A stretch of DNA of 64,000 nt from an uncultured Alphaproteobacteria bacterium. Lineage in GTDB: Bacteria; Pseudomonadota; Alphaproteobacteria; Rs-D84. Below, in pieces: positions 1 to 64,000 of this stretch. The position numbers and the translations under genes were made by a program. How positions within the stretch are numbered: the first letter of the stretch is position 1; each line of letters opens with the position of its first letter. The stretch is taken from contig CALXXY010000001.1 of assembly GCA_944392815.1 (NCBI GenBank), positions 133,141 through 197,140 of the forward strand, given 5' to 3'. The notes under the pieces are model-generated. The model was given only the letters and a program-made list of their open reading frames with translations, did not search any database and was not told where the DNA came from.

Positions 1-768
1 GGCAGTCAGCGCAATTTCAGGCATCATCAATAACACAGACGCCCCACGACTGTACGCGCGCCACGCGGCGTCAAAATATACCTGGGTTTTGCCACTGCCG
101 GTGATGCCGTCCAATAAATATACAGAAAATCCGCCGTTATCTATTGCGGTGCAAATCTCGTGCGCTGCGGCCGATTGTTCGGCATTTAATGTGACGTTGC
201 CCATATCGTGATATTGATATTGCGAAAAATCTGTTTCGCGGCGTCTGGCTACGGTTGGTATTAATGCGCCGTGCGTTATCATGCCACGCACCACGGCACC
301 ACTGACGTGGGCGATGTTTTGAATATCAGATATACTCATTGCGTCGTTGTCATTTGACGCAAATGCGTCCGCCACTGATTGACGGGCGTCTGTCATGCGG
401 ATTTTATCGTCGTGGTTATATACATATAATTGTTCCATGCGTGGTGGCGAAAACGCGTCGGGCACATTTACAATCAATCGTAGTACAGCACCCGGCGTCA
501 TCAATGTCCAGTTGGACATTTTTTGAATCCATTGCAAATCTGCAACCGACAAATGTTCTGGGAATACATCGATGGTGTTTTTGATTTTTTCGGGTGGCAA
601 AGCACTGTCCCCGATACCGTACACCACCCCGATATAGGGACGGTTCATAACACTGACGCGTACAAAACTGCCCAAATCGGCCGGTGCGGTTAATCGGTAG
701 TCATAGCCCGCATTCACAACGTTTGGAATTAAAATTTTGACAACGTCACCCGTTTTGAACATGTCCAT
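1..768 (-). CDS. priA: Primosomal protein N' (PriA helicase), N-terminal part; gene continues beyond window start
   Basis: Minus-strand translation from ATG (complement of 766-768): MDMFKTGDVV...YLLDGITGSGKTQVYFDA, the PriA Walker-A region; frame is open to position 1. The ORF track omits it because it is partial. Confidence 0.75.
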   Translation of the reverse strand, partial: MDMFKTGDVVKILIPNVVNAGYDYRLTAPADLGSFVRVSVMNRPYIGVVYGIGDSALPPEKIKNTIDVFPEHLSVADLQWIQKMSNWTLMTPGAVLRLIVNVPDAFSPPRMEQLYVYNHDDKIRMTDARQSVADAFASNDNDAMSISDIQNIAHVSGAVVRGMITHGALIPTVARRRETDFSQYQYHDMGNVTLNAEQSAAAHEICTAIDNGGFSVYLLDGITGSGKTQVYFDAAWRAYSRGASVLLMMPEIALTA

Positions 769-812
769 AAATTACTTGTTTTTTTATTTTTTTTCAATAT
801 TATTTATGGAAA

Positions 813-1613
813 ATGGCACCGTGGAAACAATTTTTTGGAACGCTGTGGGGTTTGTCGTATTGCATACCCGTGCGTAAATGGCGCAATTGGATACGCAGCG
901 AAAAATTGTTCGGATACGGCGATAAACTGAACGCATTACGCAGAACTTTCCCGGATTTAGATTGGAAACATTTTCGCCTGGCCAAGGGTGGCGGCAGTTT
1001 GGCGTTCATTGTTGGTGGGCGCGTGTTTAAAATTCGCAAATTTCACCAGCGCGATGATTCTGTGCAACGTTTTAATCGCGAAAAAAGAATTACTGATGCC
1101 ATTGCGCCCATTTTGCCGATAATGGTGCCGCATATTGATATTTTTCAAATTGATGAATACACAGTGTATTCGACTGAATTTATCCCGGGACGTATTTTAT
1201 TGGATTTGCCAATGAAAAAAATTCTGGCCCACAGGGACGAAATCGGGCAATCATTGGGGCAAATTATATATACCCTGTTTAATGCGCGGTTGCCTGAATT
1301 GGACGACATGCGTCCCGTTGATGGCGACCCGAATGATACCGGTATGGTGCACGGTGATATGTGCAGTAATATTTTGGTTGACCCGGACACTATGAAAATC
1401 ACAGGCATTATTGATTGGGAATATTCTGGGTTTGGGTCACTGCGACGCGAATTTTTTGGAATATTTTGGGTGCGCAGAAAAATGCGCCTGACAGATATTG
1501 CGCCGACAGCCATGTGGGAATATTACCGGCTGCGCGACAACAATGCCCCAGGAAGGAAAGGAAACAAATCTGTTTCAGCCCAGGGAAAAAAACATGAAAA
1601 AAAACAAAAATAA
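813..1613 (+). CDS. Aminoglycoside/choline-kinase-like phosphotransferase (APH family)
   Basis: HGDMCSNILVD...ITGIIDWEYSG catalytic-loop and DWE motifs of the APH/protein-kinase-like fold; lysine-rich tail. Confidence 0.6.
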   Translation: MAPWKQFFGTLWGLSYCIPVRKWRNWIRSEKLFGYGDKLNALRRTFPDLDWKHFRLAKGGGSLAFIVGGRVFKIRKFHQRDDSVQRFNREKRITDAIAPILPIMVPHIDIFQIDEYTVYSTEFIPGRILLDLPMKKILAHRDEIGQSLGQIIYTLFNARLPELDDMRPVDGDPNDTGMVHGDMCSNILVDPDTMKITGIIDWEYSGFGSLRREFFGIFWVRRKMRLTDIAPTAMWEYYRLRDNNAPGRKGNKSVSAQGKKHEKKQK

Positions 1614-2154
1614 TAAAAAACAAACAGCGGCACAACGCGCGTTCTCGTCATACACGACATATATTTCAGAAACAGTTATCGATACGTACGGACCGTCATA
1701 TGCGAACCAGGAAACTATGCGAAACACATGGCGCAACCAAATTCCGTATACTGATGAAATCGCTGATTTTTTAGTATTCAAAACACATATGTATATCAGA
1801 TTTTTGGACGCACGCGATTCTAATTCCACCAACCCCCAATTTTTGCGGGCATTAACACATTTGATGGCTGATTATTTGTCGGCGTATACTATGCACAGTT
1901 CGGCAAAAATAACCCGAAAAAGGGCCAAAGAAATTTTAAAAAAATTGCTGTACGATAATTCTGCGTACATTCAAAATCTGTTGGCGCGCCAGGAATTGGA
2001 ACGCAACGCGCGTGAATCCCGGCATAAAAACGCATACAAACGTCCCAACAGTATTCAGAAAAAGAAACAACAGCAATCTGCAAAACGCAAATTTAATGAA
2101 AAACAGAATCAAAAACAGGCAACTGTTATCGAAATCGTAATTCGGCAACGTTAA
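1594..2154 (+). CDS. Hypothetical basic (Lys/Gln-rich) protein
   Basis: ATG at 1594 preceded by gggaaaaaaac; MKKNKNNKKQTAAQ...; no recognisable domain. Confidence 0.35.
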   Translation: MKKNKNNKKQTAAQRAFSSYTTYISETVIDTYGPSYANQETMRNTWRNQIPYTDEIADFLVFKTHMYIRFLDARDSNSTNPQFLRALTHLMADYLSAYTMHSSAKITRKRAKEILKKLLYDNSAYIQNLLARQELERNARESRHKNAYKRPNSIQKKKQQQSAKRKFNEKQNQKQATVIEIVIRQR

Positions 2155-3021
2155 TTATTTAATTGCGTGATTTATTTCCAAATCGGCAGCGAATTGTGTA
2201 CGAAACCATGTTCGTTGCCGTTTTGCATATTGATTGGTTTTATTTATCCAATCGGCCACACATTCATCGCGCGATATTTCCCCACGCAGATATGCGCACA
2301 ATTGTGCCGCACCAATCGCACGTGACGCGTCCCAGTTGGCGGCGATTATTGCGCGCGCTTCGTCCAATGCGCCGCCCGCCACCATTTTTGGAATACGTGC
2401 CACAATGCGCGGGCGCAGTTCAGACATATCTGGGTTAATTAAAACCTTGTACGGGGTTGGTGTTATCGCACCACTGCGGGGCAATTTTTGCCATTCGGTT
2501 AAATGACGCCCCGTTTCCAGGAACACTTCCACCGCGCGGGCAACACGCTGGGGGTCGGTGGCGGTAAATTCAGGCGGCAACATTTTTCGCGCGGCGTCCA
2601 AATCGGTCGCCACCATTTCGCGGGCACGCGCACGATTTTCATGCGATATTTCCGGCATTGGCGAAATGCCGTTTATTATCGCATTCATGTAATATCCAGT
2701 GCCACCGACAAAAATCGGCGTGCGCCCCGCCCCGCGTGCAGCATCATATTCGCGCCGTGCCATTTGCAGATAATCCGCCACGCTGATTTGCGCCGACAAC
2801 GGCAATATGGAAAACAACCGATATGGCACACCATCGATTTCATCAGAAACACTGCGGCCGGCGAACGGACTGGCCGATATGTTTTCTATGCCGCTGTAAA
2901 TTTGCACACTGTCACAATTAATAATCACGCCGTTGTGTTCGCGTGCCAAACGGTGTGCGTATTCACTTTTGCCCGATGCAGTTGGCCCCGTGACAATAAA
3001 AGATGTATGTTTTTCAACCAT
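2155..3021 (-). CDS. miaA: tRNA dimethylallyltransferase
   Basis: FIVTGPTASGKS P-loop, NCDSVQIYSG, GGTGYY motifs. Start moved to the ATG at 3021; the track start at 3030 is a TTG. Confidence 0.85.
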   Translation of the reverse strand: MVEKHTSFIVTGPTASGKSEYAHRLAREHNGVIINCDSVQIYSGIENISASPFAGRSVSDEIDGVPYRLFSILPLSAQISVADYLQMARREYDAARGAGRTPIFVGGTGYYMNAIINGISPMPEISHENRARAREMVATDLDAARKMLPPEFTATDPQRVARAVEVFLETGRHLTEWQKLPRSGAITPTPYKVLINPDMSELRPRIVARIPKMVAGGALDEARAIIAANWDASRAIGAAQLCAYLRGEISRDECVADWINKTNQYAKRQRTWFRTQFAADLEINHAIK

Positions 3022-3155
3022 TTGCGGCAATTATAAACGCGCACGCCCCGGAATTCAAGCACAACCCACACGTGAAAATTTCAGATTGCACATTTTTCAT
3101 ATCGCGCTATAATACCCGTCGTCCAATAATAGTAAAAAAACGAAAGGAATAAATT

Positions 3156-4157
3156 ATGTCAAAAGTAAGAGTTGCTATTAACGGTTTCGGCCGCATTGGT
3201 CGTTTGGTGTTGCGCGCGGCGTTGGTATCTGGGCGTGACGACATTGAATTTGTGGCGGTGAACGATTTGGCACCGGCCGAACAAAATGCGTATTTGTTGC
3301 AGTATGATTCTGTGCACGGCAAATTGCCGATGGACGTCAAACTGGACGGCGAATATATCATCGTCGGCAACCAGAAAATCAAATGTATTGCTGAAAAAGA
3401 TCCAACTAAATTGCCATGGCGCGATTTGGATATCGACATCGTTATGGAATGCACGGGCATTTTCACCGCTGCGGACAAAGCGCGCGTGCATTTGGACCAG
3501 GGCGCAAAGCGCGTTTTGGTTTCTGCGCCGTCTGCGGGTGCGGATAAAACAATCGTGTTTGGCGTGAACCAGGATACCCTGACATCAGACGATTTAATCG
3601 TGTCCAACGCGTCATGCACAACAAATTGCCTGGCCCCAGTGGCCCAGGTTTTGGATAACACATTCGGTATTGTGTCTGGGTGGATGACCACTGTACACGC
3701 GTACACCGGCGACCAACAATTGTTGGATAAAAATCACAAAGATTTCCGCCGTGCACGCGCAGCTGGGCTGTCCATGATTCCGACCAGCACCGGCGCAGCC
3801 AAAGCAATCGGATTGGTGTTGCCGAAATTGGCGGGTAAATTGGACGGCATGGCCATTCGCGTGCCGACACCGGACGTATCCGTTGTTGAATTGGTTGTGA
3901 ATTTGGAACGCGACGCCACGGTTGACGCCGTGAACAACGCCATGCGCGCGGCTGAATCCAAAACATTCGGATATAACGAATTGCCGATGGTTTCCGTCGA
4001 TTTCAAAGGCGACATGCACAGTTCCATTTTTGACGCCACCCAGACCAAAGTCCTGGGCGACCGTTTGGTGCATGTGACCGCATGGTACGACAACGAATGG
4101 GGATTTTCGAACCGCATGGGCGACACAGCCGTAGCGATGGGAAAATTAATCAAATAA
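3156..4157 (+). CDS. gap: Glyceraldehyde-3-phosphate dehydrogenase
   Basis: MSKVRVAINGFGRIGR Rossmann motif, SNASCTTNCLAP active-site Cys; 333 aa. Confidence 0.95.
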   Translation: MSKVRVAINGFGRIGRLVLRAALVSGRDDIEFVAVNDLAPAEQNAYLLQYDSVHGKLPMDVKLDGEYIIVGNQKIKCIAEKDPTKLPWRDLDIDIVMECTGIFTAADKARVHLDQGAKRVLVSAPSAGADKTIVFGVNQDTLTSDDLIVSNASCTTNCLAPVAQVLDNTFGIVSGWMTTVHAYTGDQQLLDKNHKDFRRARAAGLSMIPTSTGAAKAIGLVLPKLAGKLDGMAIRVPTPDVSVVELVVNLERDATVDAVNNAMRAAESKTFGYNELPMVSVDFKGDMHSSIFDATQTKVLGDRLVHVTAWYDNEWGFSNRMGDTAVAMGKLIK

Positions 4158-4184
4158 AAACCGGGGCATTCGCCCCGGTTTTTA
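4157..4184 (+). terminator. Rho-independent terminator of gap
   Basis: ccggggc-attc-gccccgg hairpin followed by ttttta. Confidence 0.7.
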
Positions 4185-4186
4185 TT

Positions 4187-4246
4187 AGAGTGAAGAGTGG
4201 AGAGTATAGAGTGCAGATGTTGTCTGCGGGCATTCGCCCGCAGTGC
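4187..4246. repeat. Repeat family A ('agagtgNagagtggagagtatagagtgNagat' + palindrome), copy 1
   Basis: Near-identical copy at 33712-33764. Confidence 0.8.
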
Positions 4247-4271
4247 TTTTTTATTTCTCGCGATGACAAAG

Positions 4272-4317
4272 GGGGAGTAAGGGGATTGTCTCGCACTCTC
4301 TGACCACCCCGCCCTGC
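4272..4317. repeat. Repeat family C ('ggggagtaag...tctcgcactctctNaccaccccg'), copy 1
   Basis: Second copy at 5801-5845; partial at ~5590-5610. Confidence 0.8.
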
Positions 4318-4351
4318 GGGCACCCCTCCAATGGAGGGGAACTGGCTGCGT

Positions 4352-4414
4352 ACCGTCGCGGAGTAAAGTTCCCCTCTGCGGAGGGGTGGCACGAAGTGCC
4401 GGGGTGGTTTATTC
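4352..4414. repeat. Repeat family B ('attaccgtcgcgg..aaagttcccctctgcggaggggtggc..cggggtggt'), copy 1
   Basis: Copies at 5405-5478 and 33766-33835; contains the cccctc/gagggg hairpin. Confidence 0.8.
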
Positions 4415-4735
4415 CATTGCGCAGGGTTGTTCGAATTCATATATGCCGGTGGTGTCTGTATACGATACACCCGCTGGGGCGTACATTATGCACGAACCGT
4501 CTGGGCTGGTCACAAGGCAACTGGTTGCTGTGCCGGCGGACGTATAGCCCGTTGGGCATGAAGTGTTCGCAATATCCATGTGTTCCTCGACCACCGCGAT
4601 ATAACCCGACGGGCATGAAGTTGATGGGGTGCTTATTGCCTGCGCTGGCGGAACAACGACTACTCCACCTCCTACATCCAGGGCCATCGCAGATACCGGA
4701 CAACATAATGCACATAAAATCAGTATTCTTTTCAT
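4409..4735 (-). CDS. Small secreted Cys-rich protein (signal peptide), hypothetical
   Basis: MKRILILCALCCPVSAMA signal peptide; internal TSCPSGY/TSCPTGY repeats; ATG preceded by a gggggc RBS; in tandem with the next gene. Confidence 0.45.
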   Translation of the reverse strand: MKRILILCALCCPVSAMALDVGGGVVVVPPAQAISTPSTSCPSGYIAVVEEHMDIANTSCPTGYTSAGTATSCLVTSPDGSCIMYAPAGVSYTDTTGIYEFEQPCAME

Positions 4736-4747
4736 TGCGCGCCCCCG

Positions 4748-5191
4748 TTAGTCAGACAGATAACGAAACAGCGCAGACCGAAAGGCCGCAAGGTCCCGGA
4801 CGTTGGTCGCACAGTTGGCCGCGCAAAGCTGGGCGCAAACACCGGCCGACGAGTACGAGGAGTACACCCAGCGCGAAACGGCTGGACTTATCATACGACA
4901 CCAGCAATATTTATTATCGTCACTTGTTGATGATATATCCAGTTTTGTCGCTGTGGCGTATTGATATGCGCCTTTTGTACTACTGCATATTCCTATACCG
5001 CTTATCGGTGTGCTTACCCCGTTTGTTGTACACGTATCTGCCCAATCGGTATGATATTGGTATTGTGTAGGACTTGAGGTGCACGTCGTACTGCTGTTCA
5101 AGGCCACGCACTTCGTCACGGCGTGGGCGCCGGTGGTGGTTATGGCGCATAGCATTGCGCCGGCGATTAAAAACAGTTTCGAAATTTTCAT
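4748..5191 (-). CDS. Small secreted Cys/Ser/Thr-rich protein (signal peptide), hypothetical
   Basis: MKISKLFLIAGAMLCAITTTGAHA signal peptide; ATG with gggggagtcagagta RBS; 147 aa. Confidence 0.45.
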   Translation of the reverse strand: MKISKLFLIAGAMLCAITTTGAHAVTKCVALNSSTTCTSSPTQYQYHTDWADTCTTNGVSTPISGIGICSSTKGAYQYATATKLDISSTSDDNKYCWCRMISPAVSRWVYSSYSSAGVCAQLCAANCATNVRDLAAFRSALFRYLSD

Positions 5192-5404
5192 TACTCTGAC
5201 TCCCCCTGTATGTCCCCATCGATTCGTGTTTGGGGGCCAATCCCCGCAGAATCCAAAGGGTCGTTTATTTTCGGCATTTCTATGTGGACATTATAGTGGA
5301 ATTTCTGGGCTTGCGTCAACTAAACAAATGCCGAATCTAAACCACCCTTTATTTTCGGCATCTTTTTTTGCATTTTTCGGCAGATTTCCGCGCCACAGCG
5401 CGCG

Positions 5405-5478
5405 ATTTTATTACCGTTGCGGAATAAAGTTCCCCTCTGCGGGGGGGTGGCGCGCTTTGCGCGACGGGGTGGTCATTG
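5405..5478. repeat. Repeat family B, copy 2
   Basis: attttattaccgttgcggaataaagttcccctctgcgggggggtggcgcgctttgcgcgacggggtggtcattg. Confidence 0.8.
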
Positions 5479-5481
5479 TGT

Positions 5482-5494
5482 CCCCCCCCCCCCC
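5482..5494. repeat. Homopolymeric C13 tract
   Basis: tg-tccccccccccccc-gtcatcg; a simple-sequence repeat prone to slipped-strand mispairing. Confidence 0.85.
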
Positions 5495-5514
5495 GTCATC
5501 GTAAACGATGACAC

Positions 5515-5578
5515 CCCCGCCCAGAACCACCCACGCAAACTATGTTTGCGCGGGGCCCGATGGGTGCGGTGGGCATTC
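5515..5578. repeat. Repeat family E (composite palindrome 'ttcccgcc..ccacccacg.aaa..tttgcgcggg..ggtgcggg'), copy 1
   Basis: Related copies at 5731-5796 and 6832-6890. Confidence 0.7.
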
Positions 5579-5614
5579 GAGTATGTCATTGCTCGCGCAC
5601 TCTCTCCCCCTGTC

Positions 5615-5634
5615 ATTCCCGCGCAGGCGGGAAT
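5615..5634. repeat. Perfect palindrome ATTCCC-N8-GGGAAT (dRS3-like)
   Basis: attcccgcgcaggcgggaat; a similar ATTCCCGC...GCGGGAAT palindrome is at 33684-33708. Confidence 0.8.
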
Positions 5635-5730
5635 AGGGCTTGGATTGTTATTAGTTATTTAATTAGGGAAATAATTCTGCGTTGTGTTTTTATTATTACG
5701 AAATCTGCGATATGAATTTAATAGACCATA

Positions 5731-5796
5731 TTCCCGCCTTGTCCACCCCACAAACACATTCGTGTTTGCGGGGGCCCCGGGCGCGGGAATGACAAG
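5731..5796. repeat. Repeat family E, copy 2
   Basis: ttcccgccttgtccaccccacaaacacattcgtgtttgcgggggccccgggcgcgggaatgacaag. Confidence 0.7.
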
Positions 5797-5800
5797 TTAT

Positions 5801-5895
5801 GGGGAGTAAGTGCATTTTCTCGCACTCTCTAACCACCCCGGCCTGGCCACCCGCGCGACGTGTCGCGTGGGTGGCCAGGCCAGGGTGGTCATTGT
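5801..5895. repeat. Repeat family C copy 2 plus a long perfect palindrome (ggccacccgcgcgacg/tgtcgcgtgggtggcc)
   Basis: Direct comparison with 4272-4317; the palindrome spans 5843-5879. Confidence 0.8.
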
Positions 5896-5978
5896 ACTGG
5901 CGGTGGGCATTCTGGGGCGGCGGTGTTTGCCGATGAAAAGGTGGGACAGACGTGAAGTTTATTTTTTATAAAAAACTG

Positions 5979-6006
5979 CTTGCATTTATTCCGGGAACAG
6001 TATAAT
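5979..6006 (+). promoter_or_regulatory. Candidate sigma70 promoter of tRNA-Asp with AT-rich UP element
   Basis: cTTGCAt-15/16-TATAAT ending 17 nt before the tRNA; attttttataaaaaa lies upstream. Confidence 0.5.
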
Positions 6007-6022
6007 ATATGTCCTGCTCTTT

Positions 6023-6100
6023 GGGGTTGTAGCTCAGCTGGTTTAGAGCGTCTGCCTGTCACGCAGAAGGTCGCGGGTTCGAGCCCCGTCAATCCCGCCA
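6023..6100 (+). tRNA. tRNA-Asp (GTC)
   Basis: ggggttgtagctcagctggtttagagcgtctgcctgtcacgcagaaggtcgcgggttcgagccccgtcaatcccgcca; anticodon loop cuGUCac. Confidence 0.9.
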
Positions 6101-6221
6101 CAAATTTGCCGCCGCATGGCGGCGTTTTTATTTCCCGCCACGCCGCGCATGCGGAATAATATTCTGTTGATATATTTTGGTGGATTGATATACTGTTATC
6201 AACCATAACAAAGGGGAAAAT

Positions 6222-6710
6222 ATGAACATCAAATCTTTTGCCTGGATTGCGGGCGCTTTGGCTTTGGCCGCGTGCGGTGACAATACGCCGAATCCTGAAA
6301 TGTTAAAGGGTATGAATTTTATTTCTGCGGGCGCGGGTGCCGATATCACATTGTCGTTCGACGCGAATGAAATGCGCGTCAATGGCCAGGTCGTGAACCT
6401 GTACAACGGTTCGTACGAGGCCAACGGCAACCAAATCAAATTCAGCCCGTTCGCGTCAACTATGATGATGGGCCCAATGGACGCTATGCAGACGGAACAG
6501 GATTATTTCCAATTCATGACAACGGTTGAAACGTATGAATTGGCCGATGGACGTTTGACTTTGAAAAACGCAGACGGCAAAGAAATCGTGTTCCAACAGA
6601 TTGAACCAACCCAGGTAGAAACTGTCGAAACAGTCGAAGTTGCCACAGATGCCCCGGCCGACGCAGTCGCGATTCCGGTTGCGGCGCCTGATTCTGCGGT
6701 TGCTGAATAA
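6222..6710 (+). CDS. Lipoprotein with META (HslJ-like) domain
   Basis: Lipobox LALAAC; ...RVNGQVVNLYNGSYEANGNQIKFSPFASTMMMGPMDAMQTEQDYFQF...YELADGRLTLKNADGKEIVFQQ matches the META/HslJ pattern. Confidence 0.65.
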   Translation: MNIKSFAWIAGALALAACGDNTPNPEMLKGMNFISAGAGADITLSFDANEMRVNGQVVNLYNGSYEANGNQIKFSPFASTMMMGPMDAMQTEQDYFQFMTTVETYELADGRLTLKNADGKEIVFQQIEPTQVETVETVEVATDAPADAVAIPVAAPDSAVAE

Positions 6711-6746
6711 TACAGACAAACAAAATTTATAACCGGCAATATTGAC

Positions 6747-6775
6747 TTGACAACAGTTCAAATGCCGGTTATAAT
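6747..6775 (+). promoter_or_regulatory. Consensus sigma70 promoter (TTGACA-17-TATAAT)
   Basis: ttgaca at 6747-6752 and tataat at 6770-6775 with exact 17-bp spacing, ~155 bp upstream of tRNA-Glu. Confidence 0.6.
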
Positions 6776-6831
6776 TTGCCGGCGTTTTGGATTGAATAAA
6801 TTCAAAATCAGTGGCAGTTTTGGCCCCATCG

Positions 6832-6890
6832 TTCCCGCCAGAACCACCCACGAAAATAAATTTTCGCGGGACCCGGTGCGGGAATGACAG
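6832..6890. repeat. Repeat family E, copy 3 (between promoter and tRNA-Glu)
   Basis: ttcccgccagaaccacccacgaaaataaattttcgcgggacccggtgcgggaatgacag. Confidence 0.7.
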
Positions 6891-6929
6891 CGGCCCAGGT
6901 AAAATTGAAAGGTTTTACCGCACAGTTTT

Positions 6930-7005
6930 GGCCCCATCGTCTAGAGGCCCAGGACACCGCCCTTTCAAGGCGAGAACACCAGTTCGAATCTGGTTGGGGC
7001 TGCCA
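6930..7005 (+). tRNA. tRNA-Glu (TTC)
   Basis: ggccccatcgtctagaggcccaggacaccgccctttcaaggcgagaacaccagttcgaatctggttggggctgcca. Confidence 0.9.
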
Positions 7006-7236
7006 AAATAAATAACGACCCGTTTGGGTCGTTTTTTTATTTTGCTGTCTGCCCCCAGATTTGAACTGGTACAGTTCGTGCGCGAAGTTGGTGAAAACAC
7101 GCATTGCGTGTTTGAACCTTACGAGCCGAAAGGGGCCCGCCATGCCGCCAGGCATGGTGGGAATTACAATCTGGTTGGGGCTGCCAAAATAAATAACGAC
7201 CCGTTTGGGTCGTTTTTTTATTTTGCTGTCTGCCCC
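6986..7236. repeat. Tandem direct repeat: ~70-bp unit (3' 19 nt of tRNA-Glu + terminator) present twice, 181 bp apart
   Basis: 6986-7055 is essentially identical to 7167-7236 (aatctggttggggctgccaaaataaataacgacccgtttgggtcgtttttttattttgctgtctgcccc). Confidence 0.85.
7012..7040 (+). terminator. Rho-independent terminator after tRNA-Glu (duplicated at 7193-7221)
   Basis: cgaccc-gttt-gggtcg + T7. Confidence 0.7.
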
Positions 7237-7374
7237 AGGGCGGCAACCCCGTTTGAACATTGCCTGGGGACGATTTAAACATAGGAATCTTTACTGCTGT
7301 ACACGTGTGGGAATACGTGATACTATTCAACCTATCCTAGAACACGTTCTGGGTTATAAACAAGGAGAGAGAAA

Positions 7375-7605
7375 ATGACACATAATAATGTATGGTCTGC
7401 GGTTGACAGAATCGCGGCAAAAATGGGCCTGTCCTGTTCCGGGTTGGCACGGGCGTGCGGCATGGACCCGACCGCGTTCAATAAAAGCAAGCGCGTATCC
7501 AAATACGGCAAACCACACTGGCCATCGGGCAACACTTTGTCCAAAATTGTGTCTGTCGCGAAATTAAGCCCAGAAGAATTCGGCAGAATTTTACGTCAAA
7601 AATAA
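7375..7605 (+). CDS. Small HTH DNA-binding protein (XRE/Cro-like), hypothetical
   Basis: aaggagagag RBS; MTHNNVWSAVDRIAAKMGLSCSGLARACGMDPTAFNKSKR..., a helix-turn-helix pattern; 76 aa. Confidence 0.45.
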   Translation: MTHNNVWSAVDRIAAKMGLSCSGLARACGMDPTAFNKSKRVSKYGKPHWPSGNTLSKIVSVAKLSPEEFGRILRQK

Positions 7606-7612
7606 CACATGC

Positions 7613-7640
7613 CCCCGCCCCATCGGCGGGGTATTTTCTG
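7613..7640 (+). terminator. Terminator after the HTH gene
   Basis: ccccgcc-ccatc-ggcgggg then tattttct. Confidence 0.5.
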
Positions 7641-7644
7641 GGCA

Positions 7645-7677
7645 GACAAAAATTAACGGGGCGTTCGCCCCGTTATT
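7645..7677 (-). terminator. Terminator of the oleate hydratase gene (bidirectional hairpin)
   Basis: aacggggcgttcgccccgtt; the minus strand reads the hairpin followed by ttaatttttg. Confidence 0.6.
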
Positions 7678-9448
7678 ATATCAGTTTCGCATCGCGCAAC
7701 AACTGTTCCAGGTATGTACCACGAACGTGTTTCATGCCCTGTTTTTCCAACAGCTTCATAACCCACGGAACGTCCAATTGCTGCAGTTTTTTACAATCGT
7801 TCAAATAATAAATACTTTGCAACAACATGCGAATATCAAAACAGGAATCGAAAACTTCGGGAACACCGCGGTCGATATTTAACAGGGTGTATACGGCCTG
7901 CATCGCTGTGCGTACCGAATATTCTGTGGTGAACACAGTGTCGCGTTCTGTTTCTGCATAGTTGCCAATAAACGCCAGGTTCACAGAACCACGCGGCACA
8001 ACCAGTGGTCTGTCGCCCAATGCACGCGGCATAAAATACGTTGTTATATACGGCATGTGCGACGGGACTGTGCTGGATTTATTGTGCGCGATATCGTCAA
8101 TTTGCGCCAGTGGCACGCCAATATGATACAGCCATTCCGCGCATAATTCTGCGCCTGTGCAGTCCGCGATTTTTTTCTTTACATAATTTCCGTCTGTGTC
8201 GGACAACAACCCATATGTCCAAACGACAATTTCGTTTGGTTTTTGTGCACGAAAATGCGGCTGGCGCGAAATGCTGAATCCGTACAGCCAATTGGAATCT
8301 TTGATTGTCACAGGACCGCTGCTGACGATTGATCCGCTGTGCGGATTTTTTTTGCAGATTTTTTCTATGTACGGCACGACTGTGTCATCAAACAATGTGA
8401 TTGTCGCAGATATAACCCAATTCGCAGCCGGAATATTTTCACAGAATTTTTCGGGTCGTCCAAATTCATCGCACTGGGCCGCCAGATTTTTCCACAACTG
8501 CCACGACGCGCCCAATTCGTGCGTTTGTTCTGCGGGGGTGTCGTTATCGCCGTATGTGGTGCTTTCGGTTATGGAACCATTGGTGACGAAAACCAAATCA
8601 TCTGGTGACAATTTGATTTCGCGACGACGGCCCGATTTTATCAATTCTATTTTTTGGGCGATTTTTTTGTTTTGTTTGCAATTGACGTCTATGTTGGTAA
8701 TCGTTGTATCAAAATGAAATTTTACACCGTGCGATTCCAACCAGCGCACCAGCGGCGTTATCAGTGATTCATATTGATTATATTTCGTGAATTTTAATGC
8801 AGACATGTCCGCCAATTTGCCAACATGATGAATGAAACGCAATAAATAGCGGCGCATTTCCATCGCACTGGACCATTTTTCAAACGCAAACATGGTCGCC
8901 CAATATAACCAGAAATTGGATTCAAAAAATTCATCACCAAATACTTGATCGATTTGAACGTCCTGTAATTTTTCTTCGGGCGTCAGGGCTAAATCTATCA
9001 TTTCACGAATAGCGGTCGGCGTCAGTGTTAATTTGCCGTCGTCGCGCATGCGGTGGCCACGGCGTTCAATCGCACGGCAATGTGAAAAACTGGGGTCGGA
9101 TTTATTCAGCCAATAAAATTCGTCCAACACGGAAATGTCTGGATTTTCCAACGACGGAATCGAACGGAACAAATCCCACAGAGTTTCAAAGTGGGCCTCC
9201 ATTTCGCGGCCACCACGAATAATAAATCCGCGCTGGGGATTTTTTATGCCGTCCATACTGCCGCCGGCGATGGGTAATTCTTCGAAAATGTGAATTTTGT
9301 TGCCGCGCATTTTACCGTCGCGAATCATGAACACGGCGGCCGCCAATCCAGCCAGTCCACCACCAACTATGTACGCAGATTTTTTCGACGCGTCTGATGG
9401 TGGTAATGGGTTGGCAAATGCTTCGTAATTGCCATTGCTGTAATACAT
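7676..9448 (-). CDS. ohyA: Oleate hydratase (MCRA family, FAD-dependent)
   Basis: MYYSNGNYEAF...SAYIVGGGLAGLAAAVFMIRDG FAD motif; 590 aa typical of MCRA hydratases. Confidence 0.85.
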   Translation of the reverse strand: MYYSNGNYEAFANPLPPSDASKKSAYIVGGGLAGLAAAVFMIRDGKMRGNKIHIFEELPIAGGSMDGIKNPQRGFIIRGGREMEAHFETLWDLFRSIPSLENPDISVLDEFYWLNKSDPSFSHCRAIERRGHRMRDDGKLTLTPTAIREMIDLALTPEEKLQDVQIDQVFGDEFFESNFWLYWATMFAFEKWSSAMEMRRYLLRFIHHVGKLADMSALKFTKYNQYESLITPLVRWLESHGVKFHFDTTITNIDVNCKQNKKIAQKIELIKSGRRREIKLSPDDLVFVTNGSITESTTYGDNDTPAEQTHELGASWQLWKNLAAQCDEFGRPEKFCENIPAANWVISATITLFDDTVVPYIEKICKKNPHSGSIVSSGPVTIKDSNWLYGFSISRQPHFRAQKPNEIVVWTYGLLSDTDGNYVKKKIADCTGAELCAEWLYHIGVPLAQIDDIAHNKSSTVPSHMPYITTYFMPRALGDRPLVVPRGSVNLAFIGNYAETERDTVFTTEYSVRTAMQAVYTLLNIDRGVPEVFDSCFDIRMLLQSIYYLNDCKKLQQLDVPWVMKLLEKQGMKHVRGTYLEQLLRDAKLI

Positions 9449-9591
9449 TATGTTTCTCCTTTGGTTATATGCACGCCATAATTTTAAACAGTGCCCGCGG
9501 GCAAATAAACAGGACTGATTTCACATGCCATTTTTCACTTGAGTCATATGAATAAAATTTCTATGATAAAAATAACGAAAGGGGTGACAAC

Positions 9592-10776
9592 ATGGGGAAA
9601 ATTCCGTATTTCTGGGTATTTATGGGTTTGGTGTTGGCGGCATGTACTGATGGTGGGTCGCCTTCGGCGGGGCATATCAACATGCGGCCCGAGGGTATGA
9701 CCCCAGGTCGCGGCCCTGAGACCGACACGGTCAAGGGCAGTAATAATGCCGTCACCGGTATGATTGTCACAAACAAGGCGCAGGTTATTAATTATATCGC
9801 GAGTGAGTTCAAGGGCGCCCCGACATGGGAAAATAAAACGTCCGACAATACGCTTATTGCCAATGCGGCCATTGAAATCGCCAGTGGCGAATACAGCACA
9901 TATGACGCGGAAAACAGTGGCGTATGGGGGCCGGCGCTGTGGGTGGTGTCGCATGATTTATATTCCACGTGCGGGTCGGCGGAAAATGTTGCTAAATGCG
10001 TATCCGATTGGCGTACGGAAAATCCTGATGTGGTCAGCCAGGAACTGAATACACTGTTGCGTAATGCACAGGCACTGGATATCACAGACGCGATTTTTGC
10101 AGACGCGGAAAATACACAATTGCACTTTACCGTTGGCGAAAACGGCAAAATCGACAGCATCGTACTGGGCCGCACAACGTATGGGCGCGACAGTGACAGT
10201 GGAAACGTGTTCACGGCCGAAAACGGCAGCAGTGTGACATATGACAGTGGTGCAACTTTGGCGCAAAAATTCCAATTGTCGTATTCTGATTTTGGAACAT
10301 ATCAAATCACGACCAATGATGTTGCGGGACCAAAAATCGCCTTTGCTGGTGGGTACGGTGATAAACGTATTGAGATAGCAAACGTTGCCGCGTTGGACGG
10401 CAAAACGACAACGTTTACCGGCAAAGCCATTGGGACCGTCGCAAATGGCAATAAAACAATAGATTTGGACGGCAGTGCGACATTGAAATTTGATGACACG
10501 GGGGCTGCGCCTGTGACTACGTTGGGCGCCACCGGATTTTCCAATTGGTACAGTTTTACCGTCACCCAGGAATCTGACCAAAATCCAACAATTCAATTTG
10601 ATACAAGTTTAACCAATAAAGTCCCCGAAGGTTTCCAGGTCGAGGGCAATGGCGATGTATCCATGAATGTCGGATATTATGGTCCAAATGCCGATACACC
10701 GATAGAGGCCACCGGACTGGTACAATATACCGAGGGCGATATAAAGATGGACATGGCGTTCGGTGTTAAACAATAA
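9592..10776 (+). CDS. Surface lipoprotein, TbpB/fHbp-like (Slam-dependent SLP candidate) 1
   Basis: Lipobox LVLAAC; C-terminal ...YSDFGTY...FAGGYG...FTGKAIG...YYGPNADTPIEATGLV...MDMAFGVKQ shared with the next ORF. Confidence 0.65.
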   Translation: MGKIPYFWVFMGLVLAACTDGGSPSAGHINMRPEGMTPGRGPETDTVKGSNNAVTGMIVTNKAQVINYIASEFKGAPTWENKTSDNTLIANAAIEIASGEYSTYDAENSGVWGPALWVVSHDLYSTCGSAENVAKCVSDWRTENPDVVSQELNTLLRNAQALDITDAIFADAENTQLHFTVGENGKIDSIVLGRTTYGRDSDSGNVFTAENGSSVTYDSGATLAQKFQLSYSDFGTYQITTNDVAGPKIAFAGGYGDKRIEIANVAALDGKTTTFTGKAIGTVANGNKTIDLDGSATLKFDDTGAAPVTTLGATGFSNWYSFTVTQESDQNPTIQFDTSLTNKVPEGFQVEGNGDVSMNVGYYGPNADTPIEATGLVQYTEGDIKMDMAFGVKQ

Positions 10777-10797
10777 ATAATCGCAGGGGGAACGGGC

Positions 10798-12054
10798 ATG
10801 AAGCGAACTTTGGTTGCCACAATCAGTGTGCTGATGTTATTAACCGCATGTGCAACGGACAACAGTTCGCCAACGTACCCGATGGGCAGTGACGGATATG
10901 TGCCCAGGCCGGTAAATCCAGCCACGGGTTTTGAAAACACCGATGATTACGTTGCGATACGTGACAATCAAAACATCACACCAATGTACATGCGCAGCGA
11001 AAATCAGGTTGCTGATTATATCGATTATCGATTAAATGAATGGGATTCTTTTAATCCAGATTTTGGTGATGATGTTAATCGCGGGGATATCGCGGCGGCG
11101 GCGCTGTTTTTGACCAACCCAGATTTAACAGCCAAGGATATAAATAACTATTTCAATGGCAAAGAACAACTGTTTCACATGGCGATGTATGTCATAGACA
11201 ATCGTTTGGACAGATGTTTTGATGGGGGCACCACCCCGGCGGCGTGCTTTATTGATTGGCGCGATGATAAAACTGATGATTTTAATGCCATTGCCACAGA
11301 AATAAAAAACAATGCCGTGGTATTATATCCAACGGAATCTGGGGAAAATCAGGCCATATTTAAAACTGATTCAGATAAACTGTTAACGTTTATTTTTGAC
11401 AATGATTCTGGTCGCATTTCTGGAATAAAATTTGGTGCGGGTGATAATGCAACACAATATTCCACTGGTGACGGTCATGTGTTCGAACAAATAACCGACG
11501 ATGCAATAAAAACATTACAGTATGATTCTGTGTCACGCGCAGATGGTGTTGGACTGACGTATTCTGATTTTGGGCATTATTATACACAAACACTGAATCA
11601 AAACAGCGAAATATCGGATATGGGCAGTGGCGTTTTTGCAGGCGGATATGCGTCAAAGCAAATTACACCAGATGTCGCCAAATTTAACAAAACCGCATTT
11701 TCTGGCAAAGCGGTTGCCAAGGTGACGCCCACTGATAACCAATCACACAATTTTTATGGAAATGCAACTTTATACGTTGACACGAATGGCGACACAAATT
11801 TAACCGCGGACTTTGCAGATTGGTATACTGTTGTTGCGGAATCAACATTGGGTTCGTCTGGGGCACAATTCACATTCACTGGCAACGACCAGAATATTGA
11901 TGAAAAATATCGTTTTAACAACGATACATTATCGGGCACCATGAATATCGAATATTATGGACCAGATGGCACCACCGTGACCGAGGCCGTAGGCCTGATT
12001 AACGTGGCGGAACAAAACGGTTTGCGCGCCGATATGGCATTTGGTGTAAAGTAA
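10798..12054 (+). CDS. Surface lipoprotein, TbpB/fHbp-like (Slam-dependent SLP candidate) 2
   Basis: Lipobox LLTAC; C-terminal ...YSDFGHY...FAGGYA...FSGKAVA...YYGPDGTTVTEAVGLI...ADMAFGVK. Confidence 0.65.
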   Translation: MKRTLVATISVLMLLTACATDNSSPTYPMGSDGYVPRPVNPATGFENTDDYVAIRDNQNITPMYMRSENQVADYIDYRLNEWDSFNPDFGDDVNRGDIAAAALFLTNPDLTAKDINNYFNGKEQLFHMAMYVIDNRLDRCFDGGTTPAACFIDWRDDKTDDFNAIATEIKNNAVVLYPTESGENQAIFKTDSDKLLTFIFDNDSGRISGIKFGAGDNATQYSTGDGHVFEQITDDAIKTLQYDSVSRADGVGLTYSDFGHYYTQTLNQNSEISDMGSGVFAGGYASKQITPDVAKFNKTAFSGKAVAKVTPTDNQSHNFYGNATLYVDTNGDTNLTADFADWYTVVAESTLGSSGAQFTFTGNDQNIDEKYRFNNDTLSGTMNIEYYGPDGTTVTEAVGLINVAEQNGLRADMAFGVK

Positions 12055-12058
12055 TATT

Positions 12059-13435
12059 TTGAAAAAAATAGTTCTGATTATTTGTTTTGTTATGTGTTTG
12101 CCTGGGGTGACCCGGGCAAATTCTGCGTTGGGCACCGCGGGGGTGGCCGACAACAATTCCACCCCGCGCGAAGTGACCATGTCCGCACTGGACGCGATGA
12201 AAATGGTTGGCGCAATGGTGGACAACGGCGAATTGGATATGGCCGAACAAATTCTGGACAAAATGCCTGCGTTTGGGGGCGGGCCGCTGGAAATAGAACG
12301 TTGGTTTTTGACCGCACGAATTGCCGCATACAGGGGCGATTTTGACACTGCAATTGATATTTATCGCGATATTTTGGACGCGCACCCAGATTTGGCACGT
12401 GTGCGTTTCGAATTGGCTGTGTGCTATATGAAAACAAAACAATGGTATCGCGCGGATTATCAATTGCGCCTGGCCATGGCGGGAAATGATTTGCCGGATA
12501 ATATTCGGCAAATGATGAACTATTACCGTTATGTTATTCGGCAAAATAAAAATTGGAATGTTTGGTTTAATTTTGGCGCGGCACCCGATAACAATGTTAA
12601 CAATGCCACCGGTGGCCAGGAATGCGTTATGACGCCGCTGGGGCCGTTGTGTCACAATTTAGTGGAACCTGAATCTGCGGTCGGGTTTAATTTGGCATTC
12701 GGGGGAAATTACGAATTTAAATTGTCCGAACAGTGGCGCTGGAAAACCGAGGCCGGCATATATTCCAACACGTATACTTTGCATGATTATGACGATTTGT
12801 ATCTGTATGCGTCAACGGGCCCGCGATTTATCTGGTCGCGGGGTGATGTATGGGCCGCTGCGGTTGGGTCGCGGCGTTGGTATGGGTGGGACAAATATAA
12901 TTGGTCGGCCGGTGGCCGCATTGGCGCCAGTTATGATTTTACCCGCAAATTACTGGGGCGGTTGGATTTTCAGATTACGTCCAACAAATACGATGTTTAT
13001 GCAGAATATCTGAACGGCGAAACGTATTCGTTGAATACTGAATTGTTTTATTCCATTTTGCCGAATTTTTATACTGTATTGCGCACAGGCGTCGCACGCG
13101 AATGGGCGGCGTCGGAAACATATTCGTATTGGACCCCGCGCGTCAGTATCGGCATTGGCGCAGAATTGCCGTGGGGATTCAATCTGTATGTGGAACCGGC
13201 GTTTTATTGGCAACTGTATGATGGCCAGCAATGGTCTGTCCAGGACGGTTGGTTCAAACGGGTGACTGAACGCGATTTTTCGCAACGCTATGCCGTGTAT
13301 TTATCGAACAATAAATTTGACGTTATGGGGTTCGTGCCGACGGTCGTGTTCAGTTATACCCGCCGCGATTCCAATATATGGCAACGTGAATACGACAGAT
13401 GGGCGGTGGAATTTACAATGTCCCAACGTTTCTGA
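12059..13435 (+). CDS. Slam (surface lipoprotein assembly modulator): N-terminal TPR + C-terminal DUF560 outer-membrane barrel
   Basis: TTG start; signal peptide MKKIVLIICFVMCLPGVTRA; TPR-like ...ARIAAYRGDFDTAIDIYRDILDAHPDLARVRFELAVCYMK...; C-terminal half is aromatic-rich beta-strand sequence ending in F. Confidence 0.7.
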   Translation: MKKIVLIICFVMCLPGVTRANSALGTAGVADNNSTPREVTMSALDAMKMVGAMVDNGELDMAEQILDKMPAFGGGPLEIERWFLTARIAAYRGDFDTAIDIYRDILDAHPDLARVRFELAVCYMKTKQWYRADYQLRLAMAGNDLPDNIRQMMNYYRYVIRQNKNWNVWFNFGAAPDNNVNNATGGQECVMTPLGPLCHNLVEPESAVGFNLAFGGNYEFKLSEQWRWKTEAGIYSNTYTLHDYDDLYLYASTGPRFIWSRGDVWAAAVGSRRWYGWDKYNWSAGGRIGASYDFTRKLLGRLDFQITSNKYDVYAEYLNGETYSLNTELFYSILPNFYTVLRTGVAREWAASETYSYWTPRVSIGIGAELPWGFNLYVEPAFYWQLYDGQQWSVQDGWFKRVTERDFSQRYAVYLSNNKFDVMGFVPTVVFSYTRRDSNIWQREYDRWAVEFTMSQRF

Positions 13436-13445
13436 TACAACAAAC

Positions 13446-13472
13446 ACGGCACCGATTGGTGCCGCGTTTATA
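13446..13472. terminator. Bidirectional terminator shared by Slam and rpmG
   Basis: cggcacc-gatt-ggtgccg hairpin with T-runs on both strands. Confidence 0.5.
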
Positions 13473-13494
13473 AACTGAACATGCCACAAATAAA

Positions 13495-13674
13495 TTAGTG
13501 GGGCATTTTAGCTTCGGTCATTACGACATGTTTACGCAGTTTCGGATCGTATTTGCGGAATTTCATTTTACCGGCGGTATTTTCCGAACGCGTGTTTTTT
13601 GTTGTTGTATAGAAATAGCCAGTTTCTTTGTTTTCCAGCTTTACAACTTCTTTGCTGCCTTTCTTTGATGCCAT
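13495..13674 (-). CDS. rpmG: 50S ribosomal protein L33
   Basis: 59 aa [59 protein letters not shown]; below the ORF-track size cutoff. Confidence 0.85.
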
Positions 13675-13831
13675 TTTATAAACCTTTTATCTATTGTGCG
13701 TGGTATTTTATGGTAAAAATTACTGGAAATCAAGTACTTTTTATCATAGTATTATCAATACGATGCGGGTATGGCGACTACGCAGCGAAGCGAAGTGCCG
13801 CCGGGACGCAGAACATATTGTTGTACAGAAC

Positions 13832-13916
13832 GCGGGTATGGCGAAACTGGCAGACGCGCTGGATTTAGGTTCCAGTGGGGCAACCCATCAGGGTTCAAAT
13901 CCCTGTACCCGCACCA
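13832..13916 (+). tRNA. tRNA-Leu (TAG)
   Basis: gcgggtatggcgaaactggcagacgcgctggatttaggttccagtggggcaacccatcagggttcaaatccctgtacccgcacca; long variable arm. Confidence 0.9.
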
Positions 13917-14046
13917 ATATTTCCCATTAATACACCGGATAATTACGCGGATACGACGCATCGGGGCGTGCCAGTTCGGATTTTACCCCGCACGCCGATG
14001 TTGCCAATGTTGCCAATAACAAAAATCCCAAAAATATTTTTTTCAT

Positions 14047-16278
14047 TTATTTTCCAAATTTACCACTGCGCGGGAAACCAACGGGAACTGTACGCCCCTG
14101 GGACGCACGACGGCCCGCCCATGGTGCCCAATCGTCCAGTTTGGTTGTGCCGCGCCCGGTTGTCCACCCAAATCCGTCCGACGCGTTGAAAAACATCACG
14201 TCCAAAACATATGTGCGTTCTGCATTGTATTTTTGCAGAATTACGCCCTTGCCCCGGGTCATTTCAGGAATTTCGGCGGTCGGGAATATTAACAATTTAT
14301 CATTTGACCCAGACATCGCAACCGTATCGCCAGTGACGGGCACACACATAATTGCCCTGTTGCGATCGTCTGTGTTCATGATTTGTTTGCCGGTGCGTGT
14401 TTGCGCCAGGCAATTTTCACCCGCAACGATGAATCCGGTTCCATGGCGTCCAACCAACAAATATTTTGCCGATGTATCCAATACAAACGCAGCGACTATG
14501 TTTTCGTCCGCACCGATATCGGCCATCATACGCACTGATTCACCAAACCCGCGCGCAGACGGCAAATCGTTCGCCGATAAAGTGAACATTTTTCCACCAC
14601 TGGCAAACAAATTGATTTTATCCGTGGACATGGCGTGAAATGCGAATTGCAGTTCGTCGCCCTCTTTGAATTTCATGTCCAGGTTGTTTAAATCCAGCGT
14701 ACCTTTGGCGGCACGAATCCAACCGGCGGTGGACAGTATGATTGTCAGCGGTTCTTTTTCGATAAATTCATCGGTGTTTACGACGATTTCCTGGGTTGTC
14801 GGCACCCATTGAGTACGACGGTGCCCCAGCGCAGTTTTTTTATCATAGCGTTTTTTAATATCTGCGAACCAGGCCTTTAACTGTTCATTTTGGGCGTCTG
14901 GACTGGCCAATAATTCGCGTAATTGTTTTTGTTCGGCCAATAATGCGGCATCTTCGCGGCGGATTTCCATTTCCTCTAATTTGCGCAATGAACGCAGACG
15001 AGTGTTCAGAATTGCCTCTACCTGGATTTCGGTCAATTTGAATTCGGACATTAATACAGATTTTGCGTCATCTTCGTTTCTGATGATTTCAATTACACGG
15101 TCCAGATTCAAATAAACTATTAATAACCCACCCAGGATTTCCAACCGGCGTTCAATGTTGCCCAGCCGCCAATTCGTGCGACGCACCAGTACGTTTTTCT
15201 GGTGCGCGATAAATTCACGCAAAACATCGCCAATGCCCATAACGCGTGGCACACCACGTGAATCGATGACGTTGAAATTCATATTGAATTTGTATTCCAA
15301 ATCCGTCATCGCAAATAAATGCGCCATCATTTTATCCGCCGGGACATTACGGCTTTTGGGGGTGATTACAATTCGTACAGATGTTGTAGATTCGTCCGCA
15401 ATATCGTCCACCAATGGCAATTTTTTCGCGTCTATTAAATTCGCGATTTGTTCCACCAGTTTAGATTTTATCAATCCATATGGAATTTCTGTGATAACGA
15501 CCTGTTCCGCGCCACGATCCAATTTTTCCACGTCCCATTTTGCGCGAATGCGAAATGCGCCACGGCCTGTATCATAATTTTTTACAATTGTATCAAAAGA
15601 ATCAATCAGTACGCCACCCGTTGGAAAATCTGGCCCGATTAATTTTTTCATAATCTGGGCGGTTGTGGCGTCTGGATTATCCACCACCAGGGTCAAGGCA
15701 TCACAAACCTCGGCCACGTTGTGGGTGGGGATATTGGTTGCCATGCCGACGGCAATACCCATGCCGCCATTGGCCAACAAATTCGGAAATGCCCCGGGCA
15801 TAACCACAGGTTCCACTGTGGTGCCGTCAAAATTCGGCATCATGTCGACGCTGTCTTCGTCAATGCCCTCCATAATCAACATGGCGGCGTCGGTCATTTT
15901 GGATTCGGTATAACGATATGCCGCCTGGGGATCACCGTCGATATTACCAAAGTTTCCCTGGCCATCAATTAATGGATAGCGCACGGAAAAATCCTGGGCC
16001 AGACGAACCATCGCATCGTACACAGATGAATCACCATGCGGGTGATAATGACCCAACACGTCACCAACAACGGTTGCACATTTACGAAATGCCGCACTGG
16101 GCGATAATTTTTGCCGCAGCATCGAATATAAAATGCGACGATGAACGGGTTTCAGCCCGTCACGCACATCGGGCAATGCACGCGACACAATTGTGCTGAC
16201 CGCGTATGACAAATACCGTTGGGACAGTGCGTCCGACAGTTGTTGTGAATCTATTCTTTCGATAATTTCCTTGCTCAT
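14047..16278 (-). CDS. parC: DNA topoisomerase IV subunit A (alphaproteobacterial type)
   Basis: Start moved to the ATG at 16278 ([53 protein letters not shown]...); active-site AAYRYTE Tyr; 744 aa, shorter than GyrA. Confidence 0.85.
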
Positions 16279-16579
16279 GACAGTGATAAAATTAAAACAT
16301 TTGAAAAAAAATAACAACTGAAAAAAATTGCACTTTTTTGACTTGCAATTTATTTTTTTATGTATATATGTATATACAAACTTTGGTTCCCCATTTTTGG
16401 GGCGGGCTGCTGGGGTTTCTGGCAAGTCGGGGCATTTGAATCCGTTTCAGATGTCTGAATGTACGCGACGCGCATATGTCGGCGTTGCGAACCAATCAAA
16501 CAAAACATAAAAACGAACTGTGGTGAAACTGGCCATGCGCGCCAGTCGGCCATTTTGATTGCAAAGCAGGAGGACAATT

Positions 16580-17320
16580 ATGCACATATTAAAAAGAACC
16601 GTTCCGTACGTGCTGTCCAGCGCAGCTGTGATGTTCGGCATAGGAAATATTTCCAATTCAGGCAATCGCGTTGGCAAATATGCCAGTCCTGATACACAAT
16701 TCATTGCGGAAATTCGTCCCGCCCCAAAAACGCCACTGGTGCTGGATTTTGTATCAGACACAAACAAAGACACGGACAGCAGTGCCGTCAGTGCCACCGC
16801 CGCACGATATGATGTTATATACACCCGCGCAAACGGCAACCAATTCCGTCGCAGTGGGGGCACACGCGCATGGCGCAATAATAATCCGGGGTGTTTGCGG
16901 TATTCTGAATTTACTGTGACCCAGGGCGCAATTGGACACGCCGGCGGATTTGCTGTATTTCCCGATGATTCAACCGGAATGCAGGCAATTTGTGCACTGT
17001 TAAAATCGGACAGTTATCGTGATTTAACTATATCCCAGGCGATTTTCAAATATGCCCCGCCCCATGAAAATGATACTGAAAACTATAACGCCAGTTTGCG
17101 GAAAATTACTGGGCTAGATACGGCCACAAAATTATCCGCACTGACCGATGAACAAATTATGCGCGTGGCGCGCGCAATCCGCGTGGTCGAGGGCTGGACC
17201 CCCGGTCGCGAAACATATATCTATGTCGCGCCAAAACAGGTTCCATCACGCGACACAGTTGATTTTTATGCCGCGTTGCAAAATCAGATTGTGCAAAAGC
17301 AATTTGAACGGGTAATATAA
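16580..17320 (+). CDS. Secreted/anchored protein with conserved C-terminal 'RAWRNNNPGN' domain (paralog 1)
   Basis: aggagg RBS; MHILKRTVPYVLSSAAVMFGIGN signal/anchor; C-terminal ~140 aa match 18955-19971 (GGTRAWRNNNPGCLRYS...GFAVFPDDSTGM...YAPPHENDT...EGWTPGR). Confidence 0.55.
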   Translation: MHILKRTVPYVLSSAAVMFGIGNISNSGNRVGKYASPDTQFIAEIRPAPKTPLVLDFVSDTNKDTDSSAVSATAARYDVIYTRANGNQFRRSGGTRAWRNNNPGCLRYSEFTVTQGAIGHAGGFAVFPDDSTGMQAICALLKSDSYRDLTISQAIFKYAPPHENDTENYNASLRKITGLDTATKLSALTDEQIMRVARAIRVVEGWTPGRETYIYVAPKQVPSRDTVDFYAALQNQIVQKQFERVI

Positions 17321-17323
17321 AAA

Positions 17324-17347
17324 ATCGCGCCATTGGCGCGTTTTTTA
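17324..17347 (+). terminator. Terminator after paralog 1
   Basis: cgcgcc-att-ggcgcg + T6. Confidence 0.65.
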
Positions 17348-17348
17348 T

Positions 17349-17624
17349 TTATGACAATTTATTTTTTATTTCGCGTATGCGGGCCAAAATTTCACGCAAA
17401 TCGGCATCTGTCACCGTGGGGGTGGGACGATTATGAATTTCGTCCGCCAATACTATGCACAATGTTGCCAACAGTGCATTTTCCGGCAATGGCCCGATTT
17501 TATCCAATATTTCGCGGGCGCGCGCGTCCACCATTTTGCCCAATTCTATCAGGCGGCCTTCTTGGCCATCTTCGCAACCCATGGGGTAATTTTTGTTGAC
17601 AATTGGTATGGACACAACACTCAT
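17349..17624 (-). CDS. Hypothetical small protein
   Basis: 91-aa ORF, ATGA-overlapped with the upstream ORF; no recognisable motif. Confidence 0.3.
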   Translation of the reverse strand: MSVVSIPIVNKNYPMGCEDGQEGRLIELGKMVDARAREILDKIGPLPENALLATLCIVLADEIHNRPTPTVTDADLREILARIREIKNKLS

Positions 17625-17929
17625 TTCAAATTCTTTAGTATAGATATGGATTGATTTATCATTTCCGTGGCATTGGCATTTTTTTCACGCAGGGTGCGCA
17701 CCTGTTCGGTCAGGATTGCAACCTCCAGATCCGTTTGTTTGCCGGCATTAACCGCCACGGAACGCAATTTTGCGGCCAAATCTTCGACTGTGGCCAATTC
17801 CTGAAAAATTTGTTGTTTTAAATCGGACATATTATCAGTGTAAGATATTTTTTGCATGCGTTCAACACTAAAATGTGGTATAATGTCCGCATCAAGTGGG
17901 GGATTTATTTCAATGAAAACTAAAATCAT
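17621..17929 (-). CDS. Hypothetical small coiled-coil protein
   Basis: 102-aa ORF; heptad-rich QQIFQELATVEDLAAKLRSVAVNAGKQTDLEVAILTEQVRTLREK. Confidence 0.3.
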   Translation of the reverse strand: MILVFIEINPPLDADIIPHFSVERMQKISYTDNMSDLKQQIFQELATVEDLAAKLRSVAVNAGKQTDLEVAILTEQVRTLREKNANATEMINQSISILKNLK

Positions 17930-18935
17930 TTACATTTCGGGTAATGAAGTATTTGATATGGCCGATATTCGTGCCGCTTTTGAAGAGGTTAGAAACACAT
18001 TACACCTGGGGTCGGACACGGTTATGTTTGGCGTGCCGGTTGATAATGATGACGCTTTTGCTGGTGCGGTGAAAACCGATGATGTTGCGCCCGTGCAGGT
18101 TGTGGAAACGGCGCCGGAAATTGATGATGACGTGGCACCTGTAATCACAAGCGTGGCGGTGGCAGATGTTGTACCCGAACCCGAAACTGTGCCCATGAAA
18201 AAATCCACAAAACGCGGTCGGGCAAAAAATAAAGTGACCCAGCCCGTTGTGGACGCGACCCCAGTTGATACGGACGAAAACGCGGACACGCAAAAAATTA
18301 TTCCTATATTATCAGTTTTGGGCGGAAAATCGGAATCTGCGTTGGATAACGCAACCGAAATTTCCGATACAAAATCCGACACGGTCGATGAAATAACAGA
18401 TGAAAGCGCGACGGATATTCCCGATATTGATATCAGTGCTGAATTTGATTCTGTATCCGTGGCGGCCGATGGCGACGATACGCCACATGCGGAAATTGTC
18501 GATATGATAACCGATGACGCGCCCGAGGCACCAATCGAAAAGACACTGGAACAGTTATTGGAAAGCATGACCCCCCTGCGCGAAGATACTGTCGAAGATA
18601 TCGTCCCCACCACCAGCGATGAAAATGTTTCCCCCGACATTGATTTGAATGATCTGGTTGCGGACGATACAATCGACAATGCGGGCGACGGTGATGCAAC
18701 GCTGGAAAAACTGGCGGCGGAATTTGCCGAAAATCAGGATAAAATTCCTGAGACACCAAAACCTGAATCACACAGCAAAATCGGAAAATTAAAAAATATT
18801 CTGCCATTTAAAAAGGCCAAACGCGAAGATACCGGCATTATGGGCGATTTGTTCGGCTGGGCCGGGATTGCAGCCAATGACGATGATTTTTCTATACCGG
18901 GATTTTTTACCCAGGCGGCGTCTTCTAAAAAATAG
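17913..18935 (+). CDS. Highly acidic, low-complexity (D/E/T/V-rich) protein, hypothetical
   Basis: gtggggga RBS + ATG at 17913 (MKTKIIYISGNEVFDMADIRAAF...); long acidic disordered stretch. Confidence 0.45.
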   Translation: MKTKIIYISGNEVFDMADIRAAFEEVRNTLHLGSDTVMFGVPVDNDDAFAGAVKTDDVAPVQVVETAPEIDDDVAPVITSVAVADVVPEPETVPMKKSTKRGRAKNKVTQPVVDATPVDTDENADTQKIIPILSVLGGKSESALDNATEISDTKSDTVDEITDESATDIPDIDISAEFDSVSVAADGDDTPHAEIVDMITDDAPEAPIEKTLEQLLESMTPLREDTVEDIVPTTSDENVSPDIDLNDLVADDTIDNAGDGDATLEKLAAEFAENQDKIPETPKPESHSKIGKLKNILPFKKAKREDTGIMGDLFGWAGIAANDDDFSIPGFFTQAASSKK

Positions 18936-18954
18936 GCAGATTTTATGATTTCAT

Positions 18955-19971
18955 ATGAACACGGATACAATTATTAGATTACTGCAAAATTCTGGATTCC
19001 ATATTTTGGGAATCGATAACTCGTATTTGTATCTGGAAGATCCATCGTGCGTATTACGCAGTTTTGAGACGTTTATCGATTATGCCTGGATTGCCATTAC
19101 ATGCATAGTTGGGGTGTTTTTATTCGGCTGGGCTATATCGATGATACGGGGGGCGAAAACTGACTATTTTACCAATTTACGAAATTTAATCATTATGCTG
19201 GGCACGCTGTCTGCGGGCGGATTTATTGTGAATTTAATCTGGGGTGATGATTTATTTGCACGTGGGTGTCGCACTATTCGCGTGTCCGTCGATGAATTAA
19301 ATACTGTGTTGGATATGCGAAATGCACAACTGTCACAATATAACGAATTTAATTTTTATGAACATTTCGAAATTGACGATTCTGGGGCAACTGCGTATGC
19401 AGATGCACCGCTGATGGCGGCCGGGGCGCCGGTTGATTTACAATCTGTGACTGTGTCCGGTGACGATGATGCCACCCAATTCCAGCCAAATCAGGATATC
19501 GCCGCATCGTATCCCGCAAATGCCCAGTCCCCAGTCAGCGCGCAGGAAATGTCACGCGATGTTGTATACACCAACAGGGACGGCACGCGATACAGAAAAA
19601 CTGGCGGTTCGCGCGCATGGCGCAATAACAACCCGGGCAATATCAGGTATTCTGCATTTACACGTCGTGCCGGCGCCATTGGCCAGGCCGGCGGTTTTGC
19701 CGTATTCCCGGACGAGTCCACCGGTATGCGCGCCATATCATCGTTGTTGCAAAGTGACAGTTATATAAATCTGACCATTGCGGGCGCAATCAGTCGCTAT
19801 GCGCCGCCTGTGGAAAACGATACCGCTGCGTATCACAGATCCATTCAAAAACTGACCGGGCTGTCCATCAATCGCCGTATTAGTGATTTAAGCGAAGCGG
19901 AACTGTCGCGTGTGGCAAATGCTATTCGCCAGATAGAGGGCTGGTCGGTCGGACGAATTGTATCTATGTAA
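18955..19971 (+). CDS. Membrane-anchored protein with C-terminal 'RAWRNNNPGN' domain (paralog 2)
   Basis: TM helix WIAITCIVGVFLFGWAISMI; C-terminus GGSRAWRNNNPGNIRYS...GFAVFPDESTGM...YAPPVENDT...EGWSVGR. Confidence 0.55.
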   Translation: MNTDTIIRLLQNSGFHILGIDNSYLYLEDPSCVLRSFETFIDYAWIAITCIVGVFLFGWAISMIRGAKTDYFTNLRNLIIMLGTLSAGGFIVNLIWGDDLFARGCRTIRVSVDELNTVLDMRNAQLSQYNEFNFYEHFEIDDSGATAYADAPLMAAGAPVDLQSVTVSGDDDATQFQPNQDIAASYPANAQSPVSAQEMSRDVVYTNRDGTRYRKTGGSRAWRNNNPGNIRYSAFTRRAGAIGQAGGFAVFPDESTGMRAISSLLQSDSYINLTIAGAISRYAPPVENDTAAYHRSIQKLTGLSINRRISDLSEAELSRVANAIRQIEGWSVGRIVSM

Positions 19972-19990
19972 AAAAAAACTGGGGGAAATT

Positions 19991-20635
19991 ATGAAGCGCA
20001 ATCAACAATCTGGGAATGTGGTATTTAATATTTTATTGGTCGTTATGTTTATCATAATCGGCGTGTTGATTTATATACTGGCGGGTGGGCCGGTGCCTAA
20101 ATTGGGCGATACGCGTGGTGTTCAATCCCCAGACATGGAATTTACAGACGACGATGCAACCGTGGCGCAAATTACGTCACGCGATACCGGCGAATTTTCA
20201 GATGGTTTGGTGCGCCCCAGTTTTTCTGAACAATATCCGTTGGACGAATTCGGGGCGGGAATTGCCGAACGGGCTGTGTTTGACATCGATATTAACGATG
20301 ACGGGCGCATGGACAGAATTACCCGCGTTCGCAATGAAAATGGGACTGACCATGGGTATTACGAGTATAAAATTGAATTAAATCAAAATGGGAACTGGGT
20401 TGATATTACCCCCGATGGTTTTCGCACGACCGAGGGCGCAGAATGCGCGTTGCAAAAATTACAATTTAATTTTCGCCCGCAATTCAGCGTTGTAAAAATT
20501 TCGCGCAAATGGTCTGAAACATGGGTCACACCAACAATGGCCACGCGGACGGTGTACACTTTTAACGACGGAAAATTGCAGGCGTCTGCGCCCCAGGAAT
20601 TAAAAACTGTATGTGACGTGACAGATTTATTTTAA
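19991..20635 (+). CDS. Hypothetical single-pass membrane protein
   Basis: gggggaaatt RBS; MKRNQQSGNVVFNILLVVMFIIIGVLIYILAGG TM segment; rest unknown. Confidence 0.4.
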   Translation: MKRNQQSGNVVFNILLVVMFIIIGVLIYILAGGPVPKLGDTRGVQSPDMEFTDDDATVAQITSRDTGEFSDGLVRPSFSEQYPLDEFGAGIAERAVFDIDINDDGRMDRITRVRNENGTDHGYYEYKIELNQNGNWVDITPDGFRTTEGAECALQKLQFNFRPQFSVVKISRKWSETWVTPTMATRTVYTFNDGKLQASAPQELKTVCDVTDLF

Positions 20636-21333
20636 TTCAATAAAAACATATTGCGCGCAGAATAAACTATGCCACCGGACACCACATAGTGATCCAGCAA
20701 TTGAATATCGACCGCGGCCAACAAATCCCGAACCACTGTTGTGATTTTTATATCATCGGTTGAAAAAGTTGTGTTTGGCGTCGGATGATTATGTACCATT
20801 AACACCGCAACTGCATTTAATTCCAACGCACGTTTTAATATTTCACGCGGATAAATGGCCGCCCAATCATTTGTGCCAACACTGTGCAGGTCATCTGATA
20901 ATAATCTGTAATCCTGACCCAGGTACAGGACATGACTTTCTTCGCGGGTTTTGCCGCCCAACAGCAACAGGCAATAATTTAACAATCCGCGTTCATTGTG
21001 AAACACCTGTTGTTGTGCCAATTCGCATTTATATCCAGCCAACATAATTTTATGAATGGATTTTATAAAAATTGCGGTATTGCGCCCAATGCCACGATAT
21101 TCCATTAATTTTTCAATTGGTGCGGTGATTATGGGATACAGCCCGCCGAACTGTTTCATCATGCCGCGTGCCAGTGGCCGCACATCGCGGCGCGGGATTA
21201 CAAAACTTAATAATAATTCCAACAATTCGTAATCTGCCAGATTGCCGTCCAAAAATTTCTGGCGCAGACGTTCACGATGTCCGTTATGAAACGCGACATC
21301 TGTGACGCCCATATCCGATTTTTTGTCTGACAT
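20632..21333 (-). CDS. radC: RadC-like JAB-domain protein (UPF0758)
   Basis: HhH-like N-terminus (LADYELLELLLSF), JAMM motif VLMVHNHPTPN..S.DD. Confidence 0.8.
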   Translation of the reverse strand: MSDKKSDMGVTDVAFHNGHRERLRQKFLDGNLADYELLELLLSFVIPRRDVRPLARGMMKQFGGLYPIITAPIEKLMEYRGIGRNTAIFIKSIHKIMLAGYKCELAQQQVFHNERGLLNYCLLLLGGKTREESHVLYLGQDYRLLSDDLHSVGTNDWAAIYPREILKRALELNAVAVLMVHNHPTPNTTFSTDDIKITTVVRDLLAAVDIQLLDHYVVSGGIVYSARNMFLLN

Positions 21334-22097
21334 TATTCCGCCATTTTTTCAGTGAATATTATGACGCCGTCCTCGGTAATTCCCAGGGTATGTTCCCACT
21401 GCGCCGACCAACCACCATCAACTGTGCGCGCGGTCCAACCGTCTGGATCTATTTTACATTCGGGACGCCCCATATTTATCATGGGTTCAATTGTAAACAC
21501 CAATCCCGGTACCATTTTCACCCTGTCCCACATTTTGTCGTAAAAATGGAAAATTTGCGGGTCATCGTGCATAACTTTGCCTATGCCATGGCCAACAAAA
21601 TCGCGCGAGATTGAAAATCCGTGTGGTTTTACGACAGATTCTATGGTTTTGCCGATTTCAGACAATGGAACGCCGGGGCCGCATACTGCGATGGCGGAAT
21701 TTAATGCGTCCTGGCACGTTTGAACCAATTCGCGCGCGCGTGGGGCGACATTACCAATCATAAACATACGCGACGCGTCACCGTGGAATCCTTTGTATTC
21801 TGCGGTTAAATCAACGTTGACGATATCGCCGTCTTTTAATATAACATCGTCGCTGGGGATACCATGCACAATTACATCATTTACAGATGTGCATATGCTT
21901 TTGGGATATCCCTGGTACCCCAGGTCGGACGAACGCGCCCCGTTTTCGCGCAAAAACTGTGCCACCAGACGATCTATTTCCCCAGTGGAAACACCGGCAT
22001 GAATATGCGGGGTTATAAAATCAAAGCAGCGTGCAACTAAATCGCCAACCACACGCAAACGTTTAAAATCTTTTGGCGCGTATACAGATGATAACAT
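21333..22097 (-). CDS. map: Methionine aminopeptidase type I
   Basis: VHGIPSD, DIVNVDLTAEYKGFHGD, FVGHGIG, EPMIN metal-ligand motifs; TAATG overlap with radC. Confidence 0.95.
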   Translation of the reverse strand: MLSSVYAPKDFKRLRVVGDLVARCFDFITPHIHAGVSTGEIDRLVAQFLRENGARSSDLGYQGYPKSICTSVNDVIVHGIPSDDVILKDGDIVNVDLTAEYKGFHGDASRMFMIGNVAPRARELVQTCQDALNSAIAVCGPGVPLSEIGKTIESVVKPHGFSISRDFVGHGIGKVMHDDPQIFHFYDKMWDRVKMVPGLVFTIEPMINMGRPECKIDPDGWTARTVDGGWSAQWEHTLGITEDGVIIFTEKMAE

Positions 22098-22101
22098 TGA
22101 T

Positions 22102-23091
22102 TTATTTCCTTCGTTTAATGGCCATTTTCATTGTGCGCATGGCCAATTTCAGTGCAAAATCACGCAATAATATTTCGCCCGGCATACCAGTCGTGCGCAG
22201 TTGCTGTTCCAATTCGGTCAAACGCTGCAATACCGCAACCAAATCATTTTCTGACCAGATTTTCACAGCCAATTCGAATTTATCCTGGACCTTCCAAAAC
22301 AGGCGGGGCAATTGACCTTCGACAACGGCGGTCAACAGGCGTTTAAAATGTATATTCAGCATGCGAACCAGCGCATTTGGATCAACACCGTTGTACAATA
22401 ATCTGTCCAATGCGGTCATTGTTTGCTGGATATATCCGGCGGTCAAAGAATATAAAAAATCGTCCATGCTGGCCGCGCCTGTATCAGGCAGGCATTTTTC
22501 TACATCGTCCAGTTCAACTGTTTTTTTATCGTTAACATACAATGCGATTTTTGCCAAAAAACCACGCGTAATGCCACGATCGCCCCCCAGGTGCGATGTC
22601 ATGTACGCCATGGCATCGGGGGTGATTTGCTGAATCCCCGCGTCGGCGGATAATTCGCGACGTATTAATGCCGCCAGCGCACGCGCATCGTCCGTATAGC
22701 ACGGCAATGTCGCCAAATCTGTTGCGTTTTCAAACAACGCGCGCAATCCACCACCCGCGCGCAAATCGCCGGCCGCAACAATAACAGTCGCACACAGGCC
22801 TGAATGCGTGACCAATTCCGAGATTAAATCAGCGTCACTGTCGCCGGCGTTGGATATTATCACCATTTTGCGACCACCAAACATAGATGGACTGCAACTT
22901 TCCGCGAACAGTGCGTCTGTTTTGTCACGCAGTTCGTTTGAATCCAGGGCGAACAGGTTATCTTTTTCAATTTCCAATTTTTCAACCGCACGATCACAAA
23001 ATTCGTCCACCTGGCCTGCGTCAGGGCCATATATTAACACTGCACGAATTTTTTCAATGCCGGTATTAAAATCAGATTCTTTCCATTTCAT
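22102..23091 (-). CDS. holA: DNA polymerase III delta subunit
   Basis: MKWKE...VLIYGPDAGQVDEF...; position downstream of lptE as in many Proteobacteria. Confidence 0.75.
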   Translation of the reverse strand: MKWKESDFNTGIEKIRAVLIYGPDAGQVDEFCDRAVEKLEIEKDNLFALDSNELRDKTDALFAESCSPSMFGGRKMVIISNAGDSDADLISELVTHSGLCATVIVAAGDLRAGGGLRALFENATDLATLPCYTDDARALAALIRRELSADAGIQQITPDAMAYMTSHLGGDRGITRGFLAKIALYVNDKKTVELDDVEKCLPDTGAASMDDFLYSLTAGYIQQTMTALDRLLYNGVDPNALVRMLNIHFKRLLTAVVEGQLPRLFWKVQDKFELAVKIWSENDLVAVLQRLTELEQQLRTTGMPGEILLRDFALKLAMRTMKMAIKRRK

Positions 23092-23093
23092 TA

Positions 23094-23567
23094 TTATTTT
23101 TCGTCGTCAGAATTTTCATGCCGATATGTTTCAGTTATTACACGTGTGCCGATTTTATCGGCCAAAACCTGGACCGTGTTTTGAACAGCACTGTTATACG
23201 ACGCGTTCGCCGCAACCAGATATCGCACAAACGTATATGATTCAGACGCACTTTCCGTGCCACTCATTATTTCTGTATCACCCGCCGACAATGTGTATGT
23301 GGCCGTCAGGACGATTTCCTGCCACGTGGCGTCACCGGTGGATTCCAGGGCCTTGTACTGGGTGACGGGTTCCGCCAGGTTTACAGTTAATGTATATTTC
23401 GCGCCCGCATCACGCACACCGCCGAATTTGGCATTTAATTCATTACGCAATTCAATGCCGTTAATACCGCTGATGGGCGCGACATAAATATCTGTATCCG
23501 CGCCAGTGTACATCGGGCGAAAACCGCATGCCGACAGTAATAATAAAATTGGTATGTATTTTTTCAT
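23094..23567 (-). CDS. lptE: LPS-assembly lipoprotein LptE
   Basis: Lipobox LLLSACGF; 157 aa; immediately upstream of holA. Confidence 0.6.
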   Translation of the reverse strand: MKKYIPILLLLSACGFRPMYTGADTDIYVAPISGINGIELRNELNAKFGGVRDAGAKYTLTVNLAEPVTQYKALESTGDATWQEIVLTATYTLSAGDTEIMSGTESASESYTFVRYLVAANASYNSAVQNTVQVLADKIGTRVITETYRHENSDDEK

Positions 23568-23626
23568 CTTTTCCTGTTGCTTTTTATCCTTATATTACCT
23601 AGAGTTTTAATAAATCGCAAGGGGGA

Positions 23627-24865
23627 ATGATGAATATTTTTATGATGATTTTGGTCGCGATATTCATGGTTGGATTTTATATGATAAGCAGCCCCAGCCA
23701 ACGCGTGACAGAACAGGAAACTGAATACGCAATTAATAAATCTGATATGCGGTCAATTGCTGAATGCGCGTCGGCCAAACACAATGCACAAATCAAGGGC
23801 ACCGAATTCAATGATGTTTGTGTGGAACAAAATCAAATCAACAGCCAATTTGTATGTCTGAATTCCAACATGCGTATAACCAGTTGCGAAATTACACGAA
23901 ATAAACGGCCTGAATACAGTTATATCGTGACCGCAACCACACCAATTGATGTCGACAGTTATAACGATATGCTGGAAATACTGGAAGAATATTTCCCAGA
24001 CGCCGGCACATTCGGCATATTTATGGACGGCAAAATTATGGTTGGGGGATTGTCTGGGGCACGAATTGTACCGGACGCCATTATTGATGAAATGGAATTA
24101 ACCAACGGGCAACTGATATATTTCACGCAATATGAAATCCCAGACGAAGAAACTGTTTTCACTGCGCCTGTGCAAACCGATGTTATTTGCCCGATTGGAA
24201 CGGTTAAAACATACAGATTCGGCCGGTGGCAATGCATAGGATATAACACAAAAACAGATTGTGGCGGTGATATGATTTGGGATTCTGAATTGTTAATGTG
24301 TGTGGCCGATGAATCAAAAAAGCCACTGTGTGCGGAACAACAAACGGCTGTGTTGGTCGACAGTGTATGGGAATGCGTGAACCCGTTTCCTGAAAAAGTA
24401 TGTCCAGACGGCATGATTGCACGATTGAATTATAATACACTGGAATGGGAATGCGTTGTAAATCCAAACGAAATTGCAGATACTAAGAAATGTGACACTG
24501 TGTCCCAGGGCGTTATTTTCGGCCCGGTTGGTACAACCGCACGCGTGCCGACAACATCATGCACAGATTGCGAAACTATGATTACAAATCCAGACACGTG
24601 CGAATCCGTGTGCGTGCCCGACCCGTCAAAAATTAACGACCCGGCATGTTATAGTGCCACCGGCGATTGCAGTGGCCCGTCGCGCGGATATTATTTCGGT
24701 TTTCCATCGTATTCATATGCCACGCACGTTGACGCAGTTGCCGGGTACACAATCCCACTGGACGCGGCACATTCACAAAATCGCAAATTTAACTGTTTGG
24801 ATTGTGGCGATGGCGAAATAGATTCAGAAAAATCGTTGCCGCCGTATATTTCTGTGTGCAAATAA
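23627..24865 (+). CDS. Cys-rich membrane-anchored protein, hypothetical
   Basis: N-terminal TM (ILVAIFMVGFYMI); ~30 Cys in the periplasmic part; no known motif. Confidence 0.45.
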   Translation: MMNIFMMILVAIFMVGFYMISSPSQRVTEQETEYAINKSDMRSIAECASAKHNAQIKGTEFNDVCVEQNQINSQFVCLNSNMRITSCEITRNKRPEYSYIVTATTPIDVDSYNDMLEILEEYFPDAGTFGIFMDGKIMVGGLSGARIVPDAIIDEMELTNGQLIYFTQYEIPDEETVFTAPVQTDVICPIGTVKTYRFGRWQCIGYNTKTDCGGDMIWDSELLMCVADESKKPLCAEQQTAVLVDSVWECVNPFPEKVCPDGMIARLNYNTLEWECVVNPNEIADTKKCDTVSQGVIFGPVGTTARVPTTSCTDCETMITNPDTCESVCVPDPSKINDPACYSATGDCSGPSRGYYFGFPSYSYATHVDAVAGYTIPLDAAHSQNRKFNCLDCGDGEIDSEKSLPPYISVCK

Positions 24866-24891
24866 AAATGCGCCGTGTGGCGCATTTTTAC
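24864..24891. terminator. Bidirectional terminator
   Basis: aaaaatgcgcc-gtgt-ggcgcattttta. Confidence 0.65.
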
Positions 24892-25439
24892 CTGGAATAT
24901 TGTTTTATTTGCGCGGCAATTTCCTGCATGCGCTGTATTGTGTCTTCGTATTCCTGGCGATAACGTTCTGTGTCGGCGATGGCCTGTTCGTATGTATTGG
25001 CGTCACGTTCAGATGGGTTCATGTTGGCCTGGGCCGCGAACATTGTATCGGACAAGATTTCAGAATATTCGTCCAATTTGTCATATTGGCGGCGTAATTC
25101 AACCAAACGCGCATCTTTGACGACACGGTCGTATGTTTTATCGAAATTTTCTGCCGCATTTAATTCACGTTGTGCAGACGCCAATTTATTCGCCACAGGT
25201 TGCAGAACACTGATTTCATGTTCCATGTCCGCGATTTCCGATTGGGCCTCTATCGTGTCGGCACGGTCATAACGATTGTTGTCGATAAAACGCTGCAAAT
25301 TGGATATATTGCGGCGATAATTGTCGATTTTGCTGATGGCGCGATGACCGTTATCAACCGCGCTTTGCAGGGCGGGCCGTTTATTGTCCACCAAAGATTT
25401 TAAAATATTAAAAACACCCATATTGACGCGACGTGTCAT
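24888..25439 (-). CDS. Cytoplasmic coiled-coil protein, possibly PspA/IM30-like
   Basis: Start moved to the ATG at 25439, which has a perfect aaggag RBS 7 nt upstream (MTRRVNMGVFNILKSLVDNKRPALQ...); heptad-rich throughout; the family call is weak. Confidence 0.45.
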   Translation of the reverse strand: MTRRVNMGVFNILKSLVDNKRPALQSAVDNGHRAISKIDNYRRNISNLQRFIDNNRYDRADTIEAQSEIADMEHEISVLQPVANKLASAQRELNAAENFDKTYDRVVKDARLVELRRQYDKLDEYSEILSDTMFAAQANMNPSERDANTYEQAIADTERYRQEYEDTIQRMQEIAAQIKQYSR

Positions 25440-25554
25440 ACTCACTCCTTTTACACACGCTAATATAGTACCAAACATATGTTTTGTCAATATACAACGC
25501 TAAAAAATATAAAACTCGGTTGATTTTATAAAAATATTGTGGTCTAATTTTGAT

Positions 25555-25735
25555 GATGACAGGTGTTTCTGTCATTGGGTCTTACTAACCCATGGTGTTG
25601 ATGTCAGAGATGACATTAAATATCTCCAACTGCATCACGGTTGGAGTGCGTGTAATATACAAATAAGCGCGACAATATCAACACATTGTTAGTAAGCTCC
25701 AACCACCAGATTTTTTGTTTGGTGGTGTTTTGTTT
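25555..25735 (+). ncRNA. Candidate structured leader RNA / sRNA upstream of PAP2 gene
   Basis: TTGATT-17-TCTAAT promoter-like at ~25520-25552; long-range complementary cttactaac(25582)/gttagtaag(25688); hairpins gatgtca..tgacat and ctccaac..gttggag; terminator-like ccaccagattttttgtttggtgg+T-run at 25700-25733. Confidence 0.25.
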
Positions 25736-25761
25736 ACCGCACAAAACAAGGAGTTCTGGCG

Positions 25762-26319
25762 ATGTTCAAAAAAACAAATATTGCGTTAATCGCAATATTA
25801 TCAATTGCGTCACCGGCGATTTTTTGCGCGCCTGCAAACGCAGGTGGCCCGTTTTCCAATCCAAATTCACTGGGCGATGTGATGATGGTTATGGCGCCTG
25901 CGTATGCGTTGGGTATGACCGTCATGGCCCGTGACTGGGTGGGCACACTGGAATTAGGCGGTTCCGTTTTGGCCGCACAATTGGCCAGCGAAGGAATCAA
26001 AGCACTGGAACTGGAAAGACGCCCCAACGGCAGCGATTATAAATCTTTGCCCAGCGGACACGCAGCGGGCGCATTTTCAGCCGCAATGTTCGTTCATAAA
26101 CGATATGGGTGGAAACCTGCCCTGATTCCATATGGAATGAGTTTGGTGACCGGCTGGTCCCGTGTAAAGGCCCGCGCGCATTATTGGCACGATGTGTTGG
26201 CTGGTGCGGCAGTGTCCGCATTATTCACGTGGATATTGGTGGATAAATATATCCCAGACGGCGTCAATATTGCTGTCGACACAGACGGCGTGGCGGTTGA
26301 ATTCAAAACTGAATTTTAA
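25762..26319 (+). CDS. PAP2-family phosphatase (signal peptide)
   Basis: KX6RP (LERRPNG), PSGH (SLPSGHA), SRX5HX3D (SRVKARAHYWHD) acid-phosphatase motifs. Confidence 0.75.
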   Translation: MFKKTNIALIAILSIASPAIFCAPANAGGPFSNPNSLGDVMMVMAPAYALGMTVMARDWVGTLELGGSVLAAQLASEGIKALELERRPNGSDYKSLPSGHAAGAFSAAMFVHKRYGWKPALIPYGMSLVTGWSRVKARAHYWHDVLAGAAVSALFTWILVDKYIPDGVNIAVDTDGVAVEFKTEF

Positions 26320-26331
26320 TCGCAAAATAAC

Positions 26332-26366
26332 AAAAAAATATCCGGGGTGACCCGGATATTTTTTAT
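26332..26366. terminator. Bidirectional terminator
   Basis: atatccggg-gtga-cccggatat + T6. Confidence 0.7.
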
Positions 26367-27961
26367 TCTGCGGCGGACACGCGGGTAAATGCGCCATTGT
26401 CCAACATTTCGCGCACGGCGAAATTTTTAATCTTGCGCGCAGATGTTTGTGGCAATTCCTGTTCTGTTATCGCGAAATTACGCACCCATTTATATGGCGC
26501 AATTTTTAAATTTGACGATTTTACCAACGCAGAAACACGCGCAGCCGATGTGCCGGGCGCAACCTGGAATACCGCAAACGGTACAGTTTTGCCACGAATC
26601 ACGTATTCAAACACAGCCGCGGCCAGGATTTCTGAGTTTTGCATGTATAAATCTTCTAATTCGTCGGGATATACATTTTTACCACTGTCCAGAACGATGA
26701 CCTGTTTTTTACGACCCTTTACCACCAGGCGGCCACGTTTATCCAGTTTGCCCAAATCACCTGTTTTGAACCAACCGTTTTCAAACGCCGCCGCATTTGC
26801 GTCGTCATTATCAACATATCCAGGCATAACCAATTTACCACGCACCCAAATTTCACCAACCCCGTGTTTGTCGGGATTATGAATTTCAATTTCATTGCCC
26901 GGCAATGGGCCTGCATAGTGCATGGAACCGTCCGGCAACCGAAACGCGAAATTAAAATTCGCCGGACCGGTTGTTTCCGTCAATCCATAACAGTCACCAA
27001 CAACGAATCCCAGTCGTTCGAAAAATTTCCGAATTGTGGGCTTTAACGTTGCGCCGGCAGACACCAGAACTTTGGTGCGGCCACCAAACAAATCGTGCAC
27101 AGGTTTGGTCACTTTGTTCACAATTGCCCCCAACCCAATGGCACGCAGCACGTGACGCAACGATACAACCACGCGCATTAATGTGTATACATGCTTTTCT
27201 TTGGCTGTGGCGATGATTTTTTTATAGAACGTTTCCCAAATACGCGGAACTGCGGGGATAACTTCGGGCTTGAACTTTTTAAAATCTGCCATAAATTCAC
27301 GCGGGTTTAACACAGGTTGCAACAGCAATTTACCACGCAGCACCAGCGGCGCGATAATATTAATCACCACGCCATATATGTGATACAGCGGTAAAAATCC
27401 ATAAAAAGTATATCCAGGGTGAATGACTGGGCTGTAAAACAATGCGCCATCGCCCAATGATATAATGTTATCGTGGGTTAAACCAACAACCTTTGGATTG
27501 CCGGTTGATCCAGACGTAAATGACAACATCGCAATATCATCGCGTTTGGCCGGGGCCGCAACAAATTCGCGGGCGTCTGTGTCATCAACCGATTCTATGT
27601 CGAACATTTTTGGCACACCGCGACCGGCCACGAAATATTCGCGCTGGGCCAATACCAATTTACATTTCGTGCGGCGCATCATATTAATGTGTTCGGACGA
27701 CGCCAGACCCGTATCCAACATCAAAACGCGTGCGCCCTGGGATACTATGGCGAAATACGAACGTATGAAATCCGGTGTGTTGCCGGATAAAATCGCAACT
27801 GTATCACCACGTTTTACACCGAATTTTTTTGCCAACAGAACCGCGCGTTGTTTCACACGGCGCAATAAATCTGCATAGGTTTCGTTCTGTCTGACAAAGA
27901 AAATACGGTCTTTGTTCTGGGAACATACCTGGTGCAGCATGTCATAGATATTTTTTATCAT
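26363..27961 (-). CDS. AMP-dependent synthetase/ligase (long-chain acyl-CoA / acyl-ACP synthetase-like)
   Basis: AMP-binding motif SFTSGSTGNPKVV; 532 aa. Confidence 0.8.
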   Translation of the reverse strand: MIKNIYDMLHQVCSQNKDRIFFVRQNETYADLLRRVKQRAVLLAKKFGVKRGDTVAILSGNTPDFIRSYFAIVSQGARVLMLDTGLASSEHINMMRRTKCKLVLAQREYFVAGRGVPKMFDIESVDDTDAREFVAAPAKRDDIAMLSFTSGSTGNPKVVGLTHDNIISLGDGALFYSPVIHPGYTFYGFLPLYHIYGVVINIIAPLVLRGKLLLQPVLNPREFMADFKKFKPEVIPAVPRIWETFYKKIIATAKEKHVYTLMRVVVSLRHVLRAIGLGAIVNKVTKPVHDLFGGRTKVLVSAGATLKPTIRKFFERLGFVVGDCYGLTETTGPANFNFAFRLPDGSMHYAGPLPGNEIEIHNPDKHGVGEIWVRGKLVMPGYVDNDDANAAAFENGWFKTGDLGKLDKRGRLVVKGRKKQVIVLDSGKNVYPDELEDLYMQNSEILAAAVFEYVIRGKTVPFAVFQVAPGTSAARVSALVKSSNLKIAPYKWVRNFAITEQELPQTSARKIKNFAVREMLDNGAFTRVSAAE

Positions 27962-28327
27962 TAAATTTTCTCTTTGGTTAATATGCGAATTATTTCACAT
28001 ATATATGAACTATACACATTTTTGGGCCGGAATGACAACCTATTTCATTAAATGGGCAAAATTCACAAAAACTTGTCAAAAAAAGCGGTCATTTATCCGT
28101 CAATTTGTCAATATATAGATATTGATTCGTTATTTTTTATCTATATTTTGTATTTTTGATAAAAAACCGAATCATTTCCCAGGTGAAAAATCTGATTTTT
28201 TTAATACAAAAATTCGTTTGGTATCCGATTCAAGTGAATCGGACAGGCGTCAATGCCCCGGAAAATCCCCTTTTTAAAAAGTAAAGCGAAAAATAAAAAT
28301 TTTTTTCATTTTTATGTGTTGTTAGTA

Positions 28328-28386
28328 ATTCATATATACTATATATTGTTATCAAATAACGGAAACAACCACTATATATTGTGTTT
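28328..28386 (+). promoter_or_regulatory. Two candidate NrdR boxes upstream of nrdD
   Basis: tcatatatactatatattg and accactatatattgtgtt, ~35 bp centre-to-centre, 25-80 bp upstream of the nrdD ATG. Confidence 0.4.
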
Positions 28387-28408
28387 TAAGAATATTGGGG
28401 TATATAAA

Positions 28409-30463
28409 ATGGCTGGGACAGAAAACGATAACAAAATGCAGATTATTCCGACACTTACCACGCGACTGAAAGTTGTTCAGAAACGTTCTGGGGAATCGGT
28501 TCCATTTGATGCGAAAAAAATTTTTGACGCTGTGAAAAAGGCGGTTGCCGTCACGCATGAAATTTCGGACGAGCAAATTGTCGCCATTACGCAAAGCGCG
28601 CTGAATAAATTGGAATCCAAATTTACAGAAAAAAATCCAACAGTCGAAGATGTCCAGGAATCGGTTATTGAATCGCTGATGGACGCGCGTGCGTATAAAA
28701 CTGCGGAATCATATATTATATATCGTCAAAAACGCAGCGAAATTCGTGATTCGTATGTTGACGCGGTCGAAATTATCGAGGGCTATGTCGGTGGTTCCAA
28801 TTGGCGTATCAAGGAAAACGCCAATATCGGTTATTCCATTGGCGGGTTGATTTTGCGTACATCTGAACGTGTGACCGCAGAATACTGGTTGAATTTATAC
28901 CCCCGCGAAGTGGCCGAGGCCCACAAAAACGCCGCGATACATATTCATGACCTGGGGTGGTTGACTGGGTATTGCGCGGGTTGGTCACTGCGCGAATTAT
29001 TGTACGAGGGATTCAACGGTGTTCCCGGATATTTACAGTGCGAACCCGCCAAACATATGGCAACTGCGATTTCCCACATGGTGAATTTCCTGGGGACATT
29101 GCAGAATGAATTTGCCGGTGCCCAGGCGTTTTCGTCCGTGGACACATATCTGGCCCCATATGTCAGAATTGACAATATGACATATGCAGATGTTAAAAAT
29201 GCTATGCAGACGTTGGTGTTTAACTGTGCTGTGCCATGTCGTTGGGGCACCCAGACACCGTTTATCAATTTCACATTTGACTGGACCTGTCCCGAAGATT
29301 TAAAGAATCAGCGCCCATTCGTTGGCAAAAAGCAAATGGATTTCACATATGGCGAATTGCAAAACGAAATGGACATGATTAACAAAGCATTTCTGGAGGT
29401 CATGACCGAAGGTGACGCCCTGGGGCGGCCGTTTACGTTCCCTATTCCGACATATAACATCACAAATGATTTCCCGTGGGAACACCCGAATGTCAAACCT
29501 TTGTTTGATTTGGCGGCAAAATACGGTATTCCGAATTTCCAAAACTTTCTGAATTCCGATTTGAATCCGACAGATGTGCGTTCTATGTGTTGTCGGTTGC
29601 GTCTGGACGTGCGTGAATTGTTAAAACGTGGTGGCGGACTGTTTGGATCGGCGGAAAAAACGGGTTCTATTGGTGTGGTGACAATTAACCTGGCACGGTT
29701 GGGATACACGCACAAGGGCGACCGCGAAGGTTTATTCCGCGAATTAAAACGTTTATTGGATTTGGCACGTGATTCGTTGGAAATCAAACGTCGTATTATT
29801 ACCAAAAATATGGAACGCGGACTGTATCCGTTTACCCGCAGATATTTGGGCAATTGGGATCATCATTTTTCAACCATCGGTGTGAATGGCGCAAATGAAA
29901 TGGTGCGTAATTTCACAAACGATCGCGAAAATATCGCAACGCCAATGGGTAAAAAACTGGTGCTGGATTTGATGGATTTCATTCGTGAAAATCTGGCCAC
30001 GTTCCAGGAACAAACCGGCAACCTGTATAATCTGGAGGCCACCCCAGCCGAGGGCTGTTCATACAGATTTGCAAAAACAGACGTGAAAAATTTCCCGGAT
30101 ATTATAACCGCCGGTACCCACGACGCGCCGTATTATACAAATTCGACGCAGTTGCCTGTGAATTACACAGACGACCCGTTCGTTGCCCTGGAACACCAGG
30201 AAGAATTACAACGCAAATATACTGGTGGAACTATGTTGCATTTGTATATGGGCGAACCTGTTTCCAGTGGCGAAGCCGCGGAAAAAATCGTGCGTACGAT
30301 TTTCGAAAATTACAAGATTCCGTACATGACGCTGACACCGACATTCTCGATTTGTCCGAAACATGGGTATTTGCCTGGCCGGCACGAGTTTTGTCCGAAA
30401 TGCGATGCTGAAATCGCGGCAAATCAAAATGCGGAATCCGCAACAGTTTCACAAGAAAAATAA
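28409..30463 (+). CDS. nrdD: Anaerobic ribonucleoside-triphosphate reductase (class III), lacking the glycyl-radical tail
   Basis: Start at ATG 28409 (MAGTENDNKMQIIP..); ATP-cone (VQKRSGESVPFDAKKIFDAV); C-terminal Zn site ...ICPKHGYLPGRHEFCPKCDAE; stops at TAA 30461 before the glycyl-radical motif. Confidence 0.85.
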   Translation: MAGTENDNKMQIIPTLTTRLKVVQKRSGESVPFDAKKIFDAVKKAVAVTHEISDEQIVAITQSALNKLESKFTEKNPTVEDVQESVIESLMDARAYKTAESYIIYRQKRSEIRDSYVDAVEIIEGYVGGSNWRIKENANIGYSIGGLILRTSERVTAEYWLNLYPREVAEAHKNAAIHIHDLGWLTGYCAGWSLRELLYEGFNGVPGYLQCEPAKHMATAISHMVNFLGTLQNEFAGAQAFSSVDTYLAPYVRIDNMTYADVKNAMQTLVFNCAVPCRWGTQTPFINFTFDWTCPEDLKNQRPFVGKKQMDFTYGELQNEMDMINKAFLEVMTEGDALGRPFTFPIPTYNITNDFPWEHPNVKPLFDLAAKYGIPNFQNFLNSDLNPTDVRSMCCRLRLDVRELLKRGGGLFGSAEKTGSIGVVTINLARLGYTHKGDREGLFRELKRLLDLARDSLEIKRRIITKNMERGLYPFTRRYLGNWDHHFSTIGVNGANEMVRNFTNDRENIATPMGKKLVLDLMDFIRENLATFQEQTGNLYNLEATPAEGCSYRFAKTDVKNFPDIITAGTHDAPYYTNSTQLPVNYTDDPFVALEHQEELQRKYTGGTMLHLYMGEPVSSGEAAEKIVRTIFENYKIPYMTLTPTFSICPKHGYLPGRHEFCPKCDAEIAANQNAESATVSQEK

Positions 30464-30493
30464 CTAAACAAAAAAAACAGGGAGGAAAACATT

Positions 30494-30679
30494 ATGGCAG
30501 CAGAAAACACGCAAAGAACACAATGTGAAGTATTTTCACGTTCAATGGGGTTCATCAGACCTGTGTCCAATTTTAACATTGGCAAATATTCTGAATTCTG
30601 CGAAAGAAAAACGTTTACCGAAGCGAACAGTTTAACAACTGGTCAGCGTCATAGTGAACTGATGAAAAAAGCTGCATAA
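30494..30679 (+). CDS. Separate 61-aa ORF encoding the NrdD glycyl-radical C-terminal motif
   Basis: cagggagg RBS 8 nt before the ATG; CEVFSRSMGFIRPVSNFNIGKYSEFCERKTF matches the NrdD SR..GY.RPV..WN.GK..EF..RK.. glycyl-radical region; same reading frame as nrdD, separated by one in-frame TAA. Confidence 0.55.
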   Translation: MAAENTQRTQCEVFSRSMGFIRPVSNFNIGKYSEFCERKTFTEANSLTTGQRHSELMKKAA

Positions 30680-30682
30680 GTT

Positions 30683-31384
30683 ATGAGAGAGATTCAGATT
30701 GGTGGATTGGTGTCGTTCACGACAATCGATTACCCCGGGAAATTGGCCGCGGTGCTGTTTCTGGTGGGTTGTCCGTTGCGGTGTGCGTATTGTTCCAATC
30801 CCCATCTGATACCATTGCACGACGGCGAATACGATCCTGAAAAGGTGTTTGATTGGCTGAAAAGCCGCGTTGGCAAGCTCGAGGCCGTCGTTTTTTCCGG
30901 GGGCGAAGCGTTGATGCAGGGCGACGCGTTGATTGATTATATGCGGCGCGTGCGTGAATTGGGATTCGCCATCGGATTACATACCAACGGTTTTTATCCA
31001 GAAACACTGGCACGCGCGGCCGATGTCGTGGACTGGATTGGTTTGGATTATAAAACTGTGCGCAACAAATACGGCGATTTGGTTGGGCAAAATATCGCGC
31101 ACGACCATATGGTTCGCAGTTTGACCACGTGGCAATCCACCGGCAAAGATTTCGAGGTTCGTATTACCTGTGACCCGCGTTTTGTGACCAAAATGGATTT
31201 GCTGGAAATCGCAAATGATTTGCATGCGCGTGGTGTGAAAAAATTCGCTGTACAGAAATATATCCCGCATTTCGAGGATTCAACCCATAACACCACACCA
31301 GAACAGCGCAATCAATTTTTTTCTGATGACAATTTACGCGATACAATTAATGCGCTGTTTGATTCTGTCACCTGGCGCGAATAA
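30683..31384 (+). CDS. nrdG: Anaerobic RNR-activating protein (radical SAM)
   Basis: CPLRCAYCSNPH CX3CX2C cluster motif; 233 aa. Confidence 0.85.
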   Translation: MREIQIGGLVSFTTIDYPGKLAAVLFLVGCPLRCAYCSNPHLIPLHDGEYDPEKVFDWLKSRVGKLEAVVFSGGEALMQGDALIDYMRRVRELGFAIGLHTNGFYPETLARAADVVDWIGLDYKTVRNKYGDLVGQNIAHDHMVRSLTTWQSTGKDFEVRITCDPRFVTKMDLLEIANDLHARGVKKFAVQKYIPHFEDSTHNTTPEQRNQFFSDDNLRDTINALFDSVTWRE

Positions 31385-31448
31385 TCGTGATTTTTCCACT
31401 GTTTTGTGATATAATTGATGGCATAATTGATGACAAAGGAATTTGTTC

Positions 31449-33227
31449 ATGCCAAAAACTATGTTTGATATCATAAAAAAGCAAAATGGTGAACGTTTTG
31501 CCAAGGCAATTCGCAATTACGACAATGGGATTTTTGATATTCCGAATCTGGATACAATTGTCAAACATGCCGGTCGCGAAGCCGAACCAATTATGGCGTA
31601 TTTAATATCGCTGAAAAATATTGAAATAAACGAAATGGCTGTGCATATGGATCCGATTAAATTGTTGGATCGCGCGGGATATAACGCATATGTGGTGCAC
31701 AATCTGGCCGAACAGAACGCAATCAAAAAATATTTTGCCCCGGGCGAGGAATTGTGCACTTTCCACGATCCGCACAGATTTGAAAAATACTATATCATAA
31801 ACGCTGTACGCAAGGACGTGGATAATATTCGCCGGGCTGATTTTAAAAATCCCAAACGCGAAGATGAATACGGCACATCGGTCATTTCCATTCAGGTATT
31901 AAAAACTGGCGGATTTATCAGTATCAAAAACAGATATAATCACACTGTTGAAAATCCAGATAATACGTTGAATTCGAATCCTGATAATATTATCCCTGGA
32001 TTGGCGGACGCGATAAAGCACCATTTTAACGTGGATTTTGCGTCACATCATGTGGATTTACCAATTAATTATACCACCATGAACAACCAGATTTTAAAAT
32101 ATAATCTGGAGGTTGAAAATACCTATATCGGGCCGGATTTTTACGCACGCGATGGGCGTGTGTTTGACATTAACAAAGATTATGAAATTATTTTGGACAC
32201 AATCGTATTCAATACAAAAACCAAAGAATTCAAATCTATTGCCCACGCGGACGGTGATTGGCAGATGATTAGTGCACTGTCGACCGCCATTAATGGGAAA
32301 AAGGTAAAAATACAAAACGCGGACAACGACACAAAAATACTGATTGCGGGCGATACACCGATTGTCACATTCCAAAACGGGCAAATATTGTCGCTGAATT
32401 TGCCAAACGTGCGCGAAATCGGCAATTATTTTGCGTTGGATTGTCAAAAATTGACCAGCGTGTCTATGCCTGATTTGGAAACAATGGGCACCAACTGTTT
32501 TCAATTTAATACATTGGAACATGTGAATATGCCGAAATTGCGCGAAATCGGTGAAATGTCTTTCTATAAATGCAGAAATTTACAGGAAATAAACCTGCCG
32601 CAGGTGCAAAAAATGGGCAGTTTCTGTTTTACTGGCGTTTATCAACTGAAAAATGTTAATATGCCACAACTGCGATATGTCGGGGATCATATGTTTCACA
32701 CTGCACCCGCGCTGACTGTGTTGGATTTGCCAAATTTGCAACGCATGGGGCAAAACTGTGTTATGAACGCACAGTTGAAAACAGTGAATTTGCCACAGCT
32801 GCAATCTGTTGACAATAATTGTTTTGTGAATGGTTGTGCCGTGACGGAACTGGATTTGCCGAATTTACAGCATATGGGAAATGTCGTGTTTTACGATGCG
32901 CCACAATTACGCAGTGTAAACGCGCCCAAATTGCAAAACATGGGCGCATTCTGTTTCCGCGCCAGCCAAAATGCCACACATGTATATATGCCGCAACTGC
33001 AACATATCAGCCAGGGCTGTTTTGAATCCAATGCAACCGTTTTCGAAAAACTGGATTCCATCAGAAATATTTCCGGCGAAATCGCCCCGGGGGGATTGGT
33101 CGTCGACCCCGCCGTTGATAACAGTGGCACAAAAAAACTGTTCATGCGCGCCATACAGAAAATTACCAATTACGGCAAAACAAAAAATAAAATCACACCA
33201 ACCAAGGATAATCACAATGACCGATAA
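31449..33227 (+). CDS. BspA-type leucine-rich-repeat (LRR_5) protein with unknown N-terminal domain
   Basis: About 13 tandem ~23-aa repeats of the form LPnLq.iG..cF..c..L..vn.P; N-terminal 300 aa unassigned. Confidence 0.6.
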   Translation: MPKTMFDIIKKQNGERFAKAIRNYDNGIFDIPNLDTIVKHAGREAEPIMAYLISLKNIEINEMAVHMDPIKLLDRAGYNAYVVHNLAEQNAIKKYFAPGEELCTFHDPHRFEKYYIINAVRKDVDNIRRADFKNPKREDEYGTSVISIQVLKTGGFISIKNRYNHTVENPDNTLNSNPDNIIPGLADAIKHHFNVDFASHHVDLPINYTTMNNQILKYNLEVENTYIGPDFYARDGRVFDINKDYEIILDTIVFNTKTKEFKSIAHADGDWQMISALSTAINGKKVKIQNADNDTKILIAGDTPIVTFQNGQILSLNLPNVREIGNYFALDCQKLTSVSMPDLETMGTNCFQFNTLEHVNMPKLREIGEMSFYKCRNLQEINLPQVQKMGSFCFTGVYQLKNVNMPQLRYVGDHMFHTAPALTVLDLPNLQRMGQNCVMNAQLKTVNLPQLQSVDNNCFVNGCAVTELDLPNLQHMGNVVFYDAPQLRSVNAPKLQNMGAFCFRASQNATHVYMPQLQHISQGCFESNATVFEKLDSIRNISGEIAPGGLVVDPAVDNSGTKKLFMRAIQKITNYGKTKNKITPTKDNHNDR

Positions 33228-33675
33228 AATTAAACTGACTTTGCGTGACGGCGACGTCGTAATCCAAACGCTGCCCGAAATCGCGCCAAAACATGTGGCA
33301 CGAATAACAGAACTCGTGAAATCAGGATTTTATAATGGGTTGACATTTCACCGCGTGATTGCCGGATTCATGGCCCAGACCGGTTGCCCCAATGGCGACG
33401 GGCGCGGCGGCAGTGGCGTGAAAATTCCCGCTGAATTTTCGGGTGAAAATTTCAGCCGCGGCGCAGTTGGCATGGCGCGCACTGTCGATGTAAATTCCGC
33501 GGATTCCCAGTTTTTTATATGTCTGGCGGATTGTTCGTTTTTGAACGGCAAATATACCCTGTGGGGACGCGTTATCAGCGGTATGGAATACGTGGACAAA
33601 ATCAAACTGGGCGACGATATGAATAATGGCCACGTGGATAACCCAGACAAAATTATCAAAATGGAAATGATGTGA
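33217..33675 (+). CDS. ppiB: Peptidyl-prolyl cis-trans isomerase, cyclophilin type
   Basis: LTFHRVIAGFMAQTGCPNGDGRGG, FFICL, YTLWGRV cyclophilin motifs; ATG at 33217 overlaps the LRR gene end. Confidence 0.85.
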   Translation: MTDKIKLTLRDGDVVIQTLPEIAPKHVARITELVKSGFYNGLTFHRVIAGFMAQTGCPNGDGRGGSGVKIPAEFSGENFSRGAVGMARTVDVNSADSQFFICLADCSFLNGKYTLWGRVISGMEYVDKIKLGDDMNNGHVDNPDKIIKMEMM

Positions 33676-33683
33676 CGTGTGTT

Positions 33684-33835
33684 ATTCCCGCACCAGCGGT
33701 GCGGGAATAACAGAGTGTAGAGTGGAGAGTATAGAGTGTAGATATTGTCCGCGCATATGCGCGGAATTTTATTACCGTCGCGGGGCAAAGTTCCCCTCTG
33801 CGGAGGGGTGGCACGTAGTGCCGGGGTGGTTATTG
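33684..33835. repeat. Cluster of palindromic repeats: dRS3-like palindrome (33684-33708), family A copy 2 (33712-33764), family B copy 3 (33766-33835)
   Basis: Direct matches to the elements at 4187-4414 and 5405-5478. Confidence 0.8.
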
Positions 33836-33899
33836 TACCCCCCCGCCCCAAAAGGGTGTGGCGGCATCTGAACCCTTGCTTGCAAAAATTATTAATTGT

Positions 33900-34472
33900 T
33901 TATTTGCGGAATAAAAAGCATTTATATTCGTGTGAATTAATGACGCCCGCCGATTGCAGGTATGCATAAACGGTCGTTGTGCCAATGAACTGCATACCAC
34001 GATGACGTAAATCCGCGGCAATTTTATCTGATAACGCAGAACGGGTTTTGCCAACCTGGTGTATTATGCGGCCACGCGTCCAATGCCACAGATATTTTGA
34101 AAAAGTCCCATATTCATGCGCAATGGACGTAAATACCCGCGCGTTATTGACCACAGCCGCTATTTTGCGTGCATTGCGAATTATGCCTGTATCGCTCTGT
34201 AATTGCGCCAATTTTGCCGTATCATAATTACATACGCGCGCAATATCAAAGTTATCAAACGCGCGACGAAATGCATCGCGACGATTTAAAATGCATTCCC
34301 AACTTAATCCCGCCTGGAACGTTTCCAGCACCAGCATTTCAAATAATTTCGCGTCGTCGTATGTCGGCACGCCCCATTCTGTGTCGTGATAGTGAATGTA
34401 TTTTTCATTTTTGGGATTGGCCCAGTGACAACGAACGCGGCCATCTGGCCATGTTTTATTGGGTGCGGTCAT
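33900..34472 (-). CDS. tag: DNA-3-methyladenine glycosylase I
   Basis: Start at ATG 34472 (MTAPNKTWPDGRVRCHW...); 190 aa. Confidence 0.8.
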   Translation of the reverse strand: MTAPNKTWPDGRVRCHWANPKNEKYIHYHDTEWGVPTYDDAKLFEMLVLETFQAGLSWECILNRRDAFRRAFDNFDIARVCNYDTAKLAQLQSDTGIIRNARKIAAVVNNARVFTSIAHEYGTFSKYLWHWTRGRIIHQVGKTRSALSDKIAADLRHRGMQFIGTTTVYAYLQSAGVINSHEYKCFLFRK

Positions 34473-34969
34473 AGGTTTACCCCCTCGGTCCACAGGAGTT
34501 TGTTTTTTATATCCAATCCACCGGCATACCCGACCAATTTTCCATTCGCGCCCAACACACGGTGACATGGGATTATTATCGACACAGGATTGCGGCCAAC
34601 TGCGCCACCCACCGCGCGTGGTGATGTGCCCCGCCCCATGCGCGCAGCAATGTCACCATAGGTCGTCGTTGTGCCGTATGGGATTTTGCGCAATTCGTGC
34701 CACACTGCACGTTGAAATTCTGTGCCGCGGGGGTTCAATGGAATGCGCGATGTGTCTGGGCGGGCGCCCGCGAAATATTCGTCCAGCCATTGTTTTGTTA
34801 TATTAAAAACTGATAAATTTGCATTGCGCGCAGCGTTATCCGGCACGCCCGCACGAAAATATTTTTGCCCGCAAAACCACAGCCCCACCAACGTGTCTGG
34901 GGTCGCGCACAGTGTTAATTCGCCCAATGGGGAATCGTATGTATCAATAAAATATGTCGGTGTGGTCAT
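34469..34969 (-). CDS. ogt: Methylated-DNA-protein-cysteine methyltransferase
   Basis: IIIPCHRVLG active-site motif; start at ATG 34969; ATGA overlap with tag. Confidence 0.8.
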   Translation of the reverse strand: MTTPTYFIDTYDSPLGELTLCATPDTLVGLWFCGQKYFRAGVPDNAARNANLSVFNITKQWLDEYFAGARPDTSRIPLNPRGTEFQRAVWHELRKIPYGTTTTYGDIAARMGRGTSPRAVGGAVGRNPVSIIIPCHRVLGANGKLVGYAGGLDIKNKLLWTEGVNL

Positions 34970-35107
34970 GTCGAAAATCTTAAAAAATACGACGGAAAAA
35001 ATCAATCCAAAACGGGGCAGATGCATATTTTTCATTTGACTTATTTTTTCATATGGGATAGCTTTCATTAGGTATTTATACTTATTCAAAAATACATGGG
35101 AGAAACT

Positions 35108-35971
35108 ATGAAAAAGAAAATTGCTTTATTTATGGCGGCGGCGATGTTCGCGCCATCTGCGTTCGCGGCTGAAATCACACCGTATGTTGGGTTGGGCCTG
35201 GTTATTGACAAGGCCAGCACGTCCGCACGCCGTGTGGGATTTGACCCGTCAAAAATTAATTCATCTGATCCGATGAGTTCTATGACAAACGCCATTATCG
35301 TAAATGGTGGTGGCAATATGGATTTCGACATGGCGTTTGCCGGCGAAATCACCGCAGGTGTGAAATACGGTAATGTCCGTGCAGAGGTCGAAGTTGCAGT
35401 TCGCAGTGCGTCCGAAGATGATTATGATATTTTCAATGGGAATATTAATTTGCCCGGTTCTGCATTAGGGGAAGCAGGAACCATACTGCGCGACGGCATA
35501 AATATTCCATTGGAATTGGAAAATTCAATTTCTGTTCGTCACAATTCGTATTTGGTGAACATGTATTATGATTTCGAATTGGCAAATTCCAATTGGACAC
35601 CATATATCGGTGCCGGTGTTGGTTTTGGTGTATATCATCAAAAGGCAGTTGTCGACATTGATATCGATGAAGAAATGTTAATGGCCGGTGTTATGGCTGG
35701 TTTAGGGGACATGGCTGCACTGCCAGGGGTTTCGGACCAAGTTATCGAAGGAATGGCCCCTGTGCTGGCAGGAATGCGCAAAGCCGAGGGCGAACGCACT
35801 GTTGCCGATGATACCCTGTATCGTTTTGAATGGCAGGTCGGCCTGGGTGCTGTATACAATTTCAACGAAGATTGGGCGATGGATATTGGATATCGTTTCA
35901 ATTCGTCCACTGTCGGTGGTGAATTCGTCTATGCGCACGAGGTTAAATTGGGCGCACGCTATTCATTCTGA
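35108..35971 (+). CDS. Outer-membrane beta-barrel protein (porin/Omp25-like)
   Basis: gggaga RBS; signal peptide MKKKIALFMAAAMFAPSAFA; alternating aromatic strands; C-terminal ...LGARYSF. Confidence 0.6.
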   Translation: MKKKIALFMAAAMFAPSAFAAEITPYVGLGLVIDKASTSARRVGFDPSKINSSDPMSSMTNAIIVNGGGNMDFDMAFAGEITAGVKYGNVRAEVEVAVRSASEDDYDIFNGNINLPGSALGEAGTILRDGINIPLELENSISVRHNSYLVNMYYDFELANSNWTPYIGAGVGFGVYHQKAVVDIDIDEEMLMAGVMAGLGDMAALPGVSDQVIEGMAPVLAGMRKAEGERTVADDTLYRFEWQVGLGAVYNFNEDWAMDIGYRFNSSTVGGEFVYAHEVKLGARYSF

Positions 35972-36048
35972 CGCGCATTTAAAAACACCGCCGTCCCGGC
36001 GGTGTTTTTATACCCCACCCCACACACAACCCAAACACACGGCACAAC

Positions 36049-36363
36049 ATGAACCACAAAATCATCATCAAATTAAAAATCGAATTGGCCATAGAACCCA
36101 GAATTTGCAGCATTTGTGGCCAACCTATATTGGATAATCAGCAAATGTCACTGGACCATTATATTCCACGATGTCATGGTGGCCCGGACGAGGCGTCTAA
36201 TCTGTTTCCGGCGCATTCAATTTGCAACTCGATAAAAAATGATTTAATGCCCGATGAATTTGAACGCGTAAAAAAGCAACTGTATCAGCAGGCATTGGAC
36301 AATTGGCATATTAAACGCAAAGATAAACTAATCGTTGCCCGCGCATTGGAAAAAATGCAGTAA
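36049..36363 (+). CDS. Small HNH endonuclease
   Basis: CSICG...SLDHYIPRCHGGPDEASNLFPAHSICNSIKND HNH motif; 104 aa. Confidence 0.6.
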   Translation: MNHKIIIKLKIELAIEPRICSICGQPILDNQQMSLDHYIPRCHGGPDEASNLFPAHSICNSIKNDLMPDEFERVKKQLYQQALDNWHIKRKDKLIVARALEKMQ

Positions 36364-36465
36364 TTTGTTCGGAATAACCGCAGCATGGAAACTGGTGCTA
36401 TAATATTTTTATCAATTATGGCGGTGGCATTGCATCGCAATTTCCCGACATCGACATTGTACATT

Positions 36466-36508
36466 TATAAAAAAACGCCCCGTTGGGCGTGTTTTATTTT
36501 ATGGCGGA
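36466..36508. repeat. 41-bp direct repeat (terminator hairpin + 'ttttatggcgga'), copy 1; copy 2 at 36641-36686
   Basis: aaaaaacgccccgttgggcgtgttttattttatggcgga occurs twice, 175 bp apart. Confidence 0.85.
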
Positions 36509-37035
36509 TGGGGAGGGGGGATTCCCTCGCACGATGCATACGCATCGGCTGCGGGGCAACCGTGACGATTTGACTGCGTTGCACTGGTCAAATCTACTTG
36601 TTGTCGAACCTGGGGTTTCTCATCCGCCCCACCGATCCATAAAATAAAAAACGCCCCGTTGGGCGTGTTTTATTTTATGGCGGAGGTGTAACATTTGACG
36701 GTATTAGATATGATAAATACAGGGTATTTACAGGGAATTTTTGTCTTTTTACCAGCAGCATTTTCGCCCGCCCCGCCACAGTTCCGACACTTTTGCAAAA
36801 AATCCCGCAAAAATAACAGGGAATTTGATTCCCCAGAACAGGGATTTTAGTTTATCATATCAGGTAAAAATTCTCTGCTTGCCTAAATAGCAGTTAAAAC
36901 ACTATATTAATAATGATCGTCTATTACTTGAACCACTAAAAAATATTATGTCAACAGTATATAATATATAATCTTTGTTCTAACTAATGGCAATTATAAT
37001 ATCCTGAATAACCAGTACTATACAATATTATTTAA

Positions 37036-38031
37036 CTATTTTTTTAATTTACATTTGCTGGATTTTACTGTTTCCCATAGTTCTAGTTTATGGTTTTCAA
37101 GTTCATAATCTTTTACCAAATTGCTTAAAAACAGTTCAAACTCCATTAATGTCTCAGCCAGATGTTTTTTGCGTCTAAATAAAGTCCATTTGTTTATTTT
37201 TACGAGGCGTTCAAAACGTTTGGATGTATTTATCAGTGCGTATTCGGGAAATAGCATATTGATGCGTTGCGTTTCAATGGTATAACGACGAACTCCCAGA
37301 AAAAAGTCATATCGGTTATCTGGTGGATAAAAATACACTTTGGCACCTGGTACGTGTTTTATTGCGTTTTGGCCATATTTATGCACAATAGCCATTGACA
37401 ATATAATATCATCACATATAGGCCCCTTGTCCAAATATAATTTTTTTATAATATTGCGTGGCACGCGTTTTAACCGTGGTGCAAGATTGTATTTTTTCAA
37501 AATATCCTGTGCATCACGCACAATAAACAAGCGCCCATGAAAATAACCGCGTTGCGGCAACAAATAGCGCATTTCGTAGTATGCTTTCATTATTTTTTGA
37601 AAGTTATTAAGTCGCCCCTTGAAAATTGGCAAAACCTTGGCACAGGCAACCCGCAGTGTATCATTTGCACACATGATGTTATATAATTTCTTTATGGCGG
37701 CCCTATCTATTATCACATCGGCATCACAATATAGTATAAACCCATTTAATTTACGAACATTTGCAATCTTCCTTTCGGCCACAAGTTTTCCGGCACGCGA
37801 ATGTACGATGCTTAAATGCAAATCTTTACACAATTCCTGAGTTTGTTTATTTTGTATTACCGCCAATGTATTATCAGTGGTTCCATTCAAACAAATGATT
37901 GTTTCAAATTGTACATGCTTATCCAAACGATTTAACGCTTGTTTTAGCGCCAAAAGGGTTGAGAATATTGTATTTTCCTCATTTTTTACTGGAATGCCTA
38001 TTGTTAGCGGTGGTATCATTGCTGTATCCAA
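37036..38031 (-). CDS. Glycosyltransferase family 2-like
   Basis: N-terminal LTIGIPVKNEENTI (GT-A fold start) and a CDADV D.D-like motif. Confidence 0.5.
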   Translation of the reverse strand: MDTAMIPPLTIGIPVKNEENTIFSTLLALKQALNRLDKHVQFETIICLNGTTDNTLAVIQNKQTQELCKDLHLSIVHSRAGKLVAERKIANVRKLNGFILYCDADVIIDRAAIKKLYNIMCANDTLRVACAKVLPIFKGRLNNFQKIMKAYYEMRYLLPQRGYFHGRLFIVRDAQDILKKYNLAPRLKRVPRNIIKKLYLDKGPICDDIILSMAIVHKYGQNAIKHVPGAKVYFYPPDNRYDFFLGVRRYTIETQRINMLFPEYALINTSKRFERLVKINKWTLFRRKKHLAETLMEFELFLSNLVKDYELENHKLELWETVKSSKCKLKK

Positions 38032-38048
38032 GTTACAAAGGTATCTAC

Positions 38049-38669
38049 ATGATTATAGATGATTTCACGCAATATGCAAGTTGTTATGATTTGTTCATTT
38101 TTGATATAAATGGTGTATTAGATAACAATCATGAAGCAAAGGTAAGAACTTTATCTGAAGCGTTCCCAGCATTATCTGATTTGCAAATTTCCAAAATAAA
38201 TATTGGTATGGAACGTGCATACGAAAAAAGCAAGGATAGCCCAACCGCATCTCATATTGTGACCGCGTTTGAAGATAACGGCATTGTAATAGACAGCAAT
38301 AAAGCGGAAGAATTGGCAAACAGATACTATGACCTAAATCGTATCAAGCCAGAAATCACAAATTTTCTAAATCAATTAAGCGAAACAAAGAAAGTATGCT
38401 TGTACACATCTTTATCTAAAGCAAAGGTGGATTATATAACTAGTAGATGCCCACTGTCGTCCAATATATTGGTATTTGCCCGCGAGGAACAAGTGGAATC
38501 AAAGCCGTCTATTAGCAATTTAGAGGCAATTTTGCGCATAACAAACACACCGATTAATCGCGCCGTTTTGTTTGGTGATAATGTCGCAGTTGATATTATG
38601 CCAGCACATCTACTGGGGATTAAGGCCGTTTTAGTTAGCAATTATGTTGATGCGGTCATCAAAGTATAA
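38049..38669 (+). CDS. HAD-superfamily hydrolase-like
   Basis: Motif I FDINGVL (DxDG-like, N variant), motif IV FGDNVAVD. Confidence 0.45.
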   Translation: MIIDDFTQYASCYDLFIFDINGVLDNNHEAKVRTLSEAFPALSDLQISKINIGMERAYEKSKDSPTASHIVTAFEDNGIVIDSNKAEELANRYYDLNRIKPEITNFLNQLSETKKVCLYTSLSKAKVDYITSRCPLSSNILVFAREEQVESKPSISNLEAILRITNTPINRAVLFGDNVAVDIMPAHLLGIKAVLVSNYVDAVIKV

Positions 38670-39469
38670 ATAAATTTTGAAGCATCTGACACATTACCAC
38701 GTATAAAATACGCTGGGGTGTGGTTAGATATATTTTGTATATCTGCAAGTCGTTGCTTCATGATGTGGCGCGTGTCAAAACTATTTTGCGTTTCGGTAAA
38801 GTTATTATACAAAAAGTTCAAGTTGCGAATATCCCTGCTTGCCTCTTCATACAAGTGCCAAAACAGTTTTAACCTGTCCAATTTATAGCAGGTCAATTCT
38901 GTTTCATTTGTAATAATCGGAAAAACGACCAAAGCTAATTTAGCAGATTTTGTACGAATATTAAGTGTGGAATCACAGGCCGTTTTGTTTTTTAAGTTGT
39001 CCTTCGACAATGGACAAGCGGCCACAATAGTCTGGGTTTGACCATCCAATACAAACTTTTCATCGCCAATAAATTCCGCATTTGGCAGTTGTTGCAAGGT
39101 TACAGCCAATGTCGTCTTACCGATGCCAGACATACCACCAATTATGGCAATGGCCTTGTTATTAATCGCAACTGCCGCGCCATGCACCTGATAAAGTCTG
39201 TGTGCCTGTCTTTTTTGTTCTAATAGTGCCCCAACAATCACAATAACAGATCGCAAATCAACATCTGCATCAGTTATTTTGATATTATTGCCCCGCCAAT
39301 CAAAGGAGGCCCCACGAGAAATCGTCATCTCTGCGGGCTGTGCTGATTTGGTTATACATGCCCCCGGTATATATTCACGTAAAAAATAATGTGCAGATAA
39401 TGTATCATATACGCTTTTTAGCGTATCACATACAACACATTGTCCCAAAGATCGTATAGCTATTCGCAT
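38642..39469 (-). CDS. HprK-related P-loop kinase-like protein
   Basis: HGAAVAINNKAIAIIGGMSGIGKTTLAVTL...EFIGDEKFVLDG resembles the HPr kinase C-terminal P-loop domain. Confidence 0.45.
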   Translation of the reverse strand: MRIAIRSLGQCVVCDTLKSVYDTLSAHYFLREYIPGACITKSAQPAEMTISRGASFDWRGNNIKITDADVDLRSVIVIVGALLEQKRQAHRLYQVHGAAVAINNKAIAIIGGMSGIGKTTLAVTLQQLPNAEFIGDEKFVLDGQTQTIVAACPLSKDNLKNKTACDSTLNIRTKSAKLALVVFPIITNETELTCYKLDRLKLFWHLYEEASRDIRNLNFLYNNFTETQNSFDTRHIMKQRLADIQNISNHTPAYFIRGNVSDASKFIYTLMTAST

Positions 39470-40536
39470 ATTATAGATTTATAAAATTCCAGTAATTTAT
39501 TTGTCTGTTTTTTGACATTCCAATTATTAACCGCTTCAAACTCTGCATTTTTTGCAATCTTTGTTCGCTTCACTTCATTAGATAAAAGTTCCGTGATTGC
39601 ATTTGATAATGCTTTTACGTCTTTTGGTGGCACCAACAGCGCATTATAGTCATGCTTGGCAAAATCAACCATGCCGGCGCAATTCGTTGTTATGATAGCA
39701 CATCCACACATTGCCGCCTCTAACATTGTGGTTAAAACGCCTTCTTTGGCACTGGATGGACATGCAAAAATTTTGGCTCGGTTATAATAATTTATTAATT
39801 CCTGAGTGGATAGATTTTTGTAATGATGAGCATGTGGATATTTTGCGACAATATCTTCTAGTGGTCCCGCCCCCACAACAACTAAATTAAAGTTGTTTGT
39901 ATTTGTCGTTTCTAATAATTCCAAAATACCCTTATGCGGATATAAACGCCCAACAAATAAAACATCAATGTCACGTTCTTGATGCATATTTTTAAATATT
40001 GAACTATCAACCCCGTTGTGTACAACAGATATGGGACGACGCAAAGATTTTATATTCGTTCCCCATGCATCTTTTACACTTTCAGAAACCGCCAGCAGTC
40101 CTGTCGCATTATATAATGCAATTTCCATTAAATTATCAAAATACTCTGGCGTACCGTGTAAATGGACAACTGTCTTATAACGATCGGGGATAAACAACGC
40201 ATCTGTTGTATTATGGATAACGACAATATCAAATTTCTCTGTGTTGCCGGCATAAAAATATTCAGCCGCATATTTACCAAATAAATATGATTCTATATTA
40301 ATATCTGTCCACGTATCCCCTGTTTGTGTCGGCACCCGCAGGGGCAGTTCAACCAGTTTTACAGACGGATGCGATACGATAAATTCGTCAAAAATTCTAG
40401 ACCGCTGACCTACATCAGCGGTTAGTACAGTAATATTGTGTCCTTGACTTACAAATTCGGCACACTGATTCAGGGCAATTACCTCGGCACCGCCGATATA
40501 ATACCCCAATCTGTAGTAGTGAATCAGTATGTTCAT
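39460..40536 (-). CDS. Glycosyltransferase family 4
   Basis: GT-B C-terminal motif ...EGVLTTMLEAAMCGCAIITT... Confidence 0.55.
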   Translation of the reverse strand: MNILIHYYRLGYYIGGAEVIALNQCAEFVSQGHNITVLTADVGQRSRIFDEFIVSHPSVKLVELPLRVPTQTGDTWTDINIESYLFGKYAAEYFYAGNTEKFDIVVIHNTTDALFIPDRYKTVVHLHGTPEYFDNLMEIALYNATGLLAVSESVKDAWGTNIKSLRRPISVVHNGVDSSIFKNMHQERDIDVLFVGRLYPHKGILELLETTNTNNFNLVVVGAGPLEDIVAKYPHAHHYKNLSTQELINYYNRAKIFACPSSAKEGVLTTMLEAAMCGCAIITTNCAGMVDFAKHDYNALLVPPKDVKALSNAITELLSNEVKRTKIAKNAEFEAVNNWNVKKQTNKLLEFYKSIICE

Positions 40537-40544
40537 GATTGCTT

Positions 40545-41012
40545 CTATATTTTACGCACAATTGGCATAACATTTTGCTCAAAATATTCGCGTTGGGCTG
40601 GGAATCCAATTATCTTTTCGTCAACCAATGCCTCGGAATCCAGCCATACAACCTTTACTTTATCCTCACGTTCTTCGCAAAAATCCAGCACAGCATCACT
40701 CGGCACCTTTGCCACAAAGAATATATGAGCCTCGTTATATGCACCACGTTTTTCAATTTTTTGCTCTGCAACTTTAAATTTATATGGTTCTTTTACTTGT
40801 TGTGCCAGTCCAACCATAAATTCTGCTGTTTTACCAAGTTCTTCACGTAATTCGCGGGTTAAAGCCTGTTCCGCGGTAGTTTCGCCGTCATCAAATCGTC
40901 CGCCAATCGTACCATAGGCACCCGGTGCATATTCCAAAATGGCAATTTGCTTTTTATCGCCAACTATGCGTACTGGAATAATATATGCCGCATAACTAAT
41001 ATCTTTGATCAT
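40545..41012 (-). CDS. NUDIX hydrolase
   Basis: Nudix box GGRFDDGETTAEQALTRELREELG. Confidence 0.75.
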   Translation of the reverse strand: MIKDISYAAYIIPVRIVGDKKQIAILEYAPGAYGTIGGRFDDGETTAEQALTRELREELGKTAEFMVGLAQQVKEPYKFKVAEQKIEKRGAYNEAHIFFVAKVPSDAVLDFCEEREDKVKVVWLDSEALVDEKIIGFPAQREYFEQNVMPIVRKI

Positions 41013-41506
41013 TTTTCTCTCCTTGTATTATATAAAATTTCTAAACTTTTTATGTCTGTTGCTGATTTTATCACAGATTGCAATGAATCTAAATCACTTT
41101 CGTATTCTTCATTATTATCCGGGGTATGTATCAGATTACTTGGTGCGTATTTTTCCCACGGGGTACAATATTTATTACGAATATATTTTTTTATTTGTGG
41201 TCCTGTTGCCAGTGCATTGTATCCCTCTACAATAACCAATAAATGATCCCTGCCAGTACGGTCTGGACCTAATTGATAATTTATTGTCGCATCTTTCCAG
41301 TCTTGTGTCATCTCCGTTTTATAATCTGGTGCCAGCACGGGCTGATAACCTATTAACATATCATAGGTCATCTTAAACCTTGCAGAGACTAAAACAGACA
41401 AATTCCGTGACTGTAATTGCTTATAAAACTCAAATCTTGCGCGAAAAGTCCGTAAACTCAGTTGCAGAGCATCTGGTTTTAATAGAAAAAGAGTTTTTTC
41501 TAACAT
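41009..41506 (-). CDS. Divergent nucleoside-diphosphate-kinase-like protein
   Basis: KTLFLLKPDA (cf. NDK ERTFIMIKPDG), LVIVEGYNALATG, NLIHTPD (cf. NIIHGSD, catalytic His). Confidence 0.4.
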   Translation of the reverse strand: MLEKTLFLLKPDALQLSLRTFRARFEFYKQLQSRNLSVLVSARFKMTYDMLIGYQPVLAPDYKTEMTQDWKDATINYQLGPDRTGRDHLLVIVEGYNALATGPQIKKYIRNKYCTPWEKYAPSNLIHTPDNNEEYESDLDSLQSVIKSATDIKSLEILYNTRREK

Positions 41507-41620
41507 ATATTATCCCTATGACGCAGATAAGGCTAACACATTGTTTTTATTTGTCAAATACTTCTATAAATCGTTGCGTGGTGTAAAATTGCTTGGTAAT
41601 ATTGCAGGAAAGGGGTAAAA

Positions 41621-42730
41621 ATGAAAGTTGCTATATTTTGCGACTATCTGCATTCGTTCGGCGGCACAGAATACTATAATGCAACCTTAGCAATGGAATT
41701 AAAAAAACGCGGTATAGATGTGCGTGTATTTGTATGTGAAAAGCCGCAAAATTTATATTGGTTTGACCGCTTGCAAAAACAAGGTATCACAACATACGCT
41801 CCAGAGCGTTTTCGCGAAAACCGTGATGACCACACTATAGATGCCGAATTTGCTGCCGATATTATGGACGAGTTTATTGCATGGGCACCCGATGTTATAC
41901 ATGCCAGCCCCGCTGCAAACATGCTGGGCGCATACATAAAACATAAAAAAGCCCCCCATCTGCCGATTGTGGCAACAGAACATACAACACCCAGCCCAGA
42001 TTCTGCTTTTTGGTATCCTGTGCACTTTGATAAAATTTTGAAAAACATAGATGCTTTTGTGGCGACCTGTAAGGCATCTGTAAATGGCATCAGACAATTT
42101 CATAAATTCCGTGGCCCTATACACATAATACCACACTTTATAAACAAGCCGCTTTTATATAGCACTCGGCGCATACCAAATTCGGTTGCTTGCATTGCCC
42201 GAATGTCACCAGAAAAGGGTATCGGTGTTTTACTGGTGGCATGGAAAAGCGTTATTAAACAAGTACCAGATGCAAAATTATACTTATACGGACACGGTCG
42301 TGCCAAGCTATATTTTGAACGTCTGGCACTATCTTTGGGACTGGGAAACACTGTTCGTTTTGCAGGCGTATTTGATCCACGTCGTGGTCCAAGTGCCATT
42401 GCTGGCAAGCATGACATATTCGTACAACCGTCCTTATTTGAAAGCATCCCTACATCGCTTATTGAACTAGCCTTGCTAGGCAAACCTGTAATTGCCACGG
42501 ATGTTGGTGGTGTTAGGGAGTTAATAAACAATAAAACAGGTGTTTTAATAAAAAGCGCATCAACAGACGTATTATCCAAAGCCATTGTGCAGTTATTGCA
42601 TGATAAAGAACGTCAAGCTGTGTTGGCGAAACAACTGCAACAATCTGTCGCTAATAAATATGACCTAAATGCCAATATTGATGCTATGATCAAGTTGTAT
42701 CAAGATGTTATACAAGCACAGAGCAAGTAA
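41621..42730 (+). CDS. Glycosyltransferase family 4
   Basis: FGGTEYYNATLA N-terminus; ESIPTSLIELALLGKPVIATDVGGVRELI (the E-X7-E region). Confidence 0.75.
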   Translation: MKVAIFCDYLHSFGGTEYYNATLAMELKKRGIDVRVFVCEKPQNLYWFDRLQKQGITTYAPERFRENRDDHTIDAEFAADIMDEFIAWAPDVIHASPAANMLGAYIKHKKAPHLPIVATEHTTPSPDSAFWYPVHFDKILKNIDAFVATCKASVNGIRQFHKFRGPIHIIPHFINKPLLYSTRRIPNSVACIARMSPEKGIGVLLVAWKSVIKQVPDAKLYLYGHGRAKLYFERLALSLGLGNTVRFAGVFDPRRGPSAIAGKHDIFVQPSLFESIPTSLIELALLGKPVIATDVGGVRELINNKTGVLIKSASTDVLSKAIVQLLHDKERQAVLAKQLQQSVANKYDLNANIDAMIKLYQDVIQAQSK

Positions 42731-42731
42731 T

Positions 42732-43910
42732 ATGAAACAATATATTTATGCTTCTAATCGCTACAAACGTTTTTTTGCAAAGTCTATAACTGGCATAAAA
42801 TTCATGCGTTCTTTGCACGTACAAGCCATAGATAATGCCTCTATCATAATTGAACCAGACACGCATCGTTTTGGTGTGTTTGATGCAAAAGGTGCACTTG
42901 TGCAAGATTCACTGCAATTACGCAATAAAATTGTGCAAAGGGCACCGAAATTTATATCGCCGACCAAAATTTTAGATATAGAGGCGGTGTATATAGGAAC
43001 CCTAGAGGACCATTTTGGACATTTCTTATTGGAACACACAAACCGCTTGTACCCCGTTTTGCATATTAAATATAAGCATATGAAATACGTCATATTAAAC
43101 AACAGAAATCTGCCAAAAGTATCAGACTTTGTGTATGAATTTCTGCAAATACTTGGCATCAATGAATCCGACATTTTTATAATAAATGATAATGTAAAAA
43201 TAAAACGATTATATATACCCCCAGTAGCATTTGAAATACCCAATAAATCTTCATCTGCATTTTGTAAAACATTTGATGCCGCTGCGGCGTACGCACAACC
43301 AGCGCACCGGATTAAAAAAGTTTATGTATCCAGGGAACGTTTGTCGGAGCGCGCTACATTTGGCGAACAACAAATACGACAACTATTTGAAAGGAATGGA
43401 TTTACTGTTATTTATCCAGAACAATTGTCTTTGTATGAGCAAATCTGTTATATGAAACATTGCAAATGCCTAGCTGGCATTGCTGGTTCTGCTTTGCATT
43501 TATCGCTATTTATGCCCAAGGGCAGCAAAGTAATACAAATTAAACGCAATAAACTGCTGGCAGACAATGCAAGCACACAGTATTTGTTGTGTAAAACTAA
43601 ACATTGCGACTTTGTTTTGGTGGATTGTGCGTGTGAAATCTTACCTACACATCACTGGTCGGAATTTCCTCAGATAATAGGTTCAACCAAATATTTAAAA
43701 CAGTTTTTAAGAGATTGTCAATTTAATTATACCGCCCAAGACCTTAGTTGTGATAAATCTATTCGTAAAAAATACCGCCACGCCTTTCGTGCAAAAGGTG
43801 GATTTATTCGCTATCAAATAAAACGCACTCTTGTTTATGTTTTGCCACACATGATGCCCACAAAACGATATAAAAATCGTATGCGTCGTTGGTTAAATAC
43901 GCATCTATGA
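42732..43910 (+). CDS. DUF563/GT61-like glycosyltransferase
   Basis: FGHFLLEHTNRLYPV motif typical of the DUF563 capsular/glycan transferases. Confidence 0.45.
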   Translation: MKQYIYASNRYKRFFAKSITGIKFMRSLHVQAIDNASIIIEPDTHRFGVFDAKGALVQDSLQLRNKIVQRAPKFISPTKILDIEAVYIGTLEDHFGHFLLEHTNRLYPVLHIKYKHMKYVILNNRNLPKVSDFVYEFLQILGINESDIFIINDNVKIKRLYIPPVAFEIPNKSSSAFCKTFDAAAAYAQPAHRIKKVYVSRERLSERATFGEQQIRQLFERNGFTVIYPEQLSLYEQICYMKHCKCLAGIAGSALHLSLFMPKGSKVIQIKRNKLLADNASTQYLLCKTKHCDFVLVDCACEILPTHHWSEFPQIIGSTKYLKQFLRDCQFNYTAQDLSCDKSIRKKYRHAFRAKGGFIRYQIKRTLVYVLPHMMPTKRYKNRMRRWLNTHL

Positions 43911-44146
43911 TAAAAATAATACGCGTATAAAATTGTCGGGATAAACAGTCCTAAAACTTCAAGTCGCGTCAGATAAGTTTTCAAGTCAGCCGTTTTATTT
44001 TGGTGATTACAGACATCGGTTGAAAACAAAATCGTTTTTTGGTATTCTGATAGTGAAAGGAGTCGAACTGGCACGTGCGTGCCATAATTGACCCCTTTTT
44101 TTATTTATGTGAATTTCGCATAAATAATAAAACAAGGAGAGAGGAA

Positions 44147-45466
44147 ATGAATAAATTACAAATTGAAAATTTGAAACTGGGTGATATCCACGCGTATAAA
44201 AACAACGCGAAAAAACACCCAGAATCTCAGGTGCAGCAGATTATATCTTCTATAACCAAGTTTGGTTTTAATAATCCAATATTAATCGATGAAAATAATG
44301 AAATTATCGCAGGTCATGGTCGTTTTATGGCCGCCCAGGTAATGAATCTGGAAACTGTTCCAACTGTAAAACTGTCACATTTAACGGATGCACAAAAACG
44401 TGCATATAGATTGGCCGATAACAAAATCGCTGAAAATGGTGGTTGGAATAAAGAATTGTTAAGTCTGGAAATCAAAGATTTGGAAAAGATATGCTTGAAC
44501 GATAATTTTGTAATCCAAGATATTGGATTTAATGATGCGGAATTTGATTCTATCGTTAATTTTACAGACACAAAACCAATCAATCCGAAAACCAATGCTG
44601 TTCCATTTATACCAGAAGATGAAATCATATCCAAACCTGGTGATATATGGCAATTAAGCAAACATCGCATAATCTGTGGTGACAGTTTAAACCCAGAAAC
44701 ATTTGCAAAACTGTTTGAAAATGATAAGGCAGATATGATTCTGCAAGATCCGCCATATAATGTCAAAATAGATGGGCATGTATGTGGTTCGGGCATTATT
44801 AAACACAAAGAATTTGCAATGGCGTCTGGCGAAATGACCGCAGATGAATTCACGCAGTTCTTGATGAATAACTTCGCATTGTGTAAACAGTATTCTAATA
44901 ATGGTTCCCTGCATTATAACTTTATGGATTGGCGTCATGTCTTGGAAATCACAACTGCGGGCAAGAACATATTTGATAAATTCATCAATATGTGTGTATG
45001 GGTAAAAACATCTGGTTGTATGGGCAGTTTATACAGAAGCCAACATGAACTATGTTTTATATTCCAAAACGGCAAAGGATCACATAATAACAATGTTCAA
45101 CTTGGTAAATATGGCCGATACAGAACCAATGTATGGCAATATGCAGGCGTGAATACTTTTGGCAAACATAAACAAGACGGCATCATGCATCCAACGGTTA
45201 AGCCCATAGAGATGCTAAAAGATGCAATATTGGATGTATCAAAACGTGGTGATATTGTGTTGGACAGTTTTCTTGGCTCGGGTAGCACTTTAATTGCATG
45301 TCAACAATCTGGACGAATTTGTTATGGCATAGAATATGAACCGTTGTACATCGATACAACAATACGCAGGTTTCAGAATTTATTCGGGATAGATGCGATA
45401 AATTTATCCATCGATAAAACATACAATGAAATATTGAAAGAGCATAAGGGGGGTAATAATGTATGA
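44147..45466 (+). CDS. ParB-like nuclease domain fused to a DNA (N6-A/N4-C) methyltransferase
   Basis: aaggagagagg RBS; N-terminal ParB/Srx motif (KFGFNNPILIDENNEIIAGHGRFMAA); MTase motif IV ILQDPPYNV and motif I IVLDSFLGSGSTLIACQQSGR. Confidence 0.75.
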   Translation: MNKLQIENLKLGDIHAYKNNAKKHPESQVQQIISSITKFGFNNPILIDENNEIIAGHGRFMAAQVMNLETVPTVKLSHLTDAQKRAYRLADNKIAENGGWNKELLSLEIKDLEKICLNDNFVIQDIGFNDAEFDSIVNFTDTKPINPKTNAVPFIPEDEIISKPGDIWQLSKHRIICGDSLNPETFAKLFENDKADMILQDPPYNVKIDGHVCGSGIIKHKEFAMASGEMTADEFTQFLMNNFALCKQYSNNGSLHYNFMDWRHVLEITTAGKNIFDKFINMCVWVKTSGCMGSLYRSQHELCFIFQNGKGSHNNNVQLGKYGRYRTNVWQYAGVNTFGKHKQDGIMHPTVKPIEMLKDAILDVSKRGDIVLDSFLGSGSTLIACQQSGRICYGIEYEPLYIDTTIRRFQNLFGIDAINLSIDKTYNEILKEHKGGNNV

Positions 45467-45833
45467 TTATGAAATAGGATATGGTCGCCCACCAAAATCG
45501 ACCAGATTTAAACCCGGTCAATCGGGTAACCCAAAGGGTCGTAAAAAGGGTTCTAAAAACACGTACAGCATATTACGTGATATATTGAATCAGAAAGTCA
45601 CAGTAAATACGACTGACAAAGGTGCAATACAAATTACTAAACAACAAGCAATTTTATTGCAAGCAACTAATCAGGCGGTTTCTGGTGATATTAAAGCAAT
45701 AACATTTGTTATGCCGTACCTGTTGAAGATGGACGAAAAAGAAGCAGAACGTAATACATTGAATAAACAATTAAATATTAATGATAAACAAATAATTGAA
45801 ACATGGTTGAAGAACAATGGGACAAAACACTGA
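45459..45833 (+). CDS. DUF5681-like phage protein (terminase small-subunit-like)
   Basis: GRPPKSTRFKPGQSGNPKGRKKGSKN signature; overlaps the start of terL. Confidence 0.5.
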   Translation: MYDYEIGYGRPPKSTRFKPGQSGNPKGRKKGSKNTYSILRDILNQKVTVNTTDKGAIQITKQQAILLQATNQAVSGDIKAITFVMPYLLKMDEKEAERNTLNKQLNINDKQIIETWLKNNGTKH

Positions 45834-47286
45834 TATTTTACTATCACTTTTGCGAACTGATTTTAAATCGTTTTGTATAAAAGTGTTTAATACGATTTCA
45901 AGTGCAGACACATACATGGATAATTGGCATGTAGATGTGATTTGTAATGAAATCGAACAGATGATCGATGGTAAGAATAACCGTTTGATAATAAATATTC
46001 CGCCACGTAATATGAAATCTATTATCTGTTCTGTTGCGCTACCGGCATTTTTGTTGGGGCTCGATCCATCAACAAGAATTATTTGTGTAAGTTATAGTGA
46101 CGAATTGGTAAAAAAGCTATCCAATGATTGCAAAATGGTTATGACAAGTAGTTGGTATAAAGAACTATTTCCGCGTACAGTGATAGATTCAAAACATTGT
46201 TCAGCAACAAATTTTGGAACTACACGCAGTGGCGGTCGTTTTGCAACATCTGTTGGTGGACCATTAACGGGTATAGGTGGCGATTGGATTATTATAGACG
46301 ATCCATTAAAAGCCAGTGATGCATGTTCCGACACAGTAAGAGGAAAAGTAAATAATTGGTATACCAATACATTGTATTCGCGTCTAAATAACAAAAACAC
46401 AGGTCGTATTTTAGTTGTTATGCAACGTTTGCATGAAATGGATTTAACAGGATATTTATTATCAAAAACACTTGGATTCAAACAAATTCGAATACCAATA
46501 ATTGCAGAAGATGACGAGAATTGGTCTTTTACAGATAAATTTAATCGTAACCATAATATAAAACGCAAAAAAGATGAACTACTGCACCCCGCACGTGAAA
46601 ATTTTGACGCGGTCACCGGTATGCGTAATATGATGGGAGAATTTGCTTTTGCCGGGCAATATCAACAACGCCCCGTTCCACAAGATGGTGGCATAGTAAA
46701 AAGGGGATGGTTGCATTATTATAATCAAGTGCCTAAAATATGGCGCATCATCATTTCTTGGGATACTGCCGCAAAAGCTGGTTCTGCAAATGCTTATTCG
46801 GCATGTTCGATTTTTGGAATATGTGACGGTGACAAGCCTGGTAAATACAACCGAAAAATCATATTATTGGAAGTTCGCAGAATGAAGTTAGAATTTCCGG
46901 CTCTAGTGAACTTTATTGAAAGATTTCCAGAAGAAATTCGTGATAAATATCGACAATATTTTACCAACGATTGCGTCCAAGTTGAGACTATCATAGAAGA
47001 TGCGTCATCTGGAACCGCCATAATACAATTTTTACAATCAAAAGGTATACGTGTCAGACCAATAAAGTCCGAAACAGATAAAGAGACCAGATTGACTGGC
47101 ATCACGCATCTTTTAGAAAACGGAACCGTTTTATTACCAAATCAACAAAACGGTGACTTAGTTGATTTCTTTGATGAATTGTTTAAATTTCCAAATTCTA
47201 CATTCAAAGACATGGTCGATTCTTTTTCTCAGGGCGTTCGATACATAGATGACTCCTACATCTCCGGATCACGCGGGTATTTCTGA
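45817..47286 (+). CDS. terL: Phage terminase large subunit (GTA/alphaproteobacterial phage type)
   Basis: W.VDVICNEIEQ...RLIINIPPRNMKSI..LPAFLLGLDPSTRII (ATPase domain) and IIIDDPLK; C-terminal nuclease WDTAAKAG. Confidence 0.7.
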   Translation: MGQNTDILLSLLRTDFKSFCIKVFNTISSADTYMDNWHVDVICNEIEQMIDGKNNRLIINIPPRNMKSIICSVALPAFLLGLDPSTRIICVSYSDELVKKLSNDCKMVMTSSWYKELFPRTVIDSKHCSATNFGTTRSGGRFATSVGGPLTGIGGDWIIIDDPLKASDACSDTVRGKVNNWYTNTLYSRLNNKNTGRILVVMQRLHEMDLTGYLLSKTLGFKQIRIPIIAEDDENWSFTDKFNRNHNIKRKKDELLHPARENFDAVTGMRNMMGEFAFAGQYQQRPVPQDGGIVKRGWLHYYNQVPKIWRIIISWDTAAKAGSANAYSACSIFGICDGDKPGKYNRKIILLEVRRMKLEFPALVNFIERFPEEIRDKYRQYFTNDCVQVETIIEDASSGTAIIQFLQSKGIRVRPIKSETDKETRLTGITHLLENGTVLLPNQQNGDLVDFFDELFKFPNSTFKDMVDSFSQGVRYIDDSYISGSRGYF

Positions 47287-47455
47287 TGCCTACAATTATT
47301 AAAAAACCATTGAATGTGCAAAATTCTCTATCTGAATCCTATTTTATGTAAAATCTTTCTGGGACCCCACCGGGTCCACGTATATCTATTACTCTGCCAA
47401 ATAAATTTAGCAATGATCTATGATGGTGTAATTGCCACTAAACATTAGGTTTATT

Positions 47456-48088
47456 TTAAGCAATCCATTTTGACTGTTTATCCATATATAGTGGTTCAAG
47501 ATTGCGCCTAAATTCTTCAACAATATTACGGATTTCTTTATTGATCTTATCATCAGGATTGATTTTATCAGCTTTCGTTTCGCAAAATATTAAATCATAT
47601 AACGGTTTGTATTCAGGAATGTCCTTACCATAATATAAATTTTTGGAAGCTTGCATAATCACCGAGTTATAATTAGTCAATTTAAGCATAGCCGCCATGA
47701 TTCCGTTACCCCAATACATATAAGCATTGTTTTGTAAAGAACGCAACCTATCTATAATATCTTGCTGTGTTATCAATCGGTGATGCGGAACAAGATAGTT
47801 TATTCTTTCTGGATGTATATCTACCTTGCCAGGATTTGTAATTGCTTCTGATTTAATCCACTCTAGAGTCTCATCATGCTCTGTTTGGGCTATCATGGGC
47901 ATTCTAACATGTATGTATAAATCCTGGATATCGTAAACAGCGCGCATAATTTCAGCAGCAAGTTCAATTTTCTTTTTACCAATAAATTCCCGCTTCCAAG
48001 TATATAAAGCAACCACGGCGAGAATGGGTGTAATAACAGAAGCAATTGCAGAAATAATACTATAAATATTGCAAGTCATCGATATCAC
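47456..48088 (-). CDS. Hypothetical membrane-anchored protein downstream of the R-M genes
   Basis: N-terminal TM IISAIASVITPILAVVALY; no motif recognised. Confidence 0.35.
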   Translation of the reverse strand: MISMTCNIYSIISAIASVITPILAVVALYTWKREFIGKKKIELAAEIMRAVYDIQDLYIHVRMPMIAQTEHDETLEWIKSEAITNPGKVDIHPERINYLVPHHRLITQQDIIDRLRSLQNNAYMYWGNGIMAAMLKLTNYNSVIMQASKNLYYGKDIPEYKPLYDLIFCETKADKINPDDKINKEIRNIVEEFRRNLEPLYMDKQSKWIA

Positions 48089-48095
48089 CCGTTGT

Positions 48096-49271
48096 TTATT
48101 TTAAACGATCAAACACATAATCAACAGGAGATTCGTATTTATTCGGCATCATAGATGATACAAATCTTCTAACTTCCGGACGAGAATTTAACATATTCTC
48201 TATGATATGACGTTGCAAATCAGGAAACGCCCTGTGTGGTGCTAAAGCTCTGTGACATACTGGACATAATTTTACCAAATTATCCAGTACATCAACCGCA
48301 TCAGAATCATTAGCATATGCAATAACATGATTTACTTCAAAATAATATCTATTGTTTCGTGGCATCAGGAATGAACGATCTTTGATATCATACCGATCAC
48401 CACAACCAACGCATACATCCGCGAAAGTTTCTCTTGCGAATGCAACAATTTTTTGATTTCTGATAGAAAATTTATTTTCTGGCACCACATCAATTGGTTC
48501 ACGAAATTCAAGATCTTGTCTTAAGGCGTTTATTTCATTTGGCGTCAACTCTCTGCCAAGAATCTTTTGACGATAAAAAATCAGACGTTCTTCAAACATG
48601 TGATACGCATGAACTTCACCCAAATTTCTTATATTTACTCTTAAGACATCTGTTTTATATTTATTTATATTCGGGTATCTAGTTATTACGTTTTCGTAAA
48701 ACCATTTCAAATTTATTCTAATTTGAGTATTTCTCTCCCTTTCTCCTGTGGCAAACTGCGGTTGTAATTCTCTAAAGTTTAGGTTCAAACGTTCTATCAA
48801 ATTATTTGAAGACAATAACAGTTTAAAAATATTGTCTACATATCGTGGAGTAGGATTTTTAAGATCCAACGCATATAAGCCACGATTAAAATCTGCGCTT
48901 CCACGCAACAAAAACATTGCCAGAGCAACTTCTTCATCTAGTGGGTAATTAACTGGCAATTTATTCAATAATACGATGATTTTTTCATAAATAGCATTCA
49001 GAAAATCATCCAATGATATGCGTTTGTCATTGACGACAGTTGCAGCTATGGTTGTTGCGTTTATTTGAACAAAATCAATTCCATATTTACGAGTCAGCGC
49101 TTGAGCTGTTTTCTTATGTGAATCCGCTGGCAAAGGTAAAAACTTCGTTATTCTGTACCTGGATTGAATTTCAAAATTTCCGTTTTTTTCATCGGCAGCA
49201 TTGAAAAACGCTACGAAAAGAGTTTCTATCGGCATTTGTAATAATTGACCTATATTCATAACAATCCCCAC
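48096..49271 (-). CDS. HNH nuclease, probable restriction endonuclease of the adjacent MTases
   Basis: C-terminal CVGCG...EVNHVIAYAND...CPVCH HNH motif; start overlaps the MTase stop. Confidence 0.55.
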   Translation of the reverse strand: MGIVMNIGQLLQMPIETLFVAFFNAADEKNGNFEIQSRYRITKFLPLPADSHKKTAQALTRKYGIDFVQINATTIAATVVNDKRISLDDFLNAIYEKIIVLLNKLPVNYPLDEEVALAMFLLRGSADFNRGLYALDLKNPTPRYVDNIFKLLLSSNNLIERLNLNFRELQPQFATGERERNTQIRINLKWFYENVITRYPNINKYKTDVLRVNIRNLGEVHAYHMFEERLIFYRQKILGRELTPNEINALRQDLEFREPIDVVPENKFSIRNQKIVAFARETFADVCVGCGDRYDIKDRSFLMPRNNRYYFEVNHVIAYANDSDAVDVLDNLVKLCPVCHRALAPHRAFPDLQRHIIENMLNSRPEVRRFVSSMMPNKYESPVDYVFDRLK

Positions 49272-50011
49272 TAAATATCATTAAAAATTCTTTTATATGA
49301 CATGTTGTAGAATTTTTCATCCAATTCTACACCTATAAAGTGTCTGTTTTGACGGACACATGCAATACCTGTACTGCCACTACCCATAAATGGGTCTAAC
49401 ACCAAATCCCCGGGGTTTGTTAAGGTTTTTACAAGAAATTCCATCAAACATACAGGCTTCTGGGTTGGGTGCCCCAATCTTTCTTTTCCACTTGGCGATG
49501 GGCATTTGATCTCTGGTCTTAAATATGAGCCACTAGTATTATTAAATGTCCATTTCTTTTTGCCTTTGACACACCATATTGCCAATTCATAATCAGCAAC
49601 GAACCGACTGGACATATTACGTGGCATTGGATTTGGTTTAATCCACCTTATCAAGTCTTTTACAGAGTATCCATGTTGCTCTAACGTTTTTGCTATGGTT
49701 CCGATATTCAAAAAACTATTAAATATAACGATATTACCGCCGTCTTTTAATAATGTATCAGCAATATCTAACCAAGATAATAAGTCAAAGCCTTTATCCC
49801 ATTCACCAAAATCCACCCCCTGTCTTTTAGCAGATTTCATTGTTCCAAAATTATTGCTCTTAGATATGTTATATGGTGGATCTGTAATAATAGCATCAAC
49901 TTTTATGCCTTTCTTAGCTAAATCGGTCATAGCAATCAAACAGTCTCCGTGTATAAGTTGAACGGATTCTTTGTTGAGTAAGCCATTAAAATCCATCTGA
50001 CTATTATTCAT
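49271..50011 (-). CDS. DNA methyltransferase, N6-adenine/N4-cytosine (beta-class order)
   Basis: Motif IV DAIITDPPYN precedes motif I LVLDPFMGSGSTGIA. Confidence 0.8.
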   Translation of the reverse strand: MNNSQMDFNGLLNKESVQLIHGDCLIAMTDLAKKGIKVDAIITDPPYNISKSNNFGTMKSAKRQGVDFGEWDKGFDLLSWLDIADTLLKDGGNIVIFNSFLNIGTIAKTLEQHGYSVKDLIRWIKPNPMPRNMSSRFVADYELAIWCVKGKKKWTFNNTSGSYLRPEIKCPSPSGKERLGHPTQKPVCLMEFLVKTLTNPGDLVLDPFMGSGSTGIACVRQNRHFIGVELDEKFYNMSYKRIFNDI

Positions 50012-51071
50012 CTTCAGCTTTTATTATCTCTTGTGCTATTGCGTTGGCTAATCTAGGCGGCACAGCATTGCCAATCTGTTTTATTATAGACGATTTATTG
50101 CCATAAAAGACAAAGTCATCTGGAAATGATTGGATACGCGCTGCCTCTCGCGGCGTTATAGACCTGTTCAAAAACGGGTGATTATTACGACCATTTGATG
50201 GCGTATCAAATCTGGTAACGATGGTAGGTGACGGTTTGTCTTTTTCAAGACGCCCCCATGTTCCACCAAATGTAGATTTAGTCAAATGCTCTTTTGGTAA
50301 AAACTCTTTGCCTTTTTCTGGTGGAATTAAAGATAACCTGTATATGGCTACATCTGAATGCTTTGTCGCCACATGATTATACAATTTCTTGCTGTTTTTG
50401 CGAAGCTCTTTTTGATAATCACTTTGTGCAGCATTTCTATATTCTGAAATAAAATCTCCTTCACCAGATTCTAGATAAGCTAAATCTGAAATGGCGTCCC
50501 AAACCGAAACCTGTCTTGCTTGTAAATTTTGAACAGGTAGTTTGATTTCGCCCCTTTTTGTACCTATAAATACAGCTCTTCTTCTGGTTTGTGGTACGCC
50601 AAAGTATCGGGCATCCAATACCCCATAATTAACAGTATACCCTTGTCTGTGCGCTTCCTTCAAAATAAGTTTCAGGAAATAACCATTTTCTGTACCAAGT
50701 ATACTTGCAACGTTTTCAATGACAAAATATTTTGGATTAAAGAACTTAGTATATCTAAAAAATTCTTTGAACAAAAAGTTTCTCTCATCTTCTCTGCCAA
50801 GACATTTACCACGTGTTGAAAAACCCTGACATGGGGGCCCCCCAACGATGATATCAATTTTTGCGTCTATTTGTTTTGCGATATCTTTTATATCTAACTT
50901 ACAAATATCGCCTATAAATACCTTTGCATTTGGATTGTTTTTAGCATATGAAGCCGCTATCGTTGGGTCCCACTCCAACCCAGCGACAACATTAAAACGA
51001 CCAGTCTGTTCAAAACCAAGACTCAAACCGCCAACACCGCAAAACAATTCAAACAAATTGAGTTTTTTCAT
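50004..51071 (-). CDS. DNA (cytosine-5)-methyltransferase
   Basis: Motif I LFCGVGGLSLGF, motif IV GGPPCQGFS, motif VI ENV, motif X QIGNAVPP. Confidence 0.9.
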   Translation of the reverse strand: MKKLNLFELFCGVGGLSLGFEQTGRFNVVAGLEWDPTIAASYAKNNPNAKVFIGDICKLDIKDIAKQIDAKIDIIVGGPPCQGFSTRGKCLGREDERNFLFKEFFRYTKFFNPKYFVIENVASILGTENGYFLKLILKEAHRQGYTVNYGVLDARYFGVPQTRRRAVFIGTKRGEIKLPVQNLQARQVSVWDAISDLAYLESGEGDFISEYRNAAQSDYQKELRKNSKKLYNHVATKHSDVAIYRLSLIPPEKGKEFLPKEHLTKSTFGGTWGRLEKDKPSPTIVTRFDTPSNGRNNHPFLNRSITPREAARIQSFPDDFVFYGNKSSIIKQIGNAVPPRLANAIAQEIIKAEDE

Positions 51072-51335
51072 TATTCCTTCCGATAGAAAAACTATACAAG
51101 AATTTTACAAACAAAATCAAGGCGATTTACAACTTTCTATAAGCCCTATTTTTACCCAATGTTACTATTCGGAACACTTTAAGGTACAATAAATCGCAAA
51201 ATCTGTGAATGTTATCCAAATAGGGGTGGATAGTCATTTCTTTTATATATCAGACATTTTGTGTAATAGAGTTTTATCAACTTGACTTTCTGCGCTTTGT
51301 AAGCAGTAATTGCACAACCTTAAAAGGATGTGATT

Positions 51336-51773
51336 ATGGCAAAAATTGAATTACCGACGACATTGGATGAATTACGTGCGATGTCGTTCGCAGATCGGGT
51401 GGCATTATGGGCAAAATACAGTCCATATCCGTTTAAACGGCAAATGCGGTCGCTTTGGTATTATATTCAATGTGACCGCCTAAACCTGCGAATTGAGCAT
51501 AAATATCTAGTAAAAATCCGCAAATACAAAGATGAACCAGAAAAATGCTTAACCAGTGTTCAAAAAAACAAATATAACTTTGTTCCTGGCACAATTCTGA
51601 CCCGATATTTCAAGGGCATAAAACACACCATCTTAGTCAATGATGATGGCAGTTTTTCTTATAACGGCGATAAATATTCCACATTGTCGGGGGTAGCAAC
51701 TAAAATTGCTGGTATGAAAATGTCTGGCAACTTCTTTTTTGGTATAAACAAAAGGTACAAACATGACAATTAA
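51336..51773 (+). CDS. DUF2924 protein (recombinase-associated)
   Basis: LDELRAMSFADRVALWAKYSPYPFKRQMRSLWYYIQ pattern; overlaps the recombinase start; aaagga RBS before the ATG at 51336. Confidence 0.5.
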   Translation: MAKIELPTTLDELRAMSFADRVALWAKYSPYPFKRQMRSLWYYIQCDRLNLRIEHKYLVKIRKYKDEPEKCLTSVQKNKYNFVPGTILTRYFKGIKHTILVNDDGSFSYNGDKYSTLSGVATKIAGMKMSGNFFFGINKRYKHDN

Positions 51774-53352
51774 GTGCGCAATTTATACGCGTAAATCAAC
51801 AGAACACGGACTTGAACAAGAATTTAATTCTCTGCAAAACCAAGAAGAGTCCTGCAAAGCATATATTGCATCGCAATCCTTCAACGGCTGGCAATATTAT
51901 AAAACATACAGCGATGCGGCGATATCTGGTGGGACTATGGAACGCCCGGCACTAAAACAAATGTTGGATGATATGGCACACGGTTTAGTAAATACGGTGG
52001 TCGTTTACAAAGTTGATCGATTATCGCGTTCAATCTTGGATTTCCACAATATGATGAAATATTTTGAAAGATACGGTGCAAATTTTGTATCCATTACTCA
52101 GTCATTTGATACCAGTACATCAATGGGGAAACTGACACTGAATATGTTGCTGTCATTCGCCCAATTTGAACGCGAGGTGTCATCGGAACGTGTGCGTGAT
52201 AAAATCCGTGCTAGTAAGGCCAAGGGTCTGTGGATGGGCGGTAATCCGCCACTGGGGTATGATGTGATAGATAAAAAGTTGATCCCGAACACGGCTGAGG
52301 CCACAAACGTTCGGAAACTTTTTGAAAAGTATCTGGAACTGCAATCTGTAAATGCATTAACAGAATATGTCGCGGCGCACAAAATATATGCCAAACAATG
52401 GACAACCGCCAAAGGTATTATCAAAGGTGGTCGTCCCATTGCAAAAATGAGTATGCACCGTATCCTGCGGGATAAGATTTACATCGGTCAAATTGAAAAC
52501 AAAAAAGAAGGCACTTTTGCCAAAGGCGAACACGAACCAATAATTCCCGAAGAACTGTTTAATCGTGTTCAGGTTGCGCTGGCTAATAATTCCAACAACA
52601 AATCACCCAGCACGCGTGCACCGAATATACTAACTGGCAAACTGTTTAATCATAATGGTGTTAAATTTATAAATCAACGCACAAGTGGTAAAGGCAAAAA
52701 GACCGCGTATTATTATGCAACCAAAGGCTTCTATCTGACCGCGACACGCGTGGATGCAATCGCCATAAAAACAATAACGGATTTTCTGAATAGCGATATG
52801 TCGAATTTGCCTATAAACTTGGCCACCATATTAAAACGAATTGATATTACAAATATGACATATACACAAAAACGAGATTTGATTCAATCGCTGGTTGAAA
52901 AGGTTGTATATTCGCAGGAACAATTGATTTATACGCTTACGACCGATGCTACAAAATTGCAACAATTTGTATCCGAAAATTATGTAAATCAAAATACAGA
53001 TAAAATGGAATACATAATTGGAGACAATAGCGTCACAATTACCGAAAAAGTATTTCTTCGTAAATATGTGAATACAGTATACGACCGTGGCAAAAATGGG
53101 GTATTAAATGTCACCGACAACAACCATCTGATTCTGAAAGCCTTTGCCACCGCATGGAAATATCGTGAATTATACGAACAAGATGGTAATGTAGATAATA
53201 TTATTCGCTACCTGCACACTTCGCCACGCCAATTCTACCGTTATCTGGGCATCGCATACATGACCCCAGACAATGTCAACGAAATCTTGTCTGGGAAATT
53301 AAAAATTAATGTTAATGATTTATTTCGGATTGCGAGAGAAAACGATTTTTAA
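51763..53352 (+). CDS. Large serine recombinase (integrase)
   Basis: IYTRKST (catalytic Ser), VDRLSRS, recombinase domain KAKGLWMGGNPPLGYD; 529 aa. Confidence 0.85.
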   Translation: MTIKCAIYTRKSTEHGLEQEFNSLQNQEESCKAYIASQSFNGWQYYKTYSDAAISGGTMERPALKQMLDDMAHGLVNTVVVYKVDRLSRSILDFHNMMKYFERYGANFVSITQSFDTSTSMGKLTLNMLLSFAQFEREVSSERVRDKIRASKAKGLWMGGNPPLGYDVIDKKLIPNTAEATNVRKLFEKYLELQSVNALTEYVAAHKIYAKQWTTAKGIIKGGRPIAKMSMHRILRDKIYIGQIENKKEGTFAKGEHEPIIPEELFNRVQVALANNSNNKSPSTRAPNILTGKLFNHNGVKFINQRTSGKGKKTAYYYATKGFYLTATRVDAIAIKTITDFLNSDMSNLPINLATILKRIDITNMTYTQKRDLIQSLVEKVVYSQEQLIYTLTTDATKLQQFVSENYVNQNTDKMEYIIGDNSVTITEKVFLRKYVNTVYDRGKNGVLNVTDNNHLILKAFATAWKYRELYEQDGNVDNIIRYLHTSPRQFYRYLGIAYMTPDNVNEILSGKLKINVNDLFRIARENDF

Positions 53353-53357
53353 TGAAA

Positions 53358-55286
53358 TTATTTTTTTAGGATATTGTAATATTGATCCTCAAGATATTGT
53401 ATGCCATCTTCTTTATCAATATGACTATTTAACATTTGTTTCATGTTAAATAAAGCTTGCTCGTTTTCATTTAAAATATCAGCCCATGTTTTTATATATA
53501 ATCTTTTATTTGGTGTGTCTTGTACACCATAATTTATAAAACCTGTTTTCTTATTTTCTATTTCTTTTTGAGCTTCCAGTTTAATTTTAGAAGAAACCAC
53601 AATTATATCCATTTCGTATTTATCAAACTGAGCATTTGACGTAATAGTGTTGTAGTATTTTTTAATTTGAGTAACTTCATCAAATCCTATATCAACACTA
53701 GGTCTTTTCAACTCAACTATTAGTGCTTTCGGAGCATCGCCAGAAAAACCTTTTCTAGCAAAAAATAAATCGGGTATATACTCTCCTCCAACAATATCAC
53801 CCTGACAAGCAAAATCTTTTAAACTATCGCGCAATTCTTTTATAATCGTGCTAAAAGCATTATCCGAAGCTAAAAAATTAAACCTTTCGCCAAAAATCCA
53901 CGTTTCATTTTCAATAATTTTATGTAATTGGGAACGTTCTTTTATGTTTTTTAAATCACCATATGCTATTTGCCTTAATCCCTCTAAAAATTTTAATCTG
54001 CGTTGTATTGTTGAAGCGGTTTTGATTATTGAATTTAAAGATACCTCTTTTAGTAAATCAGAAAAATCTTGCATTTCTTCAGCGGTTAAATCCATCAGTT
54101 TTTCCAATACGTCTTTAAAATTTTCAGGATCTTTTTGTATAACTAATTGAATAGTATTAACAATGCCCTTTCTGATATATTGCGGTGTAGAACTTTTAAA
54201 TACTGATGGACGAGTAGTATTTAGTTTTATTAGAATTTTATCATAAATACGTTTAGTCTGTTCTTCTGATACGGTTAGTTCACTATCATCATCGTACGGA
54301 TAAATTCCGTCTCGCTTAAGGATCTGGATAATGTCTTCGGATTTTTGCTTATTATGATTGAAAACAAAAGCATTTTTCATTTCAATCGCTTGGTTTTTTA
54401 TATAAGATAATTCTGGGTCTAAATTAGCAACACCTAAACGATTTTCTTTATACGCATTGGCAACCCTATCTGCTGCTACATACACAGAGTGATTTGACGT
54501 TTTCTTGCTATCATCCAATTTATCTTCCAATAGAGTATTCCAACTTGAATCACACCAAAACAAACGATTATTTTCTGGAGTAGTGGTTTTCCAAACAATC
54601 GTCTTCATTTTTACATCTTCATTTGGATTTGGCAAATTGCTAATATCACTTGTAGCTTCAATATGATCAGAAATATCTAGCAGGACACCGTTTAATGTTA
54701 CAGATATTCGTTTATCTTCAAGAATAGTAACAAAAAAACGTTCTAAGGTTTCTTTTAAGTCTTGTTGTGATGGAATTTTTATAGTTTTCCCATTTGCATA
54801 TGCTGTAAAAATAGTCCCTGTAATTGTTTTTATATCAGAAACATCCGCATCGTCTTCTATTTCTGGTTTTAAAGGATCATTGATATTTATAGTAACTCTT
54901 GTAGAATCTTTGTCTGTTTTGGTTTTCCATTCTACAATATTACCTAAAGCAAAACTTTTAAATCTACCTTGTCCATTACGTCCATGTACCAATCGATGGA
55001 AATCGTTTGTTTGTCCGAGCCTTTTGTTTGACTTTCCGAGAGTTAGAAAGGGGTCAACTTCTGTGTCCTCGTTTGGTTTATAAAAACCCTTACCATTATC
55101 TATAACTGTGATTTTATCGACCACCTTTAATTCATTCATGTAGATATTTATATCGATCTTGCTTGCAGATGCATCTAACGAATTATAGATTATTTCTTCA
55201 AGAGCCTCAACTGGATTTAAATTGCTATAATTAGTGTTAATTAATTTAGGATTGGTTCGTACATTAGCAGTTCGTATCTTTGGCAT
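53358..55286 (-). CDS. Uncharacterised GHKL (HATPase_c) ATPase fused to a C-terminal PD-(D/E)xK nuclease-like domain
   Basis: N-box EALEEIIYNSLDA, G1 DNGKGF, G2 GRNGQGRFKS; C-terminus GEYIPDLFF...ALIVELKRP (PD...ExK). Confidence 0.55.
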   Translation of the reverse strand: MPKIRTANVRTNPKLINTNYSNLNPVEALEEIIYNSLDASASKIDINIYMNELKVVDKITVIDNGKGFYKPNEDTEVDPFLTLGKSNKRLGQTNDFHRLVHGRNGQGRFKSFALGNIVEWKTKTDKDSTRVTININDPLKPEIEDDADVSDIKTITGTIFTAYANGKTIKIPSQQDLKETLERFFVTILEDKRISVTLNGVLLDISDHIEATSDISNLPNPNEDVKMKTIVWKTTTPENNRLFWCDSSWNTLLEDKLDDSKKTSNHSVYVAADRVANAYKENRLGVANLDPELSYIKNQAIEMKNAFVFNHNKQKSEDIIQILKRDGIYPYDDDSELTVSEEQTKRIYDKILIKLNTTRPSVFKSSTPQYIRKGIVNTIQLVIQKDPENFKDVLEKLMDLTAEEMQDFSDLLKEVSLNSIIKTASTIQRRLKFLEGLRQIAYGDLKNIKERSQLHKIIENETWIFGERFNFLASDNAFSTIIKELRDSLKDFACQGDIVGGEYIPDLFFARKGFSGDAPKALIVELKRPSVDIGFDEVTQIKKYYNTITSNAQFDKYEMDIIVVSSKIKLEAQKEIENKKTGFINYGVQDTPNKRLYIKTWADILNENEQALFNMKQMLNSHIDKEDGIQYLEDQYYNILKK

Positions 55287-55484
55287 ATATTTTCCTGTTT
55301 TTCAATACTGATTTTATTATTCATTTTATATAAAAGCAATTTATTTTATTATGAAAACTGGCATCGGGTTTTTGGGCAGAGTATATAGTTGTGATGAAAT
55401 TGGGCGGATTGTTGGCAACTGGCGATATACACTGGTAATATCGTCCGCAAAGATCGCCAGAAACGGGGCGAAAAAGAACATCCC

Positions 55485-55511
55485 GTGTGATTGCCACGGG
55501 ATGTCAGATAT
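55485..55511 (-). terminator. Terminator of tRNA-Ser (inside the island end)
   Basis: catcccgtg-gcaatcac-acgggatg followed by ttcttttt on the minus strand. Confidence 0.65.
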
Positions 55512-55514
55512 TAC

Positions 55515-55604
55515 TGGCGGATGGGGAGGGATTCGAACCCCCGGTGGAGTTGCCCCCACAACGGTTTTCAAGACCGTCGCAATCGACCGCTCTGCCACCC
55601 ATCC
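55515..55604 (-). tRNA. tRNA-Ser (TGA)
   Basis: Minus strand ggatgggtggcagagcggtcgattgcgacggtcttgaaaaccgttgtgggggcaactccaccgggggttcgaatccctccccatccgcca; long variable arm. Confidence 0.9.
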
Positions 55605-55817
55605 TAAACTTTTTTACCGACGGTCTCTCAAACCTACGGTTGTGTTCGCTGACCGCTACCCAACGGTGCCGGCAAAACGTCACGAACGCGCGTATTATAC
55701 AGTACTGGGGGCGTGTTGTCAATTCATCTGTTGGAGGAAAATTATTACGCTTGCGAACGTGCGGGTATATGATATCATTATCCCCATGGAGAGGGCCAAC
55801 ATAAAAGGCAATAAAAC

Positions 55818-56831
55818 ATGGCTAAATCTATTTTGGTGACTGGTGGCGCGGGATTCATAGGTTCGAATTTTGTTCCGTATTTTGCAAAAAAATATCCTGA
55901 ATATCGTATATTTAACCTGGACAAATTGACTTATGCGGCAAATTTGGACAATTTGGCGGAATGTCGCGATATGCCGAATTATAAATTTATCCAGGGCGAC
56001 ATTTGCGATGCAAATTTGGTTGACGCCATATTCCAAGATTGCGATATTCGTGGCGTTATTCATTTCGCAGCCGAAAGCCATGTTGACAATTCCATAACCG
56101 GGCCGCGCGCTTTTATTAATACAAATGTTATGGGGACGACCAATTTATTGGAATCCGCACGTGGTCATTGGATGGACGCGCCACACCGCGTAAAACCCGG
56201 TCATGAATCCGACAGATTTCATCATATTTCCACAGACGAGGTTTACGGTGCGTTGGGTTCGACGGGGCTGTTTACGGAAACCACGCCATATGACCCCAGC
56301 AGTCCATATTCTGCGTCCAAGGCCGCGTCTGACCACCTGGTCAGTGCATGGCACCGCACGTTTGGGTTAAATACAACCATATCGAATTGTTCGAATAACT
56401 ATGGTCCGAAACAGCACCCTGAAAAATTAATCCCGAAAATTATTCAAAATTGTGTTAATTGGCAACCGATACCTATCTATGGGCGCGGTGAAAACGTTCG
56501 CGATTGGCTGTATGTGTTGGATCATGCGCGCGCGATTGATTTAATTTTCCACAATGGCCGTGCGGGGCAAACATATAACATAGGCGGACATAACGAACGC
56601 ACCAATATGCAGATAGTAAATACTATCTGTGCCATTATGGATAAAAAAATGCCGCGGCAATCGGGAAAGTATTCAGATTTAATCACTTTTGTTGCGGACA
56701 GACCGGGTCATGATTTGCGATATGCAATTGACGCATCGAAACTGGAACGCGAGTTGGGTTGGCGTGCGAATGAAACGTTTGATCGTGGAATCGTAAAAAC
56801 TGTTGATTGGTATTTACAAAAATCGCGTTAA
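55818..56831 (+). CDS. rfbB: dTDP-glucose 4,6-dehydratase
   Basis: ILVTGGAGFIGSNF, YSASKAASDH (YxxxK) motifs; 337 aa. Confidence 0.9.
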   Translation: MAKSILVTGGAGFIGSNFVPYFAKKYPEYRIFNLDKLTYAANLDNLAECRDMPNYKFIQGDICDANLVDAIFQDCDIRGVIHFAAESHVDNSITGPRAFINTNVMGTTNLLESARGHWMDAPHRVKPGHESDRFHHISTDEVYGALGSTGLFTETTPYDPSSPYSASKAASDHLVSAWHRTFGLNTTISNCSNNYGPKQHPEKLIPKIIQNCVNWQPIPIYGRGENVRDWLYVLDHARAIDLIFHNGRAGQTYNIGGHNERTNMQIVNTICAIMDKKMPRQSGKYSDLITFVADRPGHDLRYAIDASKLERELGWRANETFDRGIVKTVDWYLQKSR

Positions 56832-56864
56832 AAAATGCCGGCATTTGCCGGCGTTTTTATTTTG
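56832..56864 (+). terminator. Terminator of rfbB
   Basis: gccggc-attt-gccggc + T-run. Confidence 0.7.
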
Positions 56865-57126
56865 TTCTGTACGCGTCAGATATTTTTTTCAGACACAGTG
56901 ATTTTATATCCATACATTCGCGCGCATAATCAGGCCACACAAACGGTACATCACGCGGCGTGCCGTGTGCCAATGTCCAATATACGCCATGGCCACGCGT
57001 GTCCTGGCACTGCATTTTATAACATGCCTGGTGATAATTGTTAAAACAACACGCATCGCATTTTGCGCCAGTGGATTTATTTGCGATTAATAATTCATTT
57101 AAATCAGATACGGAATCATATTTCAT
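56857..57126 (-). CDS. Hypothetical small Cys-rich protein
   Basis: 89-aa ORF with C..CC...C...C..H spacing; could be spurious. Confidence 0.3.
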   Translation of the reverse strand: MKYDSVSDLNELLIANKSTGAKCDACCFNNYHQACYKMQCQDTRGHGVYWTLAHGTPRDVPFVWPDYARECMDIKSLCLKKISDAYRTK

Positions 57127-57128
57127 TT

Positions 57129-57959
57129 TTATTTACCCCTTTTGAAAGCAACAGCGCACACAACCGCGCCGGCGATAAACATTATCGCACTTAACAATTG
57201 TCCCATGGTCAGGCCCCAACTGGTTAAAAAACCTATTTGCACATCTGGGGCACGGAATTGTTCACAAAATATGCGAAACACAGCGTACAGCATCGCCAAC
57301 ACGCCGCCCAGTGCGCCCGGGTATTTACGCAATTTTGTAAAACGATACAGGCAATACATGATGATGAACAGTAATATGCCCTCGGTCGCGGCCTCGTACA
57401 AAGGGCTGGGGTGGCGCGGAAGTGGCGTTTGACCGGCAAACACCACCGCCCAGGGCACATCTGTGGGACGTCCCATAACCTCGATATTAATAAAATTGGC
57501 AATTCGGCCGAAAAACAGGCCAATGGGTGTAATCACCGCCAAAATATCCAGAATGTTAAATGCTGTTTTATATGTGCCACCAGATATTGCGCCACGACGA
57601 TTTTGTGACACAGCGAATAAAAATACCGCGACAATGACACCCACCAGGCCGCCATGGAAACTCATTCCGCCGTGCCATACAGCAAAAATTTCCAGCGGGT
57701 GCGCGATAAAAAACGGCAGGTTATACAGCAACACATATCCCAATCGGCCACCGATTATAACGCCCAATATAATTGCGGTCAGCAAATCGTCCAACTGTTT
57801 TTTATCCAGTTTTATTTGACTGTCGTCACGGCGTGTGAACGCGCGCAGCATAAAATATCCAATCACAAATGCCGCAACATAGGCCAGCGCATACCAGCGA
57901 ATATCCAGCCCAAAGACTGAAAACGCCACAGGCGAAATCGGGTTAATCATTATTGCCAT
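57129..57959 (-). CDS. lgt: Prolipoprotein diacylglyceryl transferase
   Basis: Multi-TM protein; HGGMSFHGGLVGV signature. Confidence 0.85.
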   Translation of the reverse strand: MAIMINPISPVAFSVFGLDIRWYALAYVAAFVIGYFMLRAFTRRDDSQIKLDKKQLDDLLTAIILGVIIGGRLGYVLLYNLPFFIAHPLEIFAVWHGGMSFHGGLVGVIVAVFLFAVSQNRRGAISGGTYKTAFNILDILAVITPIGLFFGRIANFINIEVMGRPTDVPWAVVFAGQTPLPRHPSPLYEAATEGILLFIIMYCLYRFTKLRKYPGALGGVLAMLYAVFRIFCEQFRAPDVQIGFLTSWGLTMGQLLSAIMFIAGAVVCAVAFKRGK

Positions 57960-58018
57960 AGTTTTATCCTGTAAATGATATAACTTGAATTAATGCCCGA
58001 ATTGTATTATATAATGCA

Positions 58019-58783
58019 GTGACTAACAAGGAGAAAAACATGGCAGTAAAAAATGTCGCAATTAAAACCAAACCTGACGCCATTCGGCATGCTCAATCCG
58101 ATGGTGGTATTGGTGTATATTTAAAAAGAATTTTCGCGCTGATGTTCGGCGCGGTTGCAGTGACGGCGCTGACGTCGTGGTTGACCATATTCACCCCGCT
58201 GGGCGGCATATTGGTGACGGCGCACGGCAGTTTGTCTGCCATGTATTACGTGCTGTTGTTTGGTGGATTGGCATTGTCCATCTGGGCCCAGGCGCGTGCG
58301 TTCAGTTTCAAACCGTCAACAGGTGCGCTGTTGTTATTCCTGTACGCAATTATTATCGGCATAGTTATATCGCCGATGTTGCTGTACGTCAGTGTATCTA
58401 ATCCGATGTCAATTCCGATGGCGTTTGGCATTGCGGCCGCTATGTTCGCGTGCATGGCGCTGTTCGGATATAAAACGGTTAAAAACCTGTCGTTTTTGGG
58501 AATCTTTCTGTTTATGGGCATGATTGGGTTGGTGCTGGTTGGATTGGCGTCTTTGATATGGCCGGTAATTGTCAGCGGCACATTTGGCACAATCGTATCC
58601 ATTATTGGTGTGTTGGTATTCGCCCTGTTTACCGCATACGATATGCAAACGCTGAAAAATGCGTACGCAATGGGTGGGGACGACACACGTAAAAATCAGT
58701 TGGCTGTGCTGGGGGCATTGCAACTGTACATTTCTTTTGTTGCACTGTTCCAATACATTTTGGATTTGTTCAACAGAAATTAA
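58019..58783 (+). CDS. Bax-inhibitor-1/YccA family membrane protein
   Basis: 7-TM protein; C-terminal ...FTAYDMQTLKN; real start may be the Met at 58040. Confidence 0.7.
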   Translation: MTNKEKNMAVKNVAIKTKPDAIRHAQSDGGIGVYLKRIFALMFGAVAVTALTSWLTIFTPLGGILVTAHGSLSAMYYVLLFGGLALSIWAQARAFSFKPSTGALLLFLYAIIIGIVISPMLLYVSVSNPMSIPMAFGIAAAMFACMALFGYKTVKNLSFLGIFLFMGMIGLVLVGLASLIWPVIVSGTFGTIVSIIGVLVFALFTAYDMQTLKNAYAMGGDDTRKNQLAVLGALQLYISFVALFQYILDLFNRN

Positions 58784-58817
58784 TTAACCAAATAACCAAG
58801 TAATATGGAGTTATAAA

Positions 58818-59000
58818 ATGGCTTATAAAATCGATCCTGCGAAATGCATTGGTTGTCACACTTGCATGGGGGCATGCCCTGTGATGGCGATATCCACGGG
58901 CCCAGACGGCAAATGTGTGATTGATCCGGCAAAATGTATTTCATGCGGTACGTGCGCGGCTGTATGCCCAGTGGCGGCAATTGCCCCGGACGCAAAATAA
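58818..59000 (+). CDS. 2x[4Fe-4S] ferredoxin
   Basis: CIGCHTCMGACP and CISCGTCAAVCP cluster motifs; 60 aa. Confidence 0.75.
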   Translation: MAYKIDPAKCIGCHTCMGACPVMAISTGPDGKCVIDPAKCISCGTCAAVCPVAAIAPDAK

Positions 59001-59018
59001 ATATGACATTGCGTTGAA

Positions 59019-59047
59019 TAAAACGGGGGTTCGCCCCCGTTTTTATT
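59019..59047 (+). terminator. Terminator after ferredoxin
   Basis: acggggg-ttcg-cccccgt + ttttatt. Confidence 0.7.
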
Positions 59048-59112
59048 GTAAAAAATGTTGCAAACAAACAAATTCTGTATAACAATACATCGGTAAAATT
59101 TGGGGGTATAAA

Positions 59113-60474
59113 ATGCCAGCGAAAACAGTTAATGATATCGTCGCATTATGCAAACGGCGTGGTTTTATTTTTACAGGTTCTGAAATCTATGGCGGAATGG
59201 GCGGCACATACGATTATGGCCCATATGGTGTGGAATTAATGAAAAATATCCGCAACGCATGGTGGAATTCTATGATTTATTCCCGTAATGATATAGAGGG
59301 ACTGGAGGCCGCAGTCATAACCAACCGTTTAATGTGGAAATATTCTGGGCATGAATCCAGTTTTTCTGATCCACTGGTTGAATGTAAAAAATGCGGTGCC
59401 CGCATGCGCCAGGATAAAATGCGCGACCAAACAAAATGCGATAATTGTGGCAGTACTGATTTAACCCCGCCACGCGCGTATCAGTTGATGATGGGGCTGT
59501 CAATCGGCGCAACGGCTGATGGTGAAATAAACGCGTATTTGCGGCCGGAAACTGCGACAACGACATACGTTAATTTTAAAAATGTTTTGGACGCGTGTCC
59601 GCATAAATTGCCGTTTGGTATCGCCCAAATTGGCAAAGCGTTCCGTAATGAAATTTCACCGCGTGGATTCGTGTTCCGCATGCGTGAATTTGAACAGGCC
59701 GAAATGCAATATTTCGTTAATCCTGCGGACGACGAAAAATATTTTGAAATGTGGAAAAAAATCCGTATGGCATGGTGGATTGACGTATTGGGAATACCTG
59801 CGAACAAATTGCGTTTCACACCACATGAAAAATTGGCCCATTATGCCAAGGCCGCCGGCGACATCGAATACGAATTCCCCGACGGATTCGACGAAGTCGA
59901 AGGTATCCATAACCGCCAGGATTTTGACCTGGGGTCGCATACAAAATCGCAAAACGAATTCAAAATCAATGCCCGCGTTATGGAAAATCGCGACAGTACT
60001 GTAAAATTGGCATACAGTGATCCGCAAACGGGCGAAAGTTTTATCCCGTACGTTATTGAAACGGCCATGGGGGTAAATCGCGCCATGTTCGCGGTTATGC
60101 TGGACGCATATACCGAAGAACAATTGCCGGACGGGAAATCACGCGTGGTGCTGAAATTAAAACCTGCGCTGGCCCCGGTAAAGGCCGCGGTTATACCGTT
60201 GGCGCGCAACGTGCCTGAATTGGTGACAATTGCGAACAATATTGAAAACGATTTGCGTAAATTACATATTGGCCGCATAGAATTGGAAAATTCCGGCAAC
60301 ATCGGTAAAAATTACCGCAGACATGACGAAATCGGCACGCCGGTGTGCATAACTGTCGACCACCAAACTATGGAGGATAACACCGTCACCCTGCGTCATC
60401 GTGATTCCATGCAACAGGAACGCGTGGCGGTATCTGATGTGCCGCGTCGCGTGATGGAAATAATAAACGGGTAA
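59113..60474 (+). CDS. glyQS: Glycine-tRNA ligase, dimeric alpha2 type
   Basis: MPAKTVNDIVALCKRRGFIFTGSEIYGGMGGTYDYGPYGVELMKN...; class II motifs; anticodon-binding domain; 453 aa. Confidence 0.85.
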   Translation: MPAKTVNDIVALCKRRGFIFTGSEIYGGMGGTYDYGPYGVELMKNIRNAWWNSMIYSRNDIEGLEAAVITNRLMWKYSGHESSFSDPLVECKKCGARMRQDKMRDQTKCDNCGSTDLTPPRAYQLMMGLSIGATADGEINAYLRPETATTTYVNFKNVLDACPHKLPFGIAQIGKAFRNEISPRGFVFRMREFEQAEMQYFVNPADDEKYFEMWKKIRMAWWIDVLGIPANKLRFTPHEKLAHYAKAAGDIEYEFPDGFDEVEGIHNRQDFDLGSHTKSQNEFKINARVMENRDSTVKLAYSDPQTGESFIPYVIETAMGVNRAMFAVMLDAYTEEQLPDGKSRVVLKLKPALAPVKAAVIPLARNVPELVTIANNIENDLRKLHIGRIELENSGNIGKNYRRHDEIGTPVCITVDHQTMEDNTVTLRHRDSMQQERVAVSDVPRRVMEIING

Positions 60475-60475
60475 A

Positions 60476-60507
60476 TAAAAATCCCGCCGTATGGCGGGAT
60501 TTTTATT
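60476..60507. terminator. Bidirectional terminator
   Basis: aaaaatcccgcc-gtat-ggcgggatttttatt. Confidence 0.7.
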
Positions 60508-62203
60508 ATTCCTGCTCGGGCACAACGGACATTGCGGGAATGGCCACTGTATCGTTATATTTACTTAAATATCTGTCGCCTGTAATGCAATATACAGTTG
60601 TCAAAGAATCCGTGTATTCACGCGACGCGGCCGTCCAACGATTTTGAACGTCCAATTGTGCGCCCTGGTACCCGGACAGACCGCCCAACGCACCACCAAC
60701 ACCCGCACCAATCAATGTGCCTTTCAGGCGGGCTTTGTTGCCAAAATCAATCAAACCGCCGTCGGTGGCACTTTCCTTCATGGGATAAAAATTATCGAAA
60801 TCATCTTGTAAATCATCGGGCAATGTATATGCCGTGCCATTACCAGAACGTCCGTAAATTGTTTTCCCGGCACTGCGGGTTGATTTCCATTCGGACCAAT
60901 CTTCGCTGGACAGTCCAAACGCCCGATCGTCCATTTCAACCATGGCGGCAATTTGACGGTCAATTGTGCCCGCCCCAGATTCAATCGGCGTGAACACCCC
61001 GGTGCCACTGACGATATTATCCGTTTGTTCGCCATCGGGAATTATGACCATTTTGCCATTTTGGTTGGACATGTAATAACGCAAACTGATATCTTCGTTA
61101 ACCTTGGTTTCCAGTTCGGCTGTGTCGATATCTTCGATATCCCTGCCCGGGAATGCGGTTAATTTAACCGACACCAGTTCCTGGTCTGTACAGCCATCTG
61201 TTGGGTCGCAAACATATGTTTCACGGGTCGTCACGTTGTAATATGCAGTTTGATCCGCATCCAATGGCTTTGGCGTCACCAACGCCCCCCACAAACATGT
61301 CGTGTCATGTCCGTCAATGGTACATTTTTCAATACGCAACACAGAATCACCAGATGCCGCCATGTTGCCAACAACCCCACCGGCCGCGGCATTAACCCCA
61401 ACGGACAAAATCGTATCGCCGGCCACTTTGCCCGCATACGCATTGCCGGCCATTAATGCACCGCCAGACAATGCGCCGATAACTGTATTTTGTATTTTTC
61501 CCTGGTCCGTGCCCAATAAACTGCTGTTGCCTGGGTCGTTTGCGCCACTCATATTCCCGCCCAGTCCACCAATTATCACACCGGCCGCGATTTTCAGGCC
61601 CGCGTTTTTCTTTTGTTCCTGGTTCATTTGGGCAATCACATCGTCCATAGTCGGGGCGTTATCCGCCGGGAAAGTAAAACTTTCGACCGCACTGGCAATC
61701 ATTGTTGATTCCGGGAAAGATGAAATATTGCATTTTATGCTGTCGCCGGCCGCCAAATTCGCCCGTGCCAAAACCAAATCAGTGCCGTTTGGGCCGGCCT
61801 GGTACCCGCGCAATTCAACAACCGCCACGCATGTATCCGCACCACCAACCCCCGCACCAACGGTTGGGGCGTCCCACGCGAATTCACCATTCGGATATAT
61901 CATCGCGCATCGGGCTAAACGATCGTACGCCGCGGAATCCGTACTGGACGCAGAAATTTCCTGGGCCAAATCAGCGTCGGCCACGCGAACAGGCAAATTA
62001 TTTTCAACATCTGTTGATGGGGTCACGACAGTCGGGGTTTCTGTGGTTTGCACGGGCGTGTTCAGGGCATTGACCTGTTGATACGCCTGGGCATAACTGC
62101 GCGAATGATTACCAACACGCATGGCCGCAAACGTCATCGTCGGCACGACGCCAATTAACGCCGCAAACAAAGAATAGTGAATAATCGCACGTTTTGTATT
62201 CAT
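60506..62203 (-). CDS. Large secreted Gly/Ala/Thr-rich protein, hypothetical
   Basis: ggggg RBS + ATG at 62203 (MNTKRAIIHYSLFAALIGVVPTMTFAA signal peptide); no known motif; co-directional with, and immediately downstream of, the OMP gene. Confidence 0.5.
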   Translation of the reverse strand: MNTKRAIIHYSLFAALIGVVPTMTFAAMRVGNHSRSYAQAYQQVNALNTPVQTTETPTVVTPSTDVENNLPVRVADADLAQEISASSTDSAAYDRLARCAMIYPNGEFAWDAPTVGAGVGGADTCVAVVELRGYQAGPNGTDLVLARANLAAGDSIKCNISSFPESTMIASAVESFTFPADNAPTMDDVIAQMNQEQKKNAGLKIAAGVIIGGLGGNMSGANDPGNSSLLGTDQGKIQNTVIGALSGGALMAGNAYAGKVAGDTILSVGVNAAAGGVVGNMAASGDSVLRIEKCTIDGHDTTCLWGALVTPKPLDADQTAYYNVTTRETYVCDPTDGCTDQELVSVKLTAFPGRDIEDIDTAELETKVNEDISLRYYMSNQNGKMVIIPDGEQTDNIVSGTGVFTPIESGAGTIDRQIAAMVEMDDRAFGLSSEDWSEWKSTRSAGKTIYGRSGNGTAYTLPDDLQDDFDNFYPMKESATDGGLIDFGNKARLKGTLIGAGVGGALGGLSGYQGAQLDVQNRWTAASREYTDSLTTVYCITGDRYLSKYNDTVAIPAMSVVPEQE

Positions 62204-62253
62204 GTATTCTGCCCCCACCGCGCCGAATTTATGGCGCGCCCCCATTAAAAATA

Positions 62254-63345
62254 TCAGAACTGCAAACGCAAACGCAGGCCCAGGTCAATCATGCTTAAAC
62301 GGCCACCCTCGTACCAATTGGTGTAATGATACACACTGTCGTACGGGGCGGGGTATTCCATACCTGCGCCGTCGCCCAGCCATTCTGTTTGTGAAACGAT
62401 GATACTGCCAGATGTTCTGACACGCCCCAAATTAGTATATCTGACAAAGAAATCGATTTTAATTCCACCGTCCATTTCAGTGGTCAGGCCGCCTTCGACC
62501 ATGAATGCAAACTGTTCAGATGTGCCGCCATTATGATACGCGTACACGTCCGAAATACCGGTTAAATCACCGGCACCAGCCACACTGGGGTCCATTTCGG
62601 AATAAAAAGTGTTATCATATACAACATAGTCGGCAATGGTGTTCAATGAAATACCAGCACCCACACCGACATACGGGCGCAACATACCACCGGCCAAATA
62701 TCCCGTGTACGAATCGATATTATAATACACGTTCAACATTGTTGCGTTTGCGGTGATGGCGCCGCCCTCTACTGTGGCATCGACATAGCCACCAACACCG
62801 TCGGCGGATTTAACCATTGACGGATACGCAATTCCCGAATAACGCAGATATCCAAAATCCACGCGCAAATCATTATTAATCGACGCACCAACCGACAATT
62901 GCAGTGGAATCACTGTGTCGGTGGCGAAATCGGCCTCTTGAAAAGCGCCGGGGACGAATTGGCCACCCTCTTCGTCCATATAGTCGGACAAAACCGTGCC
63001 GCTGACACTGGCCGAATAACCAACAGACAAACCAACGTACAGACCACTGTCCGCCAAACGGTCGAAATCAGTGGGCTGATAATATTGACGGCCCGCGACC
63101 GTGGTGGTTGCGGTTGTTGCATTTGAACCAACACGCGGCAAAGTGCCCGTCACCCGTGTGGGATTGGCAACATTTGGGTTGTTTGTTTGCATAACAGTCC
63201 CGCTGGCGGTTGGTAATAACACAACCTGGCCCGCGGCATTTGTGCCCTGATACCCGGAATAAACAGGATATGTCGCAGCATTTGCCACGCCGTGCGCGCC
63301 AAACAAAACACCCGTCAATGCCGCAAGAAAGCCGACTTTTTTCAT
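62254..63345 (-). CDS. Outer-membrane beta-barrel protein
   Basis: Signal peptide MKKVGFLAALTGVLFGAHGVANA; C-terminal ...GLRLRLQF. Confidence 0.6.
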   Translation of the reverse strand: MKKVGFLAALTGVLFGAHGVANAATYPVYSGYQGTNAAGQVVLLPTASGTVMQTNNPNVANPTRVTGTLPRVGSNATTATTTVAGRQYYQPTDFDRLADSGLYVGLSVGYSASVSGTVLSDYMDEEGGQFVPGAFQEADFATDTVIPLQLSVGASINNDLRVDFGYLRYSGIAYPSMVKSADGVGGYVDATVEGGAITANATMLNVYYNIDSYTGYLAGGMLRPYVGVGAGISLNTIADYVVYDNTFYSEMDPSVAGAGDLTGISDVYAYHNGGTSEQFAFMVEGGLTTEMDGGIKIDFFVRYTNLGRVRTSGSIIVSQTEWLGDGAGMEYPAPYDSVYHYTNWYEGGRLSMIDLGLRLRLQF

Positions 63346-63482
63346 TGCCTTTCCATTTTCCTTTTATGCCATTATACCACAAAAATATTCGCGATAAAAG
63401 CATTTTCACGGCCACATAATAAAATACCCCGCGGATGCGGGGTATTTTTGTCCAATATAAGTTAATTCAGTTTTTTTTCGTA

Positions 63483-64000
63483 TTAGAACGCCAGGTTCAA
63501 ACGAACACCAACCTCGGCCTTGACATCTGTGCCGTTTTGAGAGTTGGCATGCGCTTCGTCGAATGTGTATTCGCCGTACACAGCAACCTGGACATTGTCT
63601 GTCAATTGATTTGCCGCAGACAGTGTGACGATGTATTCATCGAAACCATCGTTCATGTCGGACAGTGGGGCAATAATCCCACTTGCCACCGCATTCCCCA
63701 TTGCGTCTAATTCTGTAGCCAAACTTTTAACACCATTGTCGGCGTGGTGATTATATTTGAATCCCGCACCGAATGACCAGCGGTCGTTTAACTGATAAAA
63801 TGCGTTCAAACCAAAGTTAACCTCGGTTGTGGATTTCAGGTTAACAGAAATCTCACTCGGGATACCAGCCGCTGCCAACGCGCCCCTCATTTCAGCATTC
63901 AAGCCAGCAATATCAATCACGTTGTTGCTGTTGCCGAATGTTTTCAGAACTTCCACAAACGCGCTGGTGGTCAATTTGCTCCAAGTTTTACCAAAGCGAA
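63483..64000 (-). CDS. Outer-membrane beta-barrel protein, C-terminal part (gene continues past window end)
   Basis: Ends ...GVRLNLAF; the frame is open to the window end; the track 'M' is a TTG. Confidence 0.5.
   Translation of the reverse strand, partial: RFGKTWSKLTTSAFVEVLKTFGNSNNVIDIAGLNAEMRGALAAAGIPSEISVNLKSTTEVNFGLNAFYQLNDRWSFGAGFKYNHHADNGVKSLATELDAMGNAVASGIIAPLSDMNDGFDEYIVTLSAANQLTDNVQVAVYGEYTFDEAHANSQNGTDVKAEVGVRLNLAF

Follow-up and report, generated by a model that had tools for sequence, protein, structure and literature searches.

Slams occur 'within all clades of Proteobacteria' (Hooda et al., 2017; PMC5449769), and PmSLP of Pasteurella multocida (PDB 9b3e) is encoded beside its own Slam (PMC5449769). 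For the cargo, Grossman et al. have set out a scheme of effector, pedestal and 8-stranded barrel in which alpha-helical effectors are listed; their search took in proteins that resembled known cargo domains by BLASTP (E ≤ 0.05) or carried the TbpBBD or Lipoprotein C Pfam domains (bioRxiv 10.1101/2024.09.26.615229). The locus considered here lies in a window of 64,000 nucleotides (the whole stretch of DNA that was analysed) from Candidatus Enterousia, an uncultured gut alphaproteobacterium of the order Rs-D84 with genomes below 1 Mb. We put the probability at roughly three in four that two lipoprotein genes, LP1 and LP2, and the gene that follows them form a Slam (type 11 secretion) operon, whose lipoproteins would be exported to the surface in a Slam-dependent manner. 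The original prediction was right to place the DNA in an alphaproteobacterium. Its further suggestion that such a host is atypical is weak, given the distribution of Slams cited above and the NCBI label carried by close homologues of the third gene, 'surface lipoprotein assembly modifier [Alphaproteobacteria bacterium]'. With Slams known from all proteobacterial classes and the Enterousia homologues already named, what is undescribed is the cargo family; the export machine is an ordinary, known system.

Three consecutive open reading frames, all on the plus strand, span 9592 to 13435 exactly as had been claimed, with gaps of 21 nt between LP1 and LP2 and of 4 nt between LP2 and the Slam gene; the 4-nt gap, which had also been pointed out, holds only with a TTG start at 12059. 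The genes and candidate expression signals are as follows (the ribosome-binding sites and the hairpin, like the signal peptides listed further below, were read from the sequence):

9539..9567, plus strand: candidate sigma-70-like promoter upstream of LP1, TTGAGT-17-TATGAT (9/12 matches, weak)
9580..9584, plus strand: LP1 ribosome-binding site AGGGG, 7 nt ahead of the ATG
9592..10776, plus strand: LP1, predicted surface lipoprotein of 394 aa, ATG start, paralogue of LP2
10786..10791, plus strand: LP2 ribosome-binding site GGGGGA, 6 nt ahead of the ATG
10798..12054, plus strand: LP2, predicted surface lipoprotein of 418 aa, ATG start
12059..13435, plus strand: Slam/T11SS outer-membrane protein of 458 aa, TTG start (Pfam SlipAM and TPR_Slam)
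13448..13463, no strand assigned: hairpin GGCACC-GATT-GGTGCC between the Slam gene and rpmG
13495..13674, minus strand: rpmG, convergent with the Slam gene
57129..57959, minus strand: Lgt, prolipoprotein diacylglyceryl transferase (PF01790, 232 bits), the first enzyme in lipoprotein maturation, in the window but outside the operon

The three genes are flanked by MCRA, rpmG, tRNA-Leu and parC. The promoter candidate falls within the 143-nt divergent intergenic region common to LP1 and the oleate hydratase (MCRA) gene, and is weak evidence, as the scan returned 18 sites against an expected 10.8. From its sequence, the hairpin is a possible bidirectional terminator for the Slam gene and rpmG; the terminator scan made no call at that position.

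That the third gene encodes a full-length Slam, in which a signal peptide precedes a TPR domain and the DUF560 barrel, is clear from sequence comparison. Residues 166–458 align to positions 1–288 of the 288 in the SlipAM profile, that is, over its full length (PF04575, 103.3 bits against a cut-off of 22, E 2.2e-29), and TPR_Slam (PF24575) is matched at 36.4 bits (cut-off 35.2), with TPR_19 and TPR_14 also above their cut-offs. The three TPR families match within residues 47–137, and PDB entries with TPRs match residues 71–133; the PDB sequence search with this protein gave no Slam match. The predicted architecture of N-terminal TPR and C-terminal barrel is therefore borne out, and the DUF560 barrel, whose absence had been named beforehand as what would speak against a Slam, is present. 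The protein ends ...MSQRF, the final Phe being aromatic as in outer-membrane barrels. Its homologues form at least 537 clusters, all with PF04575 and PF24575. The parts of the protein are:

12059..12118, plus strand: Sec signal peptide MKKIVLIICFVMCLPGVTRA, kept in 14 loci with TTG/GTG starts
12197..12538, plus strand: periplasmic TPR domain, residues ~47–160, from the Pfam and PDB TPR matches
12554..13432, plus strand: DUF560/SlipAM membrane barrel, residues 166–458, from Pfam SlipAM, last residue Phe

Public gene calls start the Slam at the ATG at 12092 (447 aa), with loss of the signal peptide. Read from the TTG, the N-terminus is MKKIVLIICFVMCLPGVTRA followed by NS. We prefer the TTG start because all 14 related loci that carry a Slam keep the signal peptide (MKK..LPGVTRA/WA) and start the gene at TTG or GTG.

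LP1 and LP2 are paralogues, 29% identical across their full length (BLASTP, E 7e-24, far beyond chance). The lipobox is ..LVLAAC followed by TDGG in LP1 and ..MLLTAC followed by ATDN in LP2, and the motifs LSYSDFGTY, AFAGGY, FTGKAIG, VGYYGPNADTPIEATGL and DMAFGVKQ of the first recur in the second as LTYSDFGHY, VFAGGY, FSGKAVA, IEYYGPDGTTVTEAVGL and DMAFGVK. The motif residues, to which the original prediction had drawn attention, are invariant across 73 homologues; the lipobox Cys is at least 90% conserved, and 71 of the 73 family members have a lipobox-like motif. A Cys pair in the head is invariant or nearly so, which fits an extracytoplasmic protein. The family comprises 515 clusters at 50% identity, with up to four paralogues within one cluster; LP1 scores 417 bits against the family HMM, and its exact sequence is present in public gut metagenome contigs. 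Neither LP1 nor LP2 has a Pfam match at E ≤ 1 or an NCBIfam or PDB sequence match. The 73 members gave no match to TbpB_B_D or any other Pfam family at E ≤ 10, and none of 10 distant members matched Pfam TbpB_B_D or the Lipoprotein C barrel. A search of PDB sequences with the family profile found no SLP, and hhalign of the family alignment against an fHbp MC58 sequence entered by hand aligned the lipobox alone (probability 12.7%). Of the HMM checks first proposed for this locus, that for DUF560 was positive and that for TbpB_B_D negative.

Four parts are predicted in each lipoprotein: a disordered tether, a helical head, a beta handle and, at the C-terminus, a barrel that matches the TbpB C-lobe and other proven Slam cargo. 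The AF2 model of LP2, with a pLDDT of 86.5 and a pTM of 0.82, has all four parts, and the boundaries in LP1 come from alignment to it:

9592..9645, plus strand: LP1 signal peptide and lipobox LAAC, predicted lipidated Cys18
9715..10065, plus strand: LP1 helical head, residues ~42–158, Cys pair C127/C136
10090..10356, plus strand: LP1 beta handle/pedestal, residues ~167–255, holding LSYSDFG and FAGGY
10405..10773, plus strand: LP1 C-terminal barrel, residues ~272–394, FTGKAIG to DMAFGVKQ
10798..10851, plus strand: LP2 signal peptide and lipobox LTAC, Cys18
10852..10938, plus strand: LP2 disordered Ser/Pro/Gly-rich tether, residues 19–47, from AF2 pLDDT
10939..11313, plus strand: LP2 helical head, residues 48–172, putative effector, nine helices in the AF2 model, Cys140/Cys150
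11353..11649, plus strand: LP2 beta handle/pedestal, residues 186–284, eight strands by DSSP on the model, aligned with the TbpB C-lobe
11689..12051, plus strand: LP2 C-terminal barrel, residues 298–418, putative Slam targeting domain, eight DSSP strands

Model confidence is below 50 for LP2 residues 1–35 and low to about residue 45, and exceeds 90 in the core of the head; the eight DSSP strands of the barrel lie between residues 300 and 417, C-terminal to the handle. In a Foldseek search of the PDB the top match of the LP2 model was the TbpB C-lobe 5kkx_B (E 1e-7, prob 1.00, target-normalised TM-score 0.55), with many other TbpBs, the Slam-dependent PmSLP 9b3e (1.3e-4), HphA (1.9e-3), fHbp (6e-3) and NHBA (1e-2) among the further matches; LolA-like half-barrels (E ~1e-3) were listed as well. 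The helical head alone matched no PDB fold (best E 1.8). The description of the lipoproteins as TbpB/fHbp-like consequently survives at the level of the fold, for handle and barrel, and fails at the level of sequence, in the single lobe and in the helical head. We rejected LP1 and LP2 as TbpB or LbpB proper, because the model has one handle-barrel module and a helical head, not two lobes, no adjacent gene encodes a TbpA/LbpA-type TonB-dependent receptor, and none of the 40 window ORFs scanned has such a receptor domain. Likewise they were rejected as fHbp proper, there being no detectable sequence homology by hhalign to that fHbp sequence and a weak structural match (E 6e-3). Mean pairwise identity within the family rises from 34% for the head through 47% for the barrel to 57% for the last strands, its most conserved part, which is the gradient expected for a C-terminal targeting signal and an exposed head.

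By analogy with characterised cargo, LP1 and LP2 are most likely displayed on the cell surface by the Slam. Following the model of PMC9090332, the preproteins would cross the inner membrane via Sec and be lipidated at Cys18, Lgt being encoded in the same window; Lol would then carry them through the periplasm, and the Slam would recognise the conserved C-terminal barrel strands and thread the lipoproteins through the outer membrane, after which the lipid anchor would hold them at the cell surface and the helical head would be their outermost part. Translation of the Slam gene from its weak, conserved TTG codon, 4 nt past the LP2 stop, would yield less translocon than cargo.

Between species, identity is 91–95% for parC, 88–95% for MCRA, 65–76% for the Slam and 36–48% for the lipoproteins, and dN/dS against one related locus (L009) is 0.18–0.20 for the lipoproteins, 0.05 for the Slam and 0.02 for MCRA. 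As the lipoprotein values are below 1, positive selection is not demonstrated. On these sequence comparisons the lipoproteins diverge much faster than the neighbouring genes, as is typical for exposed proteins. It is possible, at rather less than even odds and by analogy, that the variable helical heads bind a surface molecule of a host or partner cell, in adhesion or immune evasion, as opposed to feeding a TonB-dependent receptor. Models invoked for the function of the heads are fHbp, NilC and PmSLP. Binding of this kind would be in keeping with metabolic dependence and a genome smaller than 1 Mb.

We consider it unlikely that the cargo of the operon are instead TbpB/HpuA-type co-receptors or HphA-type hemophore-like binders for nutrient capture, which would pass a metal, haem, a vitamin or some other scarce metabolite on to an outer-membrane transporter whose gene lies elsewhere. 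The best structural matches of LP2 are indeed TbpB lobes and the hemophore HphA, most characterised Slam/T11SS cargo acquire metal or haem (PMC5449769; bioRxiv 10.1101/2024.09.26.615229), and an organism without most biosynthesis (PMC12306168) has to scavenge. However, the 40 window ORFs scanned and the gene tables of the related loci contain no TonB-dependent receptor, no TonB/ExbBD and no haem oxygenase, and Rs-D84 bacteria have neither a respiratory chain nor a TCA cycle (PMC12306168), so that their demand for haem and iron should be low; it is the missing receptor and respiratory chains that lead us to disfavour a nutrient co-receptor. Furthermore, the effector is all-helical, whereas TbpB and HphA bind their ligands through a beta handle or clamp, and the strong diversification of the lipoproteins suits an antigenic or host-specific interaction better than a fixed small ligand.

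The association of lipoproteins and Slam extends beyond this window. Of 22 species-level loci, 14 have a family member and a Slam gene as direct neighbours, and at least three gene orders occur among them; distant relatives that share the handle and barrel alone are Slam-adjacent in three of the four examined; the Slams of distant lineages are 41–52% identical. Six of the 22 loci (L010, L013, L020, L027, L029 and L030) have family members but no Slam within 8 kb, so a family member need not have a Slam next to it. The lipoproteins there could rely on a second Slam that is unlinked to them, by analogy; two Slam loci (L021 and L028) occur together in a single MAG. It is very improbable that LP1 and LP2 are conventional outer-membrane lipoproteins that face the periplasm and carry a lipocalin-like barrel, standing next to a Slam by inherited synteny while it exports something else. 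In favour of this reading, no sequence model ties them to known cargo, the six loci retain them without an adjacent Slam and LolA-like half-barrels figure among the Foldseek matches. Against it, the top matches (prob 1.00) are specifically the handle and barrel of the proven cargo TbpB, PmSLP, HphA, fHbp and NHBA, and adjacency that recurs in differing gene orders and distant lineages is hard to obtain by synteny alone. Conservation is also highest in the C-terminal strands, as for a translocation signal, and a tether that is long and disordered, together with sequences that diverge rapidly, is in line with surface display.

Returning to Slam-dependent surface display, a further-reaching proposal, which we regard as doubtful, is that these helical-headed, fast-diversifying lipoproteins are a previously uncatalogued class of T11SS cargo and the main attachment or host-recognition interface of Rs-D84/Enterousia. 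Here the heads would bind an epithelial, mucus or partner-microbe molecule through a fold without a solved relative. If true, Slam/T11SS would rank among the key determinants of obligate symbiotic or parasitic life in the gut for Alphaproteobacteria.

In its plan of Sec signal, TPR domain, DUF560 barrel and C-terminal aromatic residue, the Slam described here is the same as Slam1 and Slam2 of Neisseria meningitidis and the T11SS OMPs NilB, HrpB and PmSlam, and like Slam1, Slam2 and their homologues it lies directly downstream of lipoprotein cargo with a (predicted) C-terminal barrel. Unlike them, it comes from a reduced-genome alphaproteobacterium of the gut that is uncultured, has a conserved TTG/GTG start and has no TonB-dependent receptor nearby. 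The closest structural match to the handle and barrel of LP2 is the TbpB C-lobe (PDB 5kkx, 3v8u, 4qq1), and in TbpB and the lipoproteins alike a flexible tether follows an N-terminal lipid anchor. We take the order of the barrel motifs, ending in ..YYGP..EA.G.. and ..AFGVK, to be similar in TbpB/fHbp and the lipoproteins. TbpB has two lobes, whereas the lipoproteins have one, with a helical bundle of about 125 residues replacing the second handle-barrel lobe; the structural alignment has 11–15% identity, the Pfam TbpB_B_D match is lacking and, unlike for TbpB, no TbpA-like receptor gene is adjacent. With the Slam-dependent PmSLP, fHbp, NHBA and HpuA, whose heads bind host factors, the lipoproteins share a single C-terminal barrel set apart from an N-terminal effector, the lack of a coupled TonB receptor and the character of variable surface antigens (exposure being predicted for LP1 and LP2), but the effector is helical in LP1 and LP2 and beta-rich in fHbp and PmSLP, and a sequence relation is undetectable. 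The survey of Grossman et al. probably missed the family, since its sequences carry none of the features used in that search; the LP2 model fits their three-part scheme exactly.

The locus comprises three open reading frames on one strand, encoding two predicted surface lipoproteins (LP1 and LP2) and a T11SS outer-membrane protein (Slam):

9592-10776, + strand, LP1, 394 aa
10798-12054, + strand, LP2, 418 aa
12059-13435, + strand, Slam gene, 458 aa, TTG start

The intergenic gaps are 21 nt between LP1 and LP2 and 4 nt between LP2 and the Slam gene. A G-rich ribosome-binding site precedes each of the lipoprotein genes, and a hairpin (GGCACC-GATT-GGTGCC) lies 3′ of the Slam gene, before the convergent rpmG. 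Upstream of LP1 there is a sigma-70-like site, of a kind barely enriched across the region. No phase-variation signal was found at 9300-13700, where there is no homopolymer of 8 nt or longer and no meaningful tandem repeat, and an Rfam scan of the window returned tRNAs only, with no riboswitch or other element. The GC content of the three genes (43-50%, vs 44% for the window) matches that of their neighbours, so that composition gives no sign of a recent transfer of the set. A search of the window for further paralogues found none beyond LP1 and LP2. Nearby, a perfect 69-nt direct repeat is present at 6987-7055 and 7168-7236 (spacing 181 nt); the 3′ end of tRNA-Glu (6930-7005) falls within the first copy, as does a terminator-like hairpin, AACGACCC-GTTT-GGGTCGTTTTTTT. 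The repeat may be a scar of the att type or result from a small duplication.

The original prediction held that the third gene encodes a translocon with a DUF560 barrel. This is borne out by a full-length match to PF04575 (SlipAM, formerly DUF560), in which profile positions 1-288 of 288 align with residues 166-458 and score 103.3 bits (cut-off 22). Residues 47-137 are matched by the Slam-specific TPR model PF24575 as well as by generic TPR models in Pfam. Translation from the TTG puts a typical signal peptide, MKKIVLIICFVMCLPGVTRA, at the N-terminus, and the last residue is phenylalanine. Public gene calls start instead at the ATG at 12092, giving a product of 447 aa from which the signal peptide is lost. 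In every one of the 14 related loci that carry Slam, the longest reading frame of the gene opens with a TTG or GTG at the equivalent position and encodes a conserved signal peptide. The TTG at 12059 is accordingly preferred to the ATG, and the ATG call is a systematic start-codon mis-annotation. Homologues of the protein form at least 537 clusters at 90% identity, and among the 120 of these listed PF04575 is present in every one and PF24575 in nearly all. Several bear the NCBI name 'MAG: surface lipoprotein assembly modifier [Alphaproteobacteria bacterium]' or '[Rickettsiales bacterium]'. By its domain content, the window translocon is a bona fide Slam/T11SS outer-membrane protein.

The two lipoproteins are related as paralogues, with 29% identity across their whole length (E 7e-24), and each has a canonical lipobox at Cys18. 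Neither matched any family in Pfam or NCBIfam, nor any PDB chain sequence in a phmmer search. Among 5.8 billion proteins, LP1 has 163 relatives and LP2 only 9, all of them unnamed or 'hypothetical' and all from metagenomes or MAGs. One LP1 cluster comprises more than 78 near-identical metagenomic variants. Searched against 1.84 billion representatives, a profile built from 73 members of the family found 515 clusters (50% identity level). Many of these match profile positions ~160-401 only and have differing N-termini; no Pfam domain was found in 10 of the clusters sharing this stretch alone. Searches aimed at known cargo were likewise negative: none of the 73 members matched TbpB_B_D in Pfam at E<=10, the family profile retrieved no SLP from the PDB sequences, and hhalign of the family against an fHbp sequence aligned the lipobox alone.

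Structure prediction connects the family to known cargo where sequence does not. The AlphaFold2 model of LP2, based on the 73-sequence alignment, is confident (pLDDT 86.5, pTM 0.82) and is organised as follows:

residues 1-35, disordered N-terminus
residues 48-172, nine-helix domain (the head)
residues 186-284, first set of eight strands
residues 300-417, second set of eight strands, reaching the C-terminus

When this model was compared with the PDB using Foldseek, the TbpB C-lobe ranked first (5kkx_B, E 1e-7, prob 1.00), followed by many TbpBs and then by the Slam-dependent PmSLP (9b3e, 1.3e-4), HphA (1.9e-3), fHbp (6e-3) and the NHBA C-domain (1e-2), in essence the range of Slam/T11SS cargo that is established by experiment or accepted. 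The head modelled alone has a pLDDT of 83.5, with a core above 90, and gave no fold match in the PDB (best E 1.8, prob 0.07). It carries a pair of cysteines that is invariant or near-invariant across the family, suggesting a disulfide in an extracytoplasmic protein. Mean pairwise identity within the family rises from 34% in the head to 47% in the barrel and 57% in the last strands, as would be predicted for a family in which the C-terminus serves as the translocon signal and the head is exposed and diversifying.

Genomic context also links the family to Slam. A genome scan covering one genome per GTDB species, with a pattern from a 12-sequence subset of the 73-sequence alignment, confirmed 22 loci, all in Candidatus Enterousia species or in gut MAGs labelled 'uncultured Alphaproteobacteria'. 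Slam lies directly beside a family member in 14 of the 22, 6 have no Slam within 8 kb, and 2 are cut by contig ends. In Enterousia the cassette is found between parC and MCRA (oleate hydratase), in a slot whose content varies among the related loci (L numbers):

LP1-LP2-Slam: window, L009, L019
LP1-Slam: L011, L012, L014
divergently transcribed LP, then LP-Slam: L017, L018, L021, L022
LP1-LP2 without Slam, parC/MCRA-flanked: L005/L010, L013, L020
single LP without Slam, parC/MCRA-flanked: L029

At L005, rpmG directly follows the lipoprotein pair. An unlinked Slam could serve such loci. Two Slam loci, L021 and L028, come from a single MAG, BRZ_MA__bin39. In a deeper clade (L023-L026, L028) the Slam is only ~54% identical and is preceded by a lipoprotein of ~300 aa with the C-terminal module alone in common. 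Within this clade, L024 (4155-11551; OZ007020.1, a 958,618-bp chromosome) has a single Slam clustered with four lipoproteins of the family; two are ~430 aa long, and the other two (~310-340 aa) match the family in the C-terminal module alone. Such an expansion of paralogues is notable in a genome below 1 Mb. Three of four distant family members sampled are encoded immediately upstream of a SlipAM gene, the product of which has only 41-52% identity to the Slam of the window. Chance adjacency can be rejected, since the pairing with Slam is seen again in several gene orders and in distant lineages. One distant member, of 577 aa, is encoded between a SlipAM gene and the gene for an autotransporter of 1094 aa, next to resolvase genes (L031, 1643-8096; GCA_023665245.1); with its several matched stretches it is possibly a multi-module protein.

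The cargo evolves faster than its surroundings. Between species, parC and MCRA are 88-95% identical, Slam 65-76% and the lipoproteins only 36-48%. Measured against L009, dN/dS is 0.18 for LP1, 0.20 for LP2, 0.05 for Slam and 0.02 for MCRA; positive selection (dN/dS >1) was not found in the lipoproteins in this comparison, their values of 0.18-0.20 being elevated only. The closest locus, from Ca. Enterousia excrementavium, is 83% (LP1), 95% (LP2), 97% (Slam) and 98% (MCRA) identical. Contigs with identical LP1 and LP2, and a Slam differing only at the TTG start codon, are present in several gut metagenomes and have neighbouring genes, where covered, in common with the window.

If the lipoproteins follow the published Slam model (PMC9090332), they would be exported via Sec, lipidated (Lgt is encoded at 57129-57959) and carried across the periplasm by Lol and a chaperone. 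Slam would then recognise the C-terminal barrel strands and translocate the protein through the outer membrane, where it would remain held by its lipid and a flexible tether of ~30 residues. With its tight spacing and a start codon that is weak but conserved, the Slam gene may yield less translocon than the lipoprotein genes yield cargo. The order Rs-D84, which includes Enterousia, is uncultured, with genomes below 1 Mb that are without most biosynthesis, respiration and standard transporters, and an obligate symbiotic or parasitic life has been proposed for its members (PMC12306168); Ca. Enterousia occurs in the gut of humans, poultry and livestock, with predicted dependence on partners. As to what the cargo does, nutrient capture seems somewhat less likely than host or partner binding, in adhesion or immune evasion, because no TonB-dependent receptor is encoded by the 40 window ORFs scanned or in the related-locus gene tables, the organism is without respiration, the effector is helical, unlike a beta handle that clamps its ligand, and the lipoproteins diversify quickly. 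A literature search found no paper connecting Rs-D84 with surface lipoproteins, and the sole analysis found that deals with Enterousia biology just mentions 'hypothetical membrane-bound proteins' (PMC12306168).

Elsewhere in the window, an anaerobic ribonucleotide reductase NrdD with its radical-SAM activase (28253-31384) is consistent with a strictly anaerobic gut organism. Two other candidate surface proteins are a BspA-type leucine-rich-repeat protein of 594 aa (31443-33227, + strand; PF13306, 115 bits) and an OmpA/Opacity-like outer-membrane barrel of 291 aa (35096-35971, + strand). At ~36000-44000, where GC is 37-40% vs 45-50% in the flanks, glycosyltransferases (GT2, GT4/GT1 twice, GT61) and a NUDIX protein form a cluster that is probably a variable locus for surface polysaccharide or LPS. 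No Pfam match at E<=0.001 was obtained for seven ORFs of 225-579 aa (16559-20635, 22102-23091, 23627-24865, 60506-62245), as is usual in this group with its many lineage-specific hypothetical proteins. A mobile-element-like block of low GC (35-37%), at ~44075-55604, ends at a tRNA and probably represents a phage remnant or island that has integrated:

44075-45466, ParB-N6/N4 methylase fusion
45817-47286, terminase large subunit
48096-49271, HNH endonuclease
49271-51071, two further DNA methylases
51763-53352, large serine recombinase
53358-55286, HATPase_c_3 protein
55515-55604, tRNA-Ser (- strand)

The locus is real and was correctly read as a Slam with two Slam-cargo-like lipoproteins. The host, which had been considered atypical, is not really so, since Slams are reported in all proteobacterial classes (PMC5449769), including Sphingomonadaceae and Rhodobacteraceae (PMC8406197; bioRxiv 10.1101/2024.09.26.615229), and those of Enterousia are already auto-annotated in public records. 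Prior knowledge of Slam mechanism and taxonomic range is left unchanged. As modelled, LP2 fits the published 'effector - pedestal - eight-stranded barrel' scheme for cargo (bioRxiv 10.1101/2024.09.26.615229), and the architecture of the lipoproteins rules out both TbpB (there is one lobe and no TbpA) and fHbp. An annotation of probable Slam/T11SS cargo can be given to some 500 'hypothetical protein' clusters though the barrel escapes every sequence model, and for that reason surveys based on TbpBBD or Lipoprotein C domains, or on BLAST to known cargo, probably miss such families. The locus offers concrete surface-protein candidates for the interaction of Ca. Enterousia with its environment, and the head, having no solved structural relative, is worth a structure and a ligand screen. 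On the evidence of the models, LP1 and LP2 would work and look like Slam-dependent SLPs, yet they fall outside the TbpBBD and Lipoprotein C sequence families; what is new in comparison with known systems is a sequence-orphan cargo family, its head without a fold match, that is expanded and fast-evolving in a gut lineage of reduced genomes.

Follow-up and report, generated by a model that had tools for sequence, protein, structure and literature searches.

A class III ribonucleotide reductase with its predicted glycyl-radical site on a separate small protein: a probable and conserved gene fission

Introduction

Class III ribonucleotide reductases (RNRs) are described as α2 homodimers with a glycyl radical of their own (PMC2795772; PMC4520616), and in fused NrdD chains a zinc ribbon lies ahead of the glycine loop, which reaches down into the barrel (PMC4493059). 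The locus considered here, found in a 64,000-nucleotide stretch of DNA from an uncultured alphaproteobacterium (the window), raises the question of what a stop codon between these two elements means for the enzyme: the nrdD ORF closes with ...FCPKCDAEIAANQNAESATVSQEK-TAA, and the ATG of a 61-aa ORF encoding the glycine loop opens 30 nt later in the same frame. The original prediction, whose description of this layout agrees with the sequence, placed three readings side by side: an NrdD that truly consists of two pieces, one of them a free-standing radical subunit, a programmed read-through of the stop, and a nonsense mutation or sequencing error. We conclude that the locus very probably represents a conserved gene fission of a class III RNR, arranged as a three-gene operon of nrdD body, small subunit and nrdG, and that it is the first of these readings that is borne out, by wide conservation, by purifying selection and by an arrangement that is independent of the reading frame.

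Results

The 684-aa body matches the NCBIfam model NF006126 with 1033 bits (cutoff 548) over profile positions 3-662 of 684, and Pfam assigns an ATP-cone to residues 22-111 and the NRDD family (PF13597) to residues 136-667 (E=3.4e-172, profile positions 1-529 of 562). The catalytic barrel domain of class III RNRs is thus present by both collections, and the domain models are those of class III rather than of B12-dependent class II chemistry. In an alignment of 15 Alpha- and Betaproteobacterial bodies, the MCCR finger loop, which is the NrdDh4 variant of SCCR (PMC4493059), is invariant, as are C649, H652, C662 and C665, and the catalytic residues are under purifying selection. [quoted passage not shown] The body ends only 19 residues past C665, the last zinc-ribbon cysteine, in a short and poorly conserved tail, and the glycine loop is absent from this polypeptide; the RSMG19F motif sits on the 61-aa ORF instead. 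Close homologues of the body are 87-96% identical to it, and the 120 closest listed are all 668-713 aa long, with 98-100% of the body covered, which is too short for a fused tail of about 60 aa; none of them has a radical tail.

The small ORF contains the NrdD glycyl-radical signature (FSRSMGFIRPVSNFNIGKYSEFCERKTF), as had been claimed for it, and supplies what the body is missing: it corresponds to positions 530-562 of the 562 in Pfam NRDD, complementing 1-529 in the body, and to positions 649-682 of NF006126. NRDD was the only family returned in a Pfam scan at E≤0.1, with no match to the PFL-type Gly_radical family. The small ORF is under purifying selection, with diversities of 0.132, 0.069 and 0.429 at the three codon positions, and G19, N28, G30, K31, E34 and R38 are invariant across 133 diverse small proteins. 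It is matched by 351 homologue clusters, of which the best 120 all measure 59-91 aa. The tail past the radical glycine is 42 residues long (median 37 in relatives), versus 28 in P. copri (739-711) and 30 in T. maritima (651-621). It includes a clade-specific C-terminal extension (E43, N45, G50, R52, H53, A61), which would be expected to lie along the surface of the body. Among the small proteins a C-terminal 'AA' is enriched; we considered an ssrA-like degradation signal and dropped the idea, as many relatives end in 'LAAE'. AlphaFold2 modelled the small protein alone, from a 134-sequence alignment, with a pLDDT of 59.6 and values below 50 in the glycine loop, and a concatenation of body and small protein run without an alignment reached 36.7 and was unusable; a search of the PDB with a small-protein profile gave no match at E≤10.

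A small, free-standing protein with the glycyl-radical loop of its parent enzyme recalls GrcA/YfiD (and phage T4 Y06I), and the original prediction had drawn the analogy with the former. GrcA is presumably radicalised by the activase of its parent enzyme, into whose barrel it docks (PMC13450708); it derives from PFL and rescues the full-length enzyme after oxygen cleavage. By this precedent for PFL (PMC13450708), the small ORF, being small, free-standing and next to an activase, could encode a spare part for a full-length NrdD whose own glycine loop has been destroyed by oxygen. We consider this very improbable: no full-length parent with a loop of its own is present at the locus, the listed closest homologues are likewise of body length, and the Gly_radical family of PFL is not matched. 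The small protein here is NrdD-derived, excludes the zinc ribbon and carries the only glycine loop that its partner has. The analogy therefore holds for a small radical protein that stands free and fails for its partner, a body without a glycine loop. Because neither the adjacent body nor the listed homologues have such a loop, the small protein is the only radical source visible at the locus, and, since the body has none of its own, it is predicted to be obligatory rather than a spare of the GrcA type. Judged at this locus, then, the class III RNR is by prediction an obligate two-chain enzyme.

The features of the operon are collected in Table 1. As the original prediction stated, nrdG directly follows the small ORF, with a gap of 3 nt that is close enough for translational coupling; in 90 related loci this gap is mostly 2-10 nt. 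The activase scores 184 bits against TIGR02495 NrdG2 (cutoff 131) and has the CxxxCxxC motif of class III activases. A consensus scan found no terminator-like site on the + strand between nrdD, the small ORF and nrdG. Upstream of nrdD, two palindromes spaced 33 bp resemble the NrdR-box consensus, and the first of them is overlapped by a sigma-70-like promoter match. An AMP-binding gene lies upstream of the operon, and a gene of the same family lies upstream in Sutterellaceae loci; co-inheritance with the operon was considered and dropped, the two being only 31% identical over 210 aa.

Table 1. Features of the nrdD-small subunit-nrdG locus, in positions of the window
Feature	Position	Strand	Basis or remark
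Sigma-70-like promoter match TTGTTA-17-TATATT, upstream of nrdD	28319..28347	+	consensus scan; pattern match only
NrdR-box-like palindrome 1 (ATACTATATATTGTTA)	28336..28351	+	pattern search, 3 mismatches
NrdR-box-like palindrome 2 (CCACTATATATTGTGT)	28369..28384	+	pattern search, 1 mismatch, both strands match
nrdD body, 684-aa class III RNR catalytic chain (ATG at 28409)	28409..30463	+	ATP-cone, barrel and zinc ribbon; without glycyl-radical loop
Finger-loop motif M393-C394-C395-R396 (MCCR) in nrdD body	29585..29596	+	sequence
Zinc-ribbon ligand motif C649-x2-H652-x9-C662-x2-C665, final conserved element of nrdD body	30353..30403	+	sequence
TAA stop of nrdD body	30461..30463	+	sequence; equivalent stop in 90 related loci
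30-nt spacer, nrdD stop to small-ORF ATG	30464..30493	+	A8 run 30470-30477; GGGAGG 30480-30485
61-aa glycyl-radical small subunit	30494..30679	+	predicted radical G19 (codon 30548-30550) in R-S-M-G-F
nrdG activase, 233 aa	30683..31384	+	TIGR02495 NrdG2; Pfam Radical_SAM and Fer4_12
nrdG radical-SAM motif C30-x3-C34-x2-C37	30770-30793	+	sequence
Weak terminator-like hairpin, nrdG end	31376..31389	+	consensus scan

In the window, the translation runs in frame across the gap (...SQEK*LNKKNREENIMAAENTQ...) with a single stop and no further one in the 30-nt spacer, and it is this that could suggest read-through of the TAA, or some other recoding, into one fused NrdD. The comparison with orthologues that had been proposed refutes such a reading. 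In 90 related loci the body likewise ends in a stop at this point; for the Enterousia-clade loci in which the codon is listed, it is TAA or, now and then, TAG. Across the 90 loci the small ORF lies in frames 0, 1 and 2 relative to nrdD in 34, 31 and 25 cases, and spacers range from -26 to +142 nt, with overlaps of 4 or 26 nt in some gene pairs; of the 34 in-frame spacers, 14 contain an additional in-frame stop. Among ten contigs that carry the identical small protein, nine have a spacer of 29 nt, which puts the small ORF out of frame, eight of them through a run of A7 in place of the A8 found here. The in-frame TAA is consequently an accident of this homopolymer run, the in-frame relation is no more than chance, and the weight that had been given to a 'single in-frame TAA' was misplaced. 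Nor does the RNA around the stop and spacer form a stable structure (MFE -4.5 kcal/mol, z +1.18; 175 of 200 shuffled sequences fold equally well), and no suppressor-like tRNA is found within the window. The small ORF does have a strong ribosome-binding site of its own, as had been noted, in the form of a GGGAGG Shine-Dalgarno sequence 8 nt ahead of its ATG, and a strong Shine-Dalgarno sequence was scored before the small ORF in 85 of the 90 loci.

Apart from the stop codon itself, nothing speaks for a sequencing or assembly error, or for a recent nonsense mutation that has made nrdD a pseudogene, and we regard this reading as refuted and as the least probable of all: the stop recurs at the same position in independent assemblies from many samples and species, finished replicons of cultured bacteria show the split as well, and purifying selection acts on both pieces. 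The identical 61-aa protein has index entries in 315 assembly blocks, and the order nrdD-small ORF-nrdG is the same in the ten contigs shown that carry it. Relatives were found in 246 GTDB species genomes; in 76 of the 80 loci fetched from this set, a motif search located a small ORF adjoining nrdD, and the two are separate ORFs. At E≤1e-3, the small protein matches 2,472 representatives at 50% identity, the best 150 of which are all 47-118 aa long, and at least 7,997 protein clusters at 90% identity are related to it.

The split extends across Alpha- and Betaproteobacteria, and a Gammaproteobacterial small CDS was also found. Two CDSs are annotated on pHG1 of Cupriavidus necator H16 (676 aa and 66 aa, followed by nrdG) and in Bradyrhizobium barranii (678 aa and 63 aa, with nrdG), and the split is visible in the DNA of Paracoccus denitrificans, Ralstonia solanacearum and Turicimonas-type Sutterellaceae. 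Annotation is less consistent elsewhere: the small ORF is labelled 'hypothetical protein' in several MAG records, is covered by no gene entry in the PLSDB tables for Ralstonia and Paracoccus, which are incomplete, and is skipped in the gene list of C. metallidurans. The point of separation is constant in Enterousia, Sutterellaceae, Cupriavidus, Ralstonia and Paracoccus, lying after CP.C(D)(E/Q) and before ER[TQ].CE.

A conserved fission could still be neutral, yielding a permanent and tight α2β2 assembly that behaves as the fused enzyme does, with neither exchange nor benefit, and we take this to be a reasonable possibility, albeit one that we do not favour. The split falls into the naturally variable linker from zinc ribbon to glycine loop, a stretch in which the alignment has no invariant residue between E668 (body) and R8 (small protein); the genes keep their order and stay closely spaced, and a fused fragment with the same motif does exist (P0356). 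Against this, the split dominates the subfamily across the groups named above, this fragment being the one fused form in a set of 270 retrieved relatives of which 267 are standalone, and viral contigs carry small-subunit genes that, for 77 of 80 loci, have neither a body nor nrdG within 4 kb of them. Such orphan viral genes are hard to explain unless the small protein acts in trans with a body encoded elsewhere.

Discussion

With the single-chain NrdD/NrdG systems of E. coli, phage T4, T. maritima and Prevotella copri, the locus shares the ATP-cone, the ten-stranded barrel, the cysteine finger loop, the zinc ribbon, the R-x-x-G-[YF] glycine loop, the adjacent radical-SAM activase and the NrdR-type boxes upstream. 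In contrast to these, its glycine loop and C-terminal tail reside on a separate, independently translated protein (57-70 aa), which implies an α2β2 rather than an α2 quaternary structure. Another resemblance is to the split class II RNR NrdJa/NrdJb of Pseudomonas aeruginosa and its relatives, where a fixed split site also yields two adjacent genes in one operon and a C-terminal functional module is placed on the small chain (PMC4520616; PMC9669993); NrdJa/NrdJb is, however, B12-dependent, and NrdJb carries redox cysteines and a zinc finger but not the radical site. In class I NrdA/NrdB, too, a stable radical is kept on a separate, docking small subunit, although this is a functional analogy between non-homologous proteins, as NrdB belongs to the ferritin-like metalloproteins and transfers its radical over a long range, while here the glycine itself is expected in the barrel.

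In the two-chain enzyme that we propose, NrdG, together with S-adenosylmethionine, would take a hydrogen from G19 of the small protein, whose glycine loop would then enter the barrel of the body near C394/C395 to give the active enzyme, probably α2β2. Splitting would leave the substrate of the activase, the small protein, freely accessible to it. Oxygen cuts a glycyl-radical chain at the glycine, and for this reason the damage would be confined to the 7-kDa protein, which could be resynthesised and swapped. The glycyl radical domain is highly mobile as a whole (PMC11226230), and in fused NrdDs the loop behind the zinc ribbon reaches into the barrel (PMC4493059), which makes docking of the small protein in trans plausible. 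We infer that the small subunit may be exchangeable, and the idea of a replaceable module draws on this and on the habitat of the hosts. A further step, that the small protein is a diffusible and consumable radical cofactor which NrdG radicalises off the enzyme, which plugs into the body and which is replaced after oxygen cleavage, is offered tentatively and is, in our estimate, rather unlikely.

We found no published description of a two-piece NrdD layout, and according to a 2026 review PFL is the only glycyl radical enzyme known to have small radical-bearing proteins, the question being left undecided there for the others. What the compared genes encode is, as read from their sequences, a widespread natural NrdD with its predicted radical glycine on a separate chain of about 7 kDa. 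One consequence is practical: a 'ribonucleoside triphosphate reductase' of 675-690 aa would be an incomplete enzyme without its small ORF, which is easily missed or left unnamed. Among the bacteria that have the split, Cupriavidus necator H16, Paracoccus denitrificans and Ralstonia solanacearum are genetically tractable, and the nrdDG genes of C. necator are reported, in work cited in PMC2864759, to be required for complete denitrification. These hosts make it testable how the activase gains access to a glycine lying deep within the assembled enzyme, whether bodies exchange their radical domains, and whether splitting limits oxygen damage in facultative anaerobes. Should the consumable-cofactor proposal hold, the enzyme would be the class III counterpart of the class I α/β arrangement and the first case of a 'spare-part' logic outside PFL, and it would be one that phages exploit, with their orphan small subunits plugging into the NrdD body of the host.

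The nrdD locus and its surroundings

The window carries an nrdD ending in TAA, an ATG in the same frame that opens a 61-aa ORF behind its own ribosome-binding site, and nrdG directly after it, just as the original prediction had described. The two ORFs complement each other within a single domain model: in Pfam NRDD (562 positions), the 684-aa nrdD product (hereafter the body) accounts for positions 1-529 and the small ORF for 530-562, and in NCBIfam NF006126 the body covers 3-662 and the small ORF 649-682. The nrdG product, with C30-x3-C34-x2-C37 in its sequence, is by its profile match a standard NrdG2-type activase.

Features of the nrdD locus, in window coordinates
Feature	Position	Strand	Description
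AMP-binding (acyl-CoA-ligase-like) gene	26363-27961	-	divergent, upstream of nrdD
Promoter-like match	28319-28347	+	consensus scan; overlaps the first NrdR-box-like palindrome
NrdR-box-like palindromes	28336-28351 and 28369-28384	+	33 bp apart, upstream of nrdD
nrdD body	28409-30463	+	ORF from ATG; ends ...FCPKCDAEIAANQNAESATVSQEK, then TAA at 30461-30463
Spacer, nrdD to small ORF	after TAA, up to ATG 30494		frame of nrdD reads LNKKNREENI
Shine-Dalgarno GGGAGG	30480-30485	+	8 nt 5' of the ATG
Small ORF	30494-30679	+	61 aa
nrdG	start 30683	+	NrdG2-type activase; TIGR02495, 184 bits (cutoff 131)
LRR_5 repeat protein gene	31443-33227		downstream of nrdG

A consensus scan found no terminator-like site inside the nrdD-small ORF-nrdG operon. 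NrdR-box-like matches number 4 in the window against 1.7 expected, which is weak statistics by itself. An AMP-binding gene also lies divergently upstream of nrdD in the Sutterellaceae loci (L094-L099); this shared position may be a coincidence, as identity between the proteins reaches only 31% over 210 aa. Downstream, the LRR_5 protein varies in length (592-600 aa) among the contigs encoding the identical small protein (L001-L010), and the genes past the PPIase (beyond about 8.2 kb) differ between them despite that identity, which points to a strain-variable region.

Conservation of the split and independence from reading frame

An exact copy of the 61-aa protein occurs in 315 indexed blocks of public assemblies, and the ten contigs displayed share one gene order: AMP-ligase (reverse strand), nrdD, small ORF, nrdG, LRR protein and PPIase. 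Word-index searching turned up 351 clusters of homologues; the top 120 all measure 59-91 aa and are 79-98% identical, several being named 'MAG: Alphaproteobacteria bacterium'. The longer entries owe their length to start sites called further upstream in another frame, so that they extend back across the 3' end of nrdD. In a GTDB scan with one genome per species, relatives were found in 246 species, with the best match (100%) in the gut alphaproteobacterium Candidatus Enterousia excrementavium. The closest homologues of the body, at 668-713 aa and 98-100% coverage, are too short to hold a fused tail. A recent nonsense mutation or sequencing error, one of three readings considered at the outset, is refuted by the recurrence of the same split across these assembly blocks and species.

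The second reading, programmed read-through of the TAA, fares no better. We extracted the junction from the fetched loci, which gave 90 non-redundant cases. Relative to nrdD, the small ORF occupies frame 0 in 34 of them, frame 1 in 31 and frame 2 in 25. Spacer lengths run from -26 nt (overlap) to +142 nt, an additional in-frame stop occurs in 14 of the 34 spacers that keep the frame, and a strong Shine-Dalgarno match stands just 5' of the small ORF start in 85 loci. Of the ten contigs with the identical small protein, nine have a 29-nt spacer that puts the ORFs out of frame, and eight of these nine differ from the window solely by a run of seven rather than eight A; here the frame relation of the two ORFs depends on the length of the A run alone. 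The in-frame TAA of the window is therefore a chance occurrence. RNA folding shows no stable structure around the stop (MFE -4.5 kcal/mol, z +1.18), and the four tRNAs of the window (Asp, Glu, Leu, Ser) are ordinary. With read-through thus refuted by the frame distribution, extra stops and unstructured RNA, the first of the three readings, a genuine two-piece NrdD, proved right: the separate ORFs are conserved irrespective of frame.

The homopolymer itself (30470-30477) is A8 in the window and L006 and A7 in eight other contigs with the identical small protein; the spacers of L002 and L011, of 29 and 28 nt, are arranged differently. Across the 90 loci, nrdG mostly starts 2-10 nt past the small ORF stop, so translational coupling is possible.

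Distribution of the split form

Among 1.84 billion representatives clustered at 50% identity, a small-protein profile matched 2,472 at E<=1e-3; the top 150 are all 47-118 aa long and almost all Met-initiated, with the consensus ERTxCEVWTRVMGYHRPVSxFNIGKKxEFxERKxF. A second search with a diverse profile gave at least 7,997 clusters at 90% identity, including a 57-aa RefSeq protein of Turicimonas muris present on at least 1,000 contigs. The retrieved relatives are standalone in 267 of 270 cases; one is a fragment, P0356, in which zinc ribbon and small protein are fused. Sutterellaceae-type loci encode an nrdD of 675-694 aa, a small protein of 57-58 aa and then nrdG, with spacers of 34, 2 and -26 nt.

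On plasmids and chromids, tblastn found 162 records, from Ralstonia (133), Bradyrhizobium (7), Cupriavidus (5) and Paracoccus (4), and also from Allochromatium, Acidiphilium, Aquabacterium, Cereibacter, Sulfuricystis and Thiothrix. In RefSeq, C. necator H16 pHG1 carries a 676-aa 'ribonucleoside triphosphate reductase' ending ...CPRCDEEILARKRDQLAA and, 142 nt on, a 66-aa 'nrdD' (WP_011154154.1) that overlaps nrdG; Bradyrhizobium barranii has CDSs of 678 and 63 aa, and Thiothrix a 63-aa 'nrdD' beside nrdG. The spacer is 14 nt in P. denitrificans, and R. solanacearum has a 4-nt overlap of the two genes instead. The C. metallidurans genome paper gives NrdDG as Rmet_5137 and Rmet_5139, skipping 5138. 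The split is much wider than the genus of the window. In C. necator H16, nrdDG is reported to be needed for complete denitrification, and the split system therefore appears to work in vivo.

On Thiothrix fructosivorans pTfr153 (L183, 1485-3176), no body CDS is annotated upstream, where an unannotated gap of only about 1.7 kb lies; this would reflect either gaps in the PLSDB gene table or a body that has become a pseudogene on this plasmid. Predicted viral contigs of IMG/VR hold 363 stretches encoding NrdD-type small glycyl-radical proteins (e.g., L107:3995-4162, L127:3989-4174), which match phrog_4132, 'unknown function'. Among the best 80 (L103-L182), none is fused; within the visible 4 kb on either side (full flanks in 35 of 80), an NrdD-like body is found only in L103 (Enterousia-like), L131 and L132, and nrdG only in L103. 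In L107 the neighbours are tail-fibre-like genes, in L127 two genes of the radical-SAM type.

Selection and conserved residues

In 76 small ORFs of the Enterousia clade, nucleotide diversity at codon positions 1, 2 and 3 is 0.132, 0.069 and 0.429. Across 133 diverse small proteins, G19, N28, G30, K31, E34 and R38 are invariant, and R8, C11, E12, R16, M18, R22, P23 and F41 nearly so. In our alignment of 15 alpha- and betaproteobacterial pairs of body and small protein (55-93% identity), the catalytic landmarks of the body are invariant, among them C189, M393-C394-C395-R396 and the zinc ligands C649, H652, C662 and C665. These patterns indicate that both pieces are under selection. As no position from body E668 to small-protein R8 is invariant in the 15 pairs, the fission sits in a variable linker between zinc ribbon and glycine loop. 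By motif comparison alone, the MCCR of the body matches the NrdDh4 variant, as named in PMC4493059. Predicted alone, the small protein gave a structure of poor quality.

C11 (codon 30524-30526, in RTxCE), eight residues before the radical glycine and not one of the four zinc-ribbon ligands, shows no variation in one of three samples and very little in the other two, and also occurs in P0356. Small proteins of the Enterousia clade end in a conserved extension of 19 residues (residues 43-61, 30620-30676; TExNSLxxGxRHxELxKKAA), with E43, N45, G50, R52 and H53 invariant. This extension is located past the point where the Pfam and NCBIfam models of NrdD stop and, E43 excepted, is not conserved in betaproteobacterial small subunits. 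C-termini in 'AA' or 'AAx' (often LAAE, KKAA, IAA) occur in 56 of 266 relatives (P0241-P0510) against about 0.7 expected for 'AA' by composition, counts that are not independent as the sequences are related; in the Enterousia clade A61 is invariant and A60 nearly so, and the window ends in KKAA (30674-30679). In P0392, P0397, P0399, P0428, P0469, P0480, P0483 and P0499, ERTRCE[IV]W is duplicated around an insert of ~40 aa (VSQDRxSSxxTQPxERPAGMPDR...), present twice in P0469, an arrangement resembling the in-frame insertion of a repeat element with duplication of its target.

Comparison with known systems and proposed mechanism

[quoted passage not shown] Our system resembles canonical NrdD/NrdG in every class III feature tested but differs in that the glycine loop, the one feature the body lacks, is not on the same chain; the separately initiated small protein is exactly this loop plus the tail. 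The analogy to GrcA/YfiD drawn in the original prediction stands for a free-standing radical protein, but the small protein does not belong to that family: it has no PFL-type domain, and its partner body at the locus has no loop of its own. NrdJa/NrdJb offers a parallel gene fission in another RNR class.

Class III is tabulated as alpha2 (PMC2795772), and a 2026 review knows spare-part proteins only for formate lyases, their existence being 'yet to be determined' for other glycyl radical enzymes (PMC13450708). We found no description of a split NrdD in the searchable literature, which largely leaves out subscription-journal papers. RefSeq already annotates both pieces as CDSs (C. necator, Bradyrhizobium), and what is new is the recognition and interpretation of the arrangement rather than the gene calls. 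It is a real and widespread architectural variant of a well-known enzyme, apparently absent from published descriptions.

We propose that NrdG would make the radical on G19 of the small protein, which would insert its loop into the body barrel beside C394/C395, the active form being an alpha2-beta2 complex. Possible advantages are that cleavage by oxygen would destroy only the small chain of 7 kDa and that the activase would be spared the extraction of a tethered domain from the barrel. The carriers listed belong mostly to facultatively anaerobic or denitrifying genera, plus gut bacteria, which is suggestive only. A neutral fission that led to a permanent complex is a serious alternative.

Follow-up and report, generated by a model that had tools for sequence, protein, structure and literature searches.

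An AT-rich mobile island apparently inserted by a large serine recombinase into the last bases of a tRNA-Ser gene

Background

A serine recombinase at a tRNA gene is notable because this class of enzymes is rarely linked to tRNA targets: of the 297 serine-integrase elements in TIGER, 14 were found at tRNA or tmRNA genes, and experimental proof was called for (PMC7192596). The locus analysed here comes from an uncultured gut alphaproteobacterium with a reduced genome, of the Candidatus Enterousia group, and raises the questions of how an AT-rich segment came to lie at the end of a tRNA-Ser gene, where that segment ends, and what kind of element it is. The explanation we favour, and consider probable, is that a mosaic island entered the end of tRNA-Ser(TGA) through a TGGCGG core, beside a native tRNA-linked repeat (TLR), by means of the large serine recombinase (LSR) that it encodes. 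The features of the window, that is, the whole 64,000-nucleotide stretch that was analysed, are collected in Table 1; loci and contigs used for comparison carry L numbers.

Table 1. Coordinates of the island, its attachment sites, its genes and the adjoining host features
Feature	Position	Strand	Evidence or remark
Host terminator hairpin downstream of the TLR unit	36470-36501	-	with 36502-36508, copy 1 of the 39-nt repeat
TLR unit, host-side DNA	36502-36684	-	found in island-free contigs
attL core TGGCGG, true left junction	36678-36683	.	left, empty-site sequence; right, island-specific
P' arm of attachment site, A GGTGTAACATTTGAC GGTATTAGATATG...	36684-36740	+	conserved in related islands
Three ACAGGGWAT repeats, island left end	36719-36824	+	candidate protein-binding or pac sites
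Cargo 1, sugar-modification block, eight genes	37036-43910	.	Pfam
GT2 (cargo 1)	37036-38031	-
HAD (cargo 1)	38049-38669	+
P-loop protein, 275 aa (cargo 1)	38642-39469	-
GT1 (cargo 1)	39460-40536	-
Nudix (cargo 1)	40545-41012	-
NDK-like, 165 aa (cargo 1)	41009-41506	-
GT1 (cargo 1)	41621-42730	+
GT61 (cargo 1)	42705-43910	+
ParB_N + N6/N4 DNA methyltransferase, backbone	44147-45466	+	Pfam PF02195 + PF01555; phrog_498 2e-127
DUF5681 protein, small-terminase position, backbone	45459-45833	+	Pfam PF18932 2e-21
Large terminase subunit TerL, backbone	45817-47286	+	phrog_38 7e-88; Pfam Terminase_6C
Cargo 2, type II restriction-modification (R-M)	47456-51071	-	PADLOC, Pfam
210-aa protein (cargo 2)	47456-48088	-
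HNH type II restriction enzyme (cargo 2)	48096-49271	-	PADLOC REase_II PDLC03514 6e-68
N4/N6 methyltransferase (cargo 2)	49271-50011	-	PADLOC MTase_II models, Pfam
C5 methyltransferase (cargo 2)	50004-51071	-	PADLOC MTase_II models, Pfam
DUF2924 partner protein, overlaps LSR start by 11 nt	51330-51773	+	Pfam PF11149 8e-20
LSR	51763-53352	+	Pfam Resolvase 1.5e-39 + Recombinase 5.6e-13
Cargo 3, 642-aa GHKL (HATPase_c_3) protein	53358-55286	-	Pfam PF13589 7e-14; phrog_6203
P arm: island-supplied tRNA terminator (55505-55477) + half-site GTCAGATATTAC (55503-55514)	55470-55514	-	terminator scan
attR core TGGCGG, complement of tRNA 3' end CCGCCA	55515-55520	.
Intact tRNA-Ser(TGA), integration target	55515-55604	-	ARAGORN; Rfam tRNA 57.1 bits
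Consensus sigma-70 promoter TTGACA-17-TATAAT (12/12), host side, upstream of tRNA	55694-55722	-

The island and its empty site

The AT-richness noted in the preliminary description is borne out: the GC content is 0.363 within positions 36685-55514 against 0.463 in the left flank and 0.475 in the right, and the lowest value of any 18.8-kb flank window is at least 0.451. Comparison with island-free relatives finds empty tRNA-Ser sites in contigs of the same species; along with the foreign composition, these sites uphold the earlier proposal that a genomic island is inserted into the 3' end of tRNA-Ser(TGA), and show it to have been acquired horizontally. Once positions 36685-55521 are removed, the window is colinear across the junction, at 93-98% identity, with four contigs (L014, L016, L013 and L007) in which the RfbB protein is identical and the flanks are 98-99% identical to the window at the nucleotide level. 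Occupancy of the site is polymorphic among 10 contigs: four are empty, four carry this type of island and two carry other inserts. All the sequences used for comparison, here and below, come from metagenome assemblies, in which repeats may be collapsed or misjoined. Unrelated inserts at the same insertion point occur in L011, L019 and L003.

The target tRNA gene, previously described as intact, was recovered as such by both ARAGORN and Rfam. The sole terminator-like hairpin downstream of it lies on the island side, in agreement with the claim that the island supplies the terminator and the restored 3' end of the tRNA.

The recombinase and its partner

Among all ORFs of at least 100 aa, the LSR is the sole recombinase in the island, which has no tyrosine integrase. 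The LSR matches the phrog_95 integrase (7e-96) and, in the PDB, the catalytic domain of the TP901-1 integrase (7e-25) and the A118 integrase (6e-9). Its C-terminal 250 aa contain neither a Pfam zinc-ribbon match nor cysteines, so the protein departs from the textbook form of a large serine integrase. A recombination directionality factor was not identified.

The DUF2924 gene is paired with a recombinase in 71 of 73 loci. In the AlphaFold model of its product (pLDDT 79.6), the C-terminal domain resembles the C-terminal DNA-binding domains of MPND and CcrM, which we take to be RAMA domains; the match of the protein to Pfam RAMA has E = 0.022. This translationally coupled partner probably acts together with the recombinase.

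Sequence comparison shows that the recombinase family is specific for its targets. Of 49 related loci, from Candidatus Enterousia and relatives of it, in which the sequence extends at least 3 kb downstream, 43 have an opposite-strand tRNA gene within 3 kb of the LSR stop; five of the other six show junctions with further islands or a longer run through islands to a tRNA. The LSR clusters track the target, namely, Ser (TGA/GGA/CGA), Tyr, Pro(TGG) or Pro(CGG). The same P arm and near-identical islands are found at three different tRNA-Ser genes; for example, L071, which is 90-92% identical to the window island at the nucleotide level, resides at Ser(GGA).

Packaging module, cargo and the nature of the element

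The gene names assigned earlier are confirmed by Pfam, PHROGs or PADLOC, with the GHKL gene now recognized as encoding a HATPase_c_3 protein. Comparison shows the islands to be mosaics in which a recombinase module and a ParB-methylase/TerS-like/TerL module are combined with defence or surface cargo that has been shuffled; the related islands lack capsid genes and often occur in tandem. The ParB-methyltransferase is present in 27 related loci, in all of them followed by DUF5681 and then TerL, and DUF5681 lies between these two genes in 28 loci, a position that suggests a putative TerS. In about 22 related islands, TerL has an open frame of full length (472-507 aa; 38-75% identity); in five loci, among them the close relative L071, it is truncated or lost. 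The entire cargo 1 block recurs at other positions in islands L042 and L092 (73-81% nucleotide identity) and thus acts as a movable cassette. Cargo 2 is 95% identical at the nucleotide level to a cassette of L063, the recombinase of which is only 60% identical, and the GHKL protein of cargo 3 is also encoded in five related loci (L015, L017, L018, L020 and L071).

These modules could belong to a phage satellite, excised by the recombinase and self-packaged by way of the ParB-methylase, TerS-like and TerL proteins into the capsids of a helper phage, a reading that we entertain only tentatively. It accords with the intact, conserved packaging module that is present without capsid genes across many islands, with the small size of the islands (about 11 kb in L071 and 18.8 kb in the window), with the conserved repeats beside the packaging genes at the left end, which could be a candidate pac site, and with the assignment of one tandem pair of such islands to viruses by IMG/VR. 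It has to contend with the failure to identify a helper phage, a replication module or a helper-sensing regulator in the window island and with the lack of virome or circular evidence: no excised circle or free attP was found, exact and degenerate attP/attL patterns gave no hits in IMG/VR, and the sole relevant match in metagenomes was a tandem junction rather than a circle. Furthermore, to our knowledge, satellite families usually have genes for TerS or for capsid remodelling rather than TerL by itself.

We consider it unlikely that the island is a decayed temperate prophage, similar to WO or AcaML1, that no longer has structural genes and has become fixed, with the recombinase and the terminase as relics. 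The lack of portal, capsid and tail genes in the island, and in 21 related loci from TerL to DUF2924, is compatible with such decay, as are a 5.4-kb faecal scaffold with LSR-DUF2924 back-to-back with ParB-MTase-DUF5681-TerL, the location of the ParB-methylase and terminase region of phage WO at the prophage end far from the recombinase (PMC10299305), the loss of TerL in some loci, and the outcome of the above searches for an excised form. The numerous open TerL frames are hard to square with neutral decay, however, and the presence/absence polymorphism within one species at flank identities of 98-100%, the same island type at three tRNA-Ser genes and in many species, the conservation of the LSR (83-99% across more than 100 protein clusters) and the near-identical cargo cassettes shared by islands with diverged recombinases all argue against a fixed relic.

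Attachment sites and the tRNA-linked repeat

The preliminary description bounded an island of ~19 kb (36502-55530) by a 16-bp direct repeat. The 16-mer TGGCGGATGGGGAGGG does occur exactly twice, at 36502-36517 and 55515-55530, with no further match even when two mismatches are allowed and none expected (100 shuffles), and an island does reside at the tRNA, but its left end lies further in. Overlooked at first was a perfect 39-nt direct repeat (36470-36508 and 36646-36684) consisting of a terminator and TGGCGGA, so that the tRNA 3' end is present three times, not twice. TGGCGGA at 36678-36684, 176 bp inward of the 36502 copy, forms the real junction on the left; hence, comparison of the contigs delimits an island of 18.8 kb (36684-55514) with a flanking identity of 6-7 bp.

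The 36502 copy, far from marking a boundary, sits in a TLR unit that contigs without the island (L012, L013, L014, L016 and L007) also carry, either singly or as two copies in tandem. The unit, of about 175 bp, combines a terminator, the last 21 nt of the tRNA and a structured body of ~110 nt; in the window, it comprises the 16-mer, this body, the second terminator copy (36646-36677) and TGGCGGA. It has a GC content of 0.546, unlike the island, and folds into a 4-way junction (z = -2.78), with compensatory changes in 10 of 42 pairs compared to 1.9 in shuffles. In the empty-site contigs L012 and L007, the hairpin sequence of 36470-36501 is directly 3' of the intact tRNA. The 16-bp repeat belongs to a pre-existing, native TLR with an almost complete second attB. 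The closest parallel is the 178-bp tRNA-linked repeats of Escherichia coli tyrT (RtT RNA), which likewise follow a tRNA gene directly as tandem units of similar length and repeat, at the end of each unit, some 20 nt of the 3' end of the tRNA. The TLR has no significant sequence or structure match to Rfam RF00391 (score 15 bits, gathering score 45; E = 3.2) and, unlike the tyrT repeats, contains a terminator of its own as well as a recombinase target that is nearly complete.

It is highly improbable that integration itself duplicated 16 bp of the tRNA 3' end, in the manner of tyrosine integrases, to yield an island at 36518-55514. Although the 16-mer is exact and statistically unexpected, and classical tRNA islands leave a displaced tRNA fragment (PMC4383910), such a duplication is at odds with the 21-mer form of the fragment and its 175-bp unit in island-free contigs, with the composition of the TLR, with the second copy of terminator and TGGCGGA that marks the junction, and with the absence of a tyrosine integrase from the island.

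Base 7 of the short identity in attL varies among related islands (A/T/C/G), which places the crossover inside TGGCGG. The reconstructed attP consists of 12-bp inverted half-sites that match at 10 of 12 positions and are 10 bp apart, with the P' arm half-site GTAACATTTGAC inverted relative to GTCAGATATTAC; the symmetry centre is the GG at 55519-55520, which reads as tRNA positions 71-72. Such symmetry is what would be expected for an LSR. Likewise, a core of 6-7 bp fits the only recombinase of the island and not the long tRNA-fragment duplication typical of tyrosine-integrase islands. Related islands share the conserved P' arm at their left ends (L024:420, L077:1279, L071:2479, L108:2122 and L111:2618), and the P arm is conserved beside the tRNA in about 30, at three different tRNA-Ser genes. 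ACAGGGWAT is present in six copies in the window compared to 0.54 expected, three of these at the island left end, and also at the left ends of L001, L024, L077, L108 and L111. Tandem junctions of the form P-arm/TGGCGG/P'-arm, found in L024, L063, L095 and L111, are not simple attP x attB products and require an extra step.

It is scarcely credible that the 19-kb segment represents the ancestral state and has been deleted in the island-free contigs: apart from the bare presence/absence pattern, nothing favours it, and the perfect TLR-terminator-tRNA junction would have to be regenerated independently in several lineages, by loss of a segment of foreign composition that encodes a site-specific recombinase with matching att symmetry, at a point where other, unrelated inserts also reside.

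Proposed mechanism

Under the favoured explanation, the LSR of the island would insert the 18.8-kb element into the last six bases of tRNA-Ser(TGA), probably assisted by its translationally coupled DUF2924 partner. The recombining sites would be the island attP, GTCAGATATTAC-TGGCGGAGGT-GTAACATTTGAC, and the host attB, terminator-TGGCGG-ATGGGGAGGGATTCGAAC. Symmetry and junction comparison point to the GG of acceptor-stem positions 71-72 as the most likely 2-bp crossover; the island would thus replace only the discriminator base and CCA and, with the new terminator that it brings, the tRNA would stay functional. The element consists of three parts: DUF2924 and the recombinase by the tRNA, a phage-derived ParB-methylase/DUF5681/TerL module, and exchangeable cargo, which in this island comprises the glycosyltransferase block, the type II R-M genes and the GHKL gene. 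Against this explanation stand the outcome of the above searches for an excised circle or free attP, the atypical C-terminal part of the recombinase, the failure to identify a directionality factor and the tandem junctions. Sequence comparison establishes the boundaries, the empty site, the target specificity of the recombinase family and the mosaic structure; the exact crossover, the role of DUF2924, any current activity and the passage from cell to cell we infer.

Comparison with known systems

The nearest characterised relative is the Acidithiobacillus caldus phage AcaML1, which is reported to be inserted into the tmRNA gene with a flanking repeat of 10 bp (PMC3826726); thus, the target is again a tRNA-like RNA gene with a short flanking repeat. 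In AcaML1, a homologous DUF2924-type protein is encoded directly upstream of the LSR (Gp4 and Gp3, 'site specific recombinase large subunit'), with 38% identity for DUF2924 (E = 1e-16) and 39% over 423 aa for the LSR (E = 9e-104), and neither recombinase has cysteines in the part that aligns with the usual position of the zinc ribbon. AcaML1, however, is a complete phage of 59 kb that can be induced and has a gammaproteobacterial acidophile as its host, whereas the elements described here lack structural genes, target true tRNA genes by clade, form tandem arrays and carry defence and surface cargo.

The Dehalococcoides ssrA islands (DsiB/DsiA; PMC3146451) are also islands with a serine recombinase that lie at the tmRNA 3' end, arranged in tandem arrays separated by repeats of the target 3' end, with a ParB-domain gene in a conserved module, variable cargo and no transfer machinery of their own. 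Their recombinase is CcrB-like and accompanied by a second, small serine recombinase instead of DUF2924, their repeat is 20 bp long with inferred T-loop insertion as opposed to 6-7 bp and acceptor positions 71-72, and they have no terminase module and carry reductive dehalogenases as cargo (PMC3146451).

Classical tyrosine-integrase islands and prophages of the Islander/TIGER class similarly target the 3' part of a tRNA gene and restore it, with a tRNA-proximal integrase gene, foreign composition and adaptive cargo, but here the integrase is a serine one and the restored segment is about 4-6 nt rather than tens of nt.

In Wolbachia phage WO, DUF2924 is beside the recombinase and the ParB-methylase upstream of the terminase, as reported (PMC10299305), and 'WO-like islands' are capsid-less derivatives with cargo (PMC9203015). 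The latter have been characterized as relics with IS elements on either side, in contrast to the site-specific tandem arrays seen here, and the phage WO genomics paper (PMC9203015) contains no occurrence of the term tRNA, compared to the tRNA targeting here. The WO host, too, is an alphaproteobacterium with a reduced genome, and the WO large serine recombinase is 43-44% identical to the LSR over the N-terminal half.

Exchangeable-cargo tandem arrays at tRNA genes are reportedly formed by the tycheposons of Prochlorococcus as well. Many of these elements, from an unrelated phylum and habitat, carry replication modules, none of which were found here. Some are PICI-like with a phage packaging gene, and 910 of the 937 have tyrosine recombinases (bioRxiv 10.1101/2020.12.28.424599), as opposed to the serine recombinase of the present island.

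Structure of the insertion and its empty sites

The insertion can be delineated with same-species metagenome contigs selected for having the same HNH and RfbB proteins as the window flanks; their right flanks are 98-100% identical to the window. The locus is occupied by this type of island in L015, L017, L018 and L020 and by other inserts in L011 and L019. The empty-site relatives called for in the preliminary description are represented by four same-species contigs that lack the island, L012, L013, L014 and L016. The preliminary description had also taken a 16-nt repeat, shared by the left end of the island and the tRNA-Ser gene, as the island boundary. The repeat itself is genuine, with no third site even at two mismatches and none expected by chance. 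However, the same 16-mer is retained in the island-free contigs, inside one or two tandem units of ~170-176 bp located directly 3' of the tRNA gene; therefore, its left copy is host DNA rather than a duplication of the island attachment site. Each of these tRNA-linked repeat (TLR) units combines a body of ~110 nt with the 21 terminal nt of the tRNA and the tRNA terminator; the GC content of the copy in the window is 0.546. A 39-nt perfect repeat at the left end was overlooked previously and implies that the 3' end of the tRNA is present three times.

The island-specific sequence starts after TGGCGGA, at 36678-36684. When 36429-36684 is joined to the sequence from 55522 onward, the product is colinear through the junction with L014, L016, L013 and L007, at 93-98% identity. 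The inserted unit is 18,837 bp long, and the duplication at its true junction is limited to TGGCGG(A), the 16/21-nt fragment belonging to the island-independent TLR. The combination of an intact tDNA with a displaced tDNA fragment at the ends, which defines classical tRNA-gene islands in Islander, is not found at this junction. Other parts of the preliminary description stand: the GC content between the junctions is 0.363 vs 0.463 and 0.475 in the flanks, and all the genes it named are recovered with Pfam, PHROGs and PADLOC.

Features of the island, its attachment sites and the related loci
Feature	Location (window unless a locus is named)	Strand	Sequence or remarks
Island	36684-55514		AT-rich insert
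attL (core)	36678-36683		...gttttatttta TGGCGGA ggtgtaacatttgac...
attR (core)	55515-55520		...gtcagatattac TGGCGGA tggggagggattcgaac...
tRNA-Ser(tga)	55515-55604	minus	intact gene, integration target
16-mer	36502-36517; 55515-55530		TGGCGGATGGGGAGGG
39-nt perfect repeat	36470-36508; 36646-36684		terminator hairpin and TGGCGGA
New tRNA terminator	55505-55477
Sigma-70 promoter	55694-55722	minus	perfect 12/12 consensus, TTGACA-17-TATAAT
TLR	36502-36684	minus (sense)
TLR copies in related loci	L012 9300-9654; L007 1415-1763; L077 1099-1250; L067 4342-4505
ACAGGGWAT, three copies	36719-36824		island left end
Site of the missing NERD and DUF488 genes	36363-36470		compared with L014 8148-9335
ParB-methylase	44147-45466
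DUF5681 protein	45459-45833		TerS position
TerL	45817-47286
R-M cassette, 210-aa gene and TerL 3' end	46769-51070		compared with L063 4189-8490
DUF2924 protein	51330-51773	plus
Large serine recombinase (LSR)	51763-53352	plus	529 aa
LSR residues 280-529	52600-53352
GHKL protein	53358-55286		642 aa
Duplication beside the small island at the tRNA	L011 9684-9712
Three-gene cargo	L027 1872-7513; L111 6711-12352

The tRNA-Ser/TLR site is a general integration hotspot, with at least 5 further unrelated inserts in other strains. These contain a Tlde1-domain gene (L003/L004), a UvrD-like gene encoding 1049 aa (L002), LPG_synthase_C (L005), and a 543-aa recombinase together with HNH_3 (L019). In L011, a different small island carrying Lactamase_B and unknown genes adjoins the tRNA and shows a 14-nt internal duplication, TGGCGGATGGGGAGGG-GCGGATGGGGAGGG, indicating that insertions at this hotspot also arise by a different mechanism. 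A second polymorphism, independent of the island, involves NERD and DUF488 genes that lie between the HNH gene and the TLR in most relatives and are missing in the window and in L012, where only the last ~45 nt of DUF488 remain. On the host side, a sigma-70 promoter lies upstream of tRNA-Ser and presumably drives its transcription.

Attachment sites and the proposed crossover

The identity of the island ends to the target is limited to TGGCGG(A). The seventh base of this core is A, T, C or G in attL of related islands and always the A of the tRNA in attR; therefore, the exchange occurs inside TGGCGG. The attP reconstructed in silico contains inverted half-sites, GTCAGATATTAC and GTCAAATGTTAC, that match at 10/12 positions and are separated by 10 bp, with the center of symmetry at the GG complementary to tRNA positions 71-72. 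This in silico layout, with short, imperfect inverted half-sites and a 2-bp crossover, agrees with that of known large serine recombinases, in which directionality requires a non-palindromic center, and GG qualifies. With a crossover at this GG, the island would thus contribute to the tRNA only the discriminator base, CCA and a new terminator. The restored 3' end and terminator had already been attributed to the island side, which this layout supports.

Searches for an excised circle or free form were negative: the exact attL/attP 22-mer has no match in IMG/VR or the fetched loci, and a degenerate attP pattern has none in IMG/VR and 11 in JGI metagenomes, namely, 10 chance matches and one tandem-island junction. 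Near the left attachment site, the motif ACAGGGWAT is repeated three times (6 copies in the window vs 0.54 expected). Related islands have this motif at their left ends as well, adjoining the ParB-methylase gene where cargo is absent (L108), and it is a candidate binding or packaging site.

The recombinase and its DUF2924 partner

The LSR is the sole recombinase of the island: no tyrosine-family integrase (Phage_integrase domain) or second recombinase was found among the island ORFs of at least 100 aa. Residues 6-156 form a resolvase catalytic domain (PF00239, 1.5e-39) that contains the serine nucleophile in the motif YTRKS at residues 8-12 and matches the catalytic domain of the TP901-1 integrase in the PDB (7e-25). 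This domain is followed by a Recombinase domain (PF07508, 5.6e-13, residues 178-275), and the structure of the C-terminal domain of the A118 integrase matches residues 161-323 (6e-9), the alignment reaching the start of the region 280-529. In that region, where a zinc ribbon with an embedded coiled coil would be expected, there is no Pfam match of any kind even at E = 10 and not a single cysteine; the segment of the homologue from AcaML1, an Acidithiobacillus phage, that aligns to the usual zinc-ribbon position is cysteine-free as well. These features may point to a serine-integrase DNA-binding domain of a variant type that does without zinc.

The DUF2924 gene is located directly upstream of the LSR gene, in the same orientation and, in the window, with an 11-nt overlap; the pairing recurs in 71/73 loci of a tblastn census. 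The AlphaFold model of this protein (pLDDT 79.6) has a helical N-terminal part and a beta C-terminal domain. The latter can be superposed on two domains that we take to be RAMA domains, the C-terminal one of CcrM and the DNA-binding one of MPND (for MPND, rmsd 1.4 Å over 46 columns, probability 1.0, E = 0.2). The Pfam RAMA profile gives a weak independent match (E = 0.022), and a search of solved structures yielded none for DUF2924 (best E = 0.79). From the model, we infer that DUF2924 could be a DNA-binding accessory in site choice or directionality. The RAMA domain is a proposed reader of adenine-methylated DNA, and the island, beside the RAMA-like DUF2924, encodes a ParB-fused N6/N4 methyltransferase; it is conceivable that recombination is linked to the methylation state.

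A recombinase family with distinct tRNA targets

Relatives of the LSR form more than 100 protein clusters at 83-99% identity. A scan of one genome per species, in which all relatives compared are metagenome assemblies, yielded 78 loci, nearly all from Candidatus Enterousia and other uncultured gut Alphaproteobacteria, with a few from Elusimicrobia. The window flanks are 77-83% identical to Enterousia-type MAGs, and the genomes of Candidatus Enterousia-type organisms are smaller than 1 Mb (PMC12306168).

Downstream sequence of 3 kb or more is available for 49 loci, and in 43 of these, an opposite-strand tRNA gene is located no more than 3 kb from the LSR stop codon, with its 3' end toward the LSR. 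Of the 6 exceptions, L024, L041 and L077 have a tRNA 3.9-8.9 kb away; in L044 and L058, as well as in L024 and L077, another island is joined on; and L052 has neither within 9 kb. The LSR clusters correspond to tRNA targets. The cluster that includes the LSR of the window (67-100% identity) is associated with tRNA-Ser genes with TGA, GGA and CGA anticodons, which have TGGCGGA...AGGGATTCGAAC in common, and two clusters at ~60% identity are also associated with tRNA-Ser. Two clusters are linked to tRNA-Tyr, one to tRNA-Pro(TGG) and the Elusimicrobia cluster to tRNA-Pro(CGG). One and the same P arm, the island side that adjoins the tRNA, including the island-borne terminator, is found next to all three tRNA-Ser genes, and one MAG carries islands of the same clade at two tRNA-Ser genes (L026, L073).

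Islands often occur in tandem, with TGGCGG alone in common. L024 contains three islands in a row, one pair of which has a unit with a tRNA fragment in between, and L111, from IMG/VR, contains two.

The tRNA-linked repeat

The TLR could function as a small RNA, as a spare attB, or in both capacities. The sense strand is predicted to fold into a four-way junction (-53.6 kcal/mol, z = -2.78). In an alignment of ten units, including the diverged one from L077 and the tRNA-Tyr-linked one from L067, 94% of the cells pair, and compensatory changes affect 10/42 pairs compared to 1.9 in shuffles and 2-4 in slid controls; among the changes is the replacement of an entire hairpin between strains. Because the sample is small and consists mostly of close relatives, this covariation is only suggestive of a conserved structure. 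The Tyr-linked unit shares the TLR motifs GGTTCGAC, TGCCCCGCAG and GCGAGGGAATC. The 140-nt stretch between the terminator copies contains no known RNA at the Rfam gathering score (best matches, E ~0.02-3, to miRNA, Leu leader and RtT) and no tRNA or tmRNA according to ARAGORN. With respect to integration, the parts of attB retained in the TLR are the core, the B arm and, from the B' arm, 14 nt, and in L056, an island of another clade adjoins the TLR rather than the tRNA; thus, the TLR seems to be usable as a secondary attB. Speculatively, attR x attL recombination between neighboring islands would excise a TLR unit, leaving P|core|P' junctions such as those seen in the arrays.

Alternatively, the TLR may be a pseudogene of tRNA-Ser, to which it shows some 5' similarity (GGATCGGTGG vs GGATGGGTGG), but the Tyr-linked unit in L067 has no acceptor complement. 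The TLR is not a scar of this island family: outside the core, it has no sequence in common with either island arm, P or P'.

Architecture and cargo of the islands

In the tblastn census of related loci, the ParB-methylase/DUF5681/TerL trio is found upstream of the recombinase pair in 27-28 loci. The TerL frame is open and full-length in ~22 loci (38-75% identity) and truncated or lost in 5. In 21 related loci, the interval from TerL to DUF2924 was examined by clustering and sequence reading, neither of which revealed genes for a portal, capsid or tail. This interval contains RT, Fic, radical SAM, Hsp70/AAA, NTPase, R-M and autotransporter genes, that is, only predicted defence-like or surface genes, assigned mostly by inspection of sequences rather than profile searches. 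Some relatives also encode an S24 repressor-like protein (L001, L057).

The cargo is shuffled between islands. The glycosyltransferase block is found at other positions in L042 and L092 (73-81% nucleotide identity). The segment comprising the R-M cassette, the 210-aa gene and the TerL 3' end is 95% identical at the nucleotide level in L063, where the recombinase is just 60% identical and the island resides at a different tRNA-Ser gene, which indicates recent exchange of the cassette between island families. At locus L071, in a complete 0.96-Mb MAG, an island 90-92% identical to that of the window is located at tRNA-Ser(GGA); its TerL is truncated, and the sugar block is missing.

The GHKL protein occupies the same position in L015, L017, L018, L020 and L071. 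Its only domain assignments are HATPase_c_3, at the N-terminus, and a weak match to REase_II in PADLOC, and a search of solved structures yielded none; a PD...ELK motif, read by eye in the C-terminal part, is suggestive of a PD-(D/E)xK nuclease. On inspection of the sequences alone, a candidate defence system is a three-gene cargo that recurs between TerL and DUF2924 in L027 and L111. Its products are an Hsp70-like protein of 828 aa, an AAA ATPase of 470 aa and a protein of 584 aa whose N-terminus is J-domain-like.

Origin of the islands

None of the 19 island proteins matches portal, capsid, tail or lysis families, the hallmarks of a prophage, in Pfam and PHROGs. Most likely, the backbone goes back to a lineage of temperate phages, and cargo would have taken the place of the structural genes that lay between TerL and the integration module. 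This origin is indicated by three records. A 5.4-kb human faecal scaffold carries LSR-DUF2924 back-to-back with ParB-MTase-DUF5681-TerL. The recombinase of Wolbachia phage WO is 43-44% identical to the LSR over the N-terminal half, and this phage is described as having a DUF2924 gene adjoining a recombinase, with the ParB-methylase and terminase at the opposite end of the prophage from its recombinase (PMC10299305). Finally, Gp4/Gp3 of AcaML1, an inducible phage (PMC3826726), are homologous to the DUF2924/LSR pair.

The islands may be satellites that still use their terminase. The island encodes the integrase, TerL and the DUF5681 protein in the TerS position; in a satellite, the latter two would redirect the packaging of a helper phage. 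Pfam and PHROGs detect no domains of a replication module (primase/helicase, ori) or a helper-responsive regulator in the island, and a TerL search of IMG/VR for a complete helper-like phage gave only another tandem island pair. Alternatively, the islands may be relics under some other selection. Tentatively, and with considerable doubt, we entertain a broader scenario. The DUF2924-LSR pair would be a dedicated tRNA/tmRNA 3'-end integrase family, with a separate tRNA target for each clade. In gut Alphaproteobacteria with reduced genomes, and in some Elusimicrobia, it would build tandem arrays of capsid-less islands with exchangeable defence cargo and a working ParB-methylase/TerS-like/TerL module, a previously undescribed 'terminase-only' phage satellite, with the TLR as a spare attB spacer or small RNA in the arrays.

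Implications and relation to known systems

The window and the 78 related loci provide base-resolved junctions, natural empty sites and a clade-to-tRNA match for a whole serine-recombinase family and therefore make the claim testable by a simple recombination assay in vitro or in E. coli. For genome engineering, serine integrases specific for the near-universal tRNA 3' end would be attractive, given that many bacteria already possess the landing pad. The islands also show exchange of restriction systems, surface-sugar and other defence genes among bacteria with genomes below 1 Mb, and raise the question of the role of a terminase in a capsid-less element.

The tRNA genes are classic landing sites of tyrosine integrases, and the islands commonly found in tRNA genes rely on integrases of this family. 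For serine integrases, TIGER placed 14/297 elements at t(m)RNA genes, for which the authors wanted experimental proof (PMC7192596), and an LSR is carried by 27/937 tycheposon-type elements (bioRxiv 10.1101/2020.12.28.424599). The published precedents that we found, the Dehalococcoides ssrA islands (PMC3146451) and AcaML1 (PMC3826726), are both at the tmRNA gene. What appears to be new in the present family is the use of true tRNA targets by clade with a crossover at the extreme 3' end, the constant DUF2924 partner and the capsid-less, terminase-bearing architecture. The closest counterpart is AcaML1: the island combines a homologous module with tRNA-Ser and a flanking repeat of 6-7 bp, and the phage resides in the tmRNA gene with a reported repeat of 10 bp (PMC3826726).
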